Source: Betaproteobacteria bacterium (GTDB taxonomy: Bacteria > Pseudomonadota > Gammaproteobacteria > Burkholderiales > Casimicrobiaceae). Taken from it: a DNA stretch of 64,000 nt. Below the pieces are notes generated by a model, which saw nothing but the letters and a program-made list of their open reading frames with translations, did not search any database and had not been told where the DNA came from. The stretch is taken from positions 49,728 through 113,727 of the forward strand of contig JACPUX010000010.1 of the NCBI GenBank assembly GCA_016192065.1, given 5' to 3'. Position numbers and translations under genes: made by a program. Shown here piece after piece: positions 1 to 64,000 of this stretch (positions within the stretch are counted from its first letter, which is position 1; the number at the start of each line of letters is the position of its first letter).

Positions 1-334
1 GGGTTGATCGCTGTACTGAGTGGCAGGCATGATTGGCAGCGGGTGCCGAAAAGGCTTTGGAGCATAGCAGACCAGCCCTGAGCACCCAAGCGACCATCGG
101 GGGCGGGAAACGCCAGGCGCGGTCCATGGCTAGGCCCTGCTGCGGGCATGCGCCGGACCTCCTGCCAGCTTCACTACGTACTCAACCATTTCAAACTCTT
201 AGATGGATCCAGGATCGGGGCAGGCCCACGAACTGATCCGCCTTCTGGCCGGCGCCCGGCGCGACTTATGCGATTGTCATAGGCCGCATTGCCCAACCAG
301 ACTGGAGTTATGACAAAACCATGAAGAAAAACAT

Positions 335-634
335 TTGCAGGCGTCCGAATTTGGACTATATTCTGCTTTCTCGCCGCAGATCTATGACATTGCCATGACT
401 CGCTACGGCTTCAACATCCGCACCCGCAGCGGCCAGAAGGTCGACAACATCTCCATTCTTGCCGCCAATCGGGAAGATGCCGAGCGGCGTTTGAAACAGA
501 TGTACTACCGCTGCGAAATCATTGAGTGTCGTTGCAAGCAGCAGGCCGAGACCTCCGGCGAGCCGTTGGACATGGAAAACATCATCACCTTGATCAGTCG
601 GCGCGCGGCCAGCGAGCCCAGCGGCACGCACTAG
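335..634 (+). CDS. hypothetical small protein (possible internal start at MTRYGF)
   Basis: 99-aa ORF with coding-like codon usage and no recognisable motif; convergent with the parA-like gene. Confidence 0.3.
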   Translation: MQASEFGLYSAFSPQIYDIAMTRYGFNIRTRSGQKVDNISILAANREDAERRLKQMYYRCEIIECRCKQQAETSGEPLDMENIITLISRRAASEPSGTH

Positions 635-712
635 CCAAGTGAACGCGGCGCGGTCATCGCCCGTGCACCCCGATTCCGCCTCCAGCGCTGCCCAGCGGCG
701 CGTCTCCCGGCC

Positions 713-1546
713 CTACGAACCGTAGAGTTCCTCCAGGAGCGCGGCGTAATCACGCGCGCCGGTGCTGCGTGGCGCATAGTCGAAAATATTCTGCTGGTAA
801 GCGGGGCTCTCCGCTAGCGACACGTTCTCTGCAATTTTGTTGATACATATTTCCCCGGCCCGGAAGTGCGCGCGCATGCGCTCTTCGATTTCGCCGCTCA
901 TGCGCCGGCGTCGGTCGTAGCGGGTCAGCAGATAGCGCCGCGGCAGCCGGCGTTTGAACACCGGCTCCAGCGCATCGAGGGTCCGTTCCACTTGCTGCGC
1001 GCCGCGCAGGGCGAGGAAATCCGCCGAGACCGGGATCAGCAGCAAGTCGCAGGCGAACACCGCATTGAGCGACAGCACGCCCAAGAGCGGACAGCAGTCG
1101 ATCAGCACCGGGTGCCCCTTCTCGCTAGGTGCTTGCAGCGCCTGGCGCAGGCGGGTGATGACCTGCATGCTCTTGCCGAGCATAGAGTCGAGCTTGGCCG
1201 TTTCCAGATGCCCGGGGATCAGCCGCATCCCGGAATCGAGATCGCGAGTGATCTCGGCAAGCGGTCTTTGCCGGGCGAAGAAGCTGAAGACGGATTCCTC
1301 GGCCAGGCGCTGTTCGCCACCGAGAATCTGGGTCAGGTGCGCCTGGGGATCGAGATCGACGGCCAACGGCCGCGCACCTCGGCACGCCAGCGCGGCCACG
1401 AGGTTGAGCGCGGTGGTGGTCTTGCCCACCCCGCCTTTTTGATTGAAGACCGCGACCACCCTCATGGCCGGTTCGATGACCGCTGCCCTTCGCGTTGATC
1501 CACCGTGATCCCCTCGGGAGACGCTGATCAGGTCAGGATTCGTCAA
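713..1546 (-). CDS. ParA/MinD-family P-loop ATPase (orphan; true start probably at MRVVAVFNQKGG near 1465)
   Basis: Deviant Walker A KGGVGKTT at the N-terminus, about 250-aa body typical of ParA/Soj; no ParB gene seen adjacent in the window. Confidence 0.8.
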   Translation of the reverse strand: MTNPDLISVSRGDHGGSTRRAAVIEPAMRVVAVFNQKGGVGKTTTALNLVAALACRGARPLAVDLDPQAHLTQILGGEQRLAEESVFSFFARQRPLAEITRDLDSGMRLIPGHLETAKLDSMLGKSMQVITRLRQALQAPSEKGHPVLIDCCPLLGVLSLNAVFACDLLLIPVSADFLALRGAQQVERTLDALEPVFKRRLPRRYLLTRYDRRRRMSGEIEERMRAHFRAGEICINKIAENVSLAESPAYQQNIFDYAPRSTGARDYAALLEELYGS

Positions 1547-1739
1547 TCCGAAAGAAAGCCGATTCCAGCAAACCCCACGAACTGGACCTCAGCCTTCGCC
1601 CCCACGACGAGCCTGTTCAGCGCTCCCCCTTGACGCCGCAACGGACCACGCCACGCCTTTCTGCGCAAGGCGACGGCTGGCGGGCCCGCTTTTGGTGAGA
1701 TAATACGCCGCCCAGACAAACCGGCAAGACTCTTTCTCC

Positions 1740-3107
1740 ATGCCACTGCCGCTCGACATCGTGATCTTGGCCGCCGGCCAGGGTAAACGAATGTACTCCA
1801 GCCTGCCCAAAGTCTTGCAGCCCCTCGCCGGGCGCCCGCTGCTGGCGCACGTTCTGGCGGCCGCCCACGCGCTCGATCCGCGCCGGGTGGTGGTGGTTCA
1901 TGGCCACGGCGGTGAACAGGTGCGCGAGCGCTTTCCCGACCCCGGACTCGCCTGGGCCCTGCAAGAACCGCAACTGGGCACCGGGCACGCCTTGCAGCAG
2001 GCTTTGCCGCTGCTGGCACCCGATGGACTCACACTGGTGCTTTATGGCGATGTGCCGCTCATTCGCCCGGAGACGCTGCGCGAACTCATCGTGCGCGCGA
2101 GCGAGTCGCCCCTGGCGCTGCTCGCTGTGGATCTCGCCAACCCCCAAGGCTACGGCCGCCTGGTGCGCGACGCTTCGGGCAAACTCTTGCGCATCGTCGA
2201 AGAAAAGGATGCCACCCCCGCCGAGCGCGGCATCCGCGAGGGCAACACCGGCATCATGGTCGCCCCCACGGCCTCATTCGCGCGTTGGCTGGCGCAGCTC
2301 GGGAACGACAATGCCCAAGGCGAGTATTACCTCACCGATGTCATCGCCCTAGCCGTGGCCGAAGGCGAAGATGTGGCCTGCGCACTTGCCGCGGATGAAG
2401 CCGAAGTGACCGGTGTCAACAGCAAGGATCAACTGGCGGACCTGGAGCGCAAGTTCCAGACGAACGCCGCCACCCGGCTGATGGCTCAGGGCGTGACCCT
2501 GCTCGACCCCGCCCGCTTCGACCTACGCGGCAGCTTGCACTGCGGGCGCGATGTGACGATCGACGTGGGTTGCGTGTTCGAAGGCGAAGTGCGACTCGCC
2601 GATGGCGTGAGCATCGGCCCTTACTCCGTGCTGCGCGACGTTACGGTGGCGGCCGGCAGCCGCATTGCGCCGTTTTCTCATCTCGATGGCGCGTTTATCG
2701 GCGAGCGTTGCATCGTCGGCCCCTATGCGAGGCTGCGGCCGGGCACGGTGCTCGCGAACGAAGCGCACATCGGCAATTTTGTCGAAGTGAAGAACAGCAG
2801 CATAGGCGAAGGCAGCAAGGCGAATCATTTGTCTTACGTCGGCGACGCCACCGTAGGCGCGCGCGTGAACATCGGCGCCGGCACCATTACCTGCAATTAC
2901 GACGGCGTGAACAAACACCGCACGGTGATCGAAGACGATGTTTTCGTCGGCTCCGACACCCAGCTCGTGGCGCCGGTAACGGTGCGCCGTGGCGCCACAC
3001 TGGGCGCAGGCACCACGCTCACCCGCGAAGCGCCGCCCGACACTCTGACCGTTTCCCGCGCCAAACAAATTGCCGTGCCCGGCTGGAAACGGCCGAAAAA
3101 AGTTTGA
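1740..3107 (+). CDS. glmU: bifunctional UDP-N-acetylglucosamine pyrophosphorylase / glucosamine-1-phosphate N-acetyltransferase
   Basis: N-terminus [14 protein letters not shown] (nucleotidyltransferase G-loop), C-terminal left-handed beta-helix hexapeptide repeats, 455 aa, immediately upstream of glmS. Confidence 0.95.
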
Positions 3108-3124
3108 CGCCTTTCGAGTGACTC

Positions 3125-3370
3125 ATGCGCCAACAACGCGTAACGCCCTCACCGCCATACTCCCTCCCCCCTTCGCGGGGGAGGGCTGGGGTGCGGGGGC
3201 ACCGGCACTCCGGCGCAAGCATTACGCCCGCGTCCCAAGCTTCCTGGCACTCCCTCCCCCTTCGCGGGGCTGGGGACCACCACAGGCTGGATGATGTCCA
3301 ACATCCCCAACTCCCTCCCCCCTCGCGGGGGCGGGGGTGGGGGCTGGGGCAGCCCGGTCGAAGCCATGCC
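3125..3370. repeat. cluster of 3 REP-like GC-rich palindromic repeats (CTCCCTCCCCC-TTCGCG-GGGGG...GGCTGGGG) in the glmU-glmS intergenic region
   Basis: Three near-identical copies at about 3160, 3250 and 3300 directly visible; each has a short C-run/G-run hairpin. Confidence 0.6.
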
Positions 3371-3439
3371 GCAGGGTATCGCATGAACCGACTCATATCA
3401 CCCTGACAGCCAGAGCCCCATAACCCTGAGGACCCATCC

Positions 3440-5254
3440 ATGTGTGGCATCGTCGGCGCAGTCGCGCAACGTAATGTGGTTCCGATTCTCCTCGAAGGCC
3501 TGCGGCGCCTCGAATACCGCGGCTACGATTCCGCCGGCCTCGCGGTGCTCGACAACGGCTTGAAGCGCCTGGTGTCCACCGGCCGCGTGGCTGAACTGGC
3601 GCGCCGCGCCAACGAAACTTATTTTCAAGGCGTGACCGGCATCGCCCACACCCGCTGGGCCACGCACGGCCGCCCCAGCGACGTGAACGCGCATCCGCAC
3701 ACCAGTGGCGAGCGCGTCGCCGTGGTGCACAACGGCATCATCGAAAACCACGAACAACTGCGCAAGAAGCTGCGCGGCCAGGGGTTCGAGTTCGTCACCG
3801 AAACCGACACCGAAGTCATCGCCCACTTGGTGCATTCTTTCTACGAAGGCGATGTCCTGCGCGCGGTGCAAAAGAGCGTTGCCGAGCTACACGGCGCTTA
3901 CGCGATTGCCGTGCTCATCGCCGACGAGCCGCATCGCCTGATCGGCGCCCGCGCCGGCAGCCCCATGGTGGTGGGCCTGGGCGTGGAAGAAAACTTTCTC
4001 GCTTCGGATGCTTCGGCCCTCACGCCCGTCACCCAGCGCGTGGTGTATCTGGAAGAAGGCGACGTGGTAGACCTCGGGCTCATGAGCTACCAGCTCTACG
4101 ACCGCCAGGGCAAAGCCGTCACACGCCCGGTGCAAACCGCCATCGGCGGCGCCGATATGGCGGAACTGGGCAATTACCGCCATTACATGCAAAAAGAAAT
4201 TTTCGAGCAACCGCGCGCCATCACCGACACGCTGCACGGGCTCGAAGCCATCACGCCGGAGTTGTTCGGCGAAGGTGCGGCGGACATTCTCGGAAACTGC
4301 AACGCGGTGAACATTCTCGCCTGCGGCACGAGTTATCACGCCGGCCTCGTCGCCCGCTATTGGATCGAAGCCTTGGCGGGCGTTCCCGCAAGCGTGGAAA
4401 TCGCCAGCGAATACCGCTATCGCGACAGCGTGCCCAACCCAAATGCGCTGGTGGTGGCCATTTCGCAGTCGGGCGAAACCGCCGACACCCTGGCCGCGGT
4501 GGAGCACGCCAAGGGCCTCGGGCACGAGAACGTGCTCGCCATTTGCAACCGCGGCGAAAGTGCGCTGGTCCGAAGAAGCCGCTTGGTCTACCTCACCCGT
4601 GCCGGCGCGGAAATCGGTGTCGCCTCCACCAAAGCCTTCACCACCCAGCTCACCGCCTTACATTTACTCACCCTTACACTGGCCAAACTGCGCGGACGCC
4701 TCGCCGCAGAAGACGAACGCAAGGCCATCGAAGGCCTGCGCCACCTGCCCGCTGCGGTGAGCCACGTGCTCGCCCTCGAAACGCAAATTTCCGCCTGGGC
4801 CGAACGCTTCGCCGAAAAACATCACGCCCTCTTCCTGGGGCGCGGCATGCACTACCCCATCGCCCTCGAAGGCGCATTGAAGCTCAAAGAAATCTCCTAC
4901 ATCCACGCCGAGGCCTACCCCGCCGGCGAATTGAAGCACGGCCCCTTGGCCCTGGTCGACGCCGACATGCCGGTGATCACCGTCGCCCCCAACGACGCAC
5001 TCTTGGAAAAACTCAAAAGCAACATGCAAGAAGTGCGCGCCCGCGGCGGCGAGCTCTACGTCTTCGCCGATGCCGGCAGCGAAATCACCGACAGCGATGG
5101 CGTGCACGTGATACAACTACCAGACAATATGGGAGCACTCTCGCCCATCGTGCATGTCGTGCCGCTACAGATGCTGGCCTATCACGCGGCGTTGCAGAAG
5201 GGGACGGATGTGGATAAACCGCGTAACCTCGCGAAATCGGTTACAGTTGAATAG
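3440..5254 (+). CDS. glmS: glutamine--fructose-6-phosphate aminotransferase
   Basis: N-terminal MCGIVGAV (Ntn amidotransferase Cys1), two SIS domains, C-terminal ...KSVTVE; 604 aa. Confidence 0.95.
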
Positions 5255-5303
5255 ACGCGAGCAGATTCATTTTCATCTATCGGCTTAAATGAAATGAGGT
5301 GCT

Positions 5304-5747
5304 TTGATGATGTTTGATCGTAGCGAACTCAAGCGAAGGGCTTTTCAACGCGCCGCACTCGCTCTTTTTTCGTTCTGGGAGGAACAAAGAGACACTTACC
5401 CGCGGTCCGCTGCAGTTCATTCAAGAATATTTGAGACTCTTATATATGACGAGTACATTGCGATGAACGAGAGGGGCGAGAATCGCACATATCGTGAGCA
5501 TGTGGTGCCATGCGCATATATCCGCAATTACGCATTTAAAATGTTTTGGGACAAACGAACAGTCAATGATGTCGCCGACATGATTGGCCGCTTATTGCGT
5601 ATTGTCTATATCACGCATGAGGAGGCCGATGCCCTCAACTCCAGACATCGAGACACCATGCCTAGCAATTGGAATCCAGAAACTGGTTCGATTCTGCAAA
5701 GACTGGAAGAGAAAAATATCATCGTTGTCTGTCCATTCGGCGGGTAA
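5304..5747 (+). CDS. hypothetical protein in low-GC patch directly downstream of glmS (possible HNH-like EHVVP motif)
   Basis: 147-aa ORF; local GC visibly lower than flanks; motif YREHVVPCAYI resembles an HNH xEHxxP core but lacks Zn-binding Cys pairs. Confidence 0.4.
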   Translation: MMMFDRSELKRRAFQRAALALFSFWEEQRDTYPRSAAVHSRIFETLIYDEYIAMNERGENRTYREHVVPCAYIRNYAFKMFWDKRTVNDVADMIGRLLRIVYITHEEADALNSRHRDTMPSNWNPETGSILQRLEEKNIIVVCPFGG

Positions 5748-5932
5748 CGCTGCGGCCCTATGGTAGCGCCGCGACCGGCGCGCTCGTGAGTTTCTACATT
5801 TGCCTTGAGCAAGGCGAGACCGTGGATGAACTCAACCAAGACCTTCGCGAAGTACTTGCGATGCTTCTGGAAGATGGTGAACCTGATCAGGAGTCGGAAT
5901 TTGTCGGAGTTCAAACCGTTGCCGTGGCTTAG
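5669..5932 (+). CDS. possible HicB-like antitoxin-domain protein (UPF0150-like); overlaps previous ORF in another frame
   Basis: Segment ...GALVSFYICLEQGETVDELNQDLREVLAMLLEDGE resembles the HicB N-domain consensus (...PGC.sqG.TleEal.n.reAle..le); weak. Confidence 0.25.
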   Translation: MESRNWFDSAKTGREKYHRCLSIRRVTLRPYGSAATGALVSFYICLEQGETVDELNQDLREVLAMLLEDGEPDQESEFVGVQTVAVA

Positions 5933-6079
5933 CTGCTGGGTGAGCTTCCCATTCTCAAGCCCGGTACTGTTATTTCCATACTCCTTGTACTGGGCTTTGA
6001 GGAAGTGCGGTAACGCAGATAGCTGAAGTCGACTGACGAAACAAAGACCTTCTTTGCTCGAACCTTAACAACGCTTCCA

Positions 6080-7078
6080 ATGCCCGAATCCCGCAACACA
6101 CTCCAATGCCTGCTTGAACTTTTGCAGCACATTCCGCGTCATCCGCAGAGCATTACCGTGGCGGAGTTGCGTGACGCGCTGGATCGCAACGGCTTTACGC
6201 TCACCGAGCGTTCCATACAGCGACATCTGGTTACGCTGTCGCAATCGTTCTCCATCACGGCCGAGGAGCGCGAAAAACCGTATCGTTGGTACTGGACGCC
6301 AAGCGCACAGGGTTTGACCATCCCGGCACTCTCGCGCACCGCCGCGCTCACCCTGCTGATGGCGGAAAAGCACTTGCAAGGTTTACTACCGCAACCGATG
6401 TTGAAGGAACTCGGTGCTTACTTCGAGGCGGCGCGTCGCGCCCTTGCCAGCTCGCGCGAAGGGCCGCGCCGCTGGCTCGACCGCGTGCGCATCGTGCCGC
6501 CGGCGCAACCGCTGCTTGCTCCCACCATCGCGGCAGACGTGCACGAGGCGGTCTCGAAAGCGCTTTTGGATTCGCGCCAACTCCGCATCAAGTACCAGAA
6601 GCGCGGCGAAAAAAGCGCCAAGGACTGGACGATTCATCCCTTGGCCCTCGTGCAGCGTGGCCCGATGCTCTACCTCTATTGCCGCTTGTTCGACTACCCG
6701 GACGCGCGCACGCTGGCGCTGCATCGCATCAAGTCGGCCGAGTTGCTCGATGACAAAGTCGAGGCGCCGGAGGGGTTCGATCTCGATCGGCAAATCGTGG
6801 CGGGTACCTGGGGCTTTGGGGCGGGCCAGGAAATCGCGGTTGATCTCTACTTCTACAACGAGGCAGGTGATCACCTGATGGAAACGCCGCTCGCCGCCGA
6901 TCAACAAATCACGGAGTTCGGCAACGGCGAACTGCGAGTCAAGGCGCGGGTAGCGGATACGCCGCAACTGCGCTGGTGGATTTTGAGCATCGGTGATGGC
7001 GTCGAGGTCAAGAGGCCCAAGCGCCTGCGCGGCGAAATTGCTGAAGTCGCCAAGGCCACCGCGGCGCTTTACGAATAG
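6080..7078 (+). CDS. HTH-WYL-WCX transcriptional regulator (BrxR/CapW/PafBC-like)
   Basis: N-terminal wHTH (ITVAELRDALDRNGFTLTERSIQRHL), central WYL domain (WTIHPLALVQRGPMLYLYCRLFDYPDARTLALHRI), C-terminal extension; 332 aa. Confidence 0.8.
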   Translation: MPESRNTLQCLLELLQHIPRHPQSITVAELRDALDRNGFTLTERSIQRHLVTLSQSFSITAEEREKPYRWYWTPSAQGLTIPALSRTAALTLLMAEKHLQGLLPQPMLKELGAYFEAARRALASSREGPRRWLDRVRIVPPAQPLLAPTIAADVHEAVSKALLDSRQLRIKYQKRGEKSAKDWTIHPLALVQRGPMLYLYCRLFDYPDARTLALHRIKSAELLDDKVEAPEGFDLDRQIVAGTWGFGAGQEIAVDLYFYNEAGDHLMETPLAADQQITEFGNGELRVKARVADTPQLRWWILSIGDGVEVKRPKRLRGEIAEVAKATAALYE

Positions 7079-7459
7079 AGGAATGACGCGCGGGGAAATT
7101 TACTTAGAAGCCGCCCCTTACCCGATCAGCCTCTTGCCTGCCGATTGTCCTGTATGAACTTCCTGATTGCCCTCCCGCTGTCCGCATCAACACCAAACAT
7201 CGTGCCCGTGAAGAAGAGAATGTTTTGGAGCGCACGCTCGTCCAAGCCAAAGCTCTGTAATCGTTCTGTGCGCCGTTTTTCTGCGTAGCGCGTCTTGGTA
7301 TTGATACTCAGCAGCATCGTTGTGCCTCCGAAGAAGTTGAGACATCCGATTGAAGGTGGCGTGGTTCCAGCGAGCACTCGCACAAATTTCTTGCAATCGC
7401 GGGAACTAAATTTCACCCGCTGTGCTCTATGCACGCCCACTTTCGCGCCGGATATCCGA

Positions 7460-8215
7460 ATGCCCTGGACTCTTGCCTACACCCAGCATTGCGGCAACAA
7501 CCCCGACCAGCAGGACACACTGTGGTCCGGCCTCAAGATCTATCAGCACCGTGACCTTGCGCCCTTGCAACACGCGAGCGATGCCGATGAAATCTTTGCC
7601 GCCGTGGCCGATGGCGTCGCCAATAGTCCGGCACCGCAGCGCGCGAGCCGAGCTGTGCTGGAATCGCTCGCGGCCGATATCGCCGCCGGAAGAACCTTTA
7701 ACGCGAGTCTGTTGCGCCGCGCCCACGGACGCTTGTGCGATACACTCGCGCGCGGTCGAAGCTATGGCTCTGCCACCACGCTGACCGCCGCCGCCTGCCG
7801 GGGCGATCGTTGCACCGTGGTGAGCGTTGGCGACAGCCGCGCCTATCGCGTCGCCGCCGATGGCCAATGGGAACAGATCACGCGTGACCATACCATCCTC
7901 AATCGTCTGATCGATGAAGGTGTGGCCGAGGACGGCGTGGCCTACGCCGGCTTCTACGGCATGCTCGACTCCTGCCTCACCGCCGATGATGCCGATACGG
8001 ATTTTCCCATCCATTACAGTACCACCGCCTTGCTGCCTGGCGACACGCTGCTCCTGTGCACCGACGGCGTTCACGATACGCTGGGCGAGCAGCTCGCGAA
8101 CTCGTTTGACCGCCAGGCGGGCGCCCTGGCTCAGGTCCGTCGCTGGCGCGAAGCCATTCTCGCGCGCGGCGCGCCGGACAATTTTTCGTTGGTGTTGATC
8201 GAGCGCACCGCATAG
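7460..8215 (+). CDS. PP2C-family Ser/Thr protein phosphatase (ORF extends to 7295 in frame; MPWTL start preferred)
   Basis: Motifs GNNPDQQDTL (motif 1-2 Asp), SVGDSRAYRV, LLLCTDGVHDTL, GAPDNFSLVLIE typical of PPM/PP2C (Stp/PrpC) enzymes. Confidence 0.8.
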   Translation: MPWTLAYTQHCGNNPDQQDTLWSGLKIYQHRDLAPLQHASDADEIFAAVADGVANSPAPQRASRAVLESLAADIAAGRTFNASLLRRAHGRLCDTLARGRSYGSATTLTAAACRGDRCTVVSVGDSRAYRVAADGQWEQITRDHTILNRLIDEGVAEDGVAYAGFYGMLDSCLTADDADTDFPIHYSTTALLPGDTLLLCTDGVHDTLGEQLANSFDRQAGALAQVRRWREAILARGAPDNFSLVLIERTA

Positions 8216-8237
8216 GTGTCGGGCGCCCTCGACTTTG

Positions 8238-8684
8238 TCAGGTCGACGGTAAGGCGGTGGCATCGTCTTCACCATAGCCAGACTTCATGTGTTCGCGGCA
8301 GCGCGTCATGACCGGCATTCGATCGCGCGGGCGGCGACCGGTCTGGCCCGGATGGCCGCAGATCTCGCAGAGTCGTTCGGACATCGCCGTCGCCATGCGT
8401 GCCAGGCCTTCGGTTACGTCGTCACCGCCGCGGTAGCGAATTCGCAGCGAGCCGAACTTTTCCTTGACCTGCTTCAAGACGACAGGCGGCATGTGACCGT
8501 GTTGCACTGCATGCTGCACTTCGGCGCAAAAACCATCGATAAGATCGAACCACCCATCGCCGCAGGTGGGGCCCCAGGCCATCGCGCTTTCTTCAATCGA
8601 CAAACGCCGCTCCGCAAACAACTCCGGGTAACGCTCGCACAGCAGGTCGTCCATTTCTTTCTTCATCAGCAGTTCCTCGTTCAA
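8238..8684 (-). CDS. hypothetical protein (Cys/His-rich)
   Basis: 148-aa ORF downstream of dnaB on the same strand; no recognisable domain. Confidence 0.4.
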   Translation of the reverse strand: MNEELLMKKEMDDLLCERYPELFAERRLSIEESAMAWGPTCGDGWFDLIDGFCAEVQHAVQHGHMPPVVLKQVKEKFGSLRIRYRGGDDVTEGLARMATAMSERLCEICGHPGQTGRRPRDRMPVMTRCREHMKSGYGEDDATALPST

Positions 8685-8776
8685 ATCAGCTGTTCAAACC
8701 CGCGCACCAGACCGTCCAAGGTCCAGAACGCCCTTCATCATCGTTTCTCTCGCGGCAACAAGCTACTGCGGCGAGG

Positions 8777-10132
8777 CTACACATTCTCAAACCGTGTGAA
8801 CTCGCCGACGAAAGCCAATCGAATGGTGTCGATAGGCCCGTTGCGCTGCTTGCCGATGATGATTTCGGCGAGACCTTTGTCTGCGGAATCCGGGTTGTAG
8901 ACTTCATCGCGATAGATGAACAGAATCAAGTCGGCGTCCTGCTCGATGGCACCCGATTCCCGCAGATCCGACATCACCGGTCGCTTGCTGGTGCGTTGCT
9001 CCAGGCTGCGGTTCAGTTGGGAGAGCGCCAGTACCGGAACCGAGAGCTCCTTGGCCAGTGCTTTCAACGCACGCGAGATTTCCGAGATTTCGCTGGCGCG
9101 GTTCTCCCCGGCCTGCGTTGCAGCACTCATCAATTGCAGGTAATCGACCACAATGGCACCCAACCGCCCACCATGCTGGCGCGCCAGGCGCCGCGCCCGA
9201 GAGCGCAATTCGATCGGCGTGAGGGCCGGGGTCTCGTCGATGAATAGTGGTGCTTCGTGAAGCTGGCCCACCGCCGCGGACAGGCCGGCCCAATCATCGT
9301 TGGCCAGCCGCCCAGTGCGGATTTTGCGCTGATCGAGCCGCCCCACCGAGCCGATCATGCGCATGACCAGTTGCGCCGCGCTCATTTCCATGCTGAACAC
9401 CGCCACCGGCAACTTCGACACCACTGCGATATTCTCGGCAATATTGAGAGCAAACGCAGTCTTGCCCATCGAAGGCCTGCCGGCGATGACAATCAGGTCG
9501 CCTTGCTGCAAGCCGGTGGTCACGCTATCCAGCGCAGTGAAGCCGGTGGACACACCGGTCACATCGGAGGGATCGGCTCGGGAACACAACATGTCGATGC
9601 GCTCGACTACTTGCGTGAGTAATGGCTGCATGGCCTGAAAGCCCGATTCGGTGCGCGCCCCTTTCTCCGCGATGTCGAACACTTTCTGTTCCGCGAGATC
9701 CAGCAATTCGCCGGCCGTGCGGCCTGCCGGGCTATGGGCAAACTCCGCAATCTCTGTGCCGACGCCCGCAAGACTGCGCAAAATGGCGCGCTCGCGCACG
9801 ATTTCCGCATAACGCCGGATGTTCGCCGCCGTGGGCACATTTAGCGCAAGATCACCGAGGTAGGCCAGGTTCCCGACCGCTTCCAGCTTCTTGGCCGACT
9901 CCAAGCCTTCGGCCACGGTGATCACGTCCGCCGGCTGCCCCCGGAGCAAGAGGCGCCGAATCTCCGCAAAGATCAATCGATGCGCCCTGCTGTAGAAGTC
10001 AGTTTCGTCGATCACGTCGGCGATCTTGTCGAGAGCGTCGTTGTCGATCAGAAGCCCGCCCAATACGGATTGCTCGGCTTCGGGCGAATGGGGCGGAATT
10101 CTGAGATCGCTTACGGATGGGTCGCGCTTCAT
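8777..10132 (-). CDS. dnaB: replicative DNA helicase DnaB
   Basis: N-terminal DnaB domain (PHSPEAEQSVLGGLLIDND), Walker A GRPSMGKTAFALNIAEN, full RecA-like C-domain, 451 aa. Confidence 0.9.
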   Translation of the reverse strand: MKRDPSVSDLRIPPHSPEAEQSVLGGLLIDNDALDKIADVIDETDFYSRAHRLIFAEIRRLLLRGQPADVITVAEGLESAKKLEAVGNLAYLGDLALNVPTAANIRRYAEIVRERAILRSLAGVGTEIAEFAHSPAGRTAGELLDLAEQKVFDIAEKGARTESGFQAMQPLLTQVVERIDMLCSRADPSDVTGVSTGFTALDSVTTGLQQGDLIVIAGRPSMGKTAFALNIAENIAVVSKLPVAVFSMEMSAAQLVMRMIGSVGRLDQRKIRTGRLANDDWAGLSAAVGQLHEAPLFIDETPALTPIELRSRARRLARQHGGRLGAIVVDYLQLMSAATQAGENRASEISEISRALKALAKELSVPVLALSQLNRSLEQRTSKRPVMSDLRESGAIEQDADLILFIYRDEVYNPDSADKGLAEIIIGKQRNGPIDTIRLAFVGEFTRFENV

Positions 10133-10202
10133 GGTATCCCTCTACAAGCAAAGCCTGCCGATCCGCTGGCAGGACGCAAGGATCAGCTCGGAAAGCCTTT
10201 CG

Positions 10203-10835
10203 TTACTTTGGCGAGATCAATGCGTACTGCACCAGGCTGATGAATGCGGCCAACACCATATGCGCTAAGCCCATGCCAAAGGCCGCCCATCCGCTGGTGC
10301 CACCTGCCACTTCGAGTTCGCGGAGTGCCTCCTGCGGCGGCGTATGCGCCAGTACCAGCGAAACTTGCTTTTGCGCATGGTTGCGATAAAGATGGTTACC
10401 GAGGAGCCCCCAGCACACCATCAAAGCCAACCCAAACGCCATCCAGAACCACGTGCCAATCTGCGTGGTAGTTTGCAGAAGGTAGATCAAGTTGGCTGCG
10501 ATGACATACAACGTGCAATAGAGATACATCTTGCGGTACGCCAACCAGAAAATGGTGAAGCAGCCAGCCATCCAGTTCCAGGTGGCTATCGTTCGCAAGT
10601 GGTCTCCGGTGCGCCACTTGCGCGCATAGTATTCATAGTTCGGGCCGACAAACGTCCGCAACGCCACCTCGTTTGTTAGGTCACGATTAGGCGTTGCGCC
10701 TGCTGTTTGGGTCGCGGCAAGCGCTACAACGGGCGGAGGCTGGATTGCTGCCGGTTGCGCAGCCGGCTTGCCGCAGGCGCCGCAGAACGCGGCGCCGCGT
10801 AGGACTTCAATGCCGCAATGAATGCAGAGGGCCAT
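10203..10835 (-). CDS. zinc-ribbon plus DUF2628-like membrane protein
   Basis: N-terminal CIHCG...CGACG zinc ribbon followed by 2-3 TM helices (WNWMAGCFTIFWLAY...). Confidence 0.55.
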   Translation of the reverse strand: MALCIHCGIEVLRGAAFCGACGKPAAQPAAIQPPPVVALAATQTAGATPNRDLTNEVALRTFVGPNYEYYARKWRTGDHLRTIATWNWMAGCFTIFWLAYRKMYLYCTLYVIAANLIYLLQTTTQIGTWFWMAFGLALMVCWGLLGNHLYRNHAQKQVSLVLAHTPPQEALRELEVAGGTSGWAAFGMGLAHMVLAAFISLVQYALISPK

Positions 10836-10965
10836 GTCGATATCCGAAAGTTTGATCGGGTATGCATGGTCTCATTTTGGTGCGACATTTCGTGTCGCAG
10901 CATTCAAGGCCCGACACTTCCTGGTACTTTGAGCGCAGGGAGCGCGGTTAGCAGCTACGTGCTTA

Positions 10966-11631
10966 CTATTTCAGACTTTCTAGCCACGAACTCGCGGAGA
11001 GCAGATGCGTTTCAGGTACCCACCGGCCCACTGCTCTTCTAACCGATCCAGATATCCCCAGAATCGCGGACACTTTTGGAAGGACTTCTTGGTTTTCATC
11101 TGAGAGCTGTACGGCTGTTTGGAAGAGCTTTGAGCCACACTTGTCGCCCTCCACGATAACCAAGGTAGGTTCCGCGTTAGCGCGCCGCAAATGCGCGTTG
11201 TTGGCAAGATGGTTCAGCGCCGACGGCGGCCATAAAGGCGAATCAGGCATTGAATGGACTTCGCGAACCTTTAAGAGCCCGATCACAAAACAGGTGCCAG
11301 GGGACACCGCCGGACCCTGAAATCCAGCGTAGAACACAAGATAGTCGCCGGCCGTCAATCTAAGCAGTTGAAGGCGTTTGGGATTGTTAGGCTCGCCGTA
11401 GGTGAAGGTGCCAAATTCGGGATCGAAGTGCGCTGGTTGGTCGCGGGAAACAAACTTGAGAAGCGAACCTCCAGAGCGAGCAGGTATATGACTGTACAGA
11501 ACAGCGCGCCCCGGAAGCAACGGTTTGCTTTCGGGGATAGGGACGTACTCGAAACAGCCGTCGGCATTGATCGGGGACAGGGTTCCTCCACATCCCCGAT
11601 CAATGCCAACTCGAAGGAACAATATCTTCAT
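10966..11631 (-). CDS. unknown-function protein P240, paralog of the next gene (start MKILFLRVGIDRGCGG, ATGA-coupled to upstream stop)
   Basis: ATG at 11631 overlaps TGA of the upstream gene (ATGA); shares an N-terminal beta-strand/Gly-loop motif [KR]V.xDRG... and a downstream GD..hhh.G motif with P261. Confidence 0.55.
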   Translation of the reverse strand: MKILFLRVGIDRGCGGTLSPINADGCFEYVPIPESKPLLPGRAVLYSHIPARSGGSLLKFVSRDQPAHFDPEFGTFTYGEPNNPKRLQLLRLTAGDYLVFYAGFQGPAVSPGTCFVIGLLKVREVHSMPDSPLWPPSALNHLANNAHLRRANAEPTLVIVEGDKCGSKLFQTAVQLSDENQEVLPKVSAILGISGSVRRAVGRWVPETHLLSASSWLESLK

Positions 11632-12413
11632 GGCTGGGAAATGTCTTCCTCGCCCGCCGCGTCCGACTCCTTCTCGCGATGTTGGCACTCACCGCATCGC
11701 GGGGACTCGTTGGGATTGCCAGGCCCATCGGCCGGTTGGCCAAGTATCCCGGAATTCTCAATATTCAGATTGCTAAGTGATGTGTTGAACCACTCCCGGA
11801 ACTTTTCCCTGAAACCCGCATTCGCGTTGGAACGGTGCCCCTGGCCTCTCGGGACTATCGCTTCTAGTTCGTTGGGCAACCGCGCATTGTAGCGGTCGCC
11901 ACGACCAAAATACCAGTACTGGCGGCCAATCAGGACTTTTTGCCCGTTAGTAACGTCTCTCTCAAAATCGTCCTCGCCATGACCAGACCACGATGGTAGA
12001 GGTGCCTGCTCATCTGTTGCACTCTTCCAAATACAATCGCCGGGGTTTCGCTCGCCCTGTGGCACCTTGGCTGTGAAGGACTGGTCGTTACTGCAGCGAG
12101 TGATATAGCATTCCCAGCATATTGCTTCCCCCACAACCATCAGATAGACAAGTCTGTTGGAATCATCTCCGCATCCAAACCCCGCTACAACATCGCCGGG
12201 TTGTGCAACACGCCGGATGATAGGCTTGCAAATGGCAAGCGTGCAAATTTTTCCAAAGGGGTTCGGCGCACTACCGCGGTCTGCCGCCACTTTGTACGTG
12301 AAAAGCCGATGATTCTTGAACTCCGGCAAACCGCCCATTTCCATTTTCTCCCGTTTTTTCCGCCGCATGCGGCATTCACTATCATCGAAAAGGACTAATC
12401 CTGTAGCGACCAA
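11628..12413 (-). CDS. unknown-function protein P261 (N-terminal motif FTYKVAADRGSAPNPFGKICTLAICKP; C-terminal CGECQH)
   Basis: 261-aa ORF overlapping both neighbours (operon); paralogous N-terminal region with P240. Confidence 0.55.
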   Translation of the reverse strand: MVATGLVLFDDSECRMRRKKREKMEMGGLPEFKNHRLFTYKVAADRGSAPNPFGKICTLAICKPIIRRVAQPGDVVAGFGCGDDSNRLVYLMVVGEAICWECYITRCSNDQSFTAKVPQGERNPGDCIWKSATDEQAPLPSWSGHGEDDFERDVTNGQKVLIGRQYWYFGRGDRYNARLPNELEAIVPRGQGHRSNANAGFREKFREWFNTSLSNLNIENSGILGQPADGPGNPNESPRCGECQHREKESDAAGEEDISQP

Positions 12414-13234
12414 TCCACCAAACTTGCCACTACGCGAGAGGCAGATTTTTCCTCGTTGTTCTGTGCAAAGAGATATCGCCGCTCATTATGCATCCCTCCC
12501 CGATCGCGCTCAACGGCCGGAACGCGCTCGAACCCCGTCCACGCCTGCGTGTACTCGGCCACCAAAAGAAACTCCGGGAAAACCCCGCATCGTTGCGCAA
12601 TTCTTTCCAGCAGACCGTCGCGGCCAAAGCGCTCGTAGTTACCGCCGAAGCCATGATCGACAAGCACTACCGCAAACGGTGGCCGCTGTTCATGGCCTTG
12701 GCAGAACAGTGCGTCGTAGCTGGCGATGCCGTCGGCGCCTAGAAACAGAATGGCGAGCCGCTTCGCGCCATGTTCTTCGGCAAGGTCCGGGTTTCTTTCG
12801 AGCACTTCCAGAAAACCAAAAGGTGCGTCCGCCACGCTGGCAAAATTCAGTGCGGAGGCGATGTTTAGTTCGTCGGGCGCGAGGTGGCTTCTCCAGCCAT
12901 TCGGAACGAGATCGCTTTCGCGCAATGGCACGCGGGCTAACCGGTGGTAACCGAGAAACCCGTGTTCCGGGTGCTCCAAAGTCTTTTCCAGTTCCGCCTG
13001 CGTGCGGCCATAGTCCACATAGACGAAGCAATGCGCAGCGTGCGCCGAGCCGAAGAGTTTGACCGGGTGGCCGTCGGTTCCGGAACCTGGGTAATAGACG
13101 ATGCGCGAGCTAAGGAATGCCTGGCGCGGAAAGGCATTTCCATTTGTGAATTGGGCGAGCCAGTCAGGCATCGCTTCGCGCTTCTCGCGTAGATATTCGC
13201 TTGGCGTCATGGTGTTCTCGCGTATGCGGGTCAT
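12395..13234 (-). CDS. unknown-function protein P279 (possible Rossmann-like G-loop VYYPGSGTDG)
   Basis: 279-aa ORF, 19-nt overlap with P261; weak similarity to a SAM-MTase motif I only. Confidence 0.5.
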   Translation of the reverse strand: MTRIRENTMTPSEYLREKREAMPDWLAQFTNGNAFPRQAFLSSRIVYYPGSGTDGHPVKLFGSAHAAHCFVYVDYGRTQAELEKTLEHPEHGFLGYHRLARVPLRESDLVPNGWRSHLAPDELNIASALNFASVADAPFGFLEVLERNPDLAEEHGAKRLAILFLGADGIASYDALFCQGHEQRPPFAVVLVDHGFGGNYERFGRDGLLERIAQRCGVFPEFLLVAEYTQAWTGFERVPAVERDRGGMHNERRYLFAQNNEEKSASRVVASLVDWSLQD

Positions 13235-13244
13235 ATCATTTTGG

Positions 13245-13310
13245 GTTCTTCTGGGTAATCAGCCCCATCCCCGCCTTCCCCCATCGAGGGGGAAGGAGTT
13301 GAGCCAGGGT
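13245..13310. repeat. GC-rich perfect hairpin CCTTCCCCC-ATCGA-GGGGGAAGG in intra-operon gap (REP-like)
   Basis: 9-bp perfect inverted repeat directly visible, no T-tract on either side. Confidence 0.5.
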
Positions 13311-13378
13311 GGAGCGACCGTCAGGCCCACACCAACGTCCATTAGGCGTCATTTTGAAGAAGAGGAACGTAACACAAT

Positions 13379-15556
13379 TCATCGAGGCCTCGCCGCCAAT
13401 GCGGTTTCCGGAACACCGCTCAAGAATCCGATGGTGGCTCGCCGCACATCGGGGCGTGCCGCTTGCTCGGCGCGCAGGCGGCCGATGAGATCTTCAAGGT
13501 CGCTCACGGGGCGCAGACGTGCTTGGCGGATGACCAGGGCAAAGTCGCCAGGTGTGAGCGGGCCTAGGCGCAGCACCCGGTCCCTGACCGCGACAATCCG
13601 GTCGAGGCCGAGCGTCTCGGCGGTATCTTGAAAGAGCAGCCAGGCCTGCTCTGGTCGGAGATAGTCGAAGCGGATCTTGCAATCGAAGCGCCGTAGCGAG
13701 GCAAGGTCGAATTGCTCGATCAGATTGGTGGAGGCGAGAAAGACGCCTTCGAAGTTTTCCATTTGCGTGAGCATTTCGTTGACCAGCGTCACTTCCCAGG
13801 ACCGCTGGGCATTGCCGCGTTGCTGCAGGAAGCTGTCGGCTTCGTCGAGCAGTAAGATCGCCTTCTCCTCGCGCGCTTCGGCAAACATGGCCGCGGCATT
13901 GTGCTCGTTTTCGCCCACCCATTTCGACAAGAGGTCCGAAGCGCGCCGCACCAGCAGGGGGCGATCCATGGTCTGCGCAAGATGCTGGGCAAAGGCGGTC
14001 TTGCCGGTTCCGGGCGGGCCATAGAAGCACAGGCGTCCGCTTTGCGCTCGTTGCAGCGTTTCGGCCATGCCGGCGATGTCGCAGTCGCAATTGAGTGCCT
14101 CGGGTCGATAGGTGGTAACCGACCTTGCCTGCACGCGCGGCTCGCGCGGCAAACCGAGCGCTTGCAGCGAATTGCCGATGGTGGTGCTGAGCGCGGCTTC
14201 GAGTTCCGCGCCCGGCCACTCCGCTAGGGCCGCATGCGCAATTTTCGCGGCCTTGGCCACGAGTGCTGGCACCAATTGCTCGTGCTCGGCGAAGCGACTC
14301 TTCCAGGTATCGGAAATGGCCAGACCGGCGAGTTCGTTGTCCAGCACCTGACGGCGCACGCATCGGGGTGGCGCATCCATGCGCAGCACAAAATCAAAAC
14401 GACGGCGCAAGGCGCGGTCCATCGACCAGACGTTGTTGCAGACCCAGATCGCGGGAACCGGATTCGTTTCGAGCTGGTTGATGAAAAAACCCTTGAGGTC
14501 GCTGCGTTTGCCCATCTCTTCGGGCGAGGCCTCTGCCGGTCGAAACACTTCATCGACCTCATCGAAGAAAAGCAAATGCGCTCCCGCTCGCTCCAGGAGC
14601 GCCTGGGCCAGGCGAAAGGCTCGCAAGCGCTGCGGGCTTTCAAGCGGAGCCCCCCAGCGAGTGAGCACCGCTACTTCAAACAGAGCGCTGCCTGCCTCGC
14701 GTGCAATCATCCGGGCAAATTCGGTCTTGCCGGTGCCGGGTTCGCCGTAGAGCAAAACGTTAACGCCGCGCCGGCGATCACGCAGTGCGGCACCGAAATA
14801 GGCCTTCAATACGGCAATCTCACGCGCAAGATGCGGGTAGTTTTGCGCGGCTAAAACGGGCGCCGGCGCGGCGGCAATGCGGCTTCGAAAAACCCGGAGC
14901 ACGTCGTCGCCGGGTTTGTTCGCGAGGTCGACCAGACTATCGATGACGCTGATGCAATCCAGAAACAGCTCTTTCCGGCGGCGCTCTTCGACAACACCAC
15001 TTCGGAAGAGCATTCCTTCCGGTGCCAACGCCTCCTGTATGCGTTGCTCGTCGATGGCCAGAGCGCAGGACAGAACCCGACTCGGAGGTATCATTTGCCA
15101 CGCTCGGCAGGAGAGAATACTCCATAGCGGGTCGCTATCTGCGGCCAGACGAAATTCAAGTATGGCTTGCTCGACCGGATCAAGTGCAAGGCGGGTGGCA
15201 AGCTGCTTGACCGGTTCGCCAAACTTGCAGTGCGTTGGCGTTTCCTTCTCCATTGCCTCTGCCTGCTGCCAATCCCTACGCATGCGGGCAATGATGGCAT
15301 CACGGTTGAAAGGGCCTTGCTCGGGGCTGCGGTCGATTTCATCGCCTAGGTCGAGCGCCCGCGCAACGGAGTCTTCGCGAAACTCTTTTTCCGTGATCAG
15401 CTGCTTGTAGTAACCGAGCCCAAGGAGCAAGCGATAAGCCCATAGCTTCGTCCGCGCGCAGGGCGTGACGCCGAGCGACATGCCCGGTTCCTCCGCCATG
15501 GGCAGTGCTTCACGCGTTGTGGGTTGTTTTGCGGCGGGATCGAGATCGGCGGGCAT
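13379..15556 (-). CDS. tandem AAA+ ATPase (two CbbX/SpoVK-like AAA modules)
   Basis: Two Walker A motifs (LLYGEPGTGKTEFARMIA and LCFYGPPGTGKTAFAQHLA), each followed by a Walker B-like segment (hhhFDEVDEVF and ILLLDEADSF); 725 aa. Confidence 0.85.
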   Translation of the reverse strand: MPADLDPAAKQPTTREALPMAEEPGMSLGVTPCARTKLWAYRLLLGLGYYKQLITEKEFREDSVARALDLGDEIDRSPEQGPFNRDAIIARMRRDWQQAEAMEKETPTHCKFGEPVKQLATRLALDPVEQAILEFRLAADSDPLWSILSCRAWQMIPPSRVLSCALAIDEQRIQEALAPEGMLFRSGVVEERRRKELFLDCISVIDSLVDLANKPGDDVLRVFRSRIAAAPAPVLAAQNYPHLAREIAVLKAYFGAALRDRRRGVNVLLYGEPGTGKTEFARMIAREAGSALFEVAVLTRWGAPLESPQRLRAFRLAQALLERAGAHLLFFDEVDEVFRPAEASPEEMGKRSDLKGFFINQLETNPVPAIWVCNNVWSMDRALRRRFDFVLRMDAPPRCVRRQVLDNELAGLAISDTWKSRFAEHEQLVPALVAKAAKIAHAALAEWPGAELEAALSTTIGNSLQALGLPREPRVQARSVTTYRPEALNCDCDIAGMAETLQRAQSGRLCFYGPPGTGKTAFAQHLAQTMDRPLLVRRASDLLSKWVGENEHNAAAMFAEAREEKAILLLDEADSFLQQRGNAQRSWEVTLVNEMLTQMENFEGVFLASTNLIEQFDLASLRRFDCKIRFDYLRPEQAWLLFQDTAETLGLDRIVAVRDRVLRLGPLTPGDFALVIRQARLRPVSDLEDLIGRLRAEQAARPDVRRATIGFLSGVPETALAARPR

Positions 15557-15743
15557 GGCGACACCAGAATGGAAAACGTTCGGGTGCCGATTGTAGGGGG
15601 TGCATGCGACACATTATGTCGCTTTAACTATTATTGCGGCTTTGCGAGCAGATCGACTTGCGGGTCTTGAAACGCATCTATACGATTCCGCGAGTAGAAC
15701 TCTGGCCTGGCAATGGCGCATTTTTTTCCGGATGGAGGCAATT

Positions 15744-16235
15744 ATGGATATTCACCTGAATTGGGTAGGCCCAATGTCGTTGGAGGCCGCTCACGAACTT
15801 TTGAACCAGGATGACGTCGGTTTGTATCAGTGGTATGGCGACCATCCGGTATATGGTGCCGAGACACTGCTCTACATCGGGATGGCCTTTGACCAAAGGT
15901 TAGGAGAAAGACTGGAGCAGGAGAACTGGGGAGAATGGATTCCTTCCACTCCGAGTCTTTATGTTGGGCGCGTTTGCACCGAGAACGGCAGCGCGCCAAA
16001 CAATGGAAGAACGATAGTTATGACCGCGGAAAAGGTTCTTTTATTCTCCCACAGCCCTGCGTTCAACTCGAGCAACCTAAACAATATCGACGGTGTGGCG
16101 CAAGATGTCCGCGTCCTCAATTGGGGGATGCGGAAGAGCTTATTGCCGGAAGTTAGCGTCTATCGGTGGGTGGCTGGCGGGCAGCATGGTCATCGGCTGC
16201 CGAATGGTTTATCTCCAGTTCAATGGTCAAATTGA
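15744..16235 (+). CDS. hypothetical protein, possible GIY-YIG-like nuclease fold (low GC)
   Basis: GGAGG RBS 5 nt upstream of ATG 15744; motif GLYQWYGDHPVYGAETLLYIGMAFDQRLGERLEQ resembles GIY...YIG...R...E but the spacing (15 aa) is atypical. Confidence 0.35.
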   Translation: MDIHLNWVGPMSLEAAHELLNQDDVGLYQWYGDHPVYGAETLLYIGMAFDQRLGERLEQENWGEWIPSTPSLYVGRVCTENGSAPNNGRTIVMTAEKVLLFSHSPAFNSSNLNNIDGVAQDVRVLNWGMRKSLLPEVSVYRWVAGGQHGHRLPNGLSPVQWSN

Positions 16236-16236
16236 G

Positions 16237-17091
16237 CTATATCTCGGGCGCATGCGTCAGGTGGTGCGACTTCGCGCCGAGTGGATTGAATGGCGGCATG
16301 AGCCTGTTTAGCGCCGCCACGGCCTCGTGGTTAGCGGCATCGATAATGTCTACCACGCTCGCATCCACGCCCATTCGTTGAACGATCGTCTCTAGCGGCA
16401 ACGCCAGCACCATCGGCGTCCAACTACGCAACATGTACAGGGCGGTGGCAGCAGCACTCGCGGCACATGCACCTTCAAAACGGAAGGGTAGCGCCACCAC
16501 TGCGGCCATGGGGATGCTGTTGGCTTGCGCGAGCCGAGTCAGTCGCAGTGCCAGGTGTGTCCCGGTACGCCGCCCCACACCGGCGCAGAGAAGCACATAC
16601 TCGCTTTCACAGACCAGCGCTTCCAGTTCGTTCTTGTTTTCCGCAACCACTCGCGAGACGCGCTCCGCATAGCGCATTGATTCCGGACACGCGTCTAGGT
16701 CGAGCAGCAGCTTCTTGTCCGCGCGGCGACGCGCCAGCGAATCACGGTCAGTATTGATGCAAACCGTTCGCACAGGTGGCGCACCGGGTTCCGCGAGGTA
16801 GCGTTCCATGATGTTGCCGCCCGCACCACCGAGACCAAACAGCGTAACGCTTGCGCCGGCCTTGGGCCCGCGCGATCCGGCATGGGCCAGCCAGGGAAAT
16901 GCGCCGAGGGCACTGGCGCAAACAGCGGCCCGGAGAAAACTTCGGCGTGGTAAGGCAGAATCGAGGATGGGAGCTTCCTTCAGGCTTCGCGCGCTCCGAT
17001 TGGCCAATATACTGGCTTCCCGGCGCGCTGGGGCGCGATGTGAGTGGTCCATGGCGAGGTCTCCTTCAACTGACAGACTTGGCGCCAGCAT
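16237..17091 (-). CDS. Tat-signal-bearing, degenerate FtsZ/tubulin-fold protein (N-terminal GTPase-domain homolog only)
   Basis: Tat motif LPRRSFLRAAV + h-region + AHA; then FGLGGAGGNIMERYL / CINTDRDSL / LLCAGVGRRTGTH / AVVALPFRFEG, aligning with FtsZ GVGGGGGNAV / AVNTDAQAL / IAAGMGGGTGTG / AVVTKPFNFEG; T3 loop deleted and T4 degenerate. Confidence 0.65.
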   Translation of the reverse strand: MLAPSLSVEGDLAMDHSHRAPARREASILANRSARSLKEAPILDSALPRRSFLRAAVCASALGAFPWLAHAGSRGPKAGASVTLFGLGGAGGNIMERYLAEPGAPPVRTVCINTDRDSLARRRADKKLLLDLDACPESMRYAERVSRVVAENKNELEALVCESEYVLLCAGVGRRTGTHLALRLTRLAQANSIPMAAVVALPFRFEGACAASAAATALYMLRSWTPMVLALPLETIVQRMGVDASVVDIIDAANHEAVAALNRLMPPFNPLGAKSHHLTHAPEI

Positions 17092-17661
17092 TCATGACAA
17101 TGCGCGGCGCAGGAAATTTTCGAACGAGGGCTTGTCTCGGGTCAAGCGCCAGACCAGGGGCACCAGCACGACAAGCCATAACATCCCGCTTTGGCGCTTG
17201 CGCTCGCGTTCGTGCGCGCTCTCGCCCGTCGGGTTAAGCATATCTTTTAGAGCGCCGATGAGGAATACCGCAAGTGTGAGTTTTGTCACCAGCGCGATGG
17301 CGAAGCGCCACGGCGATGGGTTGTCGACCGCGGTGCGAAACGAGAGCCCGAGCAGCGCAGCCGTTGCCCCTCCGAGGCAAACCAGTAGCAGCAAGCGAGA
17401 ATTGGAGAAGACAAGCGCACCCAGCAAAAACGCGGCAACCGCAAGCACCCAGCCATAATCCGCCGCATCACGAAACACGACAACGCGTTCACGTATGCCG
17501 AGCACGATTCCCGTCGAGACCATGATCAGCCAGCCCAGGATGAACCATTCGGTGGGCGATATTGGGCTTACCTCCACTGCGCCGCGCGCTCCCGCAGAGA
17601 CGAAAATCAGCGCCATGGTGCAAACGAGATTGGGCCAATTCAGAAACGGTTTCACATTCAC
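17092..17661 (-). CDS. small integral membrane protein (4-5 TM), immediately abuts the FtsZ-like gene
   Basis: Hydrophobic segments throughout; stop codon directly abuts the start of the FtsZ-like ORF. Confidence 0.5.
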   Translation of the reverse strand: MNVKPFLNWPNLVCTMALIFVSAGARGAVEVSPISPTEWFILGWLIMVSTGIVLGIRERVVVFRDAADYGWVLAVAAFLLGALVFSNSRLLLLVCLGGATAALLGLSFRTAVDNPSPWRFAIALVTKLTLAVFLIGALKDMLNPTGESAHERERKRQSGMLWLVVLVPLVWRLTRDKPSFENFLRRALS

Positions 17662-17911
17662 ATCCTCCTATCTGCACTTTCACCGGCGCTGCGACTGCCA
17701 TCGCGTCGCCGCGTAAGAGTCGCTACCTCGACTATGAATGATGCATGCGACAAGATGCGTCGCATGAAGGAGGATGTGTTCTTGCTGCTGGCCACAACTT
17801 GGTGACGCATTGCCCGACGGACTGTATTTGTCTGCCTGACAAGCCGCAATTGGTGCCGCAATTGGCGCGGCTTACTGCGTGGGGCAACGCACTGGCAGGC
17901 GGGTTGAGCGG

Positions 17912-20074
17912 CTACTTGCCCTCAAGATCATCCATGAACTCGGACGCCGGGGCCGTTCCTGTAACCAACAGCCTGTCCCGCGCGCGCGTGCAGGCGACAT
18001 AGAGCAATTGCCGCTCGGTGTCGTAAACCTCCTGCAGGTCGCCGTCGTCGCCGACCGTTTCGATCCGCTCCTGCAGCGGGATGATTTCGTCGTCGCAGGC
18101 CATCACCGCCACCGCGCGGAACTCCAGCCCTTTCGCCAGGTGCATGGTGCAGACCGACACCTGCCCGGGTTCCGTCGCCACGTGGTCATCCAGAATCCGG
18201 CAAGGCAAGCCGGCGATGCGAAGCGCTTCCTCGGCCCGGCCGATTTGCGCGCCGGAACGCACGAAAACGGCCATCTCATGCGGCTGGATGCCGGCGCTGG
18301 CGCATTCGGCGAGCCAGTCCGCTACGACCGCGCTTTCTTCCGCCGCATCGCCCAGAATCCGCAGACGCGGCGGCGGGCCGTTGAACACCGACACGGCATC
18401 GCTGCGGTCTTCGCTATTGCCGTCCGCGTCGGTCACGGTGGGGCCGAGCAGGCGATCCGCCTGGCTGCGAATCTGGTGCGAAGTCCGGTAATTGACGCGC
18501 AGAGTGCGGGAGCGGCCGCGCACATCCACGCCGAGCGATTTCCAGGAGAAAGGCTGCTGGAAGATGCGCTGCCCAAGGTCGCCGGCGAAGAACAGCGCAT
18601 TCGGGCGCACCGCGCCTTCCCCTCCGGCCAGCGCAACCAGAAAGCGCAAGTGCGCGACCCCGACATCCTGCGCCTCGTCGACCACGGCGAAATCGAAAAC
18701 GGGATTGCGCCTCGCTTTCAAGGCGCTTGCCAGGGCCGTGAATAGCCCCGAGGCCGTGACCAGGCCCTTGTCGCGCAAGCCGGCGCGGACGCGCTCGAAG
18801 ATCGCCCACAACACCGCCCGCTGCGCTTCCGGCAGCCGGGTCTTGCGGCCGAGGCGCACCACGTCGCGATAGGCCTCCCAGCGGTCGAGCTGCCAGGCAT
18901 CGACCACGTGTTCCCATTCGGCGAGCAGAAAGCGCCGGCCGAACTTGTGTCCCGCCACGGCCCCGGCGGCGGCGTCCATGAGCTGGCGAATGTCGTCGCG
19001 GGTCGCCAGCTGTGCCGAGCCGACATGGGTCTTGTACAAGCGCAGTCCGATGGCGTCGAGAGAAAACACGTCGATCCGCTCGGCGAGCCGCGGCTCGGAA
19101 GTCAGCAGGCGGTTGAGCTTCGATTGCAGGGCACTGGCCAGTGTGTCGGTAAACGTGGCCAGAAGGACGCGCGCATCGGGATTCGTCCGCGCCAGATGCG
19201 CGGCGCGGTGCAAGGCCACGATGGTCTTGCCGGTGCCGGCCGAACCGGCCACGCGCGCCGGGCCGGCGTAATCCCGCTCCACCCACTGGCGCTGCTCGGG
19301 GTGGAGAAAGACCGTCCATTTCTCCCACGGATAATCGAGGGCGCGCTGCAATTCCTCGACGTTGCCCATCACGCGGAAGCGGCGCTGCGCGTCGGGATGG
19401 TCGAACGGGCTGACCGCCGACGGTGCAGGCACACGCGGCTTGCCGCCCGTCGCCAGTTCAAGCAGCGCCTCCGCCGCCTCTGCCGGCAAATGATCGGCAA
19501 GGACGAGCAGGCTGTCCTCCGTGGCCTGCTTCACGTCGGGCAACCACTCCGGCGGCACGCCGTAGCCCAGCAGCTCGTCGTCGGGAACGTTCAGGAATAG
19601 CGGCTTCGCCGCCACCACTTCTGTGGCACTCGCTGGCAAGGGCAATTCGCCCTGCACAACCACCGGCACCACGATTTCCCTGACCGTCTCGCGGATCTCG
19701 ACCAGTTGCGCCGCGCCAGTCTTGGGATGGGTTTCGAGCTTGCGGCGCTCGGCCCACTCGTAGGCCTTGTCGTGGTGATCGACGTAGCAAAGCAGCAGGC
19801 TCGACTCGCTGCGGTGAACGATCAGGCGAATGTCGCTGCCCACCCGCACCGACCAGAAATTCTTGTCCTTGGCGCGGTCGAGCTTGTGAAAACTCAAGCC
19901 GGGGCTGGCGGGATTCAGTTGCAGGTCGAAAGCGGTCGTCTTGACGAGCTTCTGCTCGTCGCCGGTCAGCCGGGCCAGGCTTTCAGTGAAGGTGTCAGCG
20001 ATGAGGTACTGCATGTACGAGACCGCTTCGCCATCCGAATCAAGGTGTATGCAGACAGCCGCGGGCGATCGCAA
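17912..20074 (-). CDS. UvrD/Rep-family SF1 helicase with N-terminal RelE/ParE-like domain
   Basis: Walker A GSAGTGKTIVALHRAAHLA, C-terminal LLYVACTRARDRLLV (motif VI); N-terminal about 110 aa with FWSVRVGSDIRLIVHRSESSLLLCYVDHHDKAYEW resembling RelE/ParE toxin-fold C-terminal motifs. Confidence 0.8.
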   Translation of the reverse strand: MRSPAAVCIHLDSDGEAVSYMQYLIADTFTESLARLTGDEQKLVKTTAFDLQLNPASPGLSFHKLDRAKDKNFWSVRVGSDIRLIVHRSESSLLLCYVDHHDKAYEWAERRKLETHPKTGAAQLVEIRETVREIVVPVVVQGELPLPASATEVVAAKPLFLNVPDDELLGYGVPPEWLPDVKQATEDSLLVLADHLPAEAAEALLELATGGKPRVPAPSAVSPFDHPDAQRRFRVMGNVEELQRALDYPWEKWTVFLHPEQRQWVERDYAGPARVAGSAGTGKTIVALHRAAHLARTNPDARVLLATFTDTLASALQSKLNRLLTSEPRLAERIDVFSLDAIGLRLYKTHVGSAQLATRDDIRQLMDAAAGAVAGHKFGRRFLLAEWEHVVDAWQLDRWEAYRDVVRLGRKTRLPEAQRAVLWAIFERVRAGLRDKGLVTASGLFTALASALKARRNPVFDFAVVDEAQDVGVAHLRFLVALAGGEGAVRPNALFFAGDLGQRIFQQPFSWKSLGVDVRGRSRTLRVNYRTSHQIRSQADRLLGPTVTDADGNSEDRSDAVSVFNGPPPRLRILGDAAEESAVVADWLAECASAGIQPHEMAVFVRSGAQIGRAEEALRIAGLPCRILDDHVATEPGQVSVCTMHLAKGLEFRAVAVMACDDEIIPLQERIETVGDDGDLQEVYDTERQLLYVACTRARDRLLVTGTAPASEFMDDLEGK

Positions 20075-20414
20075 ACTCTTTCAGCTTCTTGGCCAGCTTC
20101 CGGCACTCCTTATCCGCACGCTGGCCAAAATTGATGTAGGCATGTGCCGGTGAAGCAGGAATAATCGGATCGGGTTGGCTCGCCAAACCCGCATGAGTGA
20201 CCTCATCGCACTTCACTCCCCATACGCCTGCCGACGGATTTCCCAGATCATCGGTGTAATGACAGTATGATGCCTCAGCGGAAATCTGGTCACCGTCATA
20301 CACCGACAGCCGCCCATGATCCTTGGGAAATGGGTAAAACGCCTGACTTGACAGTATGCCTTCCGGAAGAAAGTTAGGATGCACCTGCCGCAGCAACAAG
20401 GTCTGACCATTCAT
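20040..20414 (-). CDS. hypothetical protein P124
   Basis: 124-aa ORF, 35-nt overlap with the helicase gene and 4-nt overlap with the upstream gene (operon). Confidence 0.45.
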   Translation of the reverse strand: MNGQTLLLRQVHPNFLPEGILSSQAFYPFPKDHGRLSVYDGDQISAEASYCHYTDDLGNPSAGVWGVKCDEVTHAGLASQPDPIIPASPAHAYINFGQRADKECRKLAKKLKEFAIARGCLHTP

Positions 20415-21511
20415 GCAGCGGTTGTCCTGATGCTGTCACTCAAGAATCCAAATAGCGACTGCCATTCCGCAGCGTTTTCCAGTTTGAATTCACGCTCGAT
20501 GTCATTGCCGTTCGGCCCGAACGCATGAAAGCTGGCTTGAAGGCTGCTCAAAAGAAGATCGAGAGACGGAGAACCATCAGCCGCCCATTCCAGCAGCAAG
20601 TTGCCGTCCTGCGTTGGAACGATGCTCGGCAGTATCAATCTTTCCGGATAGTCCGCAATGAGCTTGTCGGCAACGATTGCCAACTTGTCAGCATCAAGGG
20701 CCGCGCCTTGCCCCTCGTACCAACCAGCCCGCACCTGGGCAAGCTCATCCATGCGCGTGGCAATCGCGTAATTTCTTACAACCTCCATTGACTCCACGGA
20801 AATCAGTTTCTGCAAGCGATCCCAAGAATCATGTGCCGCCACACCTTTCAAAGCCACCTGATGTCGTGGCTTCCCGCCGTATTCTCGCGCCTTGTTGTGG
20901 AAAGAATCCGGCATAGGCACGTTGACTTGATTGCCATCGGCGAGGCGAAGCCTAAACGTCGATTTTTCCCAATCCACTTCCGCAATGGAACCGAGTAAAT
21001 CGACTTCCTTTTCATATACCTGATCGGCGGCAAGCACCAATTTCTTTCGCTTGTCCGGAGTCAATACCGCGCTTCCAGCTCGTTGGCGCGGCAATTCCAG
21101 GGCCTCGCCCTCACGCAGTGAACGGCCAAACTGGTTGAAATGCGCCAGGAGTTCCTTGGGAAAATTGTCGGGCAAAGCGTTTTCCGGTGCGGCAATACAC
21201 TCGGAAACCAGGTCTCTGGCCTGATCGAAATAGTCTCGCTCCCCACCCACTAGCGCCAGCGCGCCGGAAAGCACCAGAACCAAATTCGGCATAGCACTGC
21301 CTGGATCGATGCGCTCAATGTCCAAACGAAAGTTCGACGCGAAGCCCTTCGGAACACGCTCCCGATCGGGATGATCCGTCAAGTACAGGTGCTTGGCGAG
21401 GTCGAGGATCAAGCTTTCGTACGCAGCAAGGTCGCGTGCGACATCAACCGGCAAGGTTTTCTCGTCGAACCTTGCGCCGGTGAACTTGGGTTGCGAAAAA
21501 TCGGTCTTCAT
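20411..21511 (-). CDS. hypothetical protein P366
   Basis: 366-aa ORF, first gene of the 3-gene operon, 73 bp downstream of the mod stop; moderately lower GC. Confidence 0.5.
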   Translation of the reverse strand: MKTDFSQPKFTGARFDEKTLPVDVARDLAAYESLILDLAKHLYLTDHPDRERVPKGFASNFRLDIERIDPGSAMPNLVLVLSGALALVGGERDYFDQARDLVSECIAAPENALPDNFPKELLAHFNQFGRSLREGEALELPRQRAGSAVLTPDKRKKLVLAADQVYEKEVDLLGSIAEVDWEKSTFRLRLADGNQVNVPMPDSFHNKAREYGGKPRHQVALKGVAAHDSWDRLQKLISVESMEVVRNYAIATRMDELAQVRAGWYEGQGAALDADKLAIVADKLIADYPERLILPSIVPTQDGNLLLEWAADGSPSLDLLLSSLQASFHAFGPNGNDIEREFKLENAAEWQSLFGFLSDSIRTTAA

Positions 21512-21583
21512 ATGCCCTCAGGCAAGCAGTTTACACCACCCGAAACACCTTCATCACCTCATCCCCCAGGTGATTGATGACCT

Positions 21584-24388
21584 TCACCGCGATGCGACCG
21601 GACTTCGGTTTCTTGAACGGGCGCGAGGTGTCTCGCTGTTGAGCGAGGCCCAGGCTTCTGCGTCGATCTCGGCCTTTAACGTGGTCTTCAACGAGCTGTA
21701 GGGATCGTTGGCGCCGAGGAAGTAGGCGTGGCGGACGAAGAAGCTTTCCTCGTTGTAGTCGGTGTCGATGAACCAGCAGGCGATGCCCTCGGCGCCATCG
21801 CTGACGACTTCGCCGGTCTGGGGCTTGAACACGTCGACGCCGTTGACCTTTACGCGCAGTTGGTCGCCTTCGGGTAGCAGCGTGATGTCCGGCTCGCCGA
21901 AGATCACGAACAGGTTGCCCTTGCCGGTGTTCTTGAGGTCTTCGGCCATGTGCAGATCGGCGTTCATGCGCGCCTTGAGCACCGGCAGCTTGCCGAGCTT
22001 GGCGAACTCGGTGGTGTGGGCCTCGAAGTTGAAGGCGCAGGCGATCAGCACGTCGAAGTTGGCGTCGGCCGCCTCGCGCGCCGCCTCCACCAGATCGGCG
22101 CGCTGCACGGTGCCGAATTCGGGGCCGATGAAGATGGCGGCGCGCTTCTCGATGCCTGCCGCCGTCTCGCCGGGACTGACTTTTACGCCGCCCTCGATGT
22201 AGCGCCCCTCGGCGCAGACCAGGCTGCCGGGCCAGGGCGTCAGCGCTGTGAAGACGATGCGGTCTTCCTTGTGCGCCTGCTGCACGCCCGCCGTCTTGAG
22301 GTTCTCCAGGATCATCTGCGGGAAGGACTGCTTCGCCGCGTAGTCCGCATCCGCTTGGCGCAGGGTGTCGATCAGTTCGTCGTTTTCATCCACGCCCAGC
22401 ACGCGGTGCGGGGAGAGGCTTTCGACGGTGAAGGGGCCGGCGACGCGCACCGCTTTCTTGTTTTCGTAGGGCTTGTCGTAGAGATATTCGAACTCGGCCT
22501 TGGCGGCAATCGACGCATCGATTTCCTTCTGCCGCGCAATGCGTGCCTGCCACCAGTCGGCGTGGAGCTGCTTCGCCTTGTCCGCCCATTTCGCGTCAGC
22601 GTCGCGGGGAATTTCCCATTCCTCGAGAAGATCCTTTTTGACAGGATGAACAGAATTTACAGGACAGTTTTTCCCATCCTGTTCATCCTGTAAGTCCTGT
22701 CCAATGGTTTGGTTCAGCCTCTCGCGCAAGGGTTCCAGCGTCTGCTGCCACTTGTCCCAGATCACGTCGATCTCGGCGTTGTTGGCGATGGATTTCAGCG
22801 TGATGTGCGGCACGCGCTCATAGACGAAGCCGTGGCGGATGTTGCCGTGCGTCGGTTGCGAACTCGGCGCGGTGCGCGTGACTTCCGCCTCCTTCAACTG
22901 ACCTTCGCGGGAATCGGCAAGCAAGTAGTAGGGATAGCGGGCACCCATGATGCGGGCGCGCGCCAGTGCCAGCGCAACGCGGGAAGTGTCGACGGTGATC
23001 CAGCGGCGGCCCCATTGCTCGGCGACATAGGCGGTGGTGCCCGAGCCGCAGGTGGGGTCAAGGACGAGGTCGCCGGGGTCGGTGACCATTTGGATGCAAC
23101 GCTCGATAACCTTTGGGTTAGTTTCGACTACATATGCCTTCCCGATCAACGAAACGGTGTCTCCCCAGTGGTTATCAATCGTTGCTACCGGGTAGTCATC
23201 ATGGAACCGCTTGAACTTGAGAGTACTATGGGATGCGTGGATTCGATTCGCCTTAGCCAAGCGGAACATGCCAAGTTCTGACGTCTTCCAGTGCCGGTTC
23301 TGGCCGCACGCGTAAAACCTATTTCTGTGCGTGAACTGATAGCCGAGTGTTGGCGAGTCGCCGGAGGAAATCAGCGGCTGCTTGAATAGGTATCGTGCTC
23401 CGGCAGGCAAGCCACTATCTGCTTCTAGCCTTACAGAAGTGCCGTCGAGAAATTCCGCCGCATCAAAGTAGCTATCATTGCCGGTTTCCTTGGCAACAAA
23501 TAGTTGCCTGTACTTGGCGGCAGACTTGCATTTCGCGTACCAGAGTGCAGAGTCATAAACGCTCGAGATCAGGGCGGTTTCAAAGCCACTTGAAGTCTTG
23601 AAGTGAATTTCCCCGACGAAGTTGTCGTCCCCGAACACTTCATCCATGACCGCTCTGACCCGATGCACATTCTCATCACCAATCTGCACAAAGATCGACC
23701 CCGAGTCGGTCAGCAGATCGCGGGCCACCGTCAACCGGTCACGCAGGTAGGTGAGGTAGGAATGAATCCCATCCCGCCAGGTATCGCGGAACGCCTTGAC
23801 CTGCTCCGGCTCGCGGGTGATGTGGTCGGCCTTGCCGTCCTTGACGTCGCGACTGGTCGTCGACCACTGGAAGTTGCTGTTGAATTTGATGCCGTAGGGC
23901 GGATCGAAGTAGATGCACTGCACCTTGCCGCGCAGGCCCTCGCGTTCGGCGAGGCTGGCCATGACCTGCAGGCTGTCGCCGAGGATCATGCGGTTGGTCC
24001 AGTTCTGGTCGTGCTGGTAGAACTCGGTCTTGTCGGCGTCCTTGGGGATGCCGTTGAAGTCGGCAAACAGGTCGGCGGTGATCTGCCCGGTGTCGTGCTC
24101 ACGTTCCTTCGATTCGCGCAGCAGTTCGTCGATCAGCGCCTTGGGGTGTACTTTCTCCTGGATGTAGAGCGGCGGCGCATGGACGACGAGATCGCTCCAG
24201 TCCTGCTCGTCCTTGCCGCGCCAGACCAGTTGCGGGTCGAGGTCGGTGTTGCGCGGGTAGCGCACCTGCTTCGGGTGCTTCTGCGCCTCGTCCAGCACCG
24301 ACTGGTATTCGGCGGTGGGGATGTTCTTGCGGCGGGCAGAGTCGTGCTTGATGGCGTCGACGGACTTTTGGGTGGGTGGCTTGGCCAT
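21584..24388 (-). CDS. mod: Type III restriction-modification methyltransferase (Mod, N6-adenine, DPPY), unusually long (934 aa)
   Basis: N-terminal Mod-type region, catalytic motif IV CIYFDPPYG, motif I-like VLDPTCGSGTTA after the TRD (gamma-class order), about 300-aa C-terminal extension. Confidence 0.85.
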   Translation of the reverse strand: MAKPPTQKSVDAIKHDSARRKNIPTAEYQSVLDEAQKHPKQVRYPRNTDLDPQLVWRGKDEQDWSDLVVHAPPLYIQEKVHPKALIDELLRESKEREHDTGQITADLFADFNGIPKDADKTEFYQHDQNWTNRMILGDSLQVMASLAEREGLRGKVQCIYFDPPYGIKFNSNFQWSTTSRDVKDGKADHITREPEQVKAFRDTWRDGIHSYLTYLRDRLTVARDLLTDSGSIFVQIGDENVHRVRAVMDEVFGDDNFVGEIHFKTSSGFETALISSVYDSALWYAKCKSAAKYRQLFVAKETGNDSYFDAAEFLDGTSVRLEADSGLPAGARYLFKQPLISSGDSPTLGYQFTHRNRFYACGQNRHWKTSELGMFRLAKANRIHASHSTLKFKRFHDDYPVATIDNHWGDTVSLIGKAYVVETNPKVIERCIQMVTDPGDLVLDPTCGSGTTAYVAEQWGRRWITVDTSRVALALARARIMGARYPYYLLADSREGQLKEAEVTRTAPSSQPTHGNIRHGFVYERVPHITLKSIANNAEIDVIWDKWQQTLEPLRERLNQTIGQDLQDEQDGKNCPVNSVHPVKKDLLEEWEIPRDADAKWADKAKQLHADWWQARIARQKEIDASIAAKAEFEYLYDKPYENKKAVRVAGPFTVESLSPHRVLGVDENDELIDTLRQADADYAAKQSFPQMILENLKTAGVQQAHKEDRIVFTALTPWPGSLVCAEGRYIEGGVKVSPGETAAGIEKRAAIFIGPEFGTVQRADLVEAAREAADANFDVLIACAFNFEAHTTEFAKLGKLPVLKARMNADLHMAEDLKNTGKGNLFVIFGEPDITLLPEGDQLRVKVNGVDVFKPQTGEVVSDGAEGIACWFIDTDYNEESFFVRHAYFLGANDPYSSLKTTLKAEIDAEAWASLNSETPRARSRNRSPVASR
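22641..22700. repeat. AT-richer composite inverted repeat inside the mod coding sequence (13-bp perfect IR ACAGGATGAACAG/CTGTTCATCCTGT with 25-bp spacer, plus a 7-bp IR ACAGGAC/GTCCTGT)
   Basis: Directly read; in-frame (encodes ...DEQDGKNCPVNSVHPVKKD...). Confidence 0.7.
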
Positions 24389-24588
24389 GGTGTCAGGTTG
24401 CCGATGTCGGAATGATGCGTTTGAGGCGTTTTTGAGGCGTTTCGATCGCCCTGAGTCGTGGCGGGTTTGACGGGTTCGTGACGGGTTGCCCGATGAGGCA
24501 TGAGCTCATAGAGCCGTTTATGAGACCTTGGCGGTGTGAGTCTGGCATGGCAGTCATGGCACCTTTGTGGCCCGCTTGTGGGTGTTGA

Positions 24589-25431
24589 TCAGGAATCGAG
24601 GCCATCAGGGTTCTTGAGCGATTTCTTTTCTTCTGCTGCCAGACGGCGTTCGACTTTTTTGACATCCTCGGCTGGCGGAAGGCTTTCGGGGCGGATGCCG
24701 CGCTCGATCAGGGTCTTGCGCACTGCTTCGTTGTTGGTGATGTGCTCGTTGGAAATGGCCCGCTCAGTGCCAAGACGATGCTCGCGCGTATTGAAAATGG
24801 TGATTTCTGTGGCGAAGTCCTTGGCTTTCAGGATGATGGTTGGCGCGAAGTCGGCCAGTGGTCTGCTATCCGGCACTTTCCACTGTGCCTTCATGGCTTG
24901 AGTCGACTTTCCGAAGAGAGCCTGGTCGCCTTTACTGCGGATCAGCGCGAAATCCTGATTGCCGCCGGTCTGTTCATAGATGACGGATGAAAGGTCCTTT
25001 TCCGTTTTGGTGAGCTTTTTCCGTGCCTGCACCCGCTCCGCTTCCAGCAGACGTTGCTCGATCAACTCCGCTTTGCGCGTCTGGATGGCAAAGTAGGTCT
25101 GGGCAAATGCAATTTCCGGCTTTTTGGAGTCGCCGTTCTGTGCAATCAGATAGCAGGCATAGCGGGTGAGCATGAGGTCATCCACTTCACGCTGGCTGCC
25201 AGAGCCCAGATCGACCATTTTGGTGACCTCAACAAAATGGTCTGCTATCGGGTGATTGGTCACTTCACAAGCGGTTCTTGCCTTGCTGACGACCGACATG
25301 AAGTTTCGCCATTCCGTATAGCCCAGCAAATGCTGAATATCGCGCGCCAGCCAAAACTCAACGCCATTTTCAGCTTGTTGCGCATGCGCCTCGAAGGAGT
25401 CGGTCAGCGAATGGATAAGATCAGTTTTCAT
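24589..25431 (-). CDS. dinD: DinD-like / Bro-N domain protein (DNA-damage-inducible protein D family)
   Basis: N-terminal Bro-N-like segment EFWLARDIQHLLGYTEWRNF..., 280 aa, lower GC than neighbours; sits between res and mod. Confidence 0.7.
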   Translation of the reverse strand: MKTDLIHSLTDSFEAHAQQAENGVEFWLARDIQHLLGYTEWRNFMSVVSKARTACEVTNHPIADHFVEVTKMVDLGSGSQREVDDLMLTRYACYLIAQNGDSKKPEIAFAQTYFAIQTRKAELIEQRLLEAERVQARKKLTKTEKDLSSVIYEQTGGNQDFALIRSKGDQALFGKSTQAMKAQWKVPDSRPLADFAPTIILKAKDFATEITIFNTREHRLGTERAISNEHITNNEAVRKTLIERGIRPESLPPAEDVKKVERRLAAEEKKSLKNPDGLDS

Positions 25432-25440
25432 GAACCTTCC

Positions 25441-28400
25441 CTATGTTCGAATGGGAACCGTTTTCCCCTCAGCGAGGGTCTGGCGAATCATTTGATCGAA
25501 CTCCGCCTCCACCTTTTTGGCGAAGTCTTGCTGCATCCGGAACACGTCGGTGAACTCGGCGAAGGCCCAGCGCCCGTATGTGCCGAGGTGATTCACGCCG
25601 GGCACCCAGTAGGTGTCCATGGTCGATTTCTTTTCCTTGGCGTCCTCTCGCCGATAGCCCTTGATCTCGACGATCAGATGCAGCAGGTCGTCCGGGCCGT
25701 GCCCGTCATCGACCAGGACGATGAAGTCGGGCAGGTATTTGCGCGTTTCCGAGCCGTAGCGGTAGGGCACCTCGAAGCCGAGTCCGTGGTTCTTCACGTA
25801 GGCGCGCACCTTCGGATGCGCTTCGGCCACGCGGCAGAATTCGGCTTCCCAGTCGCTGTCGAGCACCACCCAGTTGATATGGCAGTGCCGGGAACTGGTC
25901 TCCCAGCGGCACGCCTTCGAGGTGTTGAAGCGGACATGCCGTGTCGAGCCGTTGGGGTTGTAGGGATCGAGCAGCGCCTTGATCGGTCGTTCGTCGAGGA
26001 ATCGCCGGGTGATGGCAGCAGTGATTTTCTCGCAGGCCATGTCGGCCAGTTGCAGATACAAAAGCTGCGCCGGGTAGGTGCCGCCCTTGCACTCCAGATG
26101 ATGGTCGAGCCATTCCTTGGCGATGCGCTTCAGCTGGCCGAAGAGATGCAGCTTGGGCTCCTCGCCGGGATCGCGCCACTTGGTGTAGAGCAGCCGCTGG
26201 GTGAGGTTGAACAGCAGGGTCGAGGCGCGGACATCGCCCAGATGGTCGACCGTGAGGTTGACGCCCTCGCCGATGATGCCTTCGTTGCGCGTCTCGCAGG
26301 GGCCGACCAGCTCCGGGGTCAGGAGCAGCGTCGAGTCTTCGTTGAAATGGGCCGTGAGCCGTTCTTCCGGCAGCTCGACGCGGTAGCCTTCGACGCGCGG
26401 GAAAACGATTTCGAGGGCGTCGCGCTCGGGGCGGACTGCCTTGACCTGCACCGTTTCGCGCGGCGGCTGCGGCGGACTGACGACGGGCTTGGCGGTGAAG
26501 TCGAAGGGGATGCCGAACACGTCGGCGTATTCGACGTCGAATAGTCCTTCCTCGTTGAGATCGTAGGACTGGCGGCGCAGCGCCCGGCCGATCACCTGTT
26601 CGCACAGGAGCTGCGTGCCGAAGGCGCGGATGCCGAGGACGTGGGTCACGGTGTTGGCGTCCCAGCCTTCGGTCAGCATCGACACCGACACCACGCAGCG
26701 GATCGTACCGCCGAGCTGGCCGGCCTTGCCGACGGTGTTCATGACTTCGCGCAGGAGTTCCTGATCGGCGAGGTTGTCGCCGGCACGGGCGTCGCCGGTG
26801 CGCTCGACGATCTCGCGGCGGAAGCGCGCGATTTCGTCGGCGGCCATTTCGTGGAACTTGTCGTCCAGCGCATCGCCCGCTTCGAGCTGCTCGCTGTCGA
26901 TCAGCAGGGTGTTCGGGCGCGGCAGCGGATTGCCGGTGGTTTCGTCGAAGTTGCGAAACAGCGGCAGGCGGCCGTGTTCGGGCGTGGCGGTGCCGTCATC
27001 ATTCTTGCGATGAAAGCCGGAAATGAAGTCATAGACGAGCTTCGAAATGGCGGTGTTCTGGCACACCACGATGAAGCAGGGCGGCACCTTGATGCCGGCC
27101 TCCTGCCAGAGCTTGAAAGTCTTTTCGTAGTGGCCGTACAGCGCCTGTAGGGCGGTTTGCAGCCGGGTCGGCAGCTTGAGCGGGTCGAGTTCCTGGTTGG
27201 CGCCGCGCCCTTTCTTCGGCATGTCCTTGCGGATGTTCTCCCAGAGGTTGCGGAAAACAGGCAGTTCGTCGCCGGGGATGTTTTCCGCCACCGGAACGCG
27301 CGGCAGCTTGACGATGCCGCACTCGATGGCATCCATCAGGGAAAAGTCGCTCATCGTCCAGGGGAACAGCGTGCCTTCGGCGTAACCCGATCCGCGCAGG
27401 AAAAAGGGTGTGGCGGACAAGTCGATCGTGCGACTGAGACCGAGCTTGCGGTTCACGGCTTCAAGGCCGGAAATCCAAAGGCGGGCGGCTTCGTTGTTCT
27501 TCTCGGCCTCGGTCTTTTCCTCGCCCTTAAGATCCTCGTCATCGGCTTCCCGCGGCTTCTCGCGGTAGCAGTGGTGGGCCTCGTCGTTGATGGCGAGGAT
27601 GTTCTTCATGCCCATCAGATCGGGCATGACGCGCTGGAGCATTTGGCCTTCGGTTTCGGTGGTGACGATCTCGTCGCCGGTGCGGCCCTTGAGCAGTTGG
27701 CGCCCGCCCTTGGAAATGTCGATGCGCTCGCGCAGCTTGAAGGCGTGGTAGTTGGTGATGACGATCTTGGCGCGGCCCATCTCGTCGAGCAGATCGTGGG
27801 GCACCAGTTCGCGCTCGCGATAGTAGCTGTCGGGGTCGTTGGGCTGGAGCACGCGCAGCCGGTCCTTGATGGTGAGGCCCGGCGCGCAAATCAGGAAGCC
27901 GCGGGTGAATTGTTTGCTGGACGGGCGGCGAACGGCATTGAGGGTCTGCCAGGCGAGCAGCATGGCCATGACGGTCGTTTTGCCCGCCCCCGTGGCCAGC
28001 TTCAGCGCCAGCCGCATCAGGCCGGGATTGGCGTCCTTGTTGGCGGCCGCCAGGTGATCGAGCAAGCGTTTGCCGTGCCTGGTGCCGGGCGCGACCTCGA
28101 TCAGCCAGATGGCGGCTTCGACCGCCTCGACCTGACAGAAGAAGGGGCGGACACCGTTGAATTTGTGATGGCGCCAATGCTGCAGCAGCCGCGCCGTCTC
28201 CGGCGTCACCTGCCACTGGTTCGGGTTCGGCAGCGCGCGCCAGGCGTCCACGTGATTGCGCACCTCGTTGATGATCGAGGTTGGGTCGTATTGCTGAGTG
28301 CCGCTCGATAGACCCTTGCCTTCGTCGAAAACGAAGCCTTCCTGTTGCGCGACTTGTTTCTGTTTCTTCGGTTTTGGGATTGGAGTGATGAACTCAGCAC

Positions 28401-28518
28401 GGCGGCGCAACTCCAGAATTTGCTGGGTCGGTTGACCGGCAGCATCCAACTCCCAATGTCGCGACGGGCGCTCATAGGGAGAGTTCAGAATCGGACGATC
28501 GAAAAACGGAATCGACAT
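25441..28518 (-). CDS. res: Type III restriction endonuclease Res subunit (SF2 helicase + C-terminal PD-(D/E)xK nuclease)
   Basis: Walker A LATGAGKTTVMAML, DEAH box AINDEAHHC, motif VI QVIGRALRR, C-terminal ...DFIVLVDDG...EIKGY nuclease-like; 1025 aa. Confidence 0.85.
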   Translation of the reverse strand: MSIPFFDRPILNSPYERPSRHWELDAAGQPTQQILELRRRAEFITPIPKPKKQKQVAQQEGFVFDEGKGLSSGTQQYDPTSIINEVRNHVDAWRALPNPNQWQVTPETARLLQHWRHHKFNGVRPFFCQVEAVEAAIWLIEVAPGTRHGKRLLDHLAAANKDANPGLMRLALKLATGAGKTTVMAMLLAWQTLNAVRRPSSKQFTRGFLICAPGLTIKDRLRVLQPNDPDSYYRERELVPHDLLDEMGRAKIVITNYHAFKLRERIDISKGGRQLLKGRTGDEIVTTETEGQMLQRVMPDLMGMKNILAINDEAHHCYREKPREADDEDLKGEEKTEAEKNNEAARLWISGLEAVNRKLGLSRTIDLSATPFFLRGSGYAEGTLFPWTMSDFSLMDAIECGIVKLPRVPVAENIPGDELPVFRNLWENIRKDMPKKGRGANQELDPLKLPTRLQTALQALYGHYEKTFKLWQEAGIKVPPCFIVVCQNTAISKLVYDFISGFHRKNDDGTATPEHGRLPLFRNFDETTGNPLPRPNTLLIDSEQLEAGDALDDKFHEMAADEIARFRREIVERTGDARAGDNLADQELLREVMNTVGKAGQLGGTIRCVVSVSMLTEGWDANTVTHVLGIRAFGTQLLCEQVIGRALRRQSYDLNEEGLFDVEYADVFGIPFDFTAKPVVSPPQPPRETVQVKAVRPERDALEIVFPRVEGYRVELPEERLTAHFNEDSTLLLTPELVGPCETRNEGIIGEGVNLTVDHLGDVRASTLLFNLTQRLLYTKWRDPGEEPKLHLFGQLKRIAKEWLDHHLECKGGTYPAQLLYLQLADMACEKITAAITRRFLDERPIKALLDPYNPNGSTRHVRFNTSKACRWETSSRHCHINWVVLDSDWEAEFCRVAEAHPKVRAYVKNHGLGFEVPYRYGSETRKYLPDFIVLVDDGHGPDDLLHLIVEIKGYRREDAKEKKSTMDTYWVPGVNHLGTYGRWAFAEFTDVFRMQQDFAKKVEAEFDQMIRQTLAEGKTVPIRT

Positions 28519-28797
28519 GGCGACGGCCTACCCTCCCGCGCGTTGTTATTGGCCTACCGGCGCCCTATTCTCTACCAAAACTCTGGCGATGACCATGGCT
28601 GGCGGCTTGGCGTCATCATCCCCCCGAGGGTCCGAAAGAGTTTGCTCACGGCGTGGCCAAAGCAGCCGATCACCGTTTTCATTGAACGACCGTTTGCGAT
28701 GCCCTGCGTCGCTCCACTGACTTATCCGCCAAGCAAGTTTTTCATGGGCTTTGTGTCGGGCGCTCCGGAAGTGCACACCCAGGGCATGCGCTCTTGT

Positions 28798-29439
28798 TCA
28801 CCGTCGCATTCCCAGCGCGGCTTCGAGGAGCGCTTTGGCCCACTCGGGCGCCGCGTGCAGCGCGGCCCTGTCCTGGGGCTTGGGCCACAAGAGCTTTCCC
28901 TTCACCATTTCCAATACCAACAGAGGGTCCGGCACGGCTTTGCCGGGCGGCGCATGGGCACTGTTGTCGTAGACCTGCACCTGCGCGACCTGCGGCATCA
29001 GCCCGATCAGGTTGCCTTGCGCATGCACATAGCGCTCTCGAATCTTCGCCTCGGGAATGTCGTGGCCGCCGGCGGCGACGCGGGCGCGCACGCGCGCGAT
29101 GTGCTGTTCGGGCGACGCCAAGCCGCAGAACCAGATCAGCACATCGTGCGAGCGCGTGGCGGCGAGAATCTTTTGCGGTACGGACTGACCGCCCAAGGTC
29201 GTTTCAAAAGCGTAGGAGCTGCGGGATGCAAGGGCCTCGTCGAGGCGCCGCATTCCCTCGCCCCAAGCTTGCGCATTGGCGCTGCGTTGATCGCTGCCGG
29301 TGGCGGCGACTAACTCTCGGGCGAAGGTATCGGGATTGAACCAGGTCAATCCGGCGCGTTCGAGCAAATAGCCGCCGACCGAACTCTTGCCGGCGCCGTT
29401 GACGCCAGCAAGGACGTAGAGGACAGGGCGCGCCTTCAA
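28798..29439 (-). CDS. zeta-toxin-family P-loop kinase
   Basis: VLAGVNGAGKSS Walker A at N-terminus, about 210 aa, ATGA overlap with upstream antitoxin gene. Confidence 0.75.
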   Translation of the reverse strand: MKARPVLYVLAGVNGAGKSSVGGYLLERAGLTWFNPDTFARELVAATGSDQRSANAQAWGEGMRRLDEALASRSSYAFETTLGGQSVPQKILAATRSHDVLIWFCGLASPEQHIARVRARVAAGGHDIPEAKIRERYVHAQGNLIGLMPQVAQVQVYDNSAHAPPGKAVPDPLLVLEMVKGKLLWPKPQDRAALHAAPEWAKALLEAALGMRR

Positions 29440-29813
29440 TGCCGGGCACCGGCCTTCACTTTGCCTTTCAAGCGAGCGCCGGCACGCATAACATCGCGCA
29501 GCCGGTCTGCGGCATCCGGAGACTGCAAGACGGCCAAGCGCTGATCGAAGCGCTGGCGCAAAGCGGCCAAGGCGTTTTCGGTCTGCATCGCCGTCTGTTG
29601 CGCTGCCCGCATGAGATCTGCGTATTCGTCGGTCGAGAGGATCACGGCCTCGGGTTCATCGTGGTTGGTGACCACCAATTTGCCCTCGCTGCGTATTGTC
29701 CTCATCAAGCCGCGCCAGCCGAGTTTCTTGACATCGGAAGCAGGGGCATGGGGGAGCTGCGCGAGCCAATCGAACAGTTTGCTATTGGATGCCACGGCCA
29801 TGGGACCTCCCAA
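29436..29813 (-). CDS. Phd/YefM-like antitoxin (start probably MAVASNS)
   Basis: Motif LVVTNHDEPEAVILSTDEY typical of Phd/YefM antitoxins; 4-nt overlap with the toxin gene. Confidence 0.65.
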   Translation of the reverse strand: MGGPMAVASNSKLFDWLAQLPHAPASDVKKLGWRGLMRTIRSEGKLVVTNHDEPEAVILSTDEYADLMRAAQQTAMQTENALAALRQRFDQRLAVLQSPDAADRLRDVMRAGARLKGKVKAGARH

Positions 29814-31004
29814 AGCGTCATTCAGGTACGAGCATTATAGCCCAACAGGCCTTTTAGGCCATTTTTCCCTATTGAGTCATTTGGGCTTGGGCGATTTGCA
29901 GCGCTCATCATGTGAACTTCGTCGTTGCGAACACGCAACACCATGTCGCATTACTTGAAGAATTTTCTTTGCGTTTTCTATTGCATGGAGTACGATGCGC
30001 GCCTTGCTTTTGGAAAACCTCATGAATCTCCTGCAACGATTTGGGTTTGATGGTTCTCTGCGCGGCGCCGCTTTCGGCGCGGCTGCGTTTGCCCGAACCC
30101 GGCATGGAGTTCAAGCCGAGCGCCGCGCCACTTGCGGCCAAGGCTCACCGCGGGCGTTGTTCCAGAAGTAGTCCCCTGAACGGTCTTGGGCCGCCAGGGT
30201 GGGCGGCGGAAAGTACAAGACCGGATCGCGCTGTTTCTTTCCTCTTCTCTTCCGCTGCGGCTTCCGCGCCGCGTTTGGCTGCGGGCTTGGCTTTTTGTTT
30301 CTTGATCAAGGAGTGTCGTTTGAAATTTGCGTTTTGCCATTCGTTTACGGCGATGAAGCCGCTGCCGCAACAGCCATTGGGCCAGTTTGCGCGCACGGCC
30401 GCCACGCGGTGGCATTTGCCTTCTTGCGGACAGCGTCCGGGTGATGCACTCGAGGGAGCGAACGCTTTGTAGTTCGCTTGTTGCCTCGGTTGTCATGGCC
30501 CGGTATTCCGCGAGGAAACCGGGTTTTTTGTTTTTTGGAATCGGCTTTTTCGCTGCGCCACTTTGCGTGCCAGCGATGAGGCCGGCAGTACGGCAATTGC
30601 GGTGTTGTGCGCGACGCCGCCAACCGGGTTTGCGGGATTGCCGCCGCGCGTGAGGCGCGGTCACTAGTCGTTTGCGGCCTTTGGGCGCGGGCGACGAAAC
30701 TTTGGCTGCGTCCTCGCGGGCGCAGCGCTGAAAGCGCGCGGCCACTTGCCAGATCGGCCTGGGCCGCGCGCGCTTTCGGGAGGGGTATGTGGGCTGGTTT
30801 AAATGGGGGCAGTGCGGAGTTATTGATCGCGCCTTCCGACGCTCCTACAGGAGGCAAGGCATTGTTTTGTGCCGCTGTCTTTCGGCGGCGGCGAAAGGAT
30901 TCGCCAGGGTTCTTGTTGTCAGCGGATGAGGTTCGTGAATCCTCACCGGTGCGCCCTGCCTTCGTTGGCTTGGTGTATGCCGCGGCAAGGCAATTGGCGG
31001 ATGT

Positions 31005-31078
31005 AAGCTGAATTGGCTCAAAGGTAGAGCGCGGGTGACAAGCCCGAGGTTGCGGGTTCGAGTCCCGTATTCGGCACT
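31005..31078 (+). tRNA. degenerate tRNA-like sequence (acceptor GCTGAAT/ATTCGGC, D-arm, T-arm GCGGGTTCGAGTCCCGT present; anticodon arm does not fold)
   Basis: Hand-folded: acceptor, D- and T-arms pair, anticodon stem has at most 4 bp and lacks U33; probably pseudo-tRNA or att remnant. Confidence 0.35.
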
Positions 31079-31080
31079 GT

Positions 31081-31156
31081 TGTTCCATAGCTCAGTACGG
31101 TTAGAGCAGTCGACTGAACATCGACCGGTCGAGGGTTCGACTCCCTCTGGAAGATT
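31081..31156 (+). tRNA. tRNA-Phe(GAA)-like sequence with G2-G71 mismatch, C37 and non-A discriminator (possibly pseudogene)
   Basis: TA-GCTCAGTACGGTTAGAGC D-arm, perfect anticodon stem GTCGA/TCGAC with loop CTGAACA, T-arm GAGGGTTCGACTCCCTC; acceptor TGTTCCA/TGGAAGA has one mismatch; no CCA. Confidence 0.45.
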
Positions 31157-31430
31157 AGCCCTGTAACGGCTATTTGTTGGTAGTACCCGGGCCGGCTTCG
31201 GCGGCAAGCGCGTTTTGGCTTGACGCACCGCGCGCCCGACTTGCGCGCCGCCGGCGCGTGAGAGCGAGGCCGCTTGAGCTTCGCGTCGCCGTTCGTGTGC
31301 ATCGCTTGCCATTTTGGGAGGGTGCCGCGAACGCGGCGCGCGGCGCGGCGGCCCTCCCCCTCATGCCAAGCGGAGGCCCGTCGAGCGGGCGGGAAGCCCG
31401 GCCCATTTTTGGATCGTGAAGGAGAAGAAC

Positions 31431-32570
31431 ATGTTGCGTAAGTTTTGGGTGAAGAAAGACGAACGCGCCTTGCTTTTTCGCAAGGGCGATTTCGTGAGCG
31501 TGTTGACGCCGGGCGAATACTGGAAGTTCGACCCGCTGCGCCGCTTGTCGCTGGAGAGCTTTGCGCTCGCCAAGCCGCAGTTCGAACACCGCCTGGTGGA
31601 TTACCTGGTGAGCTCGGAGCCGGCGATCGTGGCCCAGGAATTTCATGTGGTCGACCTCAAGGCAACCGAGGTGGGCCTGCGTTATGAGAACGGTGTGCTC
31701 GCCGAAGTGCTGGCGCCGAACACCCGTCGCTTGTACTGGAAGGGTTATCTCGCGCAGCGCTTCGAGACGCTCGATATCAGCGCCGACTTTGCCGTGGCCG
31801 CTGCTCTGGTGCCGAGATTGGCGGCGGGTTCGGGTCGCAGTGCGGTGAAGCTGGCCGGTGCGGAAGGCGTATACACCGTGGCCGTGCCACAGTACCAGGT
31901 GGCAGTGCTTTACGTCGACGGCAAGGTCGATCGTGTGCTGGATGCCGGCTTGCATTACTTCTGGAAGTTCAACCGCGATTTGCGTGCTGAACTCGTGGAT
32001 TTGCGGTTGCAAGTGCTGGAAGTGGCCGGGCAGGAAATTCTCACCAAAGACAAGGTGAGCCTGCGCGTCAACCTCACCGCGGGTTACCGTGTGAGCGACG
32101 TGCTGGTGGCCTTCGCCAAGCAGGCGCGCCCGCTGGAATACCTCTACAAGGAACTCCAGTTCGGCTTGCGTGCGGCGGTGGGAACCAAGAGCCTCGACGA
32201 GTTGCTCGAAAACAAGAGCACGCTCGACGAAGCGGTGCGCGAGCACATCCAGCGCCGTACGGCTGGATTGGGCTTGGAAGTGGAGAGCGTGGGCGTCAAA
32301 GACATCATCTTGCCGGGCGAAATGAAAGCGCTGCTGGCCAAGGTGGTGGAAGCCGAGAAGGCCGCGCAAGCGAACTTGATTCGTCGTCGTGAAGAAACGG
32401 CGGCCACGCGTTCGCTGCTCAACACCGCCAAGGTGATGGAAGACAACCCGGTGGCCTTGCGCTTGAAGGAGCTGGAAACGCTGGAAAAAATCACCGAAAA
32501 GGTTGACAAGATTTCGGTCTTCGGTGGCTTGGAAGGCGTGTTGAAAGACCTGGTGAAAATCCAGGTGTAA
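31431..32570 (+). CDS. SPFH/band-7 (slipin/stomatin-like) domain protein
   Basis: Tandem SPFH-like segments and C-terminal coiled-coil (EAEKAAQANLIRRREE...), 379 aa from ATG 31431. Confidence 0.8.
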   Translation: MLRKFWVKKDERALLFRKGDFVSVLTPGEYWKFDPLRRLSLESFALAKPQFEHRLVDYLVSSEPAIVAQEFHVVDLKATEVGLRYENGVLAEVLAPNTRRLYWKGYLAQRFETLDISADFAVAAALVPRLAAGSGRSAVKLAGAEGVYTVAVPQYQVAVLYVDGKVDRVLDAGLHYFWKFNRDLRAELVDLRLQVLEVAGQEILTKDKVSLRVNLTAGYRVSDVLVAFAKQARPLEYLYKELQFGLRAAVGTKSLDELLENKSTLDEAVREHIQRRTAGLGLEVESVGVKDIILPGEMKALLAKVVEAEKAAQANLIRRREETAATRSLLNTAKVMEDNPVALRLKELETLEKITEKVDKISVFGGLEGVLKDLVKIQV

Positions 32571-32629
32571 CCGCGGCAACCGGGGAGCAACTCTCCCCGG
32601 TTGTCGATTCACAGACACTCGATAACATC

Positions 32630-33757
32630 ATGAACACGACGAAACCTCAAAGCACTTTGGCAGCCAACGGAACACCCGCTCGGGTGCTCCAAAGACAATC
32701 GCGCCAGATCGGGCAGTTCCTGCTGGAGAGCCACATCCTCGAAGCGGTGGAGCAGCGGCGCGCGAGCTACCCGATTCTGCGCCATTTGCGCATCGCTGCG
32801 CGGGTGGAGCAGCAAGCGCTTTTCGACGACCTCGCTTTGAGTTTGGGCTGGCAAGCGCATCGCATCCATGGCGAGCTGATGCTGCTTGAAAGCGACGGCC
32901 TTTTCGTCTCCGTTTACGGCACGCGCAAGGGCGAGTATTGCTCGGCCTCGTTTCACCTTTGGGCCGAGAGCATCGAACGGGCGGAAAGCGCCATCGCCGC
33001 CATCGAAGCGCGCGTCGGGGAAGCGCGCATCGCCGAACCGATGTTCTCCGTCGATTGGCACTTCGTGAGTTCCTGCGGCGACCTCGAAAGCGCGTCGATC
33101 GAAGAAATCGCCGACAGTCCGTTGATCGATGCCGCCTACCCCGAGCTCAGTGATGGTGTGGCGCCTTTCATCGCGCGCTACCTCGCCGCGCCGGAAACCG
33201 TACTGGTGCTGCAAGGCCCGCCGGGCACCGGGAAGACCCGCCTCATTCGCGCCGTGTTGAGCGAGATTTCGCGCCGCGCCGGCGGGGAAGCCGAGGTGCT
33301 CTACACTGGCGACAAAAAGGCGCTGGAAAACGAAGAAATTTTCGTGAAGTTCATCACCGGCACACACGGTGCCTTCGTGGTGGAAGATGCCGACCACTTG
33401 CTCACGCCGCGCGCCGAAGGCAACCAGCACTTGCACCGTTTTCTCGCCATTGCCGACGGAGTGGTGCGGGCGCAATCACGCAAAATCATCTTCTCGACCA
33501 ACTTGCCCAACCTGGGCGATTTGGACGACGCGCTTATCCGCCCCGGTCGTTGCTTCGCGCGGGTGCATGTGCGCGAACTTTCGCTCGCGGAAGCCGAGCG
33601 CGTAATCGCCGCCATCGCCCCGGACGATGCCGACCGCCAAGCGGCGTTGCAGGAAGCGGTCCAGGCGCTCGAACAGCGCAGCGTTTCGCTGGCGACGATT
33701 TACAAGTTGCTGCGTCAGGCGGAGCAAGGCGCTGTGTGTGCTAGCCAGGCGCGGTGA
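32630..33757 (+). CDS. AAA+ ATPase with unknown N-terminal domain
   Basis: Walker A VLQGPPGTGKTRLIRAV, Walker B AFVVEDADHL, sensor-2 ALIRPGRC; 375 aa. Confidence 0.75.
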   Translation: MNTTKPQSTLAANGTPARVLQRQSRQIGQFLLESHILEAVEQRRASYPILRHLRIAARVEQQALFDDLALSLGWQAHRIHGELMLLESDGLFVSVYGTRKGEYCSASFHLWAESIERAESAIAAIEARVGEARIAEPMFSVDWHFVSSCGDLESASIEEIADSPLIDAAYPELSDGVAPFIARYLAAPETVLVLQGPPGTGKTRLIRAVLSEISRRAGGEAEVLYTGDKKALENEEIFVKFITGTHGAFVVEDADHLLTPRAEGNQHLHRFLAIADGVVRAQSRKIIFSTNLPNLGDLDDALIRPGRCFARVHVRELSLAEAERVIAAIAPDDADRQAALQEAVQALEQRSVSLATIYKLLRQAEQGAVCASQAR

Positions 33758-33799
33758 CAGAATCAGCCCCGAGACGCCGGAACCCAATGCCGACTTCAG

Positions 33800-34192
33800 T
33801 CAGCCGGCTGGCCGCATTGGTTCAGACTCGGCGTGCGTGATACTCTCCAGCGCCTGCTGCACTTGAATCAGGAACGCAGGGAGATCCGTTTGAATCGTTG
33901 TCCACACAATTTCCAGATCGACCTCAAAATACCCATGTGCCACCGCGTTGCGCATCTGGTAGGCAAGTGCGAGGGGAAGCTCGGGGTGCTGCGCGGCAAA
34001 TTTCGGAAATCGCTTCTGCACGCTATTGCTTGCCTCGCCAATCACCTCGAAGTTGCGAATCACCGCGTCTTGGACGATCTGGCTTTCCAGGAACGCGCGC
34101 TTGTCGATGGCCGCGGAGTAGGCAAGAATTCGTGCGATGGCTTCGAGGATGTGCGCCAGATAATCCCTGAGTCGGTGTTTCTCTTCGTTCAT
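33800..34192 (-). CDS. HepT-like (DUF86) toxin of HepT/MNT TA pair
   Basis: C-terminal RNAVAHGY (Rx4HxY HEPN motif), 130 aa, 4-nt overlap with upstream MNT gene. Confidence 0.7.
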   Translation of the reverse strand: MNEEKHRLRDYLAHILEAIARILAYSAAIDKRAFLESQIVQDAVIRNFEVIGEASNSVQKRFPKFAAQHPELPLALAYQMRNAVAHGYFEVDLEIVWTTIQTDLPAFLIQVQQALESITHAESEPMRPAG

Positions 34193-34515
34193 ACCGGCAC
34201 GGCCTCGGCGAGAACGGCGGCGCGAAACTTCTCCGGCAGCGCCCGCGGTGTCAATACGTCCACCGGCACGCCGAGCAGCTGCAGAAGCTCGTGGCGCATC
34301 GCAGCGATATCAAAAAGCGTTGTTTCCGCTGTTGGATCGACCAGGAGGTCCAAATCGCTTTCCTCGCCGTCGTCGCCGCGGATGACGGAGCCAAAAACGC
34401 GCGCGTTTTGCGCACGATGAGTTGCCACGATCTGTCGGATCGATTCGCGATGTGTCGCGAGCGCGAGGGATGGTCTCATGTCTATTACGCGGTCGGTAGC
34501 AAAAGCGCCCGGCAA
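34189..34515 (-). CDS. MNT-type nucleotidyltransferase antitoxin
   Basis: GSVIRGDDGEESDLDLLV minimal NTase motif (GS...DxD), about 100 aa. Confidence 0.7.
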   Translation of the reverse strand: MPGAFATDRVIDMRPSLALATHRESIRQIVATHRAQNARVFGSVIRGDDGEESDLDLLVDPTAETTLFDIAAMRHELLQLLGVPVDVLTPRALPEKFRAAVLAEAVPV

Positions 34516-34679
34516 GTCGGTTAGTGCCCTTGCAGCTTGGGTCGATTCATTCTATAGCAGCCGGGGTGGCAAAGAAAGCGGCGAAACCTGCCTTGACCCA
34601 TTCGTTCGCGTGCTTGCGGCGGGCCCGGCCCGCGCGATAATAGCCATCGGGCCCCGGCCGCAATCGCCCGGGCGCAATG

Positions 34680-35099
34680 CTAGGCGTGAGAAGCTCCTTG
34701 GGCGCGAGATATGCGGCTGAGAACCGGCTCGTTGGCCCAATCGGCGGGTGAGGCAATCACGATTTTCAAGTAATCGGTCGAATTGACCTCTCTGCGTTTG
34801 CGTTGGGTTGCCTCCAGGATGGCTCTCTGAATCATGTATTGGAAGGATTTGGTCGGCTGGGTTTCCGGAACCTCATGTGGTGCACACGTCTCTAGCATAT
34901 CGAGCTGAGCGATCAGCTCGCCGCGAAGAAGTTGGGCGTCGATGGCGCGAGCCTGCAAGTATTGCAATGCCGTGACCTGATCCAGCAAGGCCAAGACCAC
35001 ATGTTCTACGCCGATGTAGTGGTGGCCAGCGTTGCGAGCGGACACGAAGCTGCGGTGAAGCGCCTCTTCAAGGTCTCGAGCGATCACCTGGTACTCCAC
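34680..35099 (-). CDS. stand-alone Clp N-terminal (Clp_N/R) domain protein
   Basis: Sequence HHYIGVEHVVLALL... and second repeat resembling ClpA/ClpB N-domain repeats; 139 aa. Confidence 0.55.
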   Translation of the reverse strand: MEYQVIARDLEEALHRSFVSARNAGHHYIGVEHVVLALLDQVTALQYLQARAIDAQLLRGELIAQLDMLETCAPHEVPETQPTKSFQYMIQRAILEATQRKRREVNSTDYLKIVIASPADWANEPVLSRISRAQGASHA

Positions 35100-35162
35100 G
35101 CCGCAGGGCTGGACTAAGTCGGCGACGCAATGACGCCCCAGGATTCGGTCGCACGAACTCGG

Positions 35163-35447
35163 TCAGGTGCCCCCACCGCACTCATACACCCCCTGGCTCG
35201 CGCGCTCGATCTCTTGTGCATAGGTGTAGTGTTTCTTTGCCGATTCGAGCGCGATTGCCCCGCGGCTGGCATGACCCTCCTGGTACAAAAGCTCCCGGAT
35301 CACGGCGTTGACATCGTTGATCGGGGGCACCATGAGGGTTTGCAGGCGGTCGTAAGTCTCGCGATCGATGGTGATTTGCACTTGCTCAGACATATCGGTC
35401 TCCTCATGTGTGAGCGCAACGCGGGCGCTGGATTTGTAGTGCCGCAA
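35163..35447 (-). CDS. hypothetical small protein (possible RHH-like, internal start MSEQVQITIDRETYDRL)
   Basis: 94-aa ORF; weak. Confidence 0.3.
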   Translation of the reverse strand: MRHYKSSARVALTHEETDMSEQVQITIDRETYDRLQTLMVPPINDVNAVIRELLYQEGHASRGAIALESAKKHYTYAQEIERASQGVYECGGGT

Positions 35448-35554
35448 CTCGGGGCAACGAGGAACCCCTCGCCGCCGAACGATTCAGGTGGCACATGCAA
35501 GACCACGCTACTCGCCGTACATGCGCAGGTCAAGGGCCTGCGGAGTCTAGGCAA

Positions 35555-37138
35555 TCACCCCTTAGCCGTGTTTGCCGCCAATTCCGCGGGCGCTTCCCCC
35601 TCGTTCACCTCCGCCTGCACGCTCATCCACCACAACCTTGCCGGCTCGCGGTGCCAGGGCGCGGCTTTGGCGATACCTTCGAGTTCAGCGGCGAAGGCGG
35701 CAGCGGATTCGGGCCGCAGCGTCATGTCCTTGGCGAGCGCCCGGTCGATCAGGTCATCGAGGCGGGTTGGCACGGAAAAAATGGAGTTCGGTGCGGCGCG
35801 CGGCGCAGGCACATGCAGCACTTGCTGGGCGAGATCGGCGTCGAGCGTGGCTTCGAAAGGCCGCCGGCCGGTGAGCAGAAAAAAGCCGATACAGCCGACG
35901 CCGTAGAGGTCAGTGCGCGGGTCGACGACCTTGGGGTCCAAAAGCCGCTCCGGGGCCATGAAGGCTGGCGTGCCCAGCACCCTGAGGCCCCGGGTGAGAT
36001 CGCGCGAGGCTTCGTGATCGAGGTCGCGAATCAGGCCGAAATCAAGGAGCTTGACGAGGTCGTAGTCGCCATGCGCGGCGTAGGCAATGACGTTGTCAGG
36101 CTTGATGTCCCGATGCAACAGTTGCCGCTGGTGCATGGCACCGACCGCGGCGCAGACTTGTATCAGCAGGCGAATCACCCGCCCTGGCGGCACCGGGCCG
36201 TGCTCTTCGACCCATTGGGTGAGGGTCAGGCCCTGGATGTATTCCATGGCGTAATAAAACCCGCCGCCGGGCACGGGGCCATGATCGAGCACGGTGATGA
36301 TGTTGGGATGATGGAGCTGGCTCGCCAAGCGCGCTTCGCGGTCGAAGCGTTCCAGGGTTTCGTCGCTGCTGGACTTGACCTTCAGCCGCTTCAAGGCCAC
36401 CAGCCGCCCGAGGTGCTCGTGTCGGGCGAGATACACGTTGGCCATGGCGCCTTCGCCGATCAGGCGCAGTATGCGGTAAGGCCCGCAGCTGTCGAGATCA
36501 GGTTTGCGAAAACTCGCCAGCAGCGCCCGAACGTCGAGTTGGCGGTGCACGGCGAAACCCAGGATGACCAGCACCAGCAGGCCGCCCAGTGCCGCGTCGA
36601 GCCAGGCCACCGGGCGCACGAAACGGGCGTAGGGCCGCTCGACCACCAGGCCCAGACCCAGCTCTGGATACCAGCGCCAGATGCCCACCGCAGCTTCGCC
36701 GTCGTGGTCGGGGTAGGCTTCGAACTCGGCGCCGCCTTCGGTCTCGCCCGCGGCAATGCGTCCCAGCGCTCGCGCCACGATGTCTGTAGGCGCGGCTTCG
36801 CGCATCGCCCCGTCCTTCCCCGGGCCGCCAACTACCAGGCTGCGGCCTTCGGGCAGGAAGAAGTAGACGTTGCGTCGATTTCTGATGTCGGCACGCGCCA
36901 GAGTACCGCGCAGTTCCTCTTGCGCTCCGGCCCCCTGGGTCAGGAGCTCGGCGCCCCTGGCGTTCTTGGACAGGGCGTCGCGCTTGAGGTCGACGGCGAC
37001 GAGTTCAGCGATGAGCGCGAGGTCGCGCTCGGCGGAATCGGCGAGTTGCGCGGCCACCAGGTAACGTAGGAGGAGCCACCCCAGCACAAACAGCAGCAGC
37101 GCTCCGGCGGTTAGCAGGGGAGTCTTGTTGCGCTTCAC
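35555..37138 (-). CDS. sensor Ser/Thr protein kinase with N-terminal TM-periplasmic-TM sensor region and C-terminal Hanks kinase
   Basis: Kinase motifs LIGEGAMANVYLA (G-loop), VALKRL (Lys), HRDIKPDN, DFG; two TM helices flanking an about 170-aa extracytoplasmic segment at the N-terminus. Confidence 0.85.
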   Translation of the reverse strand: MKRNKTPLLTAGALLLFVLGWLLLRYLVAAQLADSAERDLALIAELVAVDLKRDALSKNARGAELLTQGAGAQEELRGTLARADIRNRRNVYFFLPEGRSLVVGGPGKDGAMREAAPTDIVARALGRIAAGETEGGAEFEAYPDHDGEAAVGIWRWYPELGLGLVVERPYARFVRPVAWLDAALGGLLVLVILGFAVHRQLDVRALLASFRKPDLDSCGPYRILRLIGEGAMANVYLARHEHLGRLVALKRLKVKSSSDETLERFDREARLASQLHHPNIITVLDHGPVPGGGFYYAMEYIQGLTLTQWVEEHGPVPPGRVIRLLIQVCAAVGAMHQRQLLHRDIKPDNVIAYAAHGDYDLVKLLDFGLIRDLDHEASRDLTRGLRVLGTPAFMAPERLLDPKVVDPRTDLYGVGCIGFFLLTGRRPFEATLDADLAQQVLHVPAPRAAPNSIFSVPTRLDDLIDRALAKDMTLRPESAAAFAAELEGIAKAAPWHREPARLWWMSVQAEVNEGEAPAELAANTAKG

Positions 37139-37209
37139 AGTGCCACCAGTCTAACGAAACTCTCCCTCGATGTCGCGCCGATACGCGGCGCTCGAAGGCG
37201 GTGGCGAAA

Positions 37210-37788
37210 TCAGCCGCGACGCAGCGCCCCGAACAGAAATTCGCGCTTGCTTGTGGGCCGGGGCTGAGGCGGCGCGACGGGCGGCGCGGAAGTCTCTGGG
37301 GGCTCGGTCAGGGGCTGGGCTTCAGTGGTGTCGGCGCGGCGCGGCGGGCCGATGTCCGGCAGGCTGCCCGGCGCGGGCGGCGCGAGCAGCATGGCAAGTA
37401 CGGCCTGCGCGGTTTCGCGGGCGCTTTGCTGGTCGGCAAACTGGCCCATGGGAGAAATGAGCGAACAGGTCTGGAACTCGCCCACTTCGGGCTCTTCGCA
37501 CCCGAGAAAGGCATAGGTTCCCGAGGGCAAGGCACGGAAGTGCCGGGTTTCGCCGCGCACACTGGTCCACGCTTCCAGCGGCCCAGGCACCCGCAGCAGG
37601 TTCATGAACCAGGGCGCGATGAGCACGCCTAGCCAATGCCCTTCGTATTGGGTGAAGCCCACCGCCTCGACTTCGAGCGCGGGGTTGATGATGGGTACGT
37701 CCGCCATGCAATCCCTGTGAATGCGCCGGAAGGCCGCCTCCAGCAGGGCCGAAGGATCGAGTTCATGCCGACGCAAGGGCTCGCTCAC
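37210..37788 (-). CDS. hybE: [NiFe]-hydrogenase assembly chaperone HybE/HupJ-like
   Basis: Position after hypC in the hyb operon and HybE-like core (GHWLGVLIAPWFMNLL...); 192 aa. Confidence 0.65.
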   Translation of the reverse strand: MSEPLRRHELDPSALLEAAFRRIHRDCMADVPIINPALEVEAVGFTQYEGHWLGVLIAPWFMNLLRVPGPLEAWTSVRGETRHFRALPSGTYAFLGCEEPEVGEFQTCSLISPMGQFADQQSARETAQAVLAMLLAPPAPGSLPDIGPPRRADTTEAQPLTEPPETSAPPVAPPQPRPTSKREFLFGALRRG

Positions 37789-38030
37789 CAGGCCCTCACA
37801 TCGGCTTCGCCCTGGCTCATGATTTCCTGCATCAGAGCGAGTGCCTCGGCGGCGCGTTCCGCCTCCACCCTTTCATAAGCAAAGCTGCCTTGCTGGATGA
37901 GCACATAGTCGCCCACCGCGACCTCTTCGTGCATCAGCATCAGGTTTACCTCGCGCTCGGTCCCGGCGGTATCGACCACCGCCATGAAGCCGTCGATGCG
38001 CAACACCTTCGAGGGAATGGCGAGGCACAT
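37785..38030 (-). CDS. hypC: hydrogenase maturation factor HypC/HupF
   Basis: N-terminal MCLAIP signature; TGATG-type overlap with hybD stop; about 81 aa. Confidence 0.75.
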   Translation of the reverse strand: MCLAIPSKVLRIDGFMAVVDTAGTEREVNLMLMHEEVAVGDYVLIQQGSFAYERVEAERAAEALALMQEIMSQGEADVRAW

Positions 38031-38524
38031 CATGCGGCTCTGGGTAGCAATTCGATGCCCCGTCGCGCCAGTTCGGCGTGGGCGCGTGTCACCATGCCGG
38101 GCACGGCGGCGGCAATGCGGGGGGTCAATTCCATGCCCAGCTCGAAGCTCTCGGGTTCGACACCGATGAGCACGATGTCCTTGGGCGGAGAACCAGCAAA
38201 CTCCAGGCTCGCCAGCACGTCGCAAATGCTCACCTGATGCGGCGAGAGCTTGGCGCGGAAGAATACCGGCACTTCCTTGCCGGCAAGCACCACGAGTTCC
38301 CCGGGCACGCGCCTGGCCTTGACGGCATCGAGCACGAGCAGCAGATCGACGCCCGTCAGGGGGTCGAGAAGTTCCATGCCGGCAGTGCCGCCATCGATGA
38401 CTTCCACGCCTTCGGGAATGTGGTAGGCCGCCTGCAGAGCCTCGGCGGCGCGCACGCCCACACCTTCGTCGGAGAGGATGGTGTTGCCGATGCCGAGGAT
38501 GACGGTGCGCAAGTGGGGCTCCAA
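38030..38524 (-). CDS. hybD: hydrogenase maturation endopeptidase HybD/HyaD
   Basis: ILGIGNTILSDEGVGVRA N-terminus typical of the HyaD/HybD protease family; 164 aa. Confidence 0.85.
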   Translation of the reverse strand: MEPHLRTVILGIGNTILSDEGVGVRAAEALQAAYHIPEGVEVIDGGTAGMELLDPLTGVDLLLVLDAVKARRVPGELVVLAGKEVPVFFRAKLSPHQVSICDVLASLEFAGSPPKDIVLIGVEPESFELGMELTPRIAAAVPGMVTRAHAELARRGIELLPRAA

Positions 38525-38597
38525 AAAACAGGGCGAGCTTGTGGCCCGCCCCCAAGTTTACCAGCCGAAGCGGCCGGAGAGGTCGTTGACCCGCGCT

Positions 38598-40301
38598 TTA
38601 CTTCGCCTTCACGGTAATGGCGCTGCCATGCTCCGTGTCGGTGACGTGAATCGCGCAGGCGATGCAAGGGTCGAAAGAGTGGATGGTGCGCAGCACTTCC
38701 AGGGGTTTGCCGGGATCAGCGATGGGGTTGTCCATGAGCGAGGCTTCATAAGGCCCCGGCTCGTCCTTCTCGTTGCGCGGACAGGCGTTCCAGGTCGAGG
38801 GCACCACGCACTGGTAGTTCTTGATCTTGCCGTCGTTGATGACTACCCAGTGCGAGAGCACACCGCGGGGCGCTTCGTGATAACCCTGGCCTTGAATTTC
38901 GCCTTTCGGGAAAGTGGGCTTGTTGAAGGTTTTCACGTCGCCTTTGGCGATGTTGTTCACCAGTGCGCTCCACTGGTCGGCCAGCATGTCCACTTGCACC
39001 GCGCAAGACACCGCGCGGGCGGCGTGGCGACCAATGGTGGAATGCATGGCGTCCAGGCCCACCTTGGTTTTGGCCAGGGCCGAGACGGTGTCGAGCGCGG
39101 CGGTGGCGTATTTCTTGGTGGGTTCGTGGCCGGCGGCCAGCATACAAAGCACGCGCGAGAGCGGTCCCACTTGCGCGGGCTTGCCATAGAAGGTGGGCGA
39201 CTTCAGCCAGGAATATTTGCCGTCGTCCTTGAAGTCGGTGTACTGCGGTTTGGTCTCGCCTTGGTAGGGATGCAGCGGCGCCTTGGAGTTTTCGTACCAG
39301 GAGTGCTTGGTGCTCTCTTCCACGCCCTTGACCCAATACTCGTCGTTGAAGGTCTTGATCGCCTTGAAGGCACCCAGATCTTTGTTGGGCACGTAGCCGC
39401 CCGGCAGCGCGAACTGGGTGCCCTTGGTGTCCATGGGAATATCGGGCACGCACAGATAGTTGGTCACTCCCGCACCGTATTTGGTCCAGTCGGCGTAGAA
39501 AGCGCCCACCGCGGCAACATCGACGAGATAGACGTTCTTGACGAAATCCGCCAATTCGTCGATCCAACCCTTGATGGCCAAGAGGCGCTCGACGCCCAGA
39601 GTCGAGTAGCTGTCGGTGGAGATGGCGTTGGAGACTCCCCCCACGGCGATGTTCTGAATGTGCGGCGTTTTCGAACCCAAGATGGAAACGATCTTGTTGG
39701 CTTTGCGTTGCACGTCCAGCGCTTGCAGATAATGCGCCACGGCGAGGAGGTTCACCTCCGGCGGCAGCTTCATCGCCGGGTGGCCCCAATAACCGTTGGT
39801 GAAAATGCCCAACTGCCCGCCATCGACGAAGCCCTTGAGGCGCTCCTTGACGGCGCGCATTTCGAACTTGCCGTTGCCGGCCCAGGACGAGAGGCTTTCG
39901 GCCAGCTTGGAGGTGGCGTCGGGGTCAGCCTTGAGCGCCGAGACCACATCCACCCAGTCGAGCGCCGAGAGGTGATAGAAGTGCACGATGTGGTCATGCA
40001 CCGCATGCGCCAGGATGATGAGGTTGCGAATGTACTGCGCGTTGAGCGGCACTTCGAGTTGCAGCGCGTTTTCGACGGCGCGCACCGAGGCGATGGCATG
40101 CACCGTGGTACACACGCCGCAGATGCGCTGGGTGATGGCCCAGGCGTCGCGCGGATCACGGCCCAGGAGGATCAGTTCGACGCCGCGCCACATCTGGCCC
40201 GACGACCACGCTTTTTTGACTTTGCCGCCGTCGACATCGACATCGATGCGCAGATGGCCTTCGATCCGGGTGATCGGATCAACCGTAATGCGTTGTCCCA
40301 T
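38598..40301 (-). CDS. hybC: [NiFe] hydrogenase large subunit
   Basis: N-terminal RIEGH...CGVC (L1 motif), C-terminal DPCIACAIH (L2 motif with cleavage site), 567 aa. Confidence 0.95.
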   Translation of the reverse strand: MGQRITVDPITRIEGHLRIDVDVDGGKVKKAWSSGQMWRGVELILLGRDPRDAWAITQRICGVCTTVHAIASVRAVENALQLEVPLNAQYIRNLIILAHAVHDHIVHFYHLSALDWVDVVSALKADPDATSKLAESLSSWAGNGKFEMRAVKERLKGFVDGGQLGIFTNGYWGHPAMKLPPEVNLLAVAHYLQALDVQRKANKIVSILGSKTPHIQNIAVGGVSNAISTDSYSTLGVERLLAIKGWIDELADFVKNVYLVDVAAVGAFYADWTKYGAGVTNYLCVPDIPMDTKGTQFALPGGYVPNKDLGAFKAIKTFNDEYWVKGVEESTKHSWYENSKAPLHPYQGETKPQYTDFKDDGKYSWLKSPTFYGKPAQVGPLSRVLCMLAAGHEPTKKYATAALDTVSALAKTKVGLDAMHSTIGRHAARAVSCAVQVDMLADQWSALVNNIAKGDVKTFNKPTFPKGEIQGQGYHEAPRGVLSHWVVINDGKIKNYQCVVPSTWNACPRNEKDEPGPYEASLMDNPIADPGKPLEVLRTIHSFDPCIACAIHVTDTEHGSAITVKAK

Positions 40302-40316
40302 TTTGTACCTCTCCTT

Positions 40317-41477
40317 TTAGCGCGTGGCCGGCTGCGTCGCGGGCAGCACGGGGAATTTTCTAACGATGATGATGTAGGCCAGGATTTCGAAGGCAATGAG
40401 CCCTACCGTAACCATCAGCTCGGGGAACGAGGGGAAGTAATGCCAGCCTTCGCCGGTTTCGTAGCCGACCAGAAACCCATTGATCCGCAGCAGCATGCCG
40501 CCCAGCATCAAGAGCACCGCGCCGACAAAAAGTTTGGCGGCGCTGTTGCGCGCGGCCTGGCTTCCCAGAATGATCACCGGCACGATGAAGCACAACATCT
40601 CCAGCCAGAACATCAGGGCCTCGCCACTGGCGGAAAAGGCGCTGCCGATGGCACCGCGCACCGCGAGATCCCCCACGCGCACCACGAGGTAGGCGATCAA
40701 AAGGCCATACATGATCTTGCACAACTGCGCCAGGACTGGCGTTTCCATCTGCCGCTTGAAGCCCACCGATGAGAGCGTCGCCTCGAAGATCACCACCGCG
40801 AAACCCAGCATGATGGCGGTCATGAGGTAGATGAGTGGCAGAAGCCAGCCCGATTGCCACAGCGGATGCACCTGGTTACCGAAGACCACCAAGAGCGACC
40901 CCAGAGAGGACTGGTGCATCGAGGGCAGGAGCACGCCCAGAGCGATGAAGAAGAAAAGCACTTTGGAGAGCTTCTTCTTGAGTTCGCCCATACCCAGACG
41001 ATCGAGGAAGGCGGGCGAAAACTCGATCCACATCACCAGCACGTAGGCCGAGATACAGACCGCCACTTCGAACATCACCGAATTGACTTGGGCATAACCG
41101 GGCCAGAAGATGTGCCAGAAGTTCCACCAGCGGCCCAGGTCGAAGATCACCGACACCGCCGCCAAGGTGTAGCCGAAAAGGCTGGCCAAGAGCGCCGGGC
41201 GGACCAAGGGGTGATATTCGCCTTTGTTGAAAATGTAGGCCAAGAGCGCCAAGGCGTAGCCGCCGCAGGCGAAGGCTGAGCCCACCACCACGTCATAGGC
41301 GATCCAGATGCCCCAGGGGAAGCCGTCGTTGATGTTGGTGACGGCCCCCAGCCCGTAGATGAAGCGATACACCAGGATCACCCCGGCGATCGCCGCCAAC
41401 AGCCCGAGCACGAAGGTGACCGGGGTGAGGAGGCTCCCGCCTAGCGGTGCTGGCGCGTGCGCGTCGTGACTAGCCAT
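40317..41477 (-). CDS. hybB: hydrogenase membrane anchor, NrfD/HybB-type cytochrome b subunit
   Basis: About 10 TM helices, operon position between the Fe-S subunit and the large subunit. Confidence 0.8.
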   Translation of the reverse strand: MASHDAHAPAPLGGSLLTPVTFVLGLLAAIAGVILVYRFIYGLGAVTNINDGFPWGIWIAYDVVVGSAFACGGYALALLAYIFNKGEYHPLVRPALLASLFGYTLAAVSVIFDLGRWWNFWHIFWPGYAQVNSVMFEVAVCISAYVLVMWIEFSPAFLDRLGMGELKKKLSKVLFFFIALGVLLPSMHQSSLGSLLVVFGNQVHPLWQSGWLLPLIYLMTAIMLGFAVVIFEATLSSVGFKRQMETPVLAQLCKIMYGLLIAYLVVRVGDLAVRGAIGSAFSASGEALMFWLEMLCFIVPVIILGSQAARNSAAKLFVGAVLLMLGGMLLRINGFLVGYETGEGWHYFPSFPELMVTVGLIAFEILAYIIIVRKFPVLPATQPATR

Positions 41478-42449
41478 TTTTCCCCTCCTCTTTGTGCTCG
41501 TCGTCCTTGACGTTGCGCTTGGCGACCCAGGTGAGTCCGCCGAGAAACACCAGCGGCAAGATGAGCCCGCCATAAAGCGTGTGCTGCAAAGTCTCGGACT
41601 GCGAGGCGTAAGAAACCTCAGGCAACTTCGGATAACCCAGCTTCTCGAAAGACACGCCCGAGAGCATCAGCATCTGGGTGCCGCCGATTTCTTTTTCGCC
41701 ATAGACGTGGTCGATGTACTTGGCCACCACGCCCGGGTAACTTTGATCCGGACCGCCCAGTTTGCCGCGCGGGTACAGGGTCTGAGTTCCAGGTTTCAAG
41801 CTCTTCCGGCGGGTGATTTCCTGCTTCAGATCGGCGACTTTGCCAAAGAGCGTGGCGCCGGTCGGGCAGACTTCCGCACAAGCCGCGTATTTGCCTTCCG
41901 GCCAGCGGTGCTGGCAGAGCTGACACTTGCTGATTTGCGGCGTGGGCGAATCGTAGGTGAAACGCGGCACACCGAAGGGACAAGCGGCCACGCAGTAGCG
42001 GCAACCGATGCAGGCGTTCTTGTCGTAGCTCACCACCCCGGTCTTTTCATCCTTCTTCATCGCCTTGACCGGGCAGGCCGACACACAGGATGGGTCGACG
42101 CAGTGCAGGCAAGACTTTTTGGAGAAGGCCCAGCCGTCGACCTCGCGGTCTTTGGCTTCGAGTTTGCCGTTCTTGTAGACCTTGATGACGTTCAGGGTCT
42201 TGCCGGAAATGTCGAGTGGAGTGTCCCAGAGCTGGTCCTCGGTGGAGAACTCCATGGGCATGTCGTTGGCCTGCTTGCACGCCGCCACGCAGGCCTTGCA
42301 GCCGACACAGAGGGTGGAATCGAAGAGCAGCCCGACCGCGTCGGGCGGCAGCGTTTTATTGCCGCGGGCTTGCGCCGGAGAACACGTCGCACCTGTCGCC
42401 AGGGCGGCGCCACCGGCGGCAGCGGCCTTGAAGAATTTGCGCCGGTCCA
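41470..42449 (-). CDS. hybA: hydrogenase 4Fe-4S ferredoxin-type electron-transfer subunit (HybA-like), Tat signal
   Basis: MDRRKFFKAAAAGGAALA Tat signal, multiple CxxCxxCxxxCP clusters, AAGGAAGG RBS. Confidence 0.85.
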
Positions 42450-42452
42450 TGA

Positions 42453-43592
42453 TTACTGGCCTTCCTTGCCCTGCCCGGCGGCATCCTGTTTGCCGACATT
42501 CTTGGCGAGCATGGCCGCACCGCCAGCGGCGGCCCCGGCAATGGCCGCCAACGCCGCCATCGAGGCGAAGCTGGTCTTGCCCTGCTGTTCCACCACATTG
42601 GGGTAGGACGCTGGCGGGCTCATGCCTTTCAACTGCGCGGTGGCGTGGATGGGCTTGGCGAAGCCCACGCCTTTTTCGGAGCAGCCGATGCAAGGGTGAC
42701 CGCAAGCCACGGGCCAATTCGACTCGCCCACATCCCCAAAGCCGATGGTCGAGCAATTGGCGTAGGTCTCGGGGCCTTTGCAGCCGAGCTTGTACAGGCA
42801 ATAGCCCTTGCGGTGGCCCTCATCGCCGAACTCGTGGGCGAAGCGGCCGGCGTCGAAGTGGGCGCGGCGTTCGCAGTGTTCGTGGATGATGCGGCCGTAG
42901 GCGAACTTCGGCCTGCCGAGGCTATCGATCTCGGGCAACTTGCCGAAGGTCAGGAAATGCACCGCCGTGGCGAGGAAGTTGTAGGGATTGGGCGGGCAGC
43001 CGGGAATCGTGACCACGGGTTTGCCCAGCACTTCGGCCACACCCGAGGATCCGGTCGGGTTCGGGCCGGTCGAGGGCATGCCGCCCCAGGACGCACAGGA
43101 ACCGATGGCGATGACCGCAGCGGCATTGGCTGCGGCTTCCTTGGTCAATTCGAGCGCGGTTCTGCCGCCGACCTTGCAATAGATGCCGTTTTCCTTGGTG
43201 GGGATGGCGCCTTCCACGACCAGGATGTACTTGCCTTTGTTGGCTTCCATCGCCGCCTTCTTGGCCGCCTCGGCCTGGTGGCCGGCCGCAGCCATCAGGG
43301 TCTCGTGGTAGTCGAGCGAGATCACGTCGAGAATGAGTTTCTCCAGCGTCGGATGCTCGGCGCGCAGCAGGGACTCGCTGCAGCCGGTGCACTCCTGGAA
43401 ATGCAACCAGATCACCGACGGACGCTTGGCTTTTTCAACCGCCTTGGCGATGGCCGCTTCCGCACCTGCCGGAAGCCCCAAGGTCGCCGCGGTTGCCGCG
43501 CAGAATTGCATGAACTCGCGCCGCGATAGGCCGAGCCGGCGTTCCACCGAGGACGCGGCCTGGTGGGTTTCATCAATGAGCAATTGGTCCAT
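42453..43592 (-). CDS. hybO: [NiFe] hydrogenase small subunit, Tat signal
   Basis: RREFMQFC Tat motif, CTGCSES proximal-cluster motif, C-terminal Cys clusters; start MDQLL with GGAGGGAAGGA RBS. Confidence 0.9.
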   Translation of the reverse strand: MDQLLIDETHQAASSVERRLGLSRREFMQFCAATAATLGLPAGAEAAIAKAVEKAKRPSVIWLHFQECTGCSESLLRAEHPTLEKLILDVISLDYHETLMAAAGHQAEAAKKAAMEANKGKYILVVEGAIPTKENGIYCKVGGRTALELTKEAAANAAAVIAIGSCASWGGMPSTGPNPTGSSGVAEVLGKPVVTIPGCPPNPYNFLATAVHFLTFGKLPEIDSLGRPKFAYGRIIHEHCERRAHFDAGRFAHEFGDEGHRKGYCLYKLGCKGPETYANCSTIGFGDVGESNWPVACGHPCIGCSEKGVGFAKPIHATAQLKGMSPPASYPNVVEQQGKTSFASMAALAAIAGAAAGGAAMLAKNVGKQDAAGQGKEGQ

Positions 43593-44053
43593 GTGGTCCT
43601 TCCCTCCGAATAAATACCTGACAGTCAGCCAGGCACCCCTGTTCGAGCATTTGGCTTGCGCAACCAACGGCCGCCGCAAAGCTTCCTGCCGCTACCGTAG
43701 CAAGCTCACTAACAAAAACCGTGCCTGCTCGGTGGGCTCATACAAGTCATTAGAAAATCAAGCCCTTAAACTATCAGCCCGGAAGCGTCGAATTCCCATG
43801 GTCCGCGCGTGGACGCTCAGCGGCCAATGCGAACTGGAAACTTTGCTTGCAGCGCGACTGGAAGCAAATTGTTGATTGTCTTGATCTTTTTATTGACTTC
43901 GATCAAGTTCGTTGATCTCCCTTGATCGGCGCGCTCTCCGGCATCGCGAATCTTGGTTTGATCGGCATCTCCCGGAGGCGGGTCCGGCAGCGATTTCCGG
44001 CGGCCGCGCCAGGCGAGAGACGGGAGCCACGGGTAAGCCGCGCCAGGCCGGCG

Positions 44054-44452
44054 TCAAACCGCTCCGGCGGCACCTTGGGCGCGTTGTTGCGCGGCTTGAT
44101 GCAGTTCCCAGGCCATTTGCAGGCCCAGCCAGAAGTGCGGGTCCATTTCGAAATAGAGCCCAAGGCGCAGCGCAGTATCGGCGGTGATGCCCCGATGCCC
44201 GCGCAGCAATTCGTTGACGCGCCGGCGCGAGACCGCGAGGGCCACGGCCAGTTCGATTTGACTGATCCGCAGCGGGGTCAAGAACCGCGTCTGCAAGAAC
44301 CGCCCGGGGTGGATCGGGCGATGTGGCACTTGGGCCCTGAACGGAGCGCCGGGCGCCCGGTGTAACCCCGCGATCGCCGCCCGACGCGGCTGGCTTGGCG
44401 CGGTTTCGGTCACCGTCGGGCGGGTCTCCCTGATTTTTCGCGCGTCGTTCAT
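44054..44452 (-). CDS. HigA-family HTH antitoxin-like protein (orphan; no HigB seen)
   Basis: IHPGRFLQTRFLTPLRISQIELAVALAVSRRRVNELLRGHRGITADTALRLGLYF matches the HigA/VapI HTH consensus. Confidence 0.6.
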   Translation of the reverse strand: MNDARKIRETRPTVTETAPSQPRRAAIAGLHRAPGAPFRAQVPHRPIHPGRFLQTRFLTPLRISQIELAVALAVSRRRVNELLRGHRGITADTALRLGLYFEMDPHFWLGLQMAWELHQAAQQRAQGAAGAV

Positions 44453-44754
44453 GGCTCGGGCGTCGTGTTCGGACCATGGCCAAGATTACAAGAACCGTGC
44501 CACGGACACGACACCAACCACCGCGATCCGGTAAACCTGCCCGCCCGCTTGATTTCGGCGCCTACCGCAGAGACGCGCGGGAGCTTGCGCCAGTCTCTTG
44601 CTCCGAGATTTCGTGCAAGCGAGGTTTGCAATCAGTGCAAACAAGACCGCCAGTTCCGCTCAAGTGCCTGCGCCTGGCCTTGGCTCCGCGACCGGCGTCG
44701 GGCGGGCGCAAAGCCGGGCCGACCAACCGGTCTGTCCACGACCAGCGCCGCGCT

Positions 44755-45522
44755 CTACATGTGCCGGAACAATTGAGAGTAGGCGCGGCTCACTTCGAGT
44801 TTTTCCGGATGCCCTTTGACCGAGACGATCTGCTGCCCGCGCTCGTCACGCTGAATCTGCGCGACCGCCTCAACCCGCACCAGGATCGAGCGATGGATTT
44901 GCCAAAACTCGTCGGGGTCGAGTTCGGTGGCGAGTTCCTTGATCGGCTTGCGGATCAAGGCTTCGAACTCAGGCGTCTGCACCCGGGTGTATTTGTCATC
45001 GGAGCGGAAGAACAGGATCTCGCGGGTCGGAATCATGCGCAGGCTGTTGCCGATGCTCGCCTGGATCCAGCGCAAGTAATCGGGCTTGGCGCCCGGCGTC
45101 ATCTGCCGGGCGATGCGGGCAAGGAGCTGCTCGACCTCGCCGGGTGTGGCTTCGAGTTTCTCTTTGAGTCGTTCGCAAGTGAGCTTGAGGCGCTCGGGGT
45201 TGGCGGGTTTCAAAACGTAATCGGTGGCGCCCCGCTCGAACGCCTCGATGGCGTGCTGATCGTAGGCCGTGACAAAGACAATGTGACACTGTCCGGAGAT
45301 CACTCCCGCAGCCTCGAGGCCGGTCTTTTCCGGCATCTGAATGTCGAGGAAGGCAATGTCCGGACGATGTGCCGCAACCGCAGCAATGGCCTCGGACCCG
45401 TTGGTGGCCTCGGCCACGACTTCCAGTTCGGGCCAGACCTCGGCCAGGCGGCGGCGCAGGAGTTCGCGCATCAGCCGCTCGTCGTCGGCAAGCACGGCGG
45501 TGGGGCGGGCTTGGCGGTTCAC
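44755..45522 (-). CDS. LytTR-family response regulator (AlgR/LytR-like)
   Basis: REC domain (LADDERLMR...DIAFLDIQMP), C-terminal LytTR DNA-binding domain; 255 aa. Confidence 0.85.
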   Translation of the reverse strand: MNRQARPTAVLADDERLMRELLRRRLAEVWPELEVVAEATNGSEAIAAVAAHRPDIAFLDIQMPEKTGLEAAGVISGQCHIVFVTAYDQHAIEAFERGATDYVLKPANPERLKLTCERLKEKLEATPGEVEQLLARIARQMTPGAKPDYLRWIQASIGNSLRMIPTREILFFRSDDKYTRVQTPEFEALIRKPIKELATELDPDEFWQIHRSILVRVEAVAQIQRDERGQQIVSVKGHPEKLEVSRAYSQLFRHM

Positions 45523-45529
45523 AGGACAG

Positions 45530-45600
45530 CCCGCCCCGCGCCCCTTCCCCGCGGGAGGGGGTGACTACGGTTCGCGGGCTGCGCCCGCTCCGGCACCTTG
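45530..45600. repeat. REP-like repeat copy (inverted relative to copies at 46686-46840)
   Basis: CGGTTCGCGGGCTGCGCCCGCTCCGG is the reverse complement of CCGGAGCGGGCGCAGCCCGCGAACCG at about 46716. Confidence 0.5.
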
Positions 45601-45634
45601 CATGCGCCCCCTTGGGACGGCCCGGCGGGGGCGC

Positions 45635-46606
45635 TCATTGCCCTGCCTTCGCGCTGGCGGTGGCAGGGCTGAGGCTGCGATAGGGCAATTCGATCACGGC
45701 GCGTGTTCCTCCTTCGGTCGGAGCGTCGAAACTCAGGCTGGCCTGGTCTCCAAACAGCAGCTTGAGACGCTCGCGCACATTGGTCAAGCCGATGCCGTCC
45801 CCTGCTGTGGCTCGGCTGGGATCAGCCATGCCGACGCCGGTATCGGCCACGCTCACCCGCAGCCGGCCGTGTGCCACCTCGGCGCTGATCTCGATGCGCC
45901 CTCCGGCGGCCTTGGGTTCCAGTCCGTGTTTGATGCTGTTCTCGACCAGGGTTTGCAGCATCATGGGCGGAAACTCGGCACTCGACAAGCCTTCGGAAAC
46001 GACCAACCGGTATTCGAGGCGCTCTTCCATGCGCACCTTCATGATTTCGAGGAAGGCACGCGAGAGTTCGAGCTGCCTGCCCAAAGTGCCGCTGGTGCCG
46101 CCATCGCGCATCTGCGGCATGGCGGCGCGCAGGTATTCGATGAGGCTGCGCTGGGTGCGCGCGGCGCGTGGCGGGTCGAGCTCGATCAGGGCCTCGATCG
46201 AACCCAGGGTATTGAACAGAAAATGCGGTTCGATCTGGGCCTGCATGGCGGCCAGCTCGGCTTCCGCCAAACGTCGCTCCAAGGACTCATGGTCCGCCCG
46301 TTCGCTCGCCTCGCGCGCTGCCACGTCGGCGCGGCGCTTGCCGCCAGCGATGATCTTCAGAACGATCGAGGTGAGCACGAGCACGATACTGATCTGCTCG
46401 ATCCGGAGGATTTCTCCGAGTATCAGTGCAATGAAGCCGATCACCAGCACATGGCGCCAGGGCGCCATCGCCAGCCAGTCGAAAAAGCGCCACCAGACCG
46501 GCGCCAGGGCATCGCGCGCGCCGATGAGCGCCTCGCTGAGTTTGGGGTGAGTCTTGCTGCTCGACATTTCTTGACCTATCGCAGTTGGGCATCTTGCCAC
46601 GACCAT
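45635..46606 (-). CDS. sensor histidine kinase, LytS/AlgZ-like (His_kinase HFLFN motif + HATPase)
   Basis: 2-3 N-terminal TM helices, HFLFNTLGSI H-box of the LytS/YehU family, C-terminal ATPase; 323 aa. Confidence 0.75.
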   Translation of the reverse strand: MVVARCPTAIGQEMSSSKTHPKLSEALIGARDALAPVWWRFFDWLAMAPWRHVLVIGFIALILGEILRIEQISIVLVLTSIVLKIIAGGKRRADVAAREASERADHESLERRLAEAELAAMQAQIEPHFLFNTLGSIEALIELDPPRAARTQRSLIEYLRAAMPQMRDGGTSGTLGRQLELSRAFLEIMKVRMEERLEYRLVVSEGLSSAEFPPMMLQTLVENSIKHGLEPKAAGGRIEISAEVAHGRLRVSVADTGVGMADPSRATAGDGIGLTNVRERLKLLFGDQASLSFDAPTEGGTRAVIELPYRSLSPATASAKAGQ

Positions 46607-46679
46607 CGCAGCCTAGCGAACGCTCCCGGCGCAGGCCAAGGGTTTGCGACGGTTGGCAGCGTGAGGGGCACGAGCGCCC

Positions 46680-46840
46680 CCGCGCGGCCGCCCGAAGGGG
46701 GCGCCAGCCATTCACCGGAGCGGGCGCAGCCCGCGAACCGTGCTCACCCCCCGTCCCCAGGAAGGGGGGCGGGGGGAAGGTTCGTCGAGCCCCACGCGGC
46801 CGCCCTTAGGGGGCGCCAGCCATTCGCCGGAGCTTGCACC
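46680..46840. repeat. two direct copies of a GC-rich REP-like repeat (GCGGCCGCCC-AAGGGGGCGCCAGCCATTCACCGGAGC...)
   Basis: Copies at about 46686-46742 and about 46797-46840, directly visible. Confidence 0.55.
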
Positions 46841-46959
46841 CAGTTAACGGTTTGAGGCCTCGTACCTCAATCCACCGCGCGACGATTCGCCACAACCCGT
46901 GCCGGCTCGTCGGTGAGGCGGCGCACCGCCCGAACGTGGCCTGTACCTCGGCGGACCGT

Positions 46960-47952
46960 TTAGTCCGATTCCGTTCCGGGTTCGCGGCGCAGCAAATCCC
47001 CCACCGCCAGCCGAGGGCTGACACCATCATCGAGCACCCGTGCCACGGCCTCGCTGATCGGCAAATCGACCCCGGTACGCACGGCCAGCTCACGCACGGC
47101 GCGCGCGCTGCGCACGCCTTCGGCGACGTGCCCCAGGGCGGCGAGGATCTGCTCCAGGGGCTTGCCTTGGGCGAGTTCCAGGCCGACCCGCCGATTCCGC
47201 GACAGGTCGCCCGTGCAGGTCAGAACCAGATCACCCAGGCCGGCGAGTCCCATCAGGGTCTCGCGCTTGCCCCCCAGCGCGGCGGAAAGCCGGCCCGTTT
47301 CCAACAACCCGCGCGTGATAAGCGCGGCGCGCGCGTTGTGGCCGAAACCCAGGCCGTCGCTGATGCCCGCGGCGATCGCCAGGACATTCTTGACCGCACC
47401 GCCGATCTCTACCCCGACGAGATCGTCACTGACGTAGATACGCAGCGTTTCGTCGCGCAGCCAGTTGGCCGCCTCGCGGGCGAATGCCTGATCGGTAGCG
47501 GCAAGGGCGATGGCAGTGGGCAAACGGGCGGCCACCTCCTCGGCGAAGCTCGGGCCGGAGAGCACGCCGCAAGGCGCGGGCCAAAGCGGCGCGACCAATT
47601 GGTGGGGCAATCGCGCTTGTTCCAGAAAACCCTTACAGAGCCACAACAGCGGCGCCCGCGCGCCGACGCCGGCGGCTGCGGTCAATACCTCGGGCAGGGC
47701 CGCGGTGGGGGTGCCGATAATGATGAGGTCGGCGTCCCGGAGTACCGCGCCGAGATCGGCGCTGACTTCCAAACCGGCAGGTAATTTGACCCCGGGCAGG
47801 TATTGGTGATTTTCGCGCTCATCGGAGATGCGCCGCGCCAGAGCCGCATCGCGGCACCACAAGCGCACCGAAAGACGATGCGCCAAGTGTATGGCCAGAG
47901 CCGTCCCCCAGGCCCCGGCGCCGAGCATGGCGATCGGGCCGGCACGGAGCAC
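46960..47952 (-). CDS. gpsA: NAD(P)H-dependent glycerol-3-phosphate dehydrogenase
   Basis: MLGAGAWGTALAIHLA Rossmann motif, 330 aa. Confidence 0.9.
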   Translation of the reverse strand: MLRAGPIAMLGAGAWGTALAIHLAHRLSVRLWCRDAALARRISDERENHQYLPGVKLPAGLEVSADLGAVLRDADLIIIGTPTAALPEVLTAAAGVGARAPLLWLCKGFLEQARLPHQLVAPLWPAPCGVLSGPSFAEEVAARLPTAIALAATDQAFAREAANWLRDETLRIYVSDDLVGVEIGGAVKNVLAIAAGISDGLGFGHNARAALITRGLLETGRLSAALGGKRETLMGLAGLGDLVLTCTGDLSRNRRVGLELAQGKPLEQILAALGHVAEGVRSARAVRELAVRTGVDLPISEAVARVLDDGVSPRLAVGDLLRREPGTESD

Positions 47953-47955
47953 GAT

Positions 47956-48411
47956 TCAAAAACCCCAGAGCTGCTGCATGCGGGCAAAACCGCTCTGCCC
48001 ATCGCGATGGCGGACCCGCAGCCAGGAGCTCCCAGGGCTGGGCAACTCTTGAATTTCGAGCAGTACGTTCTGCTCCGCGCGGAAGACCACCGAGGAACTC
48101 GCGTCAGGGGCGACGAAAACCTCCGCCTGCGGCGTCTTGACGATGACCGTGCGGCGCTCGGTGAGTGCCTTCTTTTCAATCCAGGCCAACGCTCCGGTGG
48201 CATCGCGCACCTTGGCCCAGCCCTCGACGCTGACCACGATTTCCAACGGATAGTCGCGCCCGATCACGAAGGCCGGTTTGGCCTTGAGCGAAGGGGCGTC
48301 GTAGAGCACGGTCGCCGCTTCCGCTGTGGCACGGAAGTCCAGGGCCGGCGCGGCGCCGGGTAGTCCGAACGCCCAGGCCAGGAAGACCAGCGGGACGAGG
48401 CGCACGCGCAT
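47956..48411 (-). CDS. periplasmic SH3-like domain protein (signal peptide)
   Basis: Signal peptide MRVRLVPLVFLAWAFGLPGAA, about 150 aa. Confidence 0.5.
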   Translation of the reverse strand: MRVRLVPLVFLAWAFGLPGAAPALDFRATAEAATVLYDAPSLKAKPAFVIGRDYPLEIVVSVEGWAKVRDATGALAWIEKKALTERRTVIVKTPQAEVFVAPDASSSVVFRAEQNVLLEIQELPSPGSSWLRVRHRDGQSGFARMQQLWGF

Positions 48412-48415
48412 GAGC

Positions 48416-48874
48416 TTATTGAACCGGCAGTTCCCCGGAGGGTTGCGCCGCCATCTGCTGCATTTGCTCCTGGTAGAGCTGCTCGAAGCTGATGGGGTTA
48501 AGCAGGATGGCAGGGTAGCCGGCGTGTCCGATGGCGTTGGAAACTGCTTCACGGGCATAGGGGAAGAGGATGGTGGGGCAATGTATACCCAGAATGGGCT
48601 GGAGGTCGGCCTCGGGCACATTGCGAATCTGGAACAGACCGGCCTGTGCCGCTTCGACCAGAAAAAGGGTGTTCTCACCTTGGCGCGCCGTGACCGTGAC
48701 CGTGAGCACGACTTCGTAGTAGCCCTCGTCAACGCGTTGGCCGCGCGTTTGCAGGCTGATCTCGACCTGGGGTTGTTCCTGGTTCAGGAAGCTCTGCGGG
48801 GAATTCGGGTTCTCCAGGGAGAGGTCCTTGACGTAGATCTTTTCGACCGTGAAAGCCGGCTGCTGATCGCTCAT
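48416..48874 (-). CDS. secB: protein-export chaperone SecB
   Basis: MSDQQPAFTVEKIYVKDLSLENPNSP... canonical SecB N-terminus. Confidence 0.85.
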   Translation of the reverse strand: MSDQQPAFTVEKIYVKDLSLENPNSPQSFLNQEQPQVEISLQTRGQRVDEGYYEVVLTVTVTARQGENTLFLVEAAQAGLFQIRNVPEADLQPILGIHCPTILFPYAREAVSNAIGHAGYPAILLNPISFEQLYQEQMQQMAAQPSGELPVQ

Positions 48875-48911
48875 TTCGCGCCTTGAATGGTAGGAGATTA
48901 AAAGCCGGGGA

Positions 48912-49193
48912 TTATACCCCAGACGCGGGTGTCTCCCCCCCGGCCAACAGCGGATCGAGCCCTCCGGCGCGATCGAGCGCCACCAGGTCGTCATAACCAC
49001 CAACGTGGCGGCTGTCGATGTAGATTTGCGGCACGGTACGCCGACCGGTACGCTGCATCATCTCCTCGCGGCGCGCCGGATCGAGGTCAACACGAATCTT
49101 GGCGACCTCCGGTACGCCTTTCGCCTTCAGCAGCCGTTCGGCCTGAATGCAATAAGGGCAGACGCCGGTGGCGTACATGGTGACCCGTGGCAT
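48912..49193 (-). CDS. grxC: glutaredoxin 3
   Basis: CPYC active site, 93 aa. Confidence 0.85.
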   Translation of the reverse strand: MPRVTMYATGVCPYCIQAERLLKAKGVPEVAKIRVDLDPARREEMMQRTGRRTVPQIYIDSRHVGGYDDLVALDRAGGLDPLLAGGETPASGV

Positions 49194-49194
49194 A

Positions 49195-49617
49195 TCAGGC
49201 TTTCTCGAGCGGGAACCCCGCCGTCTTCCACGCCTCGATGCCTCCGGCCAGGCTATAGATTTCGGTGTGCCCGGCCTTCTTCAAGGCCCTGCCGGCCATA
49301 CGGCTGCGATTGCCGCGATCGCAATAGGCGATGATCGGCTTGCCCTGGAACTTCGCCAACTCCCCCACCCGCGTCGAGAGCTGAGACAGGGGCAGATGCA
49401 CCGCCTTGGGCAGGCGACCGCCGGAGTAGTCCTTGGTCTCGCGCAAATCGACCAGGACGGCGTCGCGCTGGTTATGCAGCATGGTCGCCTGCTGCGGGCC
49501 GACTTCGTTCATGCCGGAAAGCTGGTTGTACACCAAGCTCCAGAAAAGCATGCCGCCAGACGCCAGCATGATCAACACGAGTACCGAGTTCTTGACCAGA
49601 AAATCAAAAAAATCCAT
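49195..49617 (-). CDS. rhodanese-domain membrane-anchored protein
   Basis: N-terminal TM helix then rhodanese fold with active-site CDRGNRS. Confidence 0.75.
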   Translation of the reverse strand: MDFFDFLVKNSVLVLIMLASGGMLFWSLVYNQLSGMNEVGPQQATMLHNQRDAVLVDLRETKDYSGGRLPKAVHLPLSQLSTRVGELAKFQGKPIIAYCDRGNRSRMAGRALKKAGHTEIYSLAGGIEAWKTAGFPLEKA

Positions 49618-49720
49618 CGTTTCGCCTTGGGGAATTCGCGCGCTTGCGCCACGTCCAAGCAAGCCCACCGAAAAGGTAGAATGATAGCTGAAATTCTCCC
49701 CATCGATCGAGCCGCATGCC

Positions 49721-51274
49721 ATGCCCGTAACGCCGCCCGTAGTTCCCGTGATCCTTCTCATCCTCGATGGTTTCGGCCATCGCGAAGCCACACCCGACAA
49801 CGCCATTAGTGCCGCTCATGCGCCGCACTGGAGAGAGCTCTGGGAACACTCGCCGCATACCCTGATCGAGGCCTCCGAACTGCATGTCGGGCTGCCCGAC
49901 GGGCAGATGGGCAACTCTGAAGTGGGACATCTCAATATCGGTGCGGGACGCGTGGTCTACCAGGACTACACCCGCATCGACCAAGCCATCAAGACCGGCG
50001 AGTTCGCCGCCAACCCGGCGTTGGCCGGAGCGCTGCGCCTAGCCCGAGAGGGGCGCGGCCGCTTGCATGTGTTGGGCCTGCTCTCGCCGGGGGGGGTGCA
50101 TAGCCACGAGCGACACATATTGGCATTGCTGGAGCTGGCGGCGCGCGAAGGTGTGCCCCACACCTTTATGCATGCGTTTCTCGATGGTCGGGACACGCCT
50201 CCGCAAAGTGCTGGCGCCTCGCTCGAACGCCTCGCTTCGGCCTGCAATCGCCACCCGGGCTGTCGGGTGGTCTCGATCTGCGGCCGCTACTACGCCATGG
50301 ACCGCGACCAGCGCTGGGAGCGGGTGGCGCAGGCCTACACGCTGCTCACTCAAGGCGAGGCGCCCTATTCCGCGCCGAACCCCACTCAGGGCTTGGCCGA
50401 GGCCTACGCGCGCGGCGAAAGCGACGAATTCGTCAAGCCCACCGCCATCCTGGCGCCGGACGGCAGCAGGGTCCACATCGAAGATGGTGACGTGGTGGTG
50501 TTCATGAATTTCCGCGCCGACCGCGCGCGCGAAATCACCCGGGCTCTCACCGCTGACCACTTCGAGGGTTTCGAGCGCCGTCTGCGGCCCAAGCTGGCGC
50601 AGTTGGTATGCCTCACCAGTTACGGAGATGAGTTCCCCGACCTGCCGGTGGCTTTTGCGCCACAGAGTATCGCCAACAGTTTCGGTGAGTACCTCGCCGG
50701 ACTCGGGCTGAAGCAACTGCGCATCGCCGAAACCGAAAAATACGCCCACGTCACATACTTCTTCAATGGCGGCAGCGAAGCCGCCTACACTGGGGAGGAT
50801 CGAGTGCTGGTACCCTCGCCGAAGGTGGCCACCTACGACCTCAAGCCCGAAATGAGCGCCTATGAAGTCACCGACAAGCTGGTCGAGGCGATCCACTCCA
50901 GGCGCTACGCGGCGGTGATCTGCAACTACGCCAATGGCGACATGGTTGGTCATACCGGAATCCTGCCCGCGGCGATCAAGGCCGTGGAGGCCTTGGACGT
51001 TTGTCTGGGACGTGTGCTCGAGGCCGCCCGCCAAGCAGGATACGAGGTGTTGATTACCGCGGACCATGGCAACGCCGAAATGATGTTCGATCCGGCGACC
51101 GGCCAACCGCATACCGCGCACACTCTGAACCCGGTGCCCTTCATCTACCTCGGCCGACCCGCTCGGCTCAAGGATGGCGGCGCTTTGCAGGACATCGCAC
51201 CGACGCTGCTCGACATGATGGGCCTGCCACAGCCGCCGGAAATGACCGGGCACAGTCTGATCGCGTGGCAGTGA
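49721..51274 (+). CDS. gpmI: 2,3-bisphosphoglycerate-independent phosphoglycerate mutase
   Basis: 517 aa, VILLILDGFG metal-binding N-terminus, conserved iPGM core. Confidence 0.9.
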   Translation: MPVTPPVVPVILLILDGFGHREATPDNAISAAHAPHWRELWEHSPHTLIEASELHVGLPDGQMGNSEVGHLNIGAGRVVYQDYTRIDQAIKTGEFAANPALAGALRLAREGRGRLHVLGLLSPGGVHSHERHILALLELAAREGVPHTFMHAFLDGRDTPPQSAGASLERLASACNRHPGCRVVSICGRYYAMDRDQRWERVAQAYTLLTQGEAPYSAPNPTQGLAEAYARGESDEFVKPTAILAPDGSRVHIEDGDVVVFMNFRADRAREITRALTADHFEGFERRLRPKLAQLVCLTSYGDEFPDLPVAFAPQSIANSFGEYLAGLGLKQLRIAETEKYAHVTYFFNGGSEAAYTGEDRVLVPSPKVATYDLKPEMSAYEVTDKLVEAIHSRRYAAVICNYANGDMVGHTGILPAAIKAVEALDVCLGRVLEAARQAGYEVLITADHGNAEMMFDPATGQPHTAHTLNPVPFIYLGRPARLKDGGALQDIAPTLLDMMGLPQPPEMTGHSLIAWQ

Positions 51275-52431
51275 ACGCAGCGGCGGCATGCTTCGCGGGT
51301 TTGCTCTGGTTTCTGGCCTTTCCCCTTGGCGCCGCTACCGATCCGGCGCAAAACTCGGCCAAACTCGAAGAGCTGCGCCGCCAGGTCGCGATGATCCAGA
51401 AAGAGATCGCTGCCGGCGAAGAAAGTCGGGCCGAAGCCACTGACCAACTTGCGCAAAGTGAACGAGCGATCTCCCAGGCGCGCTTGCGCCTCAGCGAAAT
51501 CGCCCGCGAACAGTCCCGCCAGCAAGCCAGCTTGGCGACGCTACGCGGGGAACAGGCGCACCTCGACGGACAGGTGCGCACGCAGCAGGCGCTACTCGAA
51601 AAACTTCTCCTGCAACACTACCTCGGCGGTCGCCACGAACCGCTAAAGCTTGCTCTGGCGGGGCGCGATCCCAATGAGCTACCGCGCCTCTTTCACTACT
51701 ACCGTCATATCAACGAAGCGCGCAACCGCGTGCTCAGCCAGTTGCGCGAGCAGATCACGCGCAGCCGCGAACTGGCGAGCTTAGCCGCGGCCGAAGTCGA
51801 ACGCCTGGCGGCCCTGGAGACCGAAGCACGCCTCGCGCAAACCGCGCTGGAGGAGCAAAAGCGCGTACGTGCCGCGGCGGTGCAGCGTATTGCCAAGCAA
51901 ATCTCCGCCAGGCGCCGTGAACTGCTCGCCCTGCAGCGCGACGAGCAGCGCCTGACGCGACTGGCTGAGCGCCTGGCCCGCTTGAGCCGGCCGGCGGGTT
52001 CACGCGGCGCGGCGCCCAGCGAACCGACCAGCGGTGCCTTTGGAGCACTCAAGGGGCGCCTGCTGACACCGATAGAAGGGGAACTCACCCACCGCTTCGG
52101 CAGTCAACGAATGGAAGGCGGCGTCACCTGGAAGGGCATTTTTCTGCGCGCCCCAATGGGTCGCGCGGTACGCGCGGTCACCGCCGGGCAGGTGGTATTC
52201 GCCGATTGGCTGCGCGGCTTTGGAAATCTCCTGATTGTTGACCACGGCGAGGGTTATATGAGCCTCTACGGCAACAACGAAGCGCTGCTCCACCGTGTGG
52301 GCGCGCGCGTGGAGGCGGGTGAGGTGGTGGCGCAGGCGGGCGACACCGGCAACGTCGGGCAAACGGGTTTATACTTTGAACTTCGCCATCAGGGCCGCGC
52401 GTTCGACCCTTCCGGATGGCTCAAGCGGTAG
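51271..52431 (+). CDS. envC: murein hydrolase activator EnvC-like (coiled-coil + LytM/M23 domain); GTG start overlapping gpmI stop assumed
   Basis: Signal peptide, long coiled-coil, C-terminal M23 motifs (GEGYMSLYGNN..., AGDTGN). Confidence 0.7.
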   Translation: MNAAAACFAGLLWFLAFPLGAATDPAQNSAKLEELRRQVAMIQKEIAAGEESRAEATDQLAQSERAISQARLRLSEIAREQSRQQASLATLRGEQAHLDGQVRTQQALLEKLLLQHYLGGRHEPLKLALAGRDPNELPRLFHYYRHINEARNRVLSQLREQITRSRELASLAAAEVERLAALETEARLAQTALEEQKRVRAAAVQRIAKQISARRRELLALQRDEQRLTRLAERLARLSRPAGSRGAAPSEPTSGAFGALKGRLLTPIEGELTHRFGSQRMEGGVTWKGIFLRAPMGRAVRAVTAGQVVFADWLRGFGNLLIVDHGEGYMSLYGNNEALLHRVGARVEAGEVVAQAGDTGNVGQTGLYFELRHQGRAFDPSGWLKR

Positions 52432-52447
52432 AGGCAAGGAAGGCATC

Positions 52448-53860
52448 ATGGCAAATCGAGACACGCTGAAAAAAGCGGGACTGGTCGGACTGGGCGTCAC
52501 GCTGGGCGTGCTGCTTTCGCTCAATTTCTCCGCGGTAGCGAACCGTGATGCCACGACCACCTTGCCGATCGAAGACCTGCGCGCTTTCTCCGAAGTCTTC
52601 GGACGCATCAAGAGCGATTACGTGGAGAACGTCACCGACAAGAAACTCATCCGCGAGGCCATCAACGGCATGGTCAACGGCCTCGACCCGCACTCCACCT
52701 ATCTTGACGAGGACGCGTTCCGCGACTTGCAGGTCAGCACCAAGGGTGAATTCGGCGGCTTGGGCATCGAAGTCGGCGTGGAAGACGGTTTTGTGCGCGT
52801 GATCGCGCCAATCGAAGACACGCCCGCCTACCGCGCCGGGATCAAGGCTGGCGACCTCATCTACAAGATCAACGAGACCTATACCAAAGGCCTGGCGCTG
52901 ACCAAGGCAGTCGGCATGATGCGCGGCGAGGCGGGCAGCAAAGTGACGCTGTCGGTGGTCAGAAAGGGCGTGGACCAACCGCTTAACTTTACGCTGCAAC
53001 GCGAGCAGATCAAACCCAAGAGCGTCGTCCACAAAATGGTCGAACCCGGCTACGCATTCTTGCGCGTGCGCCAGTTCCAGGAACGCACCGGTGAAGAAGT
53101 GGTGAAGTCGTTGCAGGCCATCGCCCGGGAAGCCGATCTCAAGGGCTTGGTACTAGATTTGCGCGGCGACCCCGGCGGCCTCTTGAATGCGGCAGTCGGG
53201 GTCTCGGCCGCGTTCCTGCCCAAGGATGCGCTGATCGTCTATACCGATGGGCGCACCCCGGAATCGAAAATGCGCCTCACTGCGAGCCGTGAATACTACG
53301 CGCGGGGGCGCGAGGACTATGTCAAGGCTGTGCCGGCCAATTTGCAGGATGTGCCCATGGTCGTGCTGGTCGATGGCGGTTCAGCCTCAGCCGCGGAAAT
53401 CGTCGCCGGCGCCTTGCAGGATCACAAGCGCGCCTATGTCATGGGGACACCCACGTTTGGCAAGGGCTCGGTGCAGACCATCGTACCCCTGGGCAACAGC
53501 ACCGGCATCAAGCTCACCACCGCCCGCTATTACACGCCCAAGGGGCGCTCCATTCAGGCCAAAGGCATCGAGCCCGATCAGATCATCGACGATGGCCGAG
53601 AAAGTGCGAACCGGGTGCGCGAGGCTGACCTCACCCACCACCTCGAGGGCGCCGGTAAGGATCCCGAAGAGGTGAAGAAAGCCCGTGAAATTTTGGAAGA
53701 AAAGCGTAAAGCCGAGGCCGCCAAAGGGGACAAGACCGCACCGCGCCCGCCGCGTTTCGAATTTGGCTCCAATGACGACTTTCAACTCACACAGGCCTTG
53801 AATCACCTCAAGGGGCAACCGGTGGTCGCGCAGGCGAAGCAGCTATCGGCGGCCAAGTAG
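52448..53860 (+). CDS. ctpA: carboxy-terminal processing protease (S41)
   Basis: PDZ domain + S41 catalytic region (GGSASAAEI), about 470 aa. Confidence 0.85.
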   Translation: MANRDTLKKAGLVGLGVTLGVLLSLNFSAVANRDATTTLPIEDLRAFSEVFGRIKSDYVENVTDKKLIREAINGMVNGLDPHSTYLDEDAFRDLQVSTKGEFGGLGIEVGVEDGFVRVIAPIEDTPAYRAGIKAGDLIYKINETYTKGLALTKAVGMMRGEAGSKVTLSVVRKGVDQPLNFTLQREQIKPKSVVHKMVEPGYAFLRVRQFQERTGEEVVKSLQAIAREADLKGLVLDLRGDPGGLLNAAVGVSAAFLPKDALIVYTDGRTPESKMRLTASREYYARGREDYVKAVPANLQDVPMVVLVDGGSASAAEIVAGALQDHKRAYVMGTPTFGKGSVQTIVPLGNSTGIKLTTARYYTPKGRSIQAKGIEPDQIIDDGRESANRVREADLTHHLEGAGKDPEEVKKAREILEEKRKAEAAKGDKTAPRPPRFEFGSNDDFQLTQALNHLKGQPVVAQAKQLSAAK

Positions 53861-53882
53861 ACTCCGGGCGGGGGCGTGCGCG

Positions 53883-54278
53883 ATGAGCCAAACTGAGCTG
53901 ATCAAGACCCGGACCATCGCCTTCCACGACGCGCCCCCGGAGCAAGCCAAGAAGGCGTTGCGGCTGCTCGAAGGTTTGCCCAACATCGAAGCGGGGCTTT
54001 CCCCCGCGCCGCAACAGCTTTGGGTGCGCTACAGCCTGGAGAACTACAGCCTCGCTGGCCTCGAAGCCGCCCTGGCGAGCCTCGGCTTCGAACTCGACCA
54101 TAGCCTCTATCACAAACTGGTCCGCGCCCTGGCGCATTACTGCGAAGAGGTGCAATGCGAGAATCTGCGCTCACCAGCACGCCTGATCAAGTCGCGCGAG
54201 GTGTTCGTCAAGGTTTGGGAACACCACGCGCACGGCGATCGCGACGAAACCCCCGAGGAATGGCGCGAATATCGTTGA
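53883..54278 (+). CDS. hypothetical protein
   Basis: 131-aa ORF between ctpA and moeB, same strand, compact spacing. Confidence 0.35.
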   Translation: MSQTELIKTRTIAFHDAPPEQAKKALRLLEGLPNIEAGLSPAPQQLWVRYSLENYSLAGLEAALASLGFELDHSLYHKLVRALAHYCEEVQCENLRSPARLIKSREVFVKVWEHHAHGDRDETPEEWREYR

Positions 54279-54291
54279 AACCGCAACGGCC

Positions 54292-55056
54292 ATGAAGGAC
54301 CAAGAGCTGCTGCGGTACAGCCGGCACATCCTGCTCGAAGAAATCGGCATCGAAGGCCAGGAAAAATTGCGGGCCGCCCGCATGCTGATCATTGGCGCCG
54401 GAGGCCTGGGGTCACCCGTAGCGCTTTACCTCGCCGCTGCGGGCGTCGGGCAAATTACCCTGTGCGATGGCGACGAGGTCGACCTCACCAACTTGCAACG
54501 CCAGATCCTGCACGATAGCGGCAGCATCGGGCAGGCCAAGGTGCTCTCGGGGCAGCGCCGCCTGGCCGCGATCAACCCCGAGGTTCGCGTGGTGCCCCTG
54601 GCGCGGCGCCTGGCCAGCGAGGAGCTGATGGAACTCGTGGCCGAGAACGATCTGGTACTCGATTGCTGCGACAATTTCGCCACCCGGCATGCGGTGAACC
54701 GCGCCTGCGTTCGGCACCGCCGGCCGCTGGTATCCGGCGCGGCGATCCGCTTCGATGCCCAGGTGACAGTGTTCGACCCGCGGCGAGCGGACTCGCCCTG
54801 CTATCAGTGCCTCTTTGGCGAGGGACAGGATCTCGAGGAGACCCGCTGCGCCACCATGGGCGTGTTCGCGCCTTTGGTGGGAATCGTCGGCAGCATTCAG
54901 GCCGCCGAAGCGCTGAAGCTGATCTGCGGCGCGGGCACGTCCCTGGTCGGCCGCCTGCTGCTGGTCGACGGGCGCAACATGACGTTTCGCGAACTGCGCC
55001 TCGGGCGCGATTCCAGTTGCGCGGTGTGCGGTGGTCCGGGTGGGCCCGCGCCCTGA
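54292..55056 (+). CDS. moeB: molybdopterin-synthase adenylyltransferase MoeB / ThiF-family E1-like
   Basis: GAGGLGSPVALYLAAAGVG Rossmann motif, C-terminal CxxC...CAVCG. Confidence 0.8.
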   Translation: MKDQELLRYSRHILLEEIGIEGQEKLRAARMLIIGAGGLGSPVALYLAAAGVGQITLCDGDEVDLTNLQRQILHDSGSIGQAKVLSGQRRLAAINPEVRVVPLARRLASEELMELVAENDLVLDCCDNFATRHAVNRACVRHRRPLVSGAAIRFDAQVTVFDPRRADSPCYQCLFGEGQDLEETRCATMGVFAPLVGIVGSIQAAEALKLICGAGTSLVGRLLLVDGRNMTFRELRLGRDSSCAVCGGPGGPAP

Positions 55057-55132
55057 ACTCGCGCGCGGGGGAAGCACTCGGTCCGGATCGAGCGAGACGC
55101 TTGCTGGAATGACCAACGCGGTCTGCGCTTCC

Positions 55133-55705
55133 CTAAAGCAAAAGCAAAAGCCGGCGCTGCGCCTCCCATTGTTCGGCCGGAGGGCGGCGAAAGCCGCTCT
55201 TGGCGAAGAGTTGCCAGCGGCCAATGATGTAGCACAGCAGAATATTCGCCTGCGCCGCCGCGTCCGGCGCGCTCGGGCGATTGGTATAGGCCAGCCGTAG
55301 GCATTGCCGCAGGGTCGCTTCCAGGCGATCGTGAAACTGATTGATGCGAACCTGCAAGCGCTCGTCTTCGTTGACCAGCGCGTCGCCGATGAGCACGCGG
55401 GTCATGCCCGGGTTCTTCTCGGCGAAACCCAGGGCGACGGAAACGATCTGTTCGGCCTGTTGCAGGCCGTCCTGGCTATCGCCGACGATCTTGTTGATCA
55501 GCGTGAAGACCGTGTTCTCGATGAACTCGATCAAGCCTTCGAACATCTGCGCTTTGCTGGCGAAGTGGCGGTATAGCGCCGCTTCGGATACCTCCAGCTT
55601 GGCCGCCAAGGCGGCGGTAGTAATGCGATCGCCACGCGGGTTTTCCAGCATGGCGGCGAGCGTCTGCAGGATTTGCAGCCGCCGCTCCCCCGGTTTGCCT
55701 GCCAT
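55133..55705 (-). CDS. TetR-family transcriptional regulator
   Basis: N-terminal TetR HTH (ITTAALAAKLEVSEAALYRHFASKAQMFEGLIE). Confidence 0.8.
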   Translation of the reverse strand: MAGKPGERRLQILQTLAAMLENPRGDRITTAALAAKLEVSEAALYRHFASKAQMFEGLIEFIENTVFTLINKIVGDSQDGLQQAEQIVSVALGFAEKNPGMTRVLIGDALVNEDERLQVRINQFHDRLEATLRQCLRLAYTNRPSAPDAAAQANILLCYIIGRWQLFAKSGFRRPPAEQWEAQRRLLLLL

Positions 55706-55744
55706 CTCTTCCTCCTCCCGAAACCTCTCCCCCGGCCGGGCTGT

Positions 55745-56653
<909 letters not shown>

Positions 56654-56791
56654 CTATTGTACCCGATCGAGCCAAGCGCGTGAATTAGCGGGGTCCGGGA
56701 CGAGTAAGCCCTGACTGCGACAGCTGCGGCGAGCGGCCGCTGGGCGACCAGCCCATGTTAAGCTCTTGGTCGTGAACTTCGGGGAACATGC

Positions 56792-57085
56792 ATGCAAATA
56801 GAGCGCATTCGAGCGGAACACTTCCTATCGTTGGTGGGCCAGAAACTCTCCCTCCAAGCCGGCCAGCACCGGCTGGAAGTCGAGGTGCTAAGCGTGGCCC
56901 GCCTCCCTGCACACCACCTGCGCCCCGAAGCTCCATTCTCCCTGGTGCTGCGCGCACCAGGTGCGCCGGCTTTGAACCAAAGCATGGTGGGCCTGACCCA
57001 CCCCACGCTCGGTTTGCTCGAATTGTTCCTGGTGCCTACCGGCCCGGACGCGCACGGAATGCGCTACGAAATCACCTTCAATTAG
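56792..57085 (+). CDS. hypothetical protein
   Basis: 97-aa ORF, no motif recognised. Confidence 0.3.
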   Translation: MQIERIRAEHFLSLVGQKLSLQAGQHRLEVEVLSVARLPAHHLRPEAPFSLVLRAPGAPALNQSMVGLTHPTLGLLELFLVPTGPDAHGMRYEITFN

Positions 57086-57716
57086 GGAGCCGCTGGTCTA
57101 TTCGGGATTCGTCCTGCGCATCGGTCTCGGGGCCGCGCCACAGAAACGCGTAGAGGCCATGCATCTCACGAGTCACGAAGCCCAGGCGCTGGTAGAGCCG
57201 CCAGGCGGGATTGAAGGGCTCGACGTGCAGGCCGACCGGAAGGCCCAGGGCTTGCGCGTAGGCGAGCACTGCCCGCATGAGCGCCGTGCCCGAGCCCTGC
57301 TGCCTGGCCGCGCGCAGCAGTGCAATGTCCATGAGTCGCAGCTCGGCGTTCCCGGGCTCAAGATAGAGCCTCCCGATCGGCTCGCCGCCGCGCAGGATCA
57401 CCAGCCACTGGGCGCGCGGGTAGTGCAGCCGGTAGTGCTGCCGCTGCAGCTCGAACTGCTGCCCCAGAAACACCGCCTTTTCGGCATCGCTCCAGGGCAC
57501 CGGGCGCAACTCTTCGTTGCGGGTATCGGCATACAGGGCCGCAAGGAAGTCGCGATCCCCAGGCAGTTCCTCGCGCAAAACCAGCCCGCCGGGAAGGTCT
57601 CGGGCGAATCGAAGCAGGCCCTTGGCTTCGTCAGGCACGCGCCGGCTGGAGGAGCACGCAGAGGTAGTCGAAATCGACCGGCCCGCCATCCAGGCGCTTG
57701 AGTTCACCGGACGCAT
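57078..57716 (-). CDS. GNAT-family N-acetyltransferase (start uncertain)
   Basis: Motif A-like region RQQGSGTALMRAVLAYAQALG and C-terminal ...YQRLGF. Confidence 0.6.
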   Translation of the reverse strand: MRPVNSSAWMAGRSISTTSACSSSRRVPDEAKGLLRFARDLPGGLVLREELPGDRDFLAALYADTRNEELRPVPWSDAEKAVFLGQQFELQRQHYRLHYPRAQWLVILRGGEPIGRLYLEPGNAELRLMDIALLRAARQQGSGTALMRAVLAYAQALGLPVGLHVEPFNPAWRLYQRLGFVTREMHGLYAFLWRGPETDAQDESRIDQRLPN

Positions 57717-58362
57717 CGCCCCAAGTGAACTGCGACAAATCCGGCGCGAGACCGGTCTGCGCCGACAGACCCGCGATGACGTGAATGCCCGGCCCCAGCC
57801 CGAAGCCGCCTAGAGCATAGCTGGCGGCACCCCAGGCCTGAGGCCCGAACCGCTGCGGGTCGAAGCGGTAGTTCATGCCCAAGGTGCCCCCCTCGGGCAC
57901 CGCGATGTCGAACTGCACCGGCAAGCTCGCCTGCGGGCCTTCCCCCGGCCGCGTCACGAGCCGAAAGGCGCGATAGGGCGCGGCATAGGGCGGCTCGTCC
58001 AGGCGATAGTTGATGGTCAGTTCCAGGCTGTCGAACGACGGCCGCGGCCCGGACCGGTAACCGAGAACGGCGAGGGCGGCGCGATCGTATCCGCTCACCC
58101 CGAGCTTGTAGGCCAGGTCATACACCGGCGGCTCCATGCCTTCGACCACCCGGCGTTCGCTGCCAGGCAGGAGGCCAAAGGCGGCCTGCATCTGCCGGTC
58201 GGCATGGGCCGAACTCAAGGGCGCCGCGACCGTCGGTGTATTTTTGGCGCCAGTGCCAGTTCGGTCGGTACCGAGCCAATGCGCCGCGGCGCCGGCCGCC
58301 GCCAGGCTCCCGACTCCAGAAAAAAACGTGCGTCTATCCATGGTGAACTCCTGCCGGCTCAA
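57631..58362 (-). CDS. Tat-signal periplasmic protein of unknown function
   Basis: MDRRTFFSGVGSLAAAGAAAHW Tat signal. Confidence 0.45.
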   Translation of the reverse strand: MSRQEFTMDRRTFFSGVGSLAAAGAAAHWLGTDRTGTGAKNTPTVAAPLSSAHADRQMQAAFGLLPGSERRVVEGMEPPVYDLAYKLGVSGYDRAALAVLGYRSGPRPSFDSLELTINYRLDEPPYAAPYRAFRLVTRPGEGPQASLPVQFDIAVPEGGTLGMNYRFDPQRFGPQAWGAASYALGGFGLGPGIHVIAGLSAQTGLAPDLSQFTWGDASGELKRLDGGPVDFDYLCVLLQPARA

Positions 58363-58883
58363 GTTCGGGGTGGGAACACGCCCTGCAAGGCGATGCAGAA
58401 ATTGAGCGTGAGATAGGGCTGCATATTGTTGTGCGGCTGGTCGCCACCCGCCGGAGCAAGGGTGTTGGGGTCCATTTGGACCTGGCTCGGCGCGCCCGCG
58501 AAATAAAGATTGCCACTGGCCGGCCGCGTGAACGACTTGCTGGTGGGAACGGAACTGCTGCCTAGCGGATTGTTCTGCGCCAAAACCGAGTGCGAGTGGG
58601 ACGGGATCTCCGATTCGAGCAAGCTCACGGTCTGGCTGCCCCCGGTTTCGCCCAAATCGTGCAGGCTCAAGCCCGGTCCCTGACCAGGATGCATGGGGGC
58701 GCGGCCCTGGAGATCGGGCAGGGCGAAGTTGGACTTGCCGTTGCCCCCGTAGGTCGTGCCCAGCAGGGAAAAAAGGGCGGTGTTCTGCGACAAGGGCAGC
58801 AGTTGCCCGTCGCAGAAGGCCCAGCCGTTGGGCGCGAAGTTGAAAGGGAAGATGCGAATCTCGGCAACGAAAGGATCGGCCAT
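58359..58883 (-). CDS. phage tail-collar domain protein (MdpB-like), paralog 1
   Basis: N-terminus MADPFVAEIRIFPFNFAPNGWAFCDGQLLPLSQNTALFSLLGTTYGG matches the tail-collar consensus. Confidence 0.75.
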   Translation of the reverse strand: MADPFVAEIRIFPFNFAPNGWAFCDGQLLPLSQNTALFSLLGTTYGGNGKSNFALPDLQGRAPMHPGQGPGLSLHDLGETGGSQTVSLLESEIPSHSHSVLAQNNPLGSSSVPTSKSFTRPASGNLYFAGAPSQVQMDPNTLAPAGGDQPHNNMQPYLTLNFCIALQGVFPPRT

Positions 58884-58900
58884 GACCGGCTCCTGGTGGT

Positions 58901-59401
58901 TCAGGTTGGGCTCGGGAAAATCCCGAACAGGGAAATGATGAAATCCACGCACAAGTAGGGCTGGAAGTTGGTGTGCGGCTGACTGCCTCCCACGGCGCCT
59001 ACGATGCTGGGGGAAAGCGCGATGCCCGGTGTCCCGGTGCGATAAATTTTGCTCGCGGCCTGCCCGGTCACGTTGTTGGCCGGCGTCGAGAGCGCGGGAA
59101 CGTCGAGCGAAGCCAGCAGCGGATGGCTGTGTGCGGGAATCTGGTTGACGGTGAGGGTGATCTCCTCGGCGCCGCCGGTTTCCGCGAGGATGAAACCCGA
59201 GCCCTGGTGTATCGGCACCCGCCCGCGCAAATCCGGCAGGGCGAAGGTGCTTTGCCCATCGCCGCCATAGGTGGTGCCGATGAGCTGGAACAAGGTTTCG
59301 TTTTCGCTGATGGGCAAGAGCTGGCCTTCGCAAAACATCCAGCCCGCGGGGGCGAAATTTCCCGCGAAAAGGCGTATCTCTCCAACATAAGGTTGTGCCA
59401 T
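58901..59401 (-). CDS. phage tail-collar domain protein (MdpB-like), paralog 2
   Basis: MAQPYVGEIRLFAGNFAPAGWMFCEGQLLPISENETLFQLIGTTYGG. Confidence 0.75.
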   Translation of the reverse strand: MAQPYVGEIRLFAGNFAPAGWMFCEGQLLPISENETLFQLIGTTYGGDGQSTFALPDLRGRVPIHQGSGFILAETGGAEEITLTVNQIPAHSHPLLASLDVPALSTPANNVTGQAASKIYRTGTPGIALSPSIVGAVGGSQPHTNFQPYLCVDFIISLFGIFPSPT

Positions 59402-59410
59402 GACGCGCTC

Positions 59411-59911
59411 CTAGGTCGGCGAGGGGAAGATGCCCTGAAGGGCAATACAGAAACTGAGGGTCAGGAAGGGTTGCATGTTGAGATGCGCCTGGCTCCCGCC
59501 GACGTTGCTCACCGCTCCAGCCGCCATGGCCGTCAGGTTGTTGGCCGGCGTATAAACATTGGCCTGAGTACCCAGATAAGTGGTGTTGCTCGGCACGTTG
59601 GTGCTGGCGGGGTTACTCGCTGCCGTCACAGCATGAATGTGGGTGGGTATTTCCGCAATACTGAGCGTATGCGCCTGTTCTCCCCCCCTTTCCCCCAAGG
59701 TGTGCGAATCGCCGGTATGGATGGGCACCCGCCCACGCAAATCAGGCAGCGCAAAATTGACCCTCCCATCGCCGCCATACGTGGTGCCCAAAAGCGAAAA
59801 CAGCGCCTGATTCTGGTTGATGGGCAGGAGCTGCCCATTGCACAGCGCCCAGCCCTGGGGCGGGAAACTAAAACTCATCAGCCGGATTTCCGAAAGGAAA
59901 GGTTCTGCCAT
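59411..59911 (-). CDS. phage tail-collar domain protein (MdpB-like), paralog 3
   Basis: MAEPFLSEIRLMSFSFPPQGWALCNGQLLPINQNQALFSLLGTTYGG. Confidence 0.75.
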   Translation of the reverse strand: MAEPFLSEIRLMSFSFPPQGWALCNGQLLPINQNQALFSLLGTTYGGDGRVNFALPDLRGRVPIHTGDSHTLGERGGEQAHTLSIAEIPTHIHAVTAASNPASTNVPSNTTYLGTQANVYTPANNLTAMAAGAVSNVGGSQAHLNMQPFLTLSFCIALQGIFPSPT

Positions 59912-59931
59912 GATGGTGCTCCGTCAGGGTT

Positions 59932-62900
59932 TCAAGGCGTCGGGCAAGCGGCGCCGCCGGTGAAGATGCTGGCCGGCCCGGGGTCGCTGTAGGCCATGAC
60001 TGTCGTGCTGGCCGAATTGAGATTGTTGGTCCGGATGAAGTTCTCGACATCCGCTAACGTGCTTCCGGCGTAGCCCGGCAGGCGCAGCGCTGATCCCCCG
60101 CTTGCCCCGCCGCCGACGATGATGTCGTTGATGTTGAAGGGGTCGCCGGTGCTCATGTCATTGGCCGTAATCGCCGCGCAAACCTGAATGGTGTCGCTAC
60201 TCGCCGGAGCGCCCGCCGTCAGGGCCAGCCCAGCGAAGGCCGACGCCCCAGGCTGACTCACGGTGTTGCCGGTGATCGTAAAGTTGGCGGTGTAGCTGCC
60301 ATCGGTGTTATCGAAATACATGCCCGCATTGCCTTCGTAATTGCGCACGGTGTTGTTGGTCAGCCCCAGAGTGATGGTACCCGTTCCGGCGAAAGAACCG
60401 AAGATGCCGTTGCCGGTCGCCGAGCCCGAAGCTGCTACACCATTCTGCCCAATGACGTTGTTGTTGACGCTGCCGGAGAGCAGCGTACCCGCCAGGGCTT
60501 TTTGCAAGGTGATGCCGCTGCCGTGTGCCCCGCTCATGGTGTTGCCATCGACACTGAAGGTCATGCTGCCCTGAGTGGCCAGCGTCAGACCGCCGCCGCC
60601 GATGATGTTTTGGGCATGCGTGTTGGTCAAGGTGTTGCTCAGGAAATCGACATCCATGGTGGTGCCGGTCTGCCCCGTGAAGTTGGCCAGATCCCCAGGC
60701 GAACCGCTAAAGGTGTTGGCTTCACCTCCCGCCACACCACCCACGGTGCTGTTGATGATCGTACCGCTGTTGCGCGCTTCGATCGCCAGGCTTTGATTGG
60801 CGTCGGAGAAGTTCTGGTTGAGTCCGAAGGTGTTGCCCTTGATCGTGAGGTTGGCCGTCCCGCTGGTGTTGACGATGGACAGGTTGCGCGCCCGGCCGCC
60901 ATTGACACTATTGTTGGTGAAGGTGCCCGTGCCGGTAAGGCCGGTGCTGCTGGTGTTGCCGAAATAGATGCTGCCTTCGCCGTAGTTCTCGGGCGCGGAT
61001 AGCGAAGCGGCGCTGCCGAAAGTGCCGGAAACGGTCGAATACTGCAAGGTGAAATTGGTGACCGCCAGGCCCTTGATGCCGAAATTGCCGTTGGTGCCGC
61101 TGAGGTTCATGCGTCGCAGCACCACGTCGCGGGTGTTGTTGAGGTAGATGCCGATGCCGGTGCTGGTGCTGCCGTCGGCACCGCTCTTGTTGGCGATGGT
61201 GCCGCCGCTGCCGTTGCCGCCCACACTGGTATTGCTACCGTCGCCGTTGACGGTGAGGCCACCGCTGGAGCCGGTAGTGTCGAGAATGATGCCGGTTGCC
61301 GAACCGCCGTTGGAAGTGATGCTCTGGAACACGAGGCCGCCGACGCCAATGGTGGTGTTGGTCACGTTGAGCGCCGTGGCCGTGGTGGTGTTGAGCGTAT
61401 TGGCGCTGTTCGTCGCTGTCACCGTGCCGCCACCGGTCGCGGTGAAGGCGGCGTTGGCGCCGGTGTTGGCGGTGATCTGGCCGGTGAGGTTGATGGTGCT
61501 GCCGGTGTTGCTGGTGAGTGAGATGCCGGTGTCGGTATCGGTGATCGCCCCGGAGAGCGTCACCGTGCCGCCGGTTTTGCTGGCGATCGCCACCGACCGC
61601 GCCGACCCGCTGGCGATGGTGCCGGCATAGCTGAGGTTCGCCGTGCCGCCGGAAACATTGAAGGCATTGCCGGTGGCGCCGCTCATCGCGCCGGTGGTGA
61701 TGACCAGGCTGCCGTTGATCGAGCTGAGGTCGAGGTTGTTGCTGCCTGCGGTGGACACCAGCGAATCGACGGTTGCCGCCAGCGTGCCCGTGGCGAGGCT
61801 GAGCGCCCGCGCGTTGGTGTTGACGCTCACTTCCGACAGGGTGAGGGTGCCAAAGCCCGTGCCGCTCAAGGCATCGGTGCCGGCATTGCCCAGCGTGAAG
61901 CCACGCAAGGTGTTGGCCGTGCCGGCGCCGTTGAGCGTCAGCGTGGTGCCCGCGCTGGAGAGGTTTACCTTGGTCGCGTTGCCACTATTCAAGATCGGCA
62001 AGGCGGTCGCACTGGCGGGCGGGCTCACGCCTGCGATGGCCGCGAGCGTGGTGCTGGCATCCTGCCCGATCAGCTTTTGGTTGGAGAGCAGGGTGAGCGG
62101 GCCGGTATAGTCGGTCGCACTCTCGTAGATGAAGATGTTGTCGCCCGCCGCCGGGTTGTTGCCGGTGCCGTCGTTGAGCGCCGCCAATGCCCCCAGGGTC
62201 GAGAAGGGGTTCGACAAACGTCCGCAACCGCCGGCGAGCGTGGTGCAGCTCGCGGCGTTGTTGTCGACGAACCAGATCATCCCCGAAATCGGCACCGTCA
62301 CTGTGGCCGTGGCACTGGCACTGCCGCAGGTGACGTTGTAGGTGAAGGTGTCGTCGCCGGTATAACCCGGGGGCGGATTGTAGGTGAAGCGGCCGGCGTT
62401 GGCGCCCGAGAGCGTCATGCTGACGTTGCCGCCTTGGGCTGTGGCGCCCGCACCCGGCAGGCTCAAGGTCGGACTGGCGCAGATCGTGTCGTTGGCGAGT
62501 ACGGTGAACGGGCCGCCCGAAACATTGGCGGAATCGACCGACACGTTGCCCAGCGCGGTCTCGGGATAAGTGTCGTTGCTCACCACGATGGTGGTGTCGA
62601 AGCTCACCGCGTGATTGGCGGTCATGTTGGTGCCGGCGAGGCTAGCAATCTGCGTCGCCAAGGCGGTGGCCGTGCAGGTTTCTCCGGGCGGCAAAGCGGC
62701 GCTCGGCGTCAACGTGATCGCCGCGGTGCCGCTGCCGCTTTGGGTGAAGCTGCGGCTCCCGCTTGCGCTACAGGAGAGGCTAAACGCGGTGCCGGTCAAG
62801 TTGACGGCTTTGCTGAAATTGAACACCACGGTGCTGGCCAGCGCCACGTTGGTCGCGGCATTGGCCGGCGTAGTCGAATTGACCGTGGGCGGCGTGTCGA

Positions 62901-64000
62901 TGGTGAAGGCGAAGGGGTAGTTCGCGGCCATAGGAGTACCCAGGGCGCTCACCACGCCGGCTGCCAGCGCGGTCACCGTGCAGGTTTCGCCGGCGGGCAG
63001 GCTCGCCGCCGGGGTGAGCACGATGCTGGTGCCACCGCTGCCCGCGACGCTGAAGGACTGCGCGCCGCTCACGCTGCATGAGAAGCTGAAGGAGCCGCCG
63101 CTCACCGTGACCGCTTTGCTGAAATTGAACGTCGCGGTGGTGGTCGCCAGAACCTCCGTGGCGCCGTTGGTCGGCACGGTACTCGACACCGTCGGCGGCA
63201 CATCGACGGTAAACGAGAAATTGTAGTTCGACGCCATGGGTTGCCCCACGTCGACATCAGTCACGTTGGCGGCAATCACGCCCACCGCGCAAGAGCCCTC
63301 CGGCAGATTGCTCGAGGGCGTCAAGGTGAAGGTGGTCGCGGGGGATGCCGAGAGCGTGAAACTTTGCGCCGAGCCGCCGGGGCATTCCAGCGTGAAGGAA
63401 CTCAAGCTGGCGTTCACCGATTCCGAGAAGGTGATGCCTATGGTCGCGTTTTGCGCCACCGGGGTCGCGCCATTGACGGGGTTGGTGCTCGACACCGTGG
63501 GCGGCGTGTTGACCGAAATGCTGACCGTTTCGCTGTCGGTAAGCGCACCGCCACTGCCGGTATTGCCCAGGTCGTCGAGCGCCACTTGCAGGCTCGCGGC
63601 ACCACTGAAGCCGCTGTCGGGCGAGAATTGCAGACCATTGAGCGCGGTGTTTTGTGCCGCGATCGAACCGGTCGAGATCACGCTTGCGGTGCCGTTGCCC
63701 AGCACCGTGAGCCCTGCCGTACCCGAAAGCGTGGCCGTGCCGTTGATCGCGGTGAGTGTCACCTGCACGTTGGCGGCACCGGCGTCGGCGTCGGTCACGC
63801 TGATGGTGCCGGGGAAAGAAATCGGCGTATTGGGCGAAGTGGTTCGACTCGCCGGCGCGGTGACCACCGGCGCGGTGTTCACGGCCGCGATGTCCACCAG
63901 TGCATGCGCCAGCGGCGAGTTGCTGCCGATTAAATCGAAGACCGCGACGCTGATGTCGCGCTGCGTCGTGGTCGGATTCGCCGAGCCGTTGTTGTACATC
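59932..64000 (-). CDS. giant surface protein / adhesin with tandem Ig-like (SbsA/Big-type) domains and parallel beta-helix repeats; 5' end truncated by window edge
   Basis: More than 1355 aa, extremely Thr/Ser/Gly/Ala/Asn-rich; repeated ...TVSSTxPxNGAT...FSxAV... Ig-like modules then long GxxNT/beta-helix-like repeats. Confidence 0.7.
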   Translation of the reverse strand, partial: MYNNGSANPTTTQRDISVAVFDLIGSNSPLAHALVDIAAVNTAPVVTAPASRTTSPNTPISFPGTISVTDADAGAANVQVTLTAINGTATLSGTAGLTVLGNGTASVISTGSIAAQNTALNGLQFSPDSGFSGAASLQVALDDLGNTGSGGALTDSETVSISVNTPPTVSSTNPVNGATPVAQNATIGITFSESVNASLSSFTLECPGGSAQSFTLSASPATTFTLTPSSNLPEGSCAVGVIAANVTDVDVGQPMASNYNFSFTVDVPPTVSSTVPTNGATEVLATTTATFNFSKAVTVSGGSFSFSCSVSGAQSFSVAGSGGTSIVLTPAASLPAGETCTVTALAAGVVSALGTPMAANYPFAFTIDTPPTVNSTTPANAATNVALASTVVFNFSKAVNLTGTAFSLSCSASGSRSFTQSGSGTAAITLTPSAALPPGETCTATALATQIASLAGTNMTANHAVSFDTTIVVSNDTYPETALGNVSVDSANVSGGPFTVLANDTICASPTLSLPGAGATAQGGNVSMTLSGANAGRFTYNPPPGYTGDDTFTYNVTCGSASATATVTVPISGMIWFVDNNAASCTTLAGGCGRLSNPFSTLGALAALNDGTGNNPAAGDNIFIYESATDYTGPLTLLSNQKLIGQDASTTLAAIAGVSPPASATALPILNSGNATKVNLSSAGTTLTLNGAGTANTLRGFTLGNAGTDALSGTGFGTLTLSEVSVNTNARALSLATGTLAATVDSLVSTAGSNNLDLSSINGSLVITTGAMSGATGNAFNVSGGTANLSYAGTIASGSARSVAIASKTGGTVTLSGAITDTDTGISLTSNTGSTINLTGQITANTGANAAFTATGGGTVTATNSANTLNTTTATALNVTNTTIGVGGLVFQSITSNGGSATGIILDTTGSSGGLTVNGDGSNTSVGGNGSGGTIANKSGADGSTSTGIGIYLNNTRDVVLRRMNLSGTNGNFGIKGLAVTNFTLQYSTVSGTFGSAASLSAPENYGEGSIYFGNTSSTGLTGTGTFTNNSVNGGRARNLSIVNTSGTANLTIKGNTFGLNQNFSDANQSLAIEARNSGTIINSTVGGVAGGEANTFSGSPGDLANFTGQTGTTMDVDFLSNTLTNTHAQNIIGGGGLTLATQGSMTFSVDGNTMSGAHGSGITLQKALAGTLLSGSVNNNVIGQNGVAASGSATGNGIFGSFAGTGTITLGLTNNTVRNYEGNAGMYFDNTDGSYTANFTITGNTVSQPGASAFAGLALTAGAPASSDTIQVCAAITANDMSTGDPFNINDIIVGGGASGGSALRLPGYAGSTLADVENFIRTNNLNSASTTVMAYSDPGPASIFTGGAACPTP

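What the first reader, a model, noticed from the sequence alone, without database searches (positions are those of the whole stretch)
5255..31170. About 26-kb accessory region inserted between glmS and a degenerate tRNA-like pair: probable genomic/defense island, or two islands flanking dnaB
Right after the glmS stop (5254) gene content switches from core to a mosaic of hypotheticals, WYL regulator, PP2C, tandem AAA operon, pseudo-FtsZ, helicase operon, Type III R-M, DinD and a zeta/Phd TA. There are visible GC dips at about 5260-6060, 15600-16240, 20040-21500 and 24390-25440. The far side ends in about 1.2 kb of gene-less GC-rich DNA and two imperfect tRNA-like sequences (31005-31156). The glmS 3' flank (attTn7) and tRNA genes are classic integration hotspots. 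No integrase, Tns genes or terminal direct repeats were found, so the mobilising element may be degraded or outside the window. dnaB (8777-10132) and its neighbours look compositionally core-like and may split the region into two islets.
Basis: partly seen in the sequence, partly recalled or inferred. Interest (0 to 1): 0.6.

Follow-up and report, generated by a model that had tools for sequence, protein, structure and literature searches.

The report
Integrase-free defence hotspot beside tRNA-shaped RNA
The stretch after glmS is a real, layered accessory and defence region that differs in every related genome, but the "degenerate tRNA pair" taken as its edge is a conserved tRNA-shaped non-coding RNA belonging to the neighbouring stomatin-like (SPFH) gene, which is a known but untested RNA-repair accessory.

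Summary
The gene content, GC dips, tRNA-like pair and absence of integrase or repeats are all as described.

Relatives with 90-98% identical GlmS lose homology at window 5253-5270. They regain it at 30453-30915, so about 24.6 kb (5255 to about 29,900) is variable. It is layered:
- 6074-17764 (WYL to DnaB to FtsZ-like) and zeta/Phd are shared with the closest relative.
- 5255-6073 is not found in any relative's DNA fetched here.
- 10942-12470 (Nmad2/3) and 17765-28791 (UvrD-like, PDC-M32, Type III R-M) are absent at these positions from the closest relative.

No mobility genes or att repeats exist. Other relatives carry different cargo at the same site, such as a tRNA array with Ro60, RtcB and HNH, or an M48 peptidase with DUF898. 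The best reading is an integrase-free hotspot flanked by conserved anchors.

The gene-less 1.2 kb and the tRNA-like pair are backbone, not island edge. They form a conserved structured leader made of a three-way-junction domain and two tandem cloverleaves, with strong covariation. The tRNA-shaped part is found 207-540 nt upstream of SPFH homologues in 68 loci, usually with RtcB, RtcR or tRNA arrays. This matches the predicted "band-7-associated tRNA". The island is ordinary; the RNA module is the more interesting by-product.

The parts
3440..5254 (+). glmS, the left conserved anchor of the variable region
   Evidence: Pfam SIS and GATase domains. Homology to relatives L081, L082 and L083 ends at 5253-5270.
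5255..6073 (.). Low-GC stub (GC 0.49) with one 146-aa hypothetical ORF (5307-5747). No homologue in any relative's DNA fetched here.
   Evidence: No homology in any relative. GC. No Pfam or PADLOC hit. Reproduced in Logan contig L172.
6074..10941 (.). Older resident block, part 1: WYL-WCX regulator (6080-7078 +), PP2C (7295-8215 +), hypothetical (8238-8684 -), DnaB (8777-10132 -), Zn-ribbon/DUF2628 (10203-10835 -).
   Evidence: Pfam. 83-85% nucleotide identity and the same gene order in the closest relative GCA_964517465.1 (L168). DnaB homologue identities parallel those of GlmS.
10942..12470 (-). Small insertion carrying Nmad3 (10966-11688) and Nmad2 (11628-12413), both nucleotide-modification-associated domains
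   Evidence: Pfam PF18754 and PF18753. Absent from L168 and L169 between DUF2628 and the 279-aa protein. GC 0.543.
12471..17764 (.). Older resident block, part 2: hypothetical (12395-13234 -), two-domain AAA ATPase (13379-15556 -), hypothetical (15600-16235 +), tubulin/FtsZ-like GTPase (16237-17091 -), hypothetical (17092-17661 -).
   Evidence: Pfam, NCBIfam and PADLOC. Shared with L168 at 83-88% nucleotide identity.
17765..28791 (-). 11-kb defence insertion absent from the closest relative: UvrD-like helicase (17912-20074), PDC-M32B (20040-20414), PDC-M32A (20411-21511), Type III-like methylase (21584-24388), Bro-N/PDC-S13 (24589-25431), restriction subunit (25441-28518).
   Evidence: PADLOC: PDC-M32A 424 bits, M32B 151 bits, MTase_III 1342 bits, PDC-S13 390 bits. 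Absent in L168, where the 189-aa gene abuts zeta. The methylase-hypothetical-endonuclease cassette matches plasmids at 74-77% nucleotide identity. Junctions reproduced in L173 and L174.
28792..29813 (-). Zeta-like kinase (28798-29439) and Phd/YefM-like antitoxin (29436-29813)
   Evidence: Weak Pfam hits. Shared with the closest relative, whose two contigs L168 and L164 abut inside this gene.
29814..30898 (+). Clade-specific upstream part of a long non-coding leader. It holds a conserved candidate promoter (TTGCGT 29969-29974, 16-nt spacer, TACGAT 29991-29996; inferred), several conserved hairpins, and a terminator-like hairpin with U-run at 30499-30536.
   Evidence: Alignments A1, A3 and A6 of window, L164, L082 and L165. 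No coding-type ORF. No Rfam family. The promoter was not called by the consensus scan.
30899..31002 (+). Conserved three-way-junction RNA domain directly 5' of the tRNA-like pair
   Evidence: RNAalifold on 20 loci: 32 pairs, 14 with compensatory changes (A8).
31007..31076 (+). tRNA-like module 1: full 7-bp acceptor stem, D arm and T arm, but an abnormal anticodon arm (4-bp stem; the loop varies in length between loci)
   Evidence: ARAGORN and Rfam. Covariation in acceptor, anticodon and T stems. Reduced to an acceptor-plus-T-arm minihelix in distant loci.
31081..31155 (+). tRNA-like module 2: invariant D and T arms, a covarying anticodon stem, a loop of form Y-U-NNN-A-A with a free triplet, and only a 4-bp acceptor stub in the family consensus. 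In the window copy five of the seven acceptor positions pair, with a G2-G71 mismatch. No CCA.
   Evidence: Present in all 68 loci upstream of SPFH.
31156..31430 (+). Conserved hairpin-rich 5' UTR running up to the SPFH ribosome-binding site
   Evidence: Alignments A1 and A3. blastn conservation reaches window position ~31270 in many loci.
31431..32570 (+). SPFH/Band-7 (stomatin-like, 'slipin') protein. The true start is the ATG at 31431.
   Evidence: Pfam Band_7 110 bits. Start fixed by alignment with homologues. 95%, 88% and 83% identical in relatives. Closest solved structures are stomatin, QmcA and HflK.
32630..33757 (+). Single-domain classical AAA ATPase, a partner of SPFH in a minority of loci
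   Evidence: Pfam AAA. Directly downstream of SPFH in L082, L094, L095, L101, L104 and L164. Resembles the Afg2, Cdc48 and VAT domains.
33758..35604 (-). Second, small variable segment: HepT (33800-34192), MNT (34189-34515), Clp_N-domain protein (34680-35099), hypothetical (35163-35447).
   Evidence: Pfam and PADLOC. Partly shared with L164. Replaced by DUF2846 plus a hypothetical in L165-L167.
35605..43728 (-). Right backbone: Ser/Thr kinase (35555-37138) and the NiFe hydrogenase cluster, syntenic in relatives
   Evidence: 79-83% nucleotide identity over 6-8 kb with L165-L167. Pfam.

Best explanation
Window 5255 to about 29,900 is the variable cargo of an integrase-free genomic hotspot. The hotspot lies between two conserved anchors: glmS on the left and an RNA-repair-type locus on the right (structured leader, two tRNA-shaped modules, SPFH gene).

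Cargo at this site is exchanged or nested piecemeal. I infer this happens by recombination in the conserved flanks and by illegitimate insertion or deletion, not by site-specific integration. In this genome the cargo has three layers:
- An older resident block (WYL, PP2C, DnaB, DUF2628, two-domain AAA, FtsZ-like, zeta/Phd), which is also present in the closest relative.
- Additions missing from the closest relative: Nmad2/3 and an 11-kb defence insertion. That insertion holds a PDC-M32A/B plus UvrD-like helicase operon and a Type III-like R-M cassette with a Bro-N gene between its two subunits.
- A low-GC stub next to glmS with no homologue in any relative's DNA fetched here.

The tRNA-like pair is not an att site. 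It is the tRNA-shaped RNA partner of the SPFH/Band-7 protein (the predicted 'b7a-tRNA' of RtcB RNA-repair operons), here duplicated in tandem and embedded in a leader about 1.4 kb long.

Shown: presence/absence polymorphism, boundaries, nesting, RNA conservation and covariation, and linkage of the RNA to SPFH. Inferred: the recombination mechanism, co-transcription of the RNA with SPFH, and any defence activity of the cargo genes.
For: **Boundaries**
- Homology with L081, L082 and L083 stops at 5253-5270. It resumes at 30453, 30585 and 30915.
- The kinase and hydrogenase region is syntenic in L165-L167.

**Different cargo at the same site**
- L081, L165 and L083 carry a tRNA array with Ro60, RtcB and HNH.
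- L082 carries an M48 peptidase and DUF898.
- None of the window's island proteins occurs in the 83 loci (L081-L163) searched.

**Nesting**
- In GCA_964517465.1, contigs L168 and L164 abut inside zeta.
- The order there is WYL to the 189-aa gene, then zeta-Phd, leader and SPFH, without 10942-12470 and 17765-28791.

**Defence content and mobility of cargo**
- The R-M cassette occurs on plasmids of several genera.

**Composition and mobility signatures**
- Island GC is 0.599 against 0.639 for the backbone.
- No integrase or transposase domain.
- No flanking repeats.
- No target-site duplication at the 11-kb insertion.

**RNA**
- Two tandem cloverleaves: 95.8% of cells paired, 24 of 38 pairs with compensatory change, 0 of 500 shuffles as high, slid controls at most 47%.
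- The 5' domain has 14 of 32 pairs compensatory.
- The tRNA-shaped element lies 207-540 nt upstream of SPFH in 68 loci.
- RtcB lies within 3 kb downstream in 22 of 40 loci, and RtcR, HNH and tRNA arrays lie upstream.

**Literature**
- A Band-7 protein plus a predicted b7a-tRNA next to RtcB (Burroughs & Aravind 2016, as reported in bioRxiv 10.1101/312249).
- An SPFH gene inside the P. aeruginosa rtc locus (PMC13086221).
Against: - **Few, fragmentary comparators.** Only four related lineages are available, all metagenomic and none complete. In the closest relative the gene left of WYL is not glmS, so the ancestral arrangement and the direction of events (insertion here or deletion there) are not settled.
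- **The dnaB block may not be 'accessory'.** It probably holds the lineage's replicative helicase. It may be relocated core DNA rather than island cargo.
- **No activity was tested.** The zeta/Phd assignments and the restriction subunit's PADLOC REase_III hits are weak.
- **RtcB is missing here.** It is absent from the 64-kb window, so the RNA-repair context is inferred from relatives.
- **Primary source not read.** The Burroughs & Aravind paper could not be opened.
Confidence: 0.75

Rival explanations
1. A single decayed mobile element (genomic island, ICE or prophage remnant, or Tn7-like transposon) integrated at attTn7 or at a tRNA gene. The tRNA-like pair is then the damaged target or duplicated att site, and the integrase has been lost.
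For: The position directly after glmS and next to tRNA-like sequences. GC dips. TA modules and R-M genes typical of islands.
Against: - No integrase or Tns domain, no direct repeats, no phage match.
- The tRNA-like pair is conserved with covariation upstream of SPFH in 68 loci that lack the island.
- The region is nested and layered rather than one unit.
- Relatives hold unrelated cargo at the same site.
Confidence: 0.07
2. Most of the segment is ordinary chromosomal DNA of this lineage, including its essential dnaB, that was rearranged next to glmS. Only the 11-kb R-M/PDC-M32 block, and perhaps Nmad2/3, are horizontally acquired.
For: - The block 6074-17764 plus zeta/Phd is shared with the closest relative at about the same nucleotide identity (83-88%) as the SPFH locus.
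- DnaB identities (85, 75, 73 and about 71%) decay like those of GlmS. The best NCBIfam model is the betaproteobacterial chromosomal type. The phage and SPI-7 island DnaB models score below their cut-offs.
- GC of the block is 0.60, with GC3 0.70-0.75 for DnaB and AAA.
Against: - The block is absent from this position in three lineages with 90-98% identical GlmS.
- dnaB is not in its canonical rpsF-priB-rpsR-rplI context, which a 73% homologue keeps.
- GC is below the backbone.
- It contains WYL, PP2C, an IetA-like AAA and TA genes typical of accessory DNA.
Confidence: 0.15
3. An assembly or binning chimera: the MAG contig joins unrelated DNA at the glmS and SPFH junctions.
For: The source is a metagenome-assembled genome (names). 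The composition is patchy.
Against: - Separate Logan assemblies of run SRR12113421 reproduce the glmS-to-stub-to-WYL junction (L172, 100% over 8038 nt).
- They also reproduce the helicase-to-189-aa-gene junction (L174) and the restriction-subunit-to-zeta-Phd-to-leader-to-SPFH junction (L173).
- An independent genome has the same adjacency of zeta-Phd to leader to SPFH.
Confidence: 0.03

Closest known systems
Core defence hotspots or defence islands without mobility genes: variable regions flanked by conserved core 'marker' genes, as described for Pseudomonas aeruginosa and E. coli pangenomes (from my own knowledge; not checked in the paper library)
   Same: Conserved flanks, different cargo in each relative, enrichment in R-M, TA and candidate defence genes, nested insertions, and no integrase or att repeats.
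   Different: One anchor here is an RNA-repair-type locus rather than a housekeeping gene. The cargo also includes a probable replicative dnaB. Only four fragmentary relatives support the pattern.
Tn7-family insertion at attTn7 downstream of glmS
   Same: The position immediately 3' of the glmS stop codon.
   Different: No TnsA-E genes, no Tn7 end repeats and no target-site duplication.
tRNA-targeted genomic islands (integrase plus a direct repeat of the tRNA 3' end)
   Same: tRNA-like sequences lie near one end.
   Different: The sequences are not tRNA genes but a conserved SPFH-linked RNA. There is no integrase and no repeat of their 3' ends.
[quoted passage not shown] Predicted by Burroughs & Aravind 2016 and, as of 2018, not validated experimentally (bioRxiv 10.1101/312249).
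   Same: A tRNA-shaped RNA sits directly upstream of an SPFH gene. In homologous loci RtcB, RtcA and RtcR are adjacent.
   Different: - The element here is a tandem pair preceded by a three-way-junction domain and about 0.9 kb of further conserved leader.
- The window has no RtcB. An AAA ATPase follows SPFH instead.
- Half of the related loci with enough upstream sequence (16 of 32) sit at the 3' end of long tRNA arrays.
- I could not check whether the original description covers these features.
Ro60 (Rsr) with YrlA/YrlB Y RNAs in the rsr-yrlBA-rtcBA operon of Salmonella
   Same: A non-coding RNA with a tRNA-like domain is encoded beside a scaffold protein in a sigma-54/RtcR-controlled RNA-repair operon. 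Relatives L081 and L083 carry Ro60 at the same hotspot.
   Different: The protein partner is SPFH, not Ro60. Rfam YrlA scores only 19 bits against a gathering score of 69.
[quoted passage not shown]
   Same: Related loci have 8-18 same-strand tRNA genes plus HNH and RtcB just upstream of the tRNA-like pair.
   Different: The window itself has no array. No paper in the library links L-arrays with SPFH.

Membership tests
Genomic / defence island (generic) | Presence/absence polymorphism among close relatives at a fixed chromosomal site | tested here: met
   Three lineages with 90-98% identical GlmS lack it and carry other cargo. The closest relative lacks 12.5 kb of it.
Genomic / defence island (generic) | Composition deviating from the backbone | tested here: met
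   GC 0.599 against 0.639. 39% of 800-bp windows fall below the backbone minimum. There are five dips of 0.49-0.55.
Genomic / defence island (generic) | Enrichment in defence-type genes | tested here: met
   Type III-like R-M, PDC-M32A/B, PDC-S13, an IetA-like AAA, a GajB-like helicase, WYL and TA genes. No activity was tested.
Genomic / defence island (generic) | Integrase, recombinase or transposase, plus flanking direct repeats | tested here: not met
   No such domain in any called ORF. No flanking repeats. No target-site duplication at the inner insertion.
Tn7-like element at attTn7 | TnsABC(D/E) genes and Tn7 terminal repeats 3' of glmS | tested here: not met
tRNA-integrated island | A genuine tRNA gene at one end whose 3' part is repeated at the other end | tested here: not met
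   The tRNA-like modules have an abnormal anticodon arm or a weakened acceptor stem and no CCA. They are conserved as SPFH leader RNA. No repeat near glmS.
b7a-tRNA / Band-7 RNA-repair module | tRNA-shaped RNA encoded next to an SPFH/Band-7 gene | tested here: met
   271 nt upstream of SPFH in the window and 207-540 nt upstream in 68 loci. Cloverleaf covariation.
b7a-tRNA / Band-7 RNA-repair module | Adjacent RtcB RNA ligase (with or without RtcA and RtcR) | tested here: not met
   No RtcB, RtcA or RtcR in the 64-kb window. Met in relatives: L164 has RtcB 2.7 kb downstream, L165 has it upstream, and 22 of 40 metagenomic loci have it downstream.
b7a-tRNA / Band-7 RNA-repair module | The RNA is expressed and binds SPFH or assists ligation | not testable with these tools
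   No expression or binding data. The literature says it was unvalidated as of 2018.
Canonical tRNA genes | 7-bp acceptor stem, 7-nt anticodon loop with a conserved anticodon, use in translation | tested here: not met
   - Module 1: the anticodon arm has a 4-bp stem and a loop of varying length across loci.
- Module 2: a 4-bp acceptor stub in the consensus, and a G2-G71 mismatch in the window copy.
- The module 2 triplet has entropy of 1.7-2.0 bits and is replaced by tetraloops in at least 8 loci.
Y RNA (YrlA) | Match to the Rfam YrlA model, and adjacency to Ro60 | tested here: not met
   19.1 bits against a gathering score of 69. No Ro60 in the window.
Type III restriction-modification | Mod methyltransferase plus Res helicase-nuclease encoded together | tested here: met
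   - Mod matches PADLOC MTase_III PDLC03632 at 1342 bits.
- Res has a ResIII domain and an endonuclease domain, but only weak REase_III hits.
- Plasmid homologues are annotated 'BPTD_3080 family restriction endonuclease'.
- Unusually, a Bro-N gene lies between the two subunits.
FtsZl1 operon (Makarova & Koonin 2010) | FtsZ-like protein with vWA, protein kinase, GTPase or OmpA-like partners | tested here: not met
   The partners here are a two-domain AAA ATPase and hypotheticals. The family description is from PMC2875224.

The most novel reading that the evidence does not exclude
The ~1.4-kb leader is a stand-alone RNA-damage sensor or decoy for an SPFH-AAA machine. It comprises a three-way-junction domain and two tRNA-shaped modules, one of which keeps a canonical anticodon-loop frame with a free triplet.

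On this reading, tRNA-targeting nucleases or tRNA-binding repair factors act on the tRNA-shaped modules, and that event controls or recruits SPFH-AAA. In this genome it would work without RtcB. This would make the SPFH locus the conserved core around which tRNA arrays, Ro60, RtcB or defence cargo are swapped.
Probability: 0.1. Interest if true: 0.75.

Novelty: new member of a known kind. Interest (0 to 1): 0.4.

Why it matters
For annotation, the pair at 31007-31155 would be called tRNA-Cys(ACA) and tRNA-Phe by standard tools, and it invites a false 'island at a tRNA' reading. It is really a conserved SPFH-linked RNA that no Rfam 15 family other than the generic tRNA model matches.

For biology, three points follow.
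- The locus shows an integrase-free hotspot in an uncultivated betaproteobacterial lineage. At one site, defence genes in one genome correspond to RNA-repair genes (tRNA array, Ro60, RtcB) in its relatives.
- The 68-locus set gives comparative support, from a new set of loci, for the b7a-tRNA predicted in 2016. It also extends that prediction with a tandem architecture, a 5' junction domain, a free anticodon triplet and a link to long tRNA arrays. I could not check which of these features the original paper already covers.
- A probable replicative dnaB sits inside the variable region.

None of this changes current concepts. It refines them.

Tried and rejected
- **Tn7/attTn7 and tRNA-att models.** No Tns or integrase domains and no repeats.
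- **Close genomes through the species-representative collection.** The best GlmS match was only 71%. Closer relatives came from the protein database and contig look-ups instead.
- **Rfam.** At gathering and at E up to 10 over 29700-31400, only tRNA hits plus noise. YrlA scored 19 bits.
- **Decayed tRNA array in the 1.2-kb gene-less DNA.** No further tRNA hits.
- **HNH, RtcB or Ro60 pseudogenes in the window.** None by tblastn.
- **HicB/HicA remnant at 5750-6010.** This was my reading by eye. Pfam gave no support even at E up to 1, so I dropped it.
- **FtsZl1-operon membership for 13379-17661.** I had misremembered a Cdc48 link. The paper lists other partners.
- **Phage origin.** No megablast match of the island to 50,697 phage records. 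No exact match of the module-2 T-arm/acceptor motif in viral contigs.
- **Diversifying selection on the module-2 anticodon.** The triplet is no more variable than the spacer flanking the pair, and it is replaced by GNRA or UUCG tetraloops in at least 8 loci. Neutral drift is therefore the simpler reading.
- **Sigma-70 promoter scan of the leader.** No site reached the threshold. The conserved TTGCGT-16-TACGAT is my inference only.
- **Burroughs & Aravind 2016.** Could not be opened by DOI or by a PMC id I recalled.

Full report
**1. What is in the window**

GC3-guided ORF calling and domain searches give the following layout.
- glmU (1740-3107) and glmS (3440-5254).
- A run of accessory-looking genes up to about 35.5 kb.
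- A Ser/Thr kinase (35555-37138), a NiFe hydrogenase cluster, and housekeeping genes (gpsA, secB, gpmI, ctpA, moeB, slmA, argB).

The GC dips are real (0.489, 0.513, 0.548 and 0.546), and there is a fifth at 10.9-12.5 kb (0.544). The backbone has GC 0.639, and its 800-bp windows never fall below 0.588.

ARAGORN and Rfam both call two tRNA-like genes at 31007-31076 and 31081-31155. No called ORF has an integrase, transposase or Tns domain. No direct repeats flank the region.

**2. Comparative test of the island**

The species-representative genome scan found nothing closer than 71% GlmS identity (Hydrogenophilales and Thiobacillus). The large protein collection held GlmS proteins at 98, 92 and 90% identity, and their contigs could be fetched (L083, L081, L082).

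Upstream synteny (CobS, fructosamine kinase, ParA-like, glmU, glmS) is kept in all three. Nucleotide homology to the window stops at 5253-5270. Downstream of glmS each lineage differs:
- L081 has about 20 tRNA or tRNA-like genes, a Ro60 (TROVE-vWA) gene, RtcB and an HNH endonuclease.
- L083 has an HTH gene, three tRNA-like genes and Ro60.
- L082 has an M48 peptidase and a DUF898 protein.

In L081 and L082 the window's SPFH gene reappears 8.7 kb and 3.7 kb after glmS, compared with 26 kb in the window. Homology to the window resumes at 30453 (L081) and at 30585 and 30915 (L082). In L165-L167 it continues through the kinase and the hydrogenase cluster at 79-83% identity. None of the proteins encoded between 5255 and 29813 has a homologue in the 83 loci (L081-L163) searched. 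The segment is accessory.

**3. The island is layered**

The closest relative is GCA_964517465.1, with SPFH 95% and DnaB 85% identical. It supplies two contigs whose ends both lie inside the zeta gene (L168 and L164). Joined, they read as follows:
- glycosyltransferase, amidohydrolase, a 188-aa hypothetical;
- WYL, PP2C, hypothetical, DnaB, DUF2628, a 265-aa protein, the two-domain AAA, hypothetical, tubulin-like, a 187-aa protein;
- zeta, Phd, leader, tRNA-like pair, SPFH, AAA;
- MNT, Clp_N, hypothetical, RtcB, a PAE-domain protein, kinase.

Against this genome the window has two insertions:
- 10942-12470 (Nmad3 and Nmad2).
- 17765-28791 (UvrD-like helicase, PDC-M32B/A, methylase, Bro-N/PDC-S13, restriction subunit).

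The window also lacks RtcB and the PAE-domain gene, and it has a different left neighbour (glmS and a low-GC stub). There is no target-site duplication at the 11-kb insertion. The methylase-hypothetical-endonuclease cassette recurs at 74-77% nucleotide identity on plasmids of Gemmobacter, Pseudomonas amygdali, Rhizobium and others. Nothing in the island matches phage records.

Separate Logan assemblies of run SRR12113421 reproduce all the critical junctions (L172 is 100% identical to 5041-13078; L173; L174). A chimera is therefore unlikely, although these may be the same reads the MAG came from.

**4. dnaB**

DnaB's homologue identities (100, 85, 75, 73, then about 71% to many Burkholderiales) decay like those of GlmS (100, 98, 92, 90, then about 72%).
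- Its best NCBIfam model is the betaproteobacterial chromosomal type (714 bits, below that model's cut-off of 834).
- It passes TIGR00665 and PRK05748.
- It falls below the cut-offs of the phage and SPI-7-island DnaB models.
- A 73% homologue sits in the canonical rpsF-priB-rpsR-rplI-dnaB context (L170). The window copy does not.

My reading is that this is probably the lineage's own replicative helicase in a non-canonical neighbourhood. Block 6074-17764 would then be older resident DNA. A second copy elsewhere cannot be excluded. The actual partition is: a stub with no counterpart in fetched relatives, resident block 1, the Nmad insertion, resident block 2, the 11-kb defence insertion, and zeta/Phd.

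**5. The 'gene-less DNA and degenerate tRNA pair'**

This is where the interpretation changes most. The stretch from about 29,960 to the SPFH start codon is conserved in L164, L082 and L081/L165 (A1 and A3). The true start is the ATG at 31431, fixed by alignment. Conservation is in blocks separated by indels that are not multiples of three, and several hairpins show compensatory changes. No ORF there has coding-type GC3.

A metagenome scan with the SPFH protein returned 80 loci at 55-76% identity. blastn, ARAGORN and a covariance model built from 17 sequences find the tRNA-like element 207-540 nt upstream of SPFH in 68 loci.

The consensus is two tandem cloverleaves. On the 17-sequence alignment:
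- 95.8% of cells form standard pairs.
- 24 of 38 pairs have changes on both sides.
- None of 500 shuffles reaches the observed values.
- Sliding the 3' partners by one to three columns drops pairing to 31-47%.

*Module 1* has a full acceptor stem, D arm and T arm, but an anticodon arm with a 4-bp stem and a loop whose length varies between loci. In the more distant loci it shrinks to an acceptor-plus-T-arm minihelix.

*Module 2* is universal. It has invariant D and T arms and a covarying anticodon stem. Its consensus acceptor stem is only a 4-bp stub, in which TTCC/GGAA, TGGA/TCCA and TCCT/AGGA covary. The window copy carries a G2-G71 mismatch. There is no CCA. Its 7-nt loop keeps Y32 (59 of 60), U33 (45 of 60), A37 (50 of 62) and A38 (56 of 64). 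The triplet itself is close to random, with entropy of 1.96, 1.81 and 1.73 bits. At least eight loci replace the loop with a GNRA or UUCG tetraloop. These are not decoding tRNAs.

A further domain at 30899-31002, directly 5' of the pair, folds as a three-way junction. In 20 loci, 14 of its 32 pairs show compensatory changes. Rfam 15 has no family for any of this beyond the generic tRNA model.

**6. What the RNA belongs to**

I clustered the neighbouring ORFs in the 83 loci L081-L163. The counts, each taken over loci with enough flanking sequence, are:

| Neighbour | Count | Position |
|---|---|---|
| RtcB | 22 of 40 | within 3 kb downstream of SPFH |
| RtcB (elsewhere) | several more | upstream |
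| HNH endonuclease (~190 aa) | 15 of 44 | just upstream of the element |
| RtcR-like sigma-54 activator | 8 of 44 | divergent, upstream |
| RtcA | 5 loci | downstream |
| Array of at least 4 same-strand tRNA genes | 16 of 32 | within 4 kb upstream |

TGGCAC-N5-TCGCT/TTGCA sigma-54-type promoter sequences are visible upstream of the element.

[quoted passage not shown] This was proposed by Burroughs and Aravind (2016) as a cofactor analogous to Ro60 and Y RNA, and it had not been validated experimentally as of 2018 (bioRxiv 10.1101/312249). P. aeruginosa PA14_60630 is an SPFH gene embedded in the rtc locus (PMC13086221). Long tRNA arrays with HNH and RtcB neighbours are known (PMC8421152), but no paper in the library links them to SPFH.

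The window's element is therefore a member of the b7a-tRNA/Band-7 kind. Three local particulars stand out:
- It is a tandem pair with a long leader.
- There is no RtcB anywhere in the 64 kb.
- An AAA ATPase lies directly after SPFH, as in L082, L094, L095, L101, L104 and L164.

The SPFH protein is stomatin-like. Its closest solved relatives (stomatin, QmcA, HflK) form large cages, and HflK/C cages enclose the AAA protease FtsH (for the matches; the cage biology is from my own knowledge). The AAA domain is of the classical Afg2/Cdc48/VAT type. An SPFH scaffold that holds a tRNA-shaped RNA and an ATPase is a reasonable working model, but it is inference only.

**7. Mechanism of the island**

The evidence fits an integrase-free hotspot. 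Two conserved anchors bracket cargo that differs in every lineage and is built up by nested insertions and deletions. Some cargo modules are also seen on plasmids. I infer that exchange occurs by homologous recombination in the flanks after transfer, plus illegitimate events. Neither was shown.

Notably, the alternative cargoes are all conflict-related: R-M, candidate defence and TA genes here, and tRNA arrays with Ro60, RtcB and HNH in the relatives. A second, smaller variable spot lies between the AAA gene and the kinase (33758-35604).

**8. Verdict**

The island as such is ordinary. The most useful outcomes are three: the correction of its right boundary, the recognition of the tRNA-like pair as a conserved SPFH-linked RNA, and the comparative data set supporting that little-studied RNA.

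Noticed in passing
L081 12949-19408 (same as L165 2258-8931); L083 7320-8885: In the relatives, the glmS-to-SPFH hotspot holds about 20 tRNA or tRNA-like genes in two same-strand arrays, interleaved with a Ro60 (TROVE-vWA) gene, then RtcB and an HNH endonuclease. This is an RNA-repair super-locus in the place where the window has defence genes.
   Followed up: partly
L084, L086, L094-L096, L100, L109, L111, L114, L125, L129, L150, L154 (upstream of the SPFH match): Long same-strand tRNA arrays (8-18 genes) end in the tRNA-like pair just before SPFH. 16 of the 32 loci with enough upstream sequence show this. No paper in the searched library links tRNA arrays to SPFH.
   Followed up: partly
L117, L124, L134, L140, L148, L156, L161, L162 (about 100-300 nt upstream of the tRNA-like element): TGGCAC-N5-TCGCT/TTGCA sigma-54-type promoter sequences, with a divergent RtcR-like activator gene in 8 loci. 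The window's clade lacks both and has a long leader instead.
   Followed up: partly
L121, L131, L136, L142, L145, L159, L161, L162 (module 2 of the element): The anticodon loop of tRNA-like module 2 is replaced by a GNRA or UUCG tetraloop. In the SPFH 55-62% clade, module 1 is cut down to an acceptor-plus-T-arm minihelix.
   Followed up: yes
window 30499-30536: A strong hairpin (CCCGG...CCGGG) followed by a U-run sits in the middle of the leader and is conserved in L164 and L165. It could be a terminator that ends a separate ~0.5-kb RNA, or an attenuator.
   Followed up: no
window 15601-15627 and 17742-17768: A similar palindromic motif (TGCATGCGACA...TGTCGC / GCGTCGCATGA) occurs in the two promoter regions of the AAA/FtsZ-like cluster, and the second copy is conserved in L168. 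It looks like a shared operator.
   Followed up: no
window 21584-28518: A Bro-N/PDC-S13 gene (24589-25431) sits between the methylase and the restriction subunit. The same three-gene arrangement (methylase, 'hypothetical', 'BPTD_3080 family restriction endonuclease') recurs on plasmids of several genera.
   Followed up: partly
window 35448-35554, compared with L164 5980-9775: The closest relative has RtcB and a 655-aa PAE-domain gene between the small hypothetical and the Ser/Thr kinase. The window has only about 100 nt there, so RtcB seems to have been lost from, or never gained by, this genome's SPFH locus.
   Followed up: partly
window 13379-17661: A two-domain AAA ATPase (IetA-like and Cdc48-like hits), a 284-aa tubulin/FtsZ-like GTPase and three hypotheticals form a cluster conserved in the closest relative. 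It does not fit the published FtsZl1 operon, and its function is unknown.
   Followed up: partly
window 8777-10132: A chromosomal-type DnaB lies away from rplI, between a DUF2628/zinc-ribbon protein and a PP2C/WYL pair, in both this genome and its closest relative.
   Followed up: partly
window 59932-63999: A very large ORF (over 1355 aa, running off the window end) with Big_5, Big_9, CopC and cadherin-like domains. GC2 is unusually high (0.59).
   Followed up: no

What the first reader, a model, noticed from the sequence alone, without database searches (positions are those of the whole stretch)
10966..15556. Compact 4-gene operon: tandem-AAA+ ATPase plus three uncharacterised proteins (two paralogs) inside a defense-island context
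Minus-strand genes 13379-15556 (two AAA+ modules in one 725-aa protein), 12395-13234 (P279), 11628-12413 (P261) and 10966-11631 (P240) overlap by 19 nt, 61 nt and ATGA respectively, which indicates translational coupling. None of the three small proteins carries a motif I can assign to a known family. The operon sits in an accessory region bounded by a WYL (BrxR-like) regulator, a Type III R-M system and TA modules, the typical neighbourhood of anti-phage systems. I do not recognise this gene combination as any named defense system (it is not BREX, DISARM, Gabija, Hachiman, Septu, Zorya, RADAR, ietAS or qat). It is a candidate novel ATP-dependent system.
Basis: partly seen in the sequence, partly recalled or inferred. 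Interest (0 to 1): 0.8.

Follow-up and report, generated by a model that had tools for sequence, protein, structure and literature searches.

The report
AAA+/PP2C/WYL system with Nmad2–Nmad3 module
The four genes are real. They are half of a larger, recurring but untested candidate anti-phage system: a Cdc48-like ATPase, a PP2C phosphatase, a WYL regulator and a coupled Nmad2–Nmad3 pair whose Nmad2 looks like a modified-base reader, with the 'P279' gene as a lineage-specific add-on.

Summary
All four minus-strand genes exist and have many homologues. Two of the three "unknown" proteins belong to Pfam families: P261 is Nmad2 (1e-34) and P240 is Nmad3 (4e-26).

- **Nmad2:** the AlphaFold model (pLDDT 90) has a PUA-like YTH/EVE/ASCH fold, the fold of modified-base readers.
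- **P279:** models as a divergent class I methyltransferase-like Rossmann fold. It is solitary in most genomes and is fused elsewhere to GIY-YIG, caspase or GNAT domains.
- **ATPase:** a Cdc48/VAT-like double AAA+ with intact motifs in both modules.
- **Overlaps:** only the Nmad2/Nmad3 ATGA overlap is supported. The other claimed overlaps depend on unsupported start codons.

The functional unit is larger than reported. Orthologous tandem AAA+, PP2C phosphatase and WYL-WCX regulator accompany Nmad2–Nmad3 in three lineages with different gene orders (Burkholderiales, Eikenella, Lonepinella). In this window the PP2C and WYL genes lie at 6080–8215, beyond dnaB. Eikenella has SIR2 where this window has P279. 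The same AAA+ family pairs elsewhere with PD-(D/E)XK, SIR2 or YAcAr modules.

The locus sits in a mosaic defence island and has decayed in a close relative. It most likely is an uncharacterised modular defence system. It is not in PADLOC v2 and has not been tested experimentally.

The parts
13379..15556 (-). Tandem (D1+D2) classical-clade AAA+ ATPase, 725 aa, with a family-specific N-terminal region of about 240 aa that has no Pfam match
   Evidence: PF00004 matches twice (E 1e-47). The best solved-structure sequence matches are VAT, Cdc48 and p97 (5e-27). Walker A, Walker B and RRFD arginine fingers are conserved in both modules, and the D2 pore loop is conserved (SKWVGE in the window and L088, GKYVGE in L016/L099, DPYVGG in L022), in full-length alignment with orthologues from L088, L016, L099 and L022. 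The N-terminal 240 aa have no Pfam hit.
13211..13378 (-). 168-nt spacer between the AAA+ and P279 genes. It carries an insert of about 113 nt with a 9-bp GC-rich hairpin (palindrome core at 13267-13298).
   Evidence: Sequence read. The insert is present in L001 and absent from this position in L088. A 70-nt piece occurs elsewhere in L088. Fold z-score is -1.65, not significant. It occurs once in the window.
12395..13210 (-). P279 (271 aa from the conserved ATG). It is a divergent class I methyltransferase-like Rossmann-fold protein and a lineage-specific accessory of the system.
11628..12344 (-). Nmad2 family protein (PF18753) with a PUA-like (YTH/EVE/ASCH) fold; predicted binder or processor of modified bases or nucleotides
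10966..11631 (-). Nmad3 family protein (PF18754), translationally coupled to Nmad2 by an ATGA overlap
   Evidence: Pfam 4.5e-26, 92 bits against a cut-off of 27. ATGA overlap seen. The same 4-nt overlap is annotated in L088 and, with the gene order reversed, in L007. Invariant R7, G9, D11, H68, D70, P71, D96 and H147.
7460..8215 (+). PP2C-family phosphatase (251 aa), orthologous to the PP2C inside the Eikenella and Lonepinella versions of the system
   Evidence: PF13672 1e-9. 40% identity (E 3e-43) to L016 PP2C and 35% (E 5e-34) to L022 PP2C. Conserved aspartates D19, D51-G52, D125, D202-G203, D206 and D240. ATG at 7460.
6080..7078 (+). HTH-WYL-WCX transcription regulator (BrxR/CapW-like), orthologous to the regulators next to Nmad3-Nmad2 in other lineages
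   Evidence: PF13280 plus PF25583. 37-41% identity over the full length (E 1e-62 to 4e-85) to the WYL genes of L016, L022 and L005. A WYL gene lies near the Nmad pair in L005/L009, L010, L016, L018, L019, L022, L023, L026, L088, L099 and L104.

Best explanation
The locus is one lineage's version of a modular, probably anti-phage, conflict system.

The recurrent parts are:
1. A Cdc48/VAT-like double-ring AAA+ protein remodeller with its own N-domain.
2. A PP2C phosphatase.
3. A WYL-WCX (BrxR/CapW-type) transcription regulator.
4. A translationally coupled Nmad2-Nmad3 pair.

In this genome the system is split. AAA+, P279, Nmad2 and Nmad3 sit on the minus strand at 10966-15556. WYL and PP2C sit on the plus strand at 6080-8215. 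DUF2628 and dnaB lie between the two halves.

Proposed working (inferred, not shown):
- The WYL regulator keeps the genes low until infection or DNA damage.
- The Nmad2-Nmad3 heteromer is the sensing module. Nmad2's PUA-like barrel binds a flipped modified base or a modified nucleotide of phage origin. Nmad3, with its conserved His/Asp residues, may process the ligand or act as the output.
- The AAA+ ring uses ATP and its D2 pore loop to unfold or disassemble a protein partner. This would license or reset the sensor, as TRIP13 does for HORMA-CD-NTase complexes in CBASS.
- PP2C reverses an activating phosphorylation.
- The gene that follows the AAA+ is a swappable Rossmann-type module: SIR2 NADase in Eikenella and L177, YAcAr in Cardiobacterium, and the methyltransferase-like P279 here.

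Shown: gene identities, folds, motif integrity, co-occurrence and island context. Inferred: defence function, division of labour, ligands.
For: - **Identities:** Nmad2 and Nmad3 pass the Pfam cut-offs. The AAA+ has two intact modules and a classical pore loop. PP2C aspartates are conserved.
- **Nmad2 fold:** YTH/EVE/ASCH/McrB-NTD.
- **Linkage:** AAA+, PP2C and WYL co-occur with Nmad2-Nmad3 in three lineages with three different gene orders. These are window/L008/L088 (AAA+, P279, Nmad2, Nmad3, then PP2C and WYL beyond dnaB); L016/L099/L007 (WYL, AAA+, SIR2, Nmad3, Nmad2, PP2C, c28); and L022 (WYL, Nmad2, Nmad3, two ORFs, PP2C, AAA+). Component identities are 30-41%.
- **Modularity:** the same AAA+ family occurs with WYL, SIR2, PP2C and PDDEXK_4 (L177), with DUF2779, an SNF2 helicase and WYL (L175), and with YAcAr (L176).
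- **Defence context:** a Type III R-M system, PDC-M32A, PDC-S13, a GajB-like helicase and a zeta toxin flank the window locus. The close relative L001 keeps only the last 14 codons of the AAA+ gene and lacks Nmad2/3. Other Nmad2 proteins sit in TIR-Nmad2 pairs on plasmids, or next to HNH_2 or Mrr nucleases, in L071 inside a Type I R-M locus. One is part of the phage-tested system DS-4 (PMC13092281).
- **Not of phage origin:** no Nmad2 in 50,697 phage genomes or in IMG/VR.
Against: - No experiment exists for this architecture, and no PADLOC model matches Nmad2, Nmad3 or P279.
- Most Nmad2-Nmad3 pairs lack the AAA+ and PP2C, and the AAA+ occurs without Nmad genes, so the link is facultative.
- In 130 neighbours of 20 Nmad loci, most proteins are housekeeping. 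Only about 20 PADLOC family matches were found, and I ran no background control.
- In the window the two halves are separated by dnaB. WYL and PP2C persist in L001 without the rest, so they may serve something else.
- No kinase partner for PP2C was seen.
- The Nmad3 fold was not determined.
Confidence: 0.5

Rival explanations
1. It is a self-directed nucleotide or DNA modification pathway, which is the meaning of the 'Nmad' name. Nmad2, Nmad3 and the methyltransferase-like P279 would be enzymes that install or remove a base modification on the cell's own DNA or nucleotide pool. The AAA+ would act as a loader or chaperone. Any defence effect would be indirect, as in an R-M-like epigenetic mark.
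For: - Pfam names both families 'nucleotide modification associated'.
- P279 has a class I methyltransferase fold.
- Nmad2 carries invariant Cys-Lys, His and Asp residues.
- DS-4 combines Nmad2 with a thymidylate synthase, a nucleotide kinase and a 5-hmdU-kinase-like protein.
- L173 has a nucleotide kinase and a radical SAM gene next to TIR-Nmad2.
Against: - The window and the Eikenella and Lonepinella loci contain no thymidylate-synthase, kinase, glycosyltransferase or TGT-type gene.
- Base-hypermodification pathways are typically encoded by phages (general knowledge), yet Nmad2 is absent from 50,697 phage genomes.
- The partners SIR2, TIR, PD-(D/E)XK, HNH and Mrr are effector types, not biosynthetic types.
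- P279 is dispensable for the system in the other lineages.
Confidence: 0.2
2. It is not one system. Three independent units happen to be adjacent in a recombination hotspot: a stand-alone AAA+ gene, the solitary P279 gene, and a self-sufficient Nmad2-Nmad3 two-gene module.
For: - P279 is solitary in L001, L003 and L089-L091.
- Many Nmad2-Nmad3 pairs have no AAA+.
- The AAA+ family has other partners.
- The AAA+ to P279 spacer is 168 nt and holds an inserted hairpin element.
- The region is mosaic between close relatives.
Against: - Orthologous AAA+, PP2C and WYL recur with Nmad2-Nmad3 in three distant lineages despite shuffled gene order.
- In L088 the spacers are only 59, 47 and -4 nt.
- The gene order AAA+, P279, Nmad2, Nmad3 is kept in three genomes that differ by 5-16% in DNA sequence.
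Confidence: 0.15
3. It is a housekeeping or stress function tied to replication or proteostasis. A Cdc48-like unfoldase plus a PP2C phosphatase would act on host proteins near dnaB, with no role in conflicts.
For: - The cluster lies directly upstream of DUF2628-dnaB in the same orientation.
- glmU and glmS flank the region.
- Most neighbours of Nmad loci elsewhere are housekeeping genes.
Against: - The locus is absent from a close relative that keeps dnaB.
- The dnaB linkage is seen only in this lineage.
- The distribution is patchy across Proteobacteria.
- The partners are SIR2, PD-(D/E)XK and WYL.
Confidence: 0.05

Closest known systems
Pfam Nmad2 (PF18753) and Nmad3 (PF18754), computationally defined 'nucleotide modification associated' domains
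   Same: P261 and P240 pass the gathering thresholds of these two families. In the close Nmad2 clade the two genes are nearly always adjacent.
   Different: Neither family has an experimentally shown function. The paper I recall as the source of these families (Iyer et al. 2013, from memory) is not held in the library, so I could not check what gene neighbourhoods it lists.
DS-4 ('NTTI') of DefensePredictor (PMC13092281): thymidylate synthase, nucleotide kinase, 5-hmdU-kinase-like, TIR and Nmad2; tested against phages in E. coli
   Same: It contains an Nmad2-family protein as the last gene, overlapping its upstream partner. It is a chromosomal defence locus.
   Different: Only Nmad2 is shared. 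DS-4 has no Nmad3, AAA+, PP2C or WYL, and its Nmad2 belongs to the distant TIR-linked clade.
Modification-dependent (type IV) restriction built on PUA-like readers: McrB N-terminal domain with McrBC, EVE-HNH enzymes such as VcaM4I, and PD-T4-3 (GIY-YIG plus reader)
   Different: The AAA+ here is a classical-clade tandem protein unfoldase, not the McrB GTPase type. There is no McrC and no recognisable nuclease in the window version.
CBASS accessory pair TRIP13/Pch2 AAA+ with HORMA, under CapW (WYL) control
   Same: A classical-clade AAA+ remodeller sits in a defence operon under a WYL-type regulator (PADLOC TRIP13 4e-15). It serves as the model for how an unfoldase can gate a sensor.
   Different: The locus has no HORMA, no CD-NTase and no cyclic-nucleotide effector. 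The ATPase here has two AAA modules and a different N-domain. The resemblance is in logic only.
ietAS (IetA AAA ATPase plus IetS protease)
   Same: The D2 module gives the best PADLOC match (IetA 1.4e-34).
   Different: The match covers only about 145 residues of the generic AAA core. NCBIfam IteA scores 110 bits against a cut-off of 510. There is no subtilisin-like IetS gene.

Membership tests
Pfam Nmad2 (PF18753) | Score above the gathering threshold (26.1 bits) over most of the model | tested here: met
   120.1 bits, E 1.2e-34, model positions 3-186 of 200
Pfam Nmad3 (PF18754) | Score above the gathering threshold (27 bits) | tested here: met
   92.4 bits, E 4.5e-26, model positions 1-200 of 247
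Classical AAA (PF00004), type II (two modules) | Two AAA modules, each with Walker A, Walker B and second-region-of-homology arginines, plus a pore loop | tested here: met
   Two PF00004 stretches. D1 has GEPGTGKT, FFDEVD and RRRFD. D2 has GPPGTGKT, LLDEAD, RRFD and SKWVGE. All are conserved in orthologues.
Cdc48/VAT/p97 orthologous group (TIGR01243) | Whole-protein score above the curated cut-off (802 bits) | tested here: not met
   86 bits. The resemblance is in architecture and clade only. The N-domain has no Pfam match.
ietAS defence system | IetA equivalog (NCBIfam cut-off 510 bits) | tested here: not met
   109.9 bits, covering only the AAA core
ietAS defence system | Adjacent IetS subtilisin-like protease | tested here: not met
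   No peptidase among the neighbours
McrBC-like type IV restriction | McrB-type AAA+ GTPase with an McrC nuclease partner | tested here: not met
   AAA_5 matches only weakly (8e-11), PF00004 is the best match, and there is no McrC-like gene
PUA-like superfamily (YTH/EVE/ASCH) for Nmad2 | Beta-barrel fold that superposes on members of the superfamily | tested here: met
PUA-like superfamily (YTH/EVE/ASCH) for Nmad2 | Binding of a modified base in an aromatic or hydrophobic pocket | not testable with these tools
Class I SAM-dependent methyltransferases for P279 | Rossmann-like methyltransferase fold | tested here: met
Class I SAM-dependent methyltransferases for P279 | Sequence membership of a methyltransferase family, and canonical motif I (GxGxG) and motif IV | tested here: inconclusive
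   No Pfam or NCBIfam methyltransferase hit. The loop reads G-S-G-T-D-G (GxGxxG), with acidic D66 after strand 2 and D160 after strand 4. SAM binding was not tested.
DS-4 (DefensePredictor) | Thymidylate synthase, nucleotide kinase, 5-hmdU-kinase-like, TIR and Nmad2 | tested here: not met
   Only Nmad2 is shared
WYL-regulated AAA+/PP2C/Nmad2-Nmad3 system (defined here) | Orthologues of tandem AAA+, PP2C, WYL-WCX, Nmad2 and Nmad3 within about 10 kb | tested here: met
   All five are present in the window, each as a single copy. The same set is present in L008, L088, L016, L099 and L022.
Anti-phage defence system (generic) | Protection against phage on expression | not testable with these tools
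   Support is contextual only

The most novel reading that the evidence does not exclude
A previously unnamed class of immune system in which a Cdc48-like protein unfoldase and a PP2C phosphatase gate a two-protein sensor (Nmad2-Nmad3). The sensor would be built on a PUA-like reader of modified bases or nucleotides. Outputs would be interchangeable: SIR2, PD-(D/E)XK, YAcAr, or the methyltransferase-like P279 family, which is itself found fused to caspase and GIY-YIG effectors. Immunity would thus depend on ATP-driven protein remodelling plus dephosphorylation, not on DNA translocation.
Probability: 0.2. Interest if true: 0.8.

Novelty: new variant of a known kind. Interest (0 to 1): 0.55.

Why it matters
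If the system is defensive, three things follow.
1. It would give a function to two Pfam families (Nmad2, Nmad3) that have only computational annotation.
2. It would give a function to a large orphan family (P279-like) with at least 1444 clusters at 50% identity.
3. It would show how a Cdc48-type unfoldase and a PP2C phosphatase take part in bacterial immunity.

The PUA-like fold of Nmad2 yields a concrete, testable idea: recognition of modified phage bases or nucleotides. The compact seven-gene Eikenella operon (L016, L099) is ready for cloning.

The result also corrects the system boundary. The regulator and phosphatase lie outside the reported coordinates, and P279 is not a core part.

Tried and rejected
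- **ietAS membership:** rejected. Only the generic AAA core matches, and there is no IetS.
- **Nmad2 and Nmad3 as paralogues:** not supported. BLASTP E=36; hhalign probability 6.8% over one GD-strand segment.
- **Phage origin:** no Nmad2 relatives in IMG/VR or in 50,697 phage genomes.
- **Sequence search of the PDB** with Nmad2 and Nmad3 profiles: nothing below E 0.5.
- **Literature:** full-text searches for Nmad2, Nmad3, PF18753 and PF18754 gave only unrelated papers, apart from DefensePredictor and an Nmad5 anti-Tmn paper. The paper I recall as the source (Iyer et al. 2013) is not held. A search for PP2C, SIR2, AAA+ and WYL together found nothing relevant. DefensePredictor DS-15 ('AAA1') looks like a ParA-like ATPase from its sequence and appears unrelated.
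- **Remnants of Nmad2/3 in L001:** none. Only the last 14 codons of the AAA+ gene remain.
- **Promoter and terminator scan of 10100-16400:** counts are no higher than in shuffled sequence. The spacer hairpin is not significantly stable (z -1.65).
- **GIY-YIG link:** similarity between the window's 211-aa ORF, L001's 161-aa ORF and the GIY-YIG part of P279 fusion proteins is marginal (E 0.01-0.04). I treat it as a lead only.

Full report
**Observation**

The four minus-strand ORFs are present as described: 13379-15556 (725 aa), 12395-13234 (279 aa), 11628-12413 (261 aa) and 10966-11688 (240 aa; 221 aa from the ATG at 11631). None is a chance ORF.
- The 725-aa protein has two PF00004 AAA modules (E 1e-47).
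- P279 has 614 homologues at E up to 1e-184.
- P261 matches Pfam Nmad2 (PF18753; 120 bits against a cut-off of 26).
- P240 matches Nmad3 (PF18754; 92 bits against a cut-off of 27).

So the statement that none of the three small proteins belongs to a known family is wrong for two of them.

The junctions were read directly.
- Nmad2 ends and Nmad3 begins in an ATGA overlap at 11628-11631. L088 is annotated the same way, and L007 has a 4-nt overlap with the gene order reversed.
- The '19 nt' overlap needs a TTG start at 12413. The identical database protein starts at MGG (12338). L088 starts 47 nt after the P279 stop. A GGGAG Shine-Dalgarno precedes ATG 12344. The real spacing is therefore a gap of about 50 nt.
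- The P279 start conserved in three genomes is ATG 13210. The ATG at 13234 reads AAG in L001.
- The AAA+ to P279 spacer is therefore 168 nt. It contains an insert of about 113 nt with a 9-bp hairpin. L088 lacks the insert at this site, and its spacer is 59 nt.

**What the proteins are**

*The ATPase.* It belongs to the classical AAA clade with two modules. The best solved-structure sequence matches are VAT, Cdc48 and p97 (5e-27). It is not an orthologue of these: TIGR01243 scores 86 bits against a cut-off of 802. Both modules keep Walker A, Walker B and RRFD arginine fingers. D2 keeps a classical pore loop, SKWVGE. These features are typical of a protein-threading remodeller. The first 240 residues or so have no Pfam match, but they align along their length with orthologues. 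The PADLOC IetA hit (1e-34) covers only the AAA core, NCBIfam IteA is far below its cut-off, and there is no IetS.

*Nmad3.* It has invariant R7, G9, D11, H68, D70, P71, D96 and H147. Its fold was not determined. It shows no significant similarity to Nmad2, so the 'two paralogs' claim is unsupported.

**What belongs together**

I fetched 80 genome loci and 80 metagenome loci around Nmad2 relatives. I scanned their ORFs with profiles built here.

In the Nmad2 clade closest to the window (roughly 40% identity or more), Nmad3 is adjacent in nearly every locus, in either order. The more distant clade almost always lacks Nmad3.

A tandem AAA+ orthologous to the window protein along its whole length (30-33% identity) accompanies the pair in three lineages:
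- **Burkholderiales:** the window, L008 (95.6% DNA identity to the window) and L088 (84-94%).
- **Eikenella and an unnamed metagenome contig:** L016, L099, and a degraded copy in L007.
- **Lonepinella:** L022.

In every one of these a PP2C phosphatase is also present. A WYL-WCX regulator is also present, except in the degraded L007 copy. Pfam confirms the partner genes.

The window's own PP2C (7460-8215) is 40% identical to the Eikenella PP2C (E 3e-43) and 35% identical to the Lonepinella one (E 5e-34). Its WYL regulator (6080-7078) is 37-41% identical over the full length to the regulators beside Nmad3-Nmad2 in L016, L022 and L005. These are high values for organisms from different orders.

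Gene order differs in each lineage:
- WYL, AAA+, SIR2, Nmad3, Nmad2, PP2C, c28.
- WYL, Nmad2, Nmad3, two small ORFs, PP2C, AAA+.
- AAA+, P279, Nmad2, Nmad3, DUF2628, dnaB, one ORF, then PP2C and WYL on the other strand.

Co-occurrence that survives this much rearrangement is good evidence of a functional link.

P279 is found inside the system only in the Burkholderiales group. Elsewhere it is solitary (L003, L089-L091). Eikenella has SIR2 in the same position after the AAA+.

**Modularity**

Many Nmad2-Nmad3 pairs have only a WYL regulator, a small ORF and a DUF2779 protein nearby, or nothing recognisable.

Conversely, the AAA+ family (135 cluster representatives at E of 1e-40 or better) occurs with other partners:
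- WYL, SIR2, PP2C and PDDEXK_4 in L177.
- DUF2779, an SNF2 helicase and WYL inside an integrative element in L175.
- A YAcAr protein in L176.
- A 193-aa unknown protein in L174.

The picture is an ATPase/phosphatase/regulator chassis with swappable modules. The Nmad2-Nmad3 pair is one such module.

**Is it defensive?**

Evidence for:
- The window island between glmS and two tRNA genes carries several defence genes. These are a Type III methyltransferase (E=0), a ResIII/REase_III-like gene, PDC-S13, PDC-M32A (1e-127), a GajB-like UvrD helicase and a zeta toxin.
- The island is mosaic. The close relative L001 (83-94% DNA identity in the shared blocks) has other cassettes at several positions. 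It keeps only the last 14 codons of the AAA+ gene. It has a 161-aa ORF with a GIY-YIG-like motif in place of Nmad2-Nmad3.
- Other Nmad2 proteins form overlapping TIR-Nmad2 pairs on plasmids, next to a MazG-like pyrophosphohydrolase and UDG, or next to a nucleotide kinase and a radical SAM gene.
- Nmad2 genes also sit next to an HNH_2 nuclease inside a Type I R-M locus (L071) and next to an Mrr nuclease (L056).
- An Nmad2 protein is the last gene of DS-4, a five-gene system listed among the phage-tested, validated systems in E. coli (PMC13092281).
- Nmad2 is absent from 50,697 phage genomes.

Evidence against:
- Of 130 immediate neighbours in 20 Nmad2-Nmad3 loci, most are housekeeping genes. 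Only about 20 PADLOC family matches appear (Mokosh, Dpd, MADS, PARIS and others). I ran no background control.
- No experiment addresses this architecture.

**Mechanism (inferred)**

- WYL-WCX regulators of the BrxR/CapW type repress defence operons until infection or DNA damage. This is established for BREX and CBASS (from my own knowledge).
- The PUA-like fold suggests that Nmad2 binds a flipped modified base or a modified nucleotide.
- Its obligate, translationally coupled partner Nmad3 probably forms a complex with it. With its conserved His and Asp residues, Nmad3 may process the ligand or act as the output.
- A classical-clade AAA+ with an intact pore loop acts on proteins. By analogy with TRIP13-HORMA in CBASS, it could disassemble or license the sensor complex.
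- PP2C would reverse an activating phosphorylation. No kinase is encoded, so a phage or host kinase would have to supply it.
- The gene after the AAA+ is a swappable Rossmann-type module: SIR2, YAcAr or P279. The fusions of the P279 family to caspase and GIY-YIG effectors suggest a sensing or regulatory role rather than a housekeeping methyltransferase.

**Comparison and novelty**

The locus is a member of the Pfam Nmad2 and Nmad3 families by test. It is not ietAS, McrBC, DS-4 or a Cdc48 orthologue by test. PADLOC v2 has no model for Nmad2, Nmad3 or P279.

I found no paper in the held library that describes the AAA+/PP2C/WYL/Nmad2-Nmad3 combination. The paper I recall as the source of the Nmad families could not be read, so some of these associations may already have been noted there.

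I rate the locus as a new variant of a known kind: a modular, ATPase-centred candidate defence system built partly from families already predicted to act in nucleotide-centred conflict systems. Interest is moderate.

Noticed in passing
window 16237-17661 (-): A divergent tubulin/FtsZ-like gene (PF00091 1.5e-11; TIGR00065 73 bits against a cut-off of 295) lies directly next to a 189-aa ORF with no family hit. The pair is conserved beside the system in L001 and L088, inside the defence island.
   Followed up: no
window 15600-16235 (+); L001 10899-11384: A 211-aa ORF divergent from the AAA+ gene has a GIY-YIG-like motif (LYQWYG...LLYIG) but no Pfam hit. L001 has a 161-aa ORF with a similar motif exactly where Nmad2-Nmad3 sit in the window, directly after its P279 homologue. 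Some P279-family proteins are fused to LEM-3-like GIY-YIG domains. The pairwise similarities are only marginal (E 0.01-0.04).
   Followed up: partly
window about 13216-13330 (palindrome 13267-13298): An insert of about 113 nt with a GC-rich hairpin lies in the AAA+ to P279 spacer. It is present at the same site in L001 and absent there in L088, where a 70-nt piece (86% identity) lies upstream of the AAA+ gene instead. It looks like a small mobile repeat. There is only one copy in this window.
   Followed up: partly
window 20411-21511 (-); L001 685-4116: A strong match to the PADLOC candidate system protein PDC-M32A (1e-127) sits between the Type III methyltransferase and the GajB-like helicase. 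In L001 the same slot holds a CTD6, MC2 and AAA_23 cassette. L001 and L088 also have a PhdYeFM/zeta-toxin pair that is missing at window position 17766-17865. The region is a hotspot of cassette exchange.
   Followed up: partly
window 24589-25431 (-): A Bro-N domain protein matching PADLOC PDC-S13 (1e-117) is inserted between the Type III methyltransferase gene and the ResIII-type gene 25441-28518. The latter matches REase_III models only weakly (3.5e-5).
   Followed up: no
P0363, P0368, P0398, P0404 (P279-family fusions): The orphan P279 domain occurs fused to a caspase (Peptidase_C14), to LEM-3-like GIY-YIG nucleases and to a GNAT acetyltransferase. The family has 1444 clusters at 50% identity and no Pfam model.
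   Followed up: partly
window 8777-10835 (-); L001 12387-13750: The replicative helicase gene dnaB and a DUF2628 zinc-ribbon membrane protein lie between the two halves of the system, co-directional with Nmad3. In L001, dnaB is called as two ORFs (318 and 128 aa), which could be a frameshift or an assembly error.
   Followed up: no
L071 9103-10681; L056 9995-11602; L172; L173: The distant Nmad2 clade has different partners. These are an HNH_2 nuclease directly upstream of Nmad2 inside a Type I R-M locus (L071), an Mrr nuclease directly downstream (L056), and overlapping TIR-Nmad2 pairs on plasmids next to MazG-like/UDG genes or nucleotide-kinase/radical-SAM genes.
   Followed up: partly
L008 (CAVOQQ010000002.1): A 472-kb contig labelled 'uncultured Acidimicrobiales' is 95.6% identical to the window over 8.5 kb. 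The window's own proteins are recorded as Betaproteobacteria, and the relatives as Burkholderiales/Casimicrobiaceae. The taxonomic label of that MAG contig looks wrong.
   Followed up: no
window 31007-31155 (+): Two adjacent tRNA genes may mark the far edge of the accessory region. ARAGORN reports the first as tRNA-Cys with anticodon ACA, not the usual GCA.
   Followed up: no

What the first reader, a model, noticed from the sequence alone, without database searches (positions are those of the whole stretch)
16237..17661. Truncated, degenerate FtsZ/tubulin-fold protein carrying a twin-arginine (Tat) signal, translationally abutting a small polytopic membrane protein
The 284-aa product of 16237-17091 aligns convincingly with the FtsZ N-terminal GTPase domain (FGLGGAGGN vs GVGGGGGN; CINTDRDSL vs AVNTDAQAL; CAGVGRRTGTH vs AAGMGGGTGTG; AVVALPFRFEG vs AVVTKPFNFEG). 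It lacks the T3 loop region, has a degenerate T4 loop (GRRTGTH), and has no C-terminal (T7) domain. So it is unlikely to be a polymerising GTPase. The N-terminus has a near-canonical Tat motif (LPRRSFLRAAV) with h-region and AHA cleavage site, predicting export to the periplasm, where GTP is absent. The upstream gene's stop abuts its start (17091/17092), pairing it with a 4-5 TM membrane protein. An exported pseudo-FtsZ is highly unusual. It is located between two candidate defense operons.
Basis: partly seen in the sequence, partly recalled or inferred. Interest (0 to 1): 0.75.

Follow-up and report, generated by a model that had tools for sequence, protein, structure and literature searches.

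The report
Exported FtsZ-like protein in DNA-damage regulon
This is a two-gene operon for a small membrane protein and a cut-down, probably GTPase-dead relative of the cell-division protein FtsZ that carries an export (Tat) signal. It belongs to a rare, apparently undescribed family that seems to be switched on by a DNA-damage/phage-sensing regulator together with a Cdc48-like ATPase.

Summary
ORF 16237-17052(-) encodes 271 aa, starting at ATG 17052 rather than 17091. It is an FtsZ N-terminal GTPase domain plus helix H7 only (Pfam PF00091 E 1.5e-11; AlphaFold core pLDDT >90; Foldseek to FtsZ E 5e-15). The T3, T4, T6 and H7 nucleotide contacts are degenerate, and the T7 loop and C-terminal domain are absent.

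The twin-arginine signal (LPRRSFLR, 19 uncharged residues, AHA) recurs in about 20 relatives only 22-30% identical. It was absent from 267 canonical FtsZ controls.

The membrane partner (17092-17655) is conserved but rare (7 clusters). The genes are 39 nt apart with a conserved ribosome-binding site. They do not abut.

New findings: a DriD-type operator (TGCGAC-N7-GTCGCA) lies upstream of this operon. It also lies upstream of the adjacent Cdc48-like tandem AAA+ gene and of a DUF2628-DnaB operon. The same box, the AAA+ ATPase and a WYL regulator accompany Tat-FtsZ-like genes in most related loci, including a Rhodoferax antarcticus plasmid.

Best reading: an ssDNA-induced, Tat-exported pseudo-FtsZ effector acting at the envelope or divisome. 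The anatomy is well supported; the function is inferred. I found no published description.

The parts
17746..17764 (.). Palindromic operator TGCGACAAGATGCGTCGCA (DriD/DdaA-type CGAC-N7-GTCG box), about 85 nt upstream of the membrane-protein gene.
   Evidence: Conserved in the upstream regions of five orthologous or paralogous loci. There are 3 matches in the window against 0.45 expected by chance. The box recurs in promoters of FtsZ-like, AAA+ and WYL genes in 12 related loci, against 2 hits in 2.05 Mb of unrelated loci. The DriD consensus ATACGAC(N7)GTCGTAT is taken from PMC10853764.
17092..17655 (-). Inner-membrane partner protein: 187 aa from GTG 17655, or 189 aa from GTG 17661. It has a signal-peptide-like N-terminus followed by 4-5 transmembrane helices. 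The conserved loops VVFRDAAD and RTAVDNPSPW and the tail LVWRLTRDKP are predicted to be cytoplasmic.
   Evidence: ORF. Hydropathy. AlphaFold2 helical bundle, pLDDT 77.5. 56% identical to the L006 partner, E 4e-49. Only 7 clusters in 5.8 billion proteins. N-out topology is inferred from P0276, where an LprI-like periplasmic domain (PF07007, 22.6 bits) precedes the same TM domain. dN/dS 0.25-0.36.
17061..17067 (-). Shine-Dalgarno sequence GAAGGAG, 8 nt upstream of the true start of the FtsZ-like gene, inside a 39-nt intergenic spacer.
   Evidence: The SD and downstream ATG are conserved in L001, L002 and L015, whereas the ATG abutting the stop is not.
16237..17052 (-). FtsZ-like pseudo-GTPase gene (271 aa plus stop).
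16879..17052 (-). Predicted Tat signal peptide (residues 1-58). It has a long n-region, L-P-R-R-S-F-L-R (RR at residues 36-37, nt 16942-16947), an h-region AAVCASALGAFPWLAHA, and an AHA|G cleavage site followed by basic residues.
   Evidence: RR is at least 90% conserved in a 20-sequence alignment with 26% mean identity. A TATFIND-like rule is met: 19 uncharged residues, mean Kyte-Doolittle hydropathy 1.14. This segment has the lowest dN in the gene. None of 73 + 80 + 114 canonical FtsZ controls carries such a signal. Pfam TAT_signal is the only family matched by the peptide, but it is sub-threshold (E 0.12, 12.8 bits).
16300..16851 (-). FtsZ N-terminal GTPase-fold core plus helix H7 (residues 68-251). 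T1 (GLGGAGGN) and T2 (NTD) are intact. The T3 motif is lost. T4 is GVGRRTGTH instead of GMGGGTGTG. T5 PFRFEG is kept but the Arg142 equivalent is lost. T6 has Asn changed to Leu. H7 has Phe182 changed to Ile and Asp187 changed to His.
   Evidence: Motif table against E. coli and Burkholderiales FtsZ. AlphaFold pLDDT >90. Foldseek.
15605..15623 (.). Second DriD-type box (TGCGACACATTATGTCGCT), 49 nt upstream of the AAA+ gene start.
   Evidence: An equivalent box lies 38-50 nt upstream of the orthologous AAA+ genes in L006, L009, L012, L015, L171 and L176.
13379..15556 (-). Cdc48/VAT/p97-like tandem AAA+ ATPase (725 aa), a co-regulated and recurrent neighbour of Tat-FtsZ-like genes.
   Evidence: Pfam AAA, 2 stretches, E 1.3e-47. 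PDB best hits are VAT and Cdc48, E 5e-27. Orthologues (36-57% identity, full length) lie next to FtsZ-like genes in L006, L009, L012, L014, L015, L170 and L172.
10881..10899 (.). Third DriD-type box (TGCGACATTTCGTGTCGCA), 46 nt upstream of the DUF2628/zinc-ribbon to DnaB operon.
   Evidence: The same arrangement is seen in L002 (12803-12821) and L015.
6080..7078 (+). wHTH-WYL-WCX transcription factor, the candidate regulator that binds the boxes. A PP2C phosphatase gene follows at 7295-8215.
   Evidence: Pfam WYL 1.2e-13 and WCX 1.6e-14. The best solved relatives are C. crescentus DriD entries (E 1.4e-4). Orthologues (31-54% identity) occur in L002, L006, L010, L013, L014 and L170. Annotated WYL-domain genes also lie in the plasmid loci L171, L172 and L174-L176, but I did not compare those by sequence.

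Best explanation
The segment is a two-gene operon. The first gene encodes a polytopic inner-membrane protein. The second encodes a 271-aa protein that is only the N-terminal GTPase domain plus helix H7 of FtsZ, preceded by a twin-arginine signal peptide.

SHOWN:
- The fold is that of the FtsZ N-terminal domain.
- The protein is truncated after H7.
- Several nucleotide-contacting motifs are lost.
- The RR signal is conserved across a rare family. The family includes N-domain-only forms and two-domain forms (Tubulin + FtsZ_C).
- A DriD/DdaA-type palindrome (CGAC-N7-GTCG) sits in the promoter of this operon, of the adjacent Cdc48-like tandem AAA+ gene, and of a DUF2628-DnaB operon.
- The same box, AAA+ ATPase and WYL regulator recur around Tat-FtsZ-like genes in unrelated genomes.

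INFERRED:
- The WYL protein binds these boxes. Like DriD and DdaA, it turns the genes on when ssDNA accumulates during DNA damage or phage replication.
- The FtsZ-like protein folds in the cytoplasm and is exported folded by Tat. Relatives with intact loops may carry bound GTP or GDP, which would explain the use of Tat rather than Sec.
- In the periplasm or at the outer face of the inner membrane, it acts with its membrane partner on the envelope or divisome. The result would be a division arrest or an abortive-infection-type effect. This is analogous in logic to the DriD-controlled membrane inhibitor DidA and the DdaA-controlled AciT.
- The AAA+ unfoldase is a co-induced component that handles this cargo or its complexes. 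In other genomes the WYL and AAA+ genes are instead followed by Sir2 or PLD/helicase genes, so the FtsZ-like gene may be one of several interchangeable cargo genes. I did not test that idea directly.

The window's own protein is most likely a nucleotide-free pseudo-GTPase scaffold, not a polymerising enzyme.
For: Fold and truncation.

Tat signal:
- 20 of the top 154 cluster representatives carry M-x-RR-x-F-[LI] plus an uncharged h-region before the T1 loop.
- So do L006_356 and Rhodoferax WP_162274854.1.
- None of 73 GTDB, 80 JGI and 114 canonical FtsZ controls does.
- The signal segment has the lowest dN in the gene.

Periplasmic partners in the same operons:
- The membrane partner has N-out topology.
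- Further Tat-signal proteins are L010_276 and L014_146.

Regulon:
- Operator alignment and enrichment.
- The operator matches the DriD consensus and the DdaA motif.
- The WYL protein has WYL and WCX domains, and DriD is its best solved relative.

Module recurrence: AAA+ in 8 of 13 family loci and WYL in 8 of 13.

Variable genes beside WYL and AAA+: Sir2 follows the AAA+ gene in Sphaerotilus; PLD/helicase genes follow the WYL gene in Rhodoferax.

Intact ORFs and dN/dS below 1 argue for function.
Against: - Export is not demonstrated. The Pfam TAT_signal score is sub-threshold (12.8 against 22.7 bits), TIGR01409 did not hit, and RR lies at residue 36, beyond the 35-residue limit that I recall TATFIND using.
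- No GTP is expected in the periplasm.
- Some two-domain relatives (P0110) keep the catalytic T7 residues N-x-D-x-x-D. That would make more sense in the cytoplasm.
- The conserved loops of the membrane partner are predicted to be cytoplasmic, not periplasmic.
- The mature domain has 5 cysteines, which is unusual for a periplasmic protein.
- L002, a close relative, has the pair but no AAA+ gene within 10 kb. Five of the six AAA+ plasmid loci I examined lack an FtsZ-like gene. The link is therefore facultative.
- No DriD-type box was found upstream of the window's own WYL gene.
- PADLOC has no model for the pair, so a defence role rests on context only.
- dN/dS of 0.4-0.6 is also compatible with relaxed constraint.
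Confidence: 0.5

Rival explanations
1. The target is cytoplasmic. The N-domain-only FtsZ homologue binds the T7 face of host FtsZ, as SulA does, or it binds a phage tubulin. It would cap or sequester that protein and stop division or phage spindle function. On this reading the Tat signal is not for periplasmic function. It would either clear the inhibitor from the cytoplasm (a reset, as Lon does for SulA) or co-export the bound target by hitchhiking. The AAA+ unfoldase would dismantle the complexes.
For: - The protein keeps the nucleotide-face half of the FtsZ longitudinal interface but lacks the T7 half. That is the geometry of a filament capper.
- Some two-domain relatives keep the T7 catalytic residues.
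- The membrane partner's conserved motifs face the cytoplasm.
- Non-Tat short FtsZ-like proteins cluster with the family.
- DriD and DdaA regulons include division inhibitors.
- A Cdc48-like segregase is co-regulated.
- Immune sensing through FtsZ has a precedent (PMC13423816, title and abstract listed).
Against: - The signal peptide is the most conserved part of the protein and has a canonical AxA cleavage site.
- Other signal-bearing proteins share the operons, which points to a periplasmic assembly.
- The interface-forming T3 loop is not conserved.
- There is no evidence of any FtsZ interaction.
Confidence: 0.22
2. The RR segment is not a Tat signal. It could be an uncleaved N-terminal membrane anchor or a recognition tag, for example for the AAA+ ATPase. 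The FtsZ-like domain would then stay in the cytoplasm, tethered to the membrane beside its partner.
For: Curated Tat models are sub-threshold. The n-region is long (35 aa). Basic residues flank both sides of the h-region. The partner's conserved loops are cytoplasmic.
Against: - The h-regions are short, rich in Gly/Ala/Ser/Thr/Pro and of low hydropathy (0.8-1.6). This is typical of Tat signals and too weak for a stable TM helix.
- Most members have M-x-RR-x-F-L at the extreme N-terminus followed by AxA.
- The positive-inside rule would still place the domain outside.
Confidence: 0.13
3. The pair is free-standing island cargo, for instance a superinfection-exclusion or toxin-immunity pair. It would have no functional tie to the AAA+ ATPase. 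The shared operator would only reflect a general island-wide stress regulator.
For: - L002 has the pair without an AAA+ gene.
- L011 has the membrane-protein homologue with a different partner and no FtsZ-like gene.
- The WYL and AAA+ genes occur with unrelated neighbouring genes.
- In Moraxellaceae, DdaA-type regulators control many unrelated defence systems.
Against: The AAA+ orthologue is adjacent in 8 of 13 family loci that span 22-30% FtsZ-like identity. It is often in the same operon (L009, L012, L015) or divergent from a shared promoter carrying the box (L170, L172).
Confidence: 0.12
4. It is a decaying, non-functional remnant of a duplicated ftsZ.
For: Motifs are degenerate. The protein is truncated. 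dN/dS is raised (0.37-0.65, and 1.0 for one close pair).
Against: - The ORFs are intact and equal in length in five genomes at about 70% identity, with a conserved SD and operator.
- Core dN/dS is below 1.
- The AlphaFold core is confident.
- The same architecture is present in relatives below 30% identity.
Confidence: 0.03

Closest known systems
Bacterial FtsZ (TIGR00065; PF00091 + PF12327)
   Same: The N-terminal Rossmann-like GTPase fold and helix H7 are shared (Foldseek prob 1.0, rmsd 2.2-2.8 A over about 188 columns). The T1 G-box, the T2 NTD motif and the T5 PFxFEG motif are also shared.
   Different: There is no C-terminal (T7/FtsZ_C) domain, linker or FtsA-binding tail. The T3, T4, T6 and H7 nucleotide contacts are substituted. 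It carries a Tat signal. It is encoded in an accessory island. It scores 73 bits against the 295-bit equivalog cutoff.
FtsZl1 / FtsZl2 (Makarova and Koonin 2010, PMC2875224; Pfam Tubulin_2 PF13809)
   Same: They are divergent FtsZ-superfamily proteins lacking the canonical T6-H7/C-terminal elements. They are encoded with membrane or exported proteins and were proposed to act on membranes.
   Different: FtsZl1 is far more divergent: that paper reports using sensitive distant-similarity methods such as HHpred, and it describes a coiled-coil domain and vWA/OmpA/kinase neighbours. The authors and a reviewer regarded it as cytoplasmic. The window protein hits PF00091 and TIGR00065 directly, has no PF13809 hit, and has a Tat signal and a WYL/AAA+ context.
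DriD regulon of Caulobacter (didA, bapE, recA...) and DdaA regulon of Acinetobacter (aciT, recA, RM, CRISPR)
   Same: The regulator has wHTH-WYL-WCX architecture. The operator is a palindromic CGAC-N7-GTCG box in target promoters. The regulon mixes DNA-metabolism genes with a membrane-associated effector.
   Different: The regulator is only distantly related to DriD (E 1e-4). The targets here are island-borne and differ: a Tat-FtsZ-like protein, a polytopic membrane protein and a Cdc48-like AAA+. No binding or induction data exist.
SulA / MciZ / truncated-FtsZ cappers
   Same: A protein presenting only one face of the FtsZ longitudinal interface could block filament growth. It may also be inducible by DNA damage.
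   Different: SulA and MciZ are not FtsZ homologues and act in the cytoplasm. This protein has an export signal, and no interaction has been shown.
Tat-exported division proteins AmiA, AmiC and SufI/FtsP of E. coli (from my own knowledge, not tested here)
   Same: They are folded proteins sent by Tat to the periplasmic side of the divisome.
   Different: The folds are unrelated (amidase, multicopper-oxidase-like). They are housekeeping genes and are not stress-induced.

Membership tests
FtsZ/tubulin superfamily (PF00091) | N-terminal GTPase-domain fold recognised above the curated threshold | tested here: met
   45.3 bits against a cutoff of 33. AlphaFold plus Foldseek match FtsZ structures at E 5e-15.
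FtsZ/tubulin superfamily (PF00091) | Tubulin signature motif GGGTG(S/T)G in loop T4 | tested here: not met
   The window has GVGRRTGTH, and close orthologues have GLGRRTGVH or GLGGRTGVH.
FtsZ/tubulin superfamily (PF00091) | GTP binding, GTP hydrolysis and GTP-dependent polymerisation | not testable with these tools
   Sequence suggests these are lost: the T3 motif is absent, the Arg142, Asn165 and Asp187 equivalents are replaced, and there is no T7 loop.
Bona fide cell-division FtsZ (TIGR00065 equivalog) | Full-length match above the equivalog cutoff, including FtsZ_C and the C-terminal peptide | tested here: not met
   73 bits against a cutoff of 295. Only model positions 15-199 of 353 are matched. 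There is no PF12327 hit.
FtsZl1 (Tubulin_2, PF13809) | PF13809 match, coiled-coil C-terminus and vWA/OmpA/kinase neighbourhood | tested here: not met
   No PF13809 hit at E<=1. The neighbours are a membrane protein, an AAA+ ATPase and a WYL regulator.
Tat substrates | Twin-arginine consensus (S/T)-R-R-x-F-L-K | tested here: met
   L-P-R-R-S-F-L-R. RR is at least 90% conserved over 20 sequences with 26% mean identity.
Tat substrates | Weakly hydrophobic uncharged h-region of at least 13 residues, then an AxA site | tested here: met
   19 uncharged residues with mean Kyte-Doolittle hydropathy 1.14, followed by A-H-A|G.
Tat substrates | Curated signal model (PF10518 / TIGR01409) above threshold | tested here: not met
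   PF10518 gives 12.8 bits against 22.7 for the window peptide. The best family member, P0062, reaches 22.0 bits. TIGR01409 is not reported.
Tat substrates | tatC-dependent export of the folded protein | not testable with these tools
   Needs a reporter fusion or cell fractionation.
DriD/DdaA-type WYL regulon | Palindromic CGAC-N7-GTCG box in the promoter | tested here: met
   Boxes at 17746-17764, 15605-15623 and 10881-10899. They are enriched against shuffles and against 2 Mb of control loci.
DriD/DdaA-type WYL regulon | Cognate wHTH-WYL-WCX regulator encoded nearby | tested here: met
   Window 6080-7078 has WYL and WCX domains. DriD is the best PDB relative, but only at E 1.4e-4.
DriD/DdaA-type WYL regulon | ssDNA-dependent binding and transcriptional activation | not testable with these tools
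   Needs EMSA or fluorescence polarisation with and without ssDNA, and RT-qPCR after mitomycin C.
Known anti-phage defence systems (PADLOC-DB 2.0) | Match of the FtsZ-like or membrane protein to a defence-system model | tested here: not met
   No hit at E<=1 for either protein. The AAA+ protein matches IetA only over one AAA domain.

The most novel reading that the evidence does not exclude
This would be the first tubulin/FtsZ-superfamily proteins that work outside the cytoplasm. On this reading the family members fold in the cytoplasm, some loaded with a single GTP, and are exported by Tat. Together with dedicated membrane and periplasmic partners they would form or poison a periplasmic or divisome-associated structure. 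A DriD-like ssDNA sensor would deploy them on demand, along with a Cdc48-like unfoldase, as a DNA-damage or phage-triggered division-arrest or abortive-infection module.
Probability: 0.35. Interest if true: 0.85.

Novelty: new variant of a known kind. Interest (0 to 1): 0.78.

Why it matters
As far as I know, every characterised FtsZ/tubulin relative works in the cytoplasm, where GTP is available. A conserved family with export signals would therefore break a general rule. It would also add an unexpected substrate class to the Tat pathway.

The regulatory link gives a concrete handle. A DriD-type operator is shared with a Cdc48-like ATPase, and a WYL sensor gene is nearby. This predicts when the genes are expressed (ssDNA, DNA damage, phage), and that prediction can be tested directly.

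It also extends the DriD/DdaA paradigm, in which a WYL activator controls a membrane-associated division inhibitor, to Betaproteobacteria and to mobile islands.

A cultured carrier exists for experiments: Rhodoferax antarcticus DSM 24876, plasmid NZ_CP019242.1, protein WP_162274854.1, currently annotated 'hypothetical protein'.

Tried and rejected
- **Word-indexed search with the single protein.** It found only 4 close homologues.
- **Word-indexed search with a 13-sequence profile.** It was swamped by canonical FtsZ.
- **Genome-contig scan with the membrane-protein alignment.** Nothing found.
- **Genome-contig scan with the T1-motif alignment.** It gave one true relative (L015) and 73 canonical FtsZ, which I used as negative controls.
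- **Viral-contig scan.** Nothing found.
- **Metagenome-contig scan.** 80 canonical FtsZ and no Tat-bearing members.
- **tblastn of the window protein and of P0018 against 72,556 plasmids.** The window protein had no match. P0018 had one weak partial match, on a Priestia megaterium record, that I did not follow up. Only the Rhodoferax protein was found, and that came via the AAA+ neighbour.
- **PADLOC.** No model for the pair.
- **FtsZl1/FtsZl2 identity.** Rejected.
- **Weak Wzy_C hit of the membrane protein** (16-20 bits against a cutoff of 31.7). Treated as noise.
- **Foldseek of the membrane-protein model against PDB.** No match with E<0.3.
- **afdb50 fold library.** Not available.
- **Promoter and terminator consensus scan.** Not above the shuffled expectation.
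- **P0090, an FtsZ with 'RRSFF' and a DIPAFLRKQ tail.** Rejected as a Tat member because its h-region is interrupted by Lys.
- **Literature searches** for Tat or twin-arginine combined with FtsZ-like, FtsZ homolog, DUF2779 and defence terms. No description of this family was found.
Full report
**1. What is in the sequence**

On the minus strand there are two consecutive ORFs. One runs 17092-17661 and is hydrophobic. The other runs 16237-17091.

That ATG is not conserved in the orthologous loci L001, L002 and L015. All four loci instead share a strong Shine-Dalgarno sequence (GAAGGAG or AAAGGAG; window 17061-17067), placed 7-8 nt before the ATG/GTG that corresponds to window 17052. NCBI also starts its protein there (P0001, 271 aa, 'hypothetical protein', Betaproteobacteria MAG).

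I therefore take 16237-17052 as the gene (271 aa). The two genes are separated by 39 nt, so this is an operon but not a translational abutment. By the same logic the membrane gene most likely starts at GTG 17655 (187 aa). All residue numbers below use the 271-aa numbering.

**2. The FtsZ relationship is real, and the protein is only half an FtsZ**

- Pfam Tubulin/FtsZ GTPase domain: E 1.5e-11, 45.3 bits against a cutoff of 33.
- NCBIfam ftsZ equivalog: E 2.7e-20. It reaches only 73 of the 295 bits required, and only model positions 15-199 of 353 are matched.
- phmmer against solved structures: only FtsZ is found, best E 4e-15.
- AlphaFold2 model built on a 149-sequence alignment: a confident core (residues 68-251, pLDDT mostly >90), with a disordered N-terminus and a disordered last 20 residues.
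- Foldseek: the core aligns to about 188 columns of many FtsZ structures (E 5e-15, probability 1.0, rmsd 2.2-2.8 A).

The model ends with helix H7. There is no T7 loop, no FtsZ_C domain, no linker and no C-terminal peptide.

I compared motifs with E. coli FtsZ (sequence from memory) and with a Burkholderiales FtsZ retrieved. The results are:

| Element | Window protein |
|---|---|
| T1 | GLGGAGGN, intact |
| T2 | NTD, intact |
| T3 | GLGAGxxP replaced by ACPESMRYA; the segment is only 2 residues shorter than in M. jannaschii FtsZ, so this is substitution, not deletion |
| T4 | GVGRRTGTH instead of GMGGGTGTG |
| T5 | PFRFEG kept, Arg142 equivalent lost |
| T6 | Asn165 changed to Leu |
| H7 | Phe182 changed to Ile, Asp187 changed to His |

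The protein is therefore very unlikely to bind or hydrolyse GTP in the canonical way, and it cannot make a canonical head-to-tail filament.

**3. The twin-arginine signal is a conserved family character, not a chance motif**

The window protein reads ...LDSALPRRSFLRAAVCASALGAFPWLAHA|GSRGPKAG..., followed 12 residues later by the first strand and the T1 loop.

An exhaustive HMMER search of 1.84 billion cluster representatives found only one other cluster below E 1e-30. It found 4196 FtsZ-like proteins in total.

Among the best 154, 20 pass a TATFIND-like rule. The rule asks for:
- RR followed by x-hydrophobic residues;
- at least 13 uncharged residues, with mean hydropathy 0.8-1.6;
- all of this before the T1 loop.

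Most of these sequences read M-x-R-R-x-F-[LI] at the extreme N-terminus and end in AxA. Examples:
- MDRRYFLQLVGATAGIGTVPGIAKA
- MDRRNFIYGIGTLAASGTLPAPAFA
- MNRRGFLQQLGAGAAALGATPGVNLA

In a 20-sequence alignment with 26% mean identity, the two arginines are among the few columns conserved at 90% or more.

Controls were clean:
- 0 of 73 canonical FtsZ genes from GTDB species representatives carry such an N-terminus.
- 0 of 80 from JGI metagenomes do.
- 0 of 114 canonical FtsZ proteins do. The single extra 'hit' in that set, P0171, is a 226-aa member of this same family.

Within the window clade, the signal segment has the lowest non-synonymous divergence in the gene (dN 0.04-0.11, against 0.14-0.19 in the core).

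Caveats:
- The curated Pfam TAT_signal model is the only family matched by the window peptide, but at 12.8 bits against a cutoff of 22.7.
- TIGR01409 was not reported.
- The n-region is long, at 35 residues.

I put the probability that this is a working Tat signal at about 0.75-0.8.

**4. The family**

A neighbour-joining tree of the domain groups the degenerate members together. These are the window clade, P0006/7/11, P0018/36/65/96, P0029 and P0008. They are N-domain-only, and some have a helical C-terminal extension. They sit among short FtsZ-like proteins that have no signal.

A second group (P0058, P0110, P0081, P0131) also carries the signal; by sequence L172_369 is closest to P0110 (35% identity), although it was not in that tree. 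P0110, P0131 and L172_369 are two-domain proteins with Tubulin plus FtsZ_C. Several members have near-canonical loops, and P0110 keeps the T7 residues N-x-D-x-x-D. There is thus a gradient from apparently GTP-competent to clearly degenerate members, all with the signal.

Locus L006 encodes two tandem Tat-FtsZ-like paralogues (356 and 385 aa, 35% identical) directly after the membrane partner.

The family is rare. It appears in one GTDB species representative (an Alcaligenaceae MAG, L015) and in one of 72,556 plasmids.

**5. The membrane partner**

The partner has a signal-peptide-like N-terminus and 4-5 hydrophobic helices.

It is more conserved than the FtsZ-like protein. Identity to the L006 partner is 56% where the FtsZ-like proteins are 34% identical. 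dN/dS is 0.25-0.36.

It is extremely rare, with 7 clusters in 5.8 billion proteins.

One homologue, P0276, has a Sec-type signal and an LprI-like periplasmic domain (PF07007, 22.6 bits) in front of the same transmembrane domain. This fixes the N-terminus outside. It also places the most conserved loops (VVFRDAAD, RTAVDNPSPW) and the basic C-tail in the cytoplasm.

P0276 is followed by a different two-TM protein and has no FtsZ-like gene next to it. The membrane protein is therefore not strictly tied to the FtsZ-like gene.

No fold match was found in the PDB. The weak Wzy_C hit is below threshold, and I do not rely on it.

**6. The surroundings change the interpretation**

Aligning the regions upstream of the membrane gene from five loci, including the distant L006, exposed a conserved palindrome.

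In the window, TGCGAC-N7-GTCGCA (at most 1 mismatch) occurs three times, against 0.45 expected. All three sites are in promoters:
- 17746-17764, about 85 nt before the operon;
- 15605-15623, 49 nt before the AAA+ gene;
- 10881-10899, 46 nt before a DUF2628/zinc-ribbon to DnaB operon.

The same box lies in front of FtsZ-like, AAA+ and WYL genes in L001, L002, L006, L009, L010, L012, L013, L015, L170, L171, L172 and L176. By contrast, 2.05 Mb of unrelated loci contain only 2 hits.

Its core is exactly the published DriD box, and it matches the DdaA motif:
- DriD: ATACGAC(N7)GTCGTAT, with conserved CGAC-N7-GTCG (PMC10853764).
- DdaA: CGWCA-N5-TGWCG (PMC12392091).

DriD and DdaA are WYL activators. 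They are switched on by ssDNA after DNA damage (PMC10853764, PMC12392091). They control recA and other repair genes. Their targets also include the membrane-associated division inhibitors DidA and AciT. In Moraxellaceae the targets extend to anti-phage systems.

The window encodes a wHTH-WYL-WCX protein at 6080-7078. Its best solved relatives are DriD entries, though only at E 1.4e-4. Orthologues accompany the FtsZ-like genes in L002, L006, L010, L013, L014 and L170, and an annotated WYL-domain gene lies in the Rhodoferax locus L172.

**7. The AAA+ neighbour**

The 725-aa protein at 13379-15556 is a Cdc48/VAT/p97-like tandem AAA+ ATPase.

Full-length orthologues (36-57% identity) lie next to Tat-FtsZ-like genes in several arrangements:
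- L006: same neighbourhood.
- L009: directly downstream.
- L012: directly upstream.
- L014: same neighbourhood.
- L015: same strand, in the order membrane, FtsZ-like, 128 aa, AAA+.
- L170: divergent from a WYL to FtsZ-like operon.
- L172: divergent from the FtsZ-like gene, with two boxes in the shared promoter.

Counting the window, AAA+ is present in 8 of 13 family loci and WYL in 8 of 13. Several of the negatives are short contigs.

The link is facultative:
- L002 has the pair but no AAA+ gene within 10 kb.
- On plasmids of cultured bacteria, the WYL and AAA+ genes (with or without DUF2779) are followed by other genes. Sir2/DUF4804/phosphatase genes follow the AAA+ gene in Sphaerotilus, PLD plus a DEAD helicase follow the WYL gene in Rhodoferax, and an SNF2 protein lies downstream in Pantoea.

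These neighbours vary between genomes while WYL and AAA+ stay. I therefore suggest that the FtsZ-like gene is one of several interchangeable cargo or effector genes attached to a WYL plus AAA+ core. This was not tested.

**8. Most likely mechanism**

Shown:
- The fold, the truncation and the motif loss.
- The conserved RR signal.
- The operon with the membrane protein.
- The shared DriD-type operator, and the recurrent AAA+ and WYL neighbours.

Inferred:
- ssDNA-activated WYL turns on the operon and the AAA+ gene.
- The FtsZ-like protein folds in the cytoplasm and is exported by Tat. In loop-intact relatives it would carry bound nucleotide, which gives a rationale for using Tat.
- At the periplasmic face it acts with the membrane partner on the envelope or divisome. 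In other loci it would act with further Tat-signal proteins such as L010_276, which has its own box, and L014_146. The outcome would be division arrest or abortive infection.

The island context is compatible with a defence role but does not prove one. It includes type III RM, a Gabija-like UvrD, TA modules and Nmad genes. PADLOC has no model for the pair.

My confidence in the anatomy and the regulon is about 0.8. My confidence in the functional statement is about 0.3.

**9. Rivals**

The strongest rival is a cytoplasmic target. An N-domain-only FtsZ presents the nucleotide face but not the T7 face, which is the geometry of a filament capper. On this view Tat would clear the inhibitor or co-export its target, and the AAA+ would dismantle the complexes. 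Points in its favour:
- T7 residues are retained in some two-domain members.
- The partner's conserved loops face the cytoplasm.
- Signal-less short relatives exist.

Further rivals are an uncleaved anchor, an independent cargo with no functional tie to the AAA+, and a decaying pseudogene. The last is unlikely:
- The ORFs are intact in five genomes.
- The SD and the operator are conserved.
- Core dN/dS is 0.37-0.63.

**10. Comparison with known systems, and novelty**

It is a member of the FtsZ/tubulin superfamily by fold. It is not a bona fide FtsZ, because it fails the equivalog cutoff and lacks half the protein. It is not FtsZl1 or FtsZl2 (no PF13809 hit, different context).

The regulatory logic resembles DriD with DidA and DdaA with AciT. 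The regulator is only a distant relative, however, and no binding has been shown.

Full-text searches found no paper describing a Tat-signal FtsZ homologue or this WYL, AAA+ and FtsZ-like module. All database copies are annotated 'hypothetical protein'.

I rate it a new variant of a known kind: a known fold in an unprecedented predicted location and regulatory setting.

Noticed in passing
window 15600-16235 (+), probable true start about 15732/15741: This ORF is convergent with the FtsZ-like gene and sits between it and the AAA+ gene. It is a real gene, 37% identical (E 1.5e-28) to a 163-aa protein that follows the membrane-protein homologue in L011. It has a GIY-YIG-like motif (GxYxxY...LYIGxA) but no Pfam or NCBIfam hit. 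In L015 and L001 the same slot holds an unrelated 128-129-aa protein.
   Followed up: partly
window 10881-10899 and 8777-10835 (-): A DriD-type box precedes a DUF2628/zinc-ribbon gene followed by a DnaB-family helicase. The same arrangement occurs in L002 and L015. This suggests a DNA-damage-inducible DnaB paralogue; for comparison, the Caulobacter DriD regulon includes dnaG.
   Followed up: partly
window 6080-8215 (+): A WYL-WCX regulator is followed by a PP2C-type phosphatase. The pair is conserved at 96% with L002 and at 47-50% with L006. No DriD-type box was found upstream of the window's WYL gene, unlike L006, L010, L013 and L170.
   Followed up: partly
window 10966-13234 (-): Nmad3 (PF18754) and Nmad2 (PF18753) nucleotide-modification-associated genes, plus a 279-aa protein with no family hit (79% identical to L002_261), lie immediately downstream of the AAA+ gene.
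   Followed up: no
window 17912-28518 (-): This stretch holds defence-type genes. There is a UvrD-like helicase with a weak (below-threshold) HigB-like match near its N-terminus; its PADLOC hits are NERD+UvrD at 1.9e-25 and GajB at 5.5e-19. There is also a 366-aa protein with no family hit, an N6/N4 methyltransferase (934 aa), a Bro-N protein, and a type III restriction helicase-endonuclease (1025 aa).
   Followed up: no
L006 6934-9158: Two tandem Tat-signal FtsZ-like paralogues (356 and 385 aa, 35% identical, with 4-nt gene overlap) follow the membrane partner. The arrangement recalls heterodimeric tubulins such as BtubA/B. The first paralogue is so degenerate that Pfam no longer detects it.
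   Followed up: partly
L172 (Rhodoferax antarcticus DSM 24876 plasmid NZ_CP019242.1) 5658-6767 (-): 'Hypothetical protein' WP_162274854.1 is a Tat-signal two-domain FtsZ homologue. It is divergent from an AAA+, DUF2779, WYL operon, with two DriD-type boxes in the shared promoter. It is the only cultured carrier I found.
   Followed up: yes
L010 293-1204 and L012 242-1147: A PF06189 5'-nucleotidase gene (53% identical between the two loci) is divergently transcribed from the FtsZ-like/AAA+ genes in both loci. It may be another module component.
   Followed up: no
window 16237-17052 compared with L001, L002 and L015: The FtsZ-like gene evolves fast. Amino-acid identity is about 70% at dS of only 0.3-0.47, with dN/dS 0.38-0.65. 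This is typical of conflict genes, or of relaxed constraint.
   Followed up: partly
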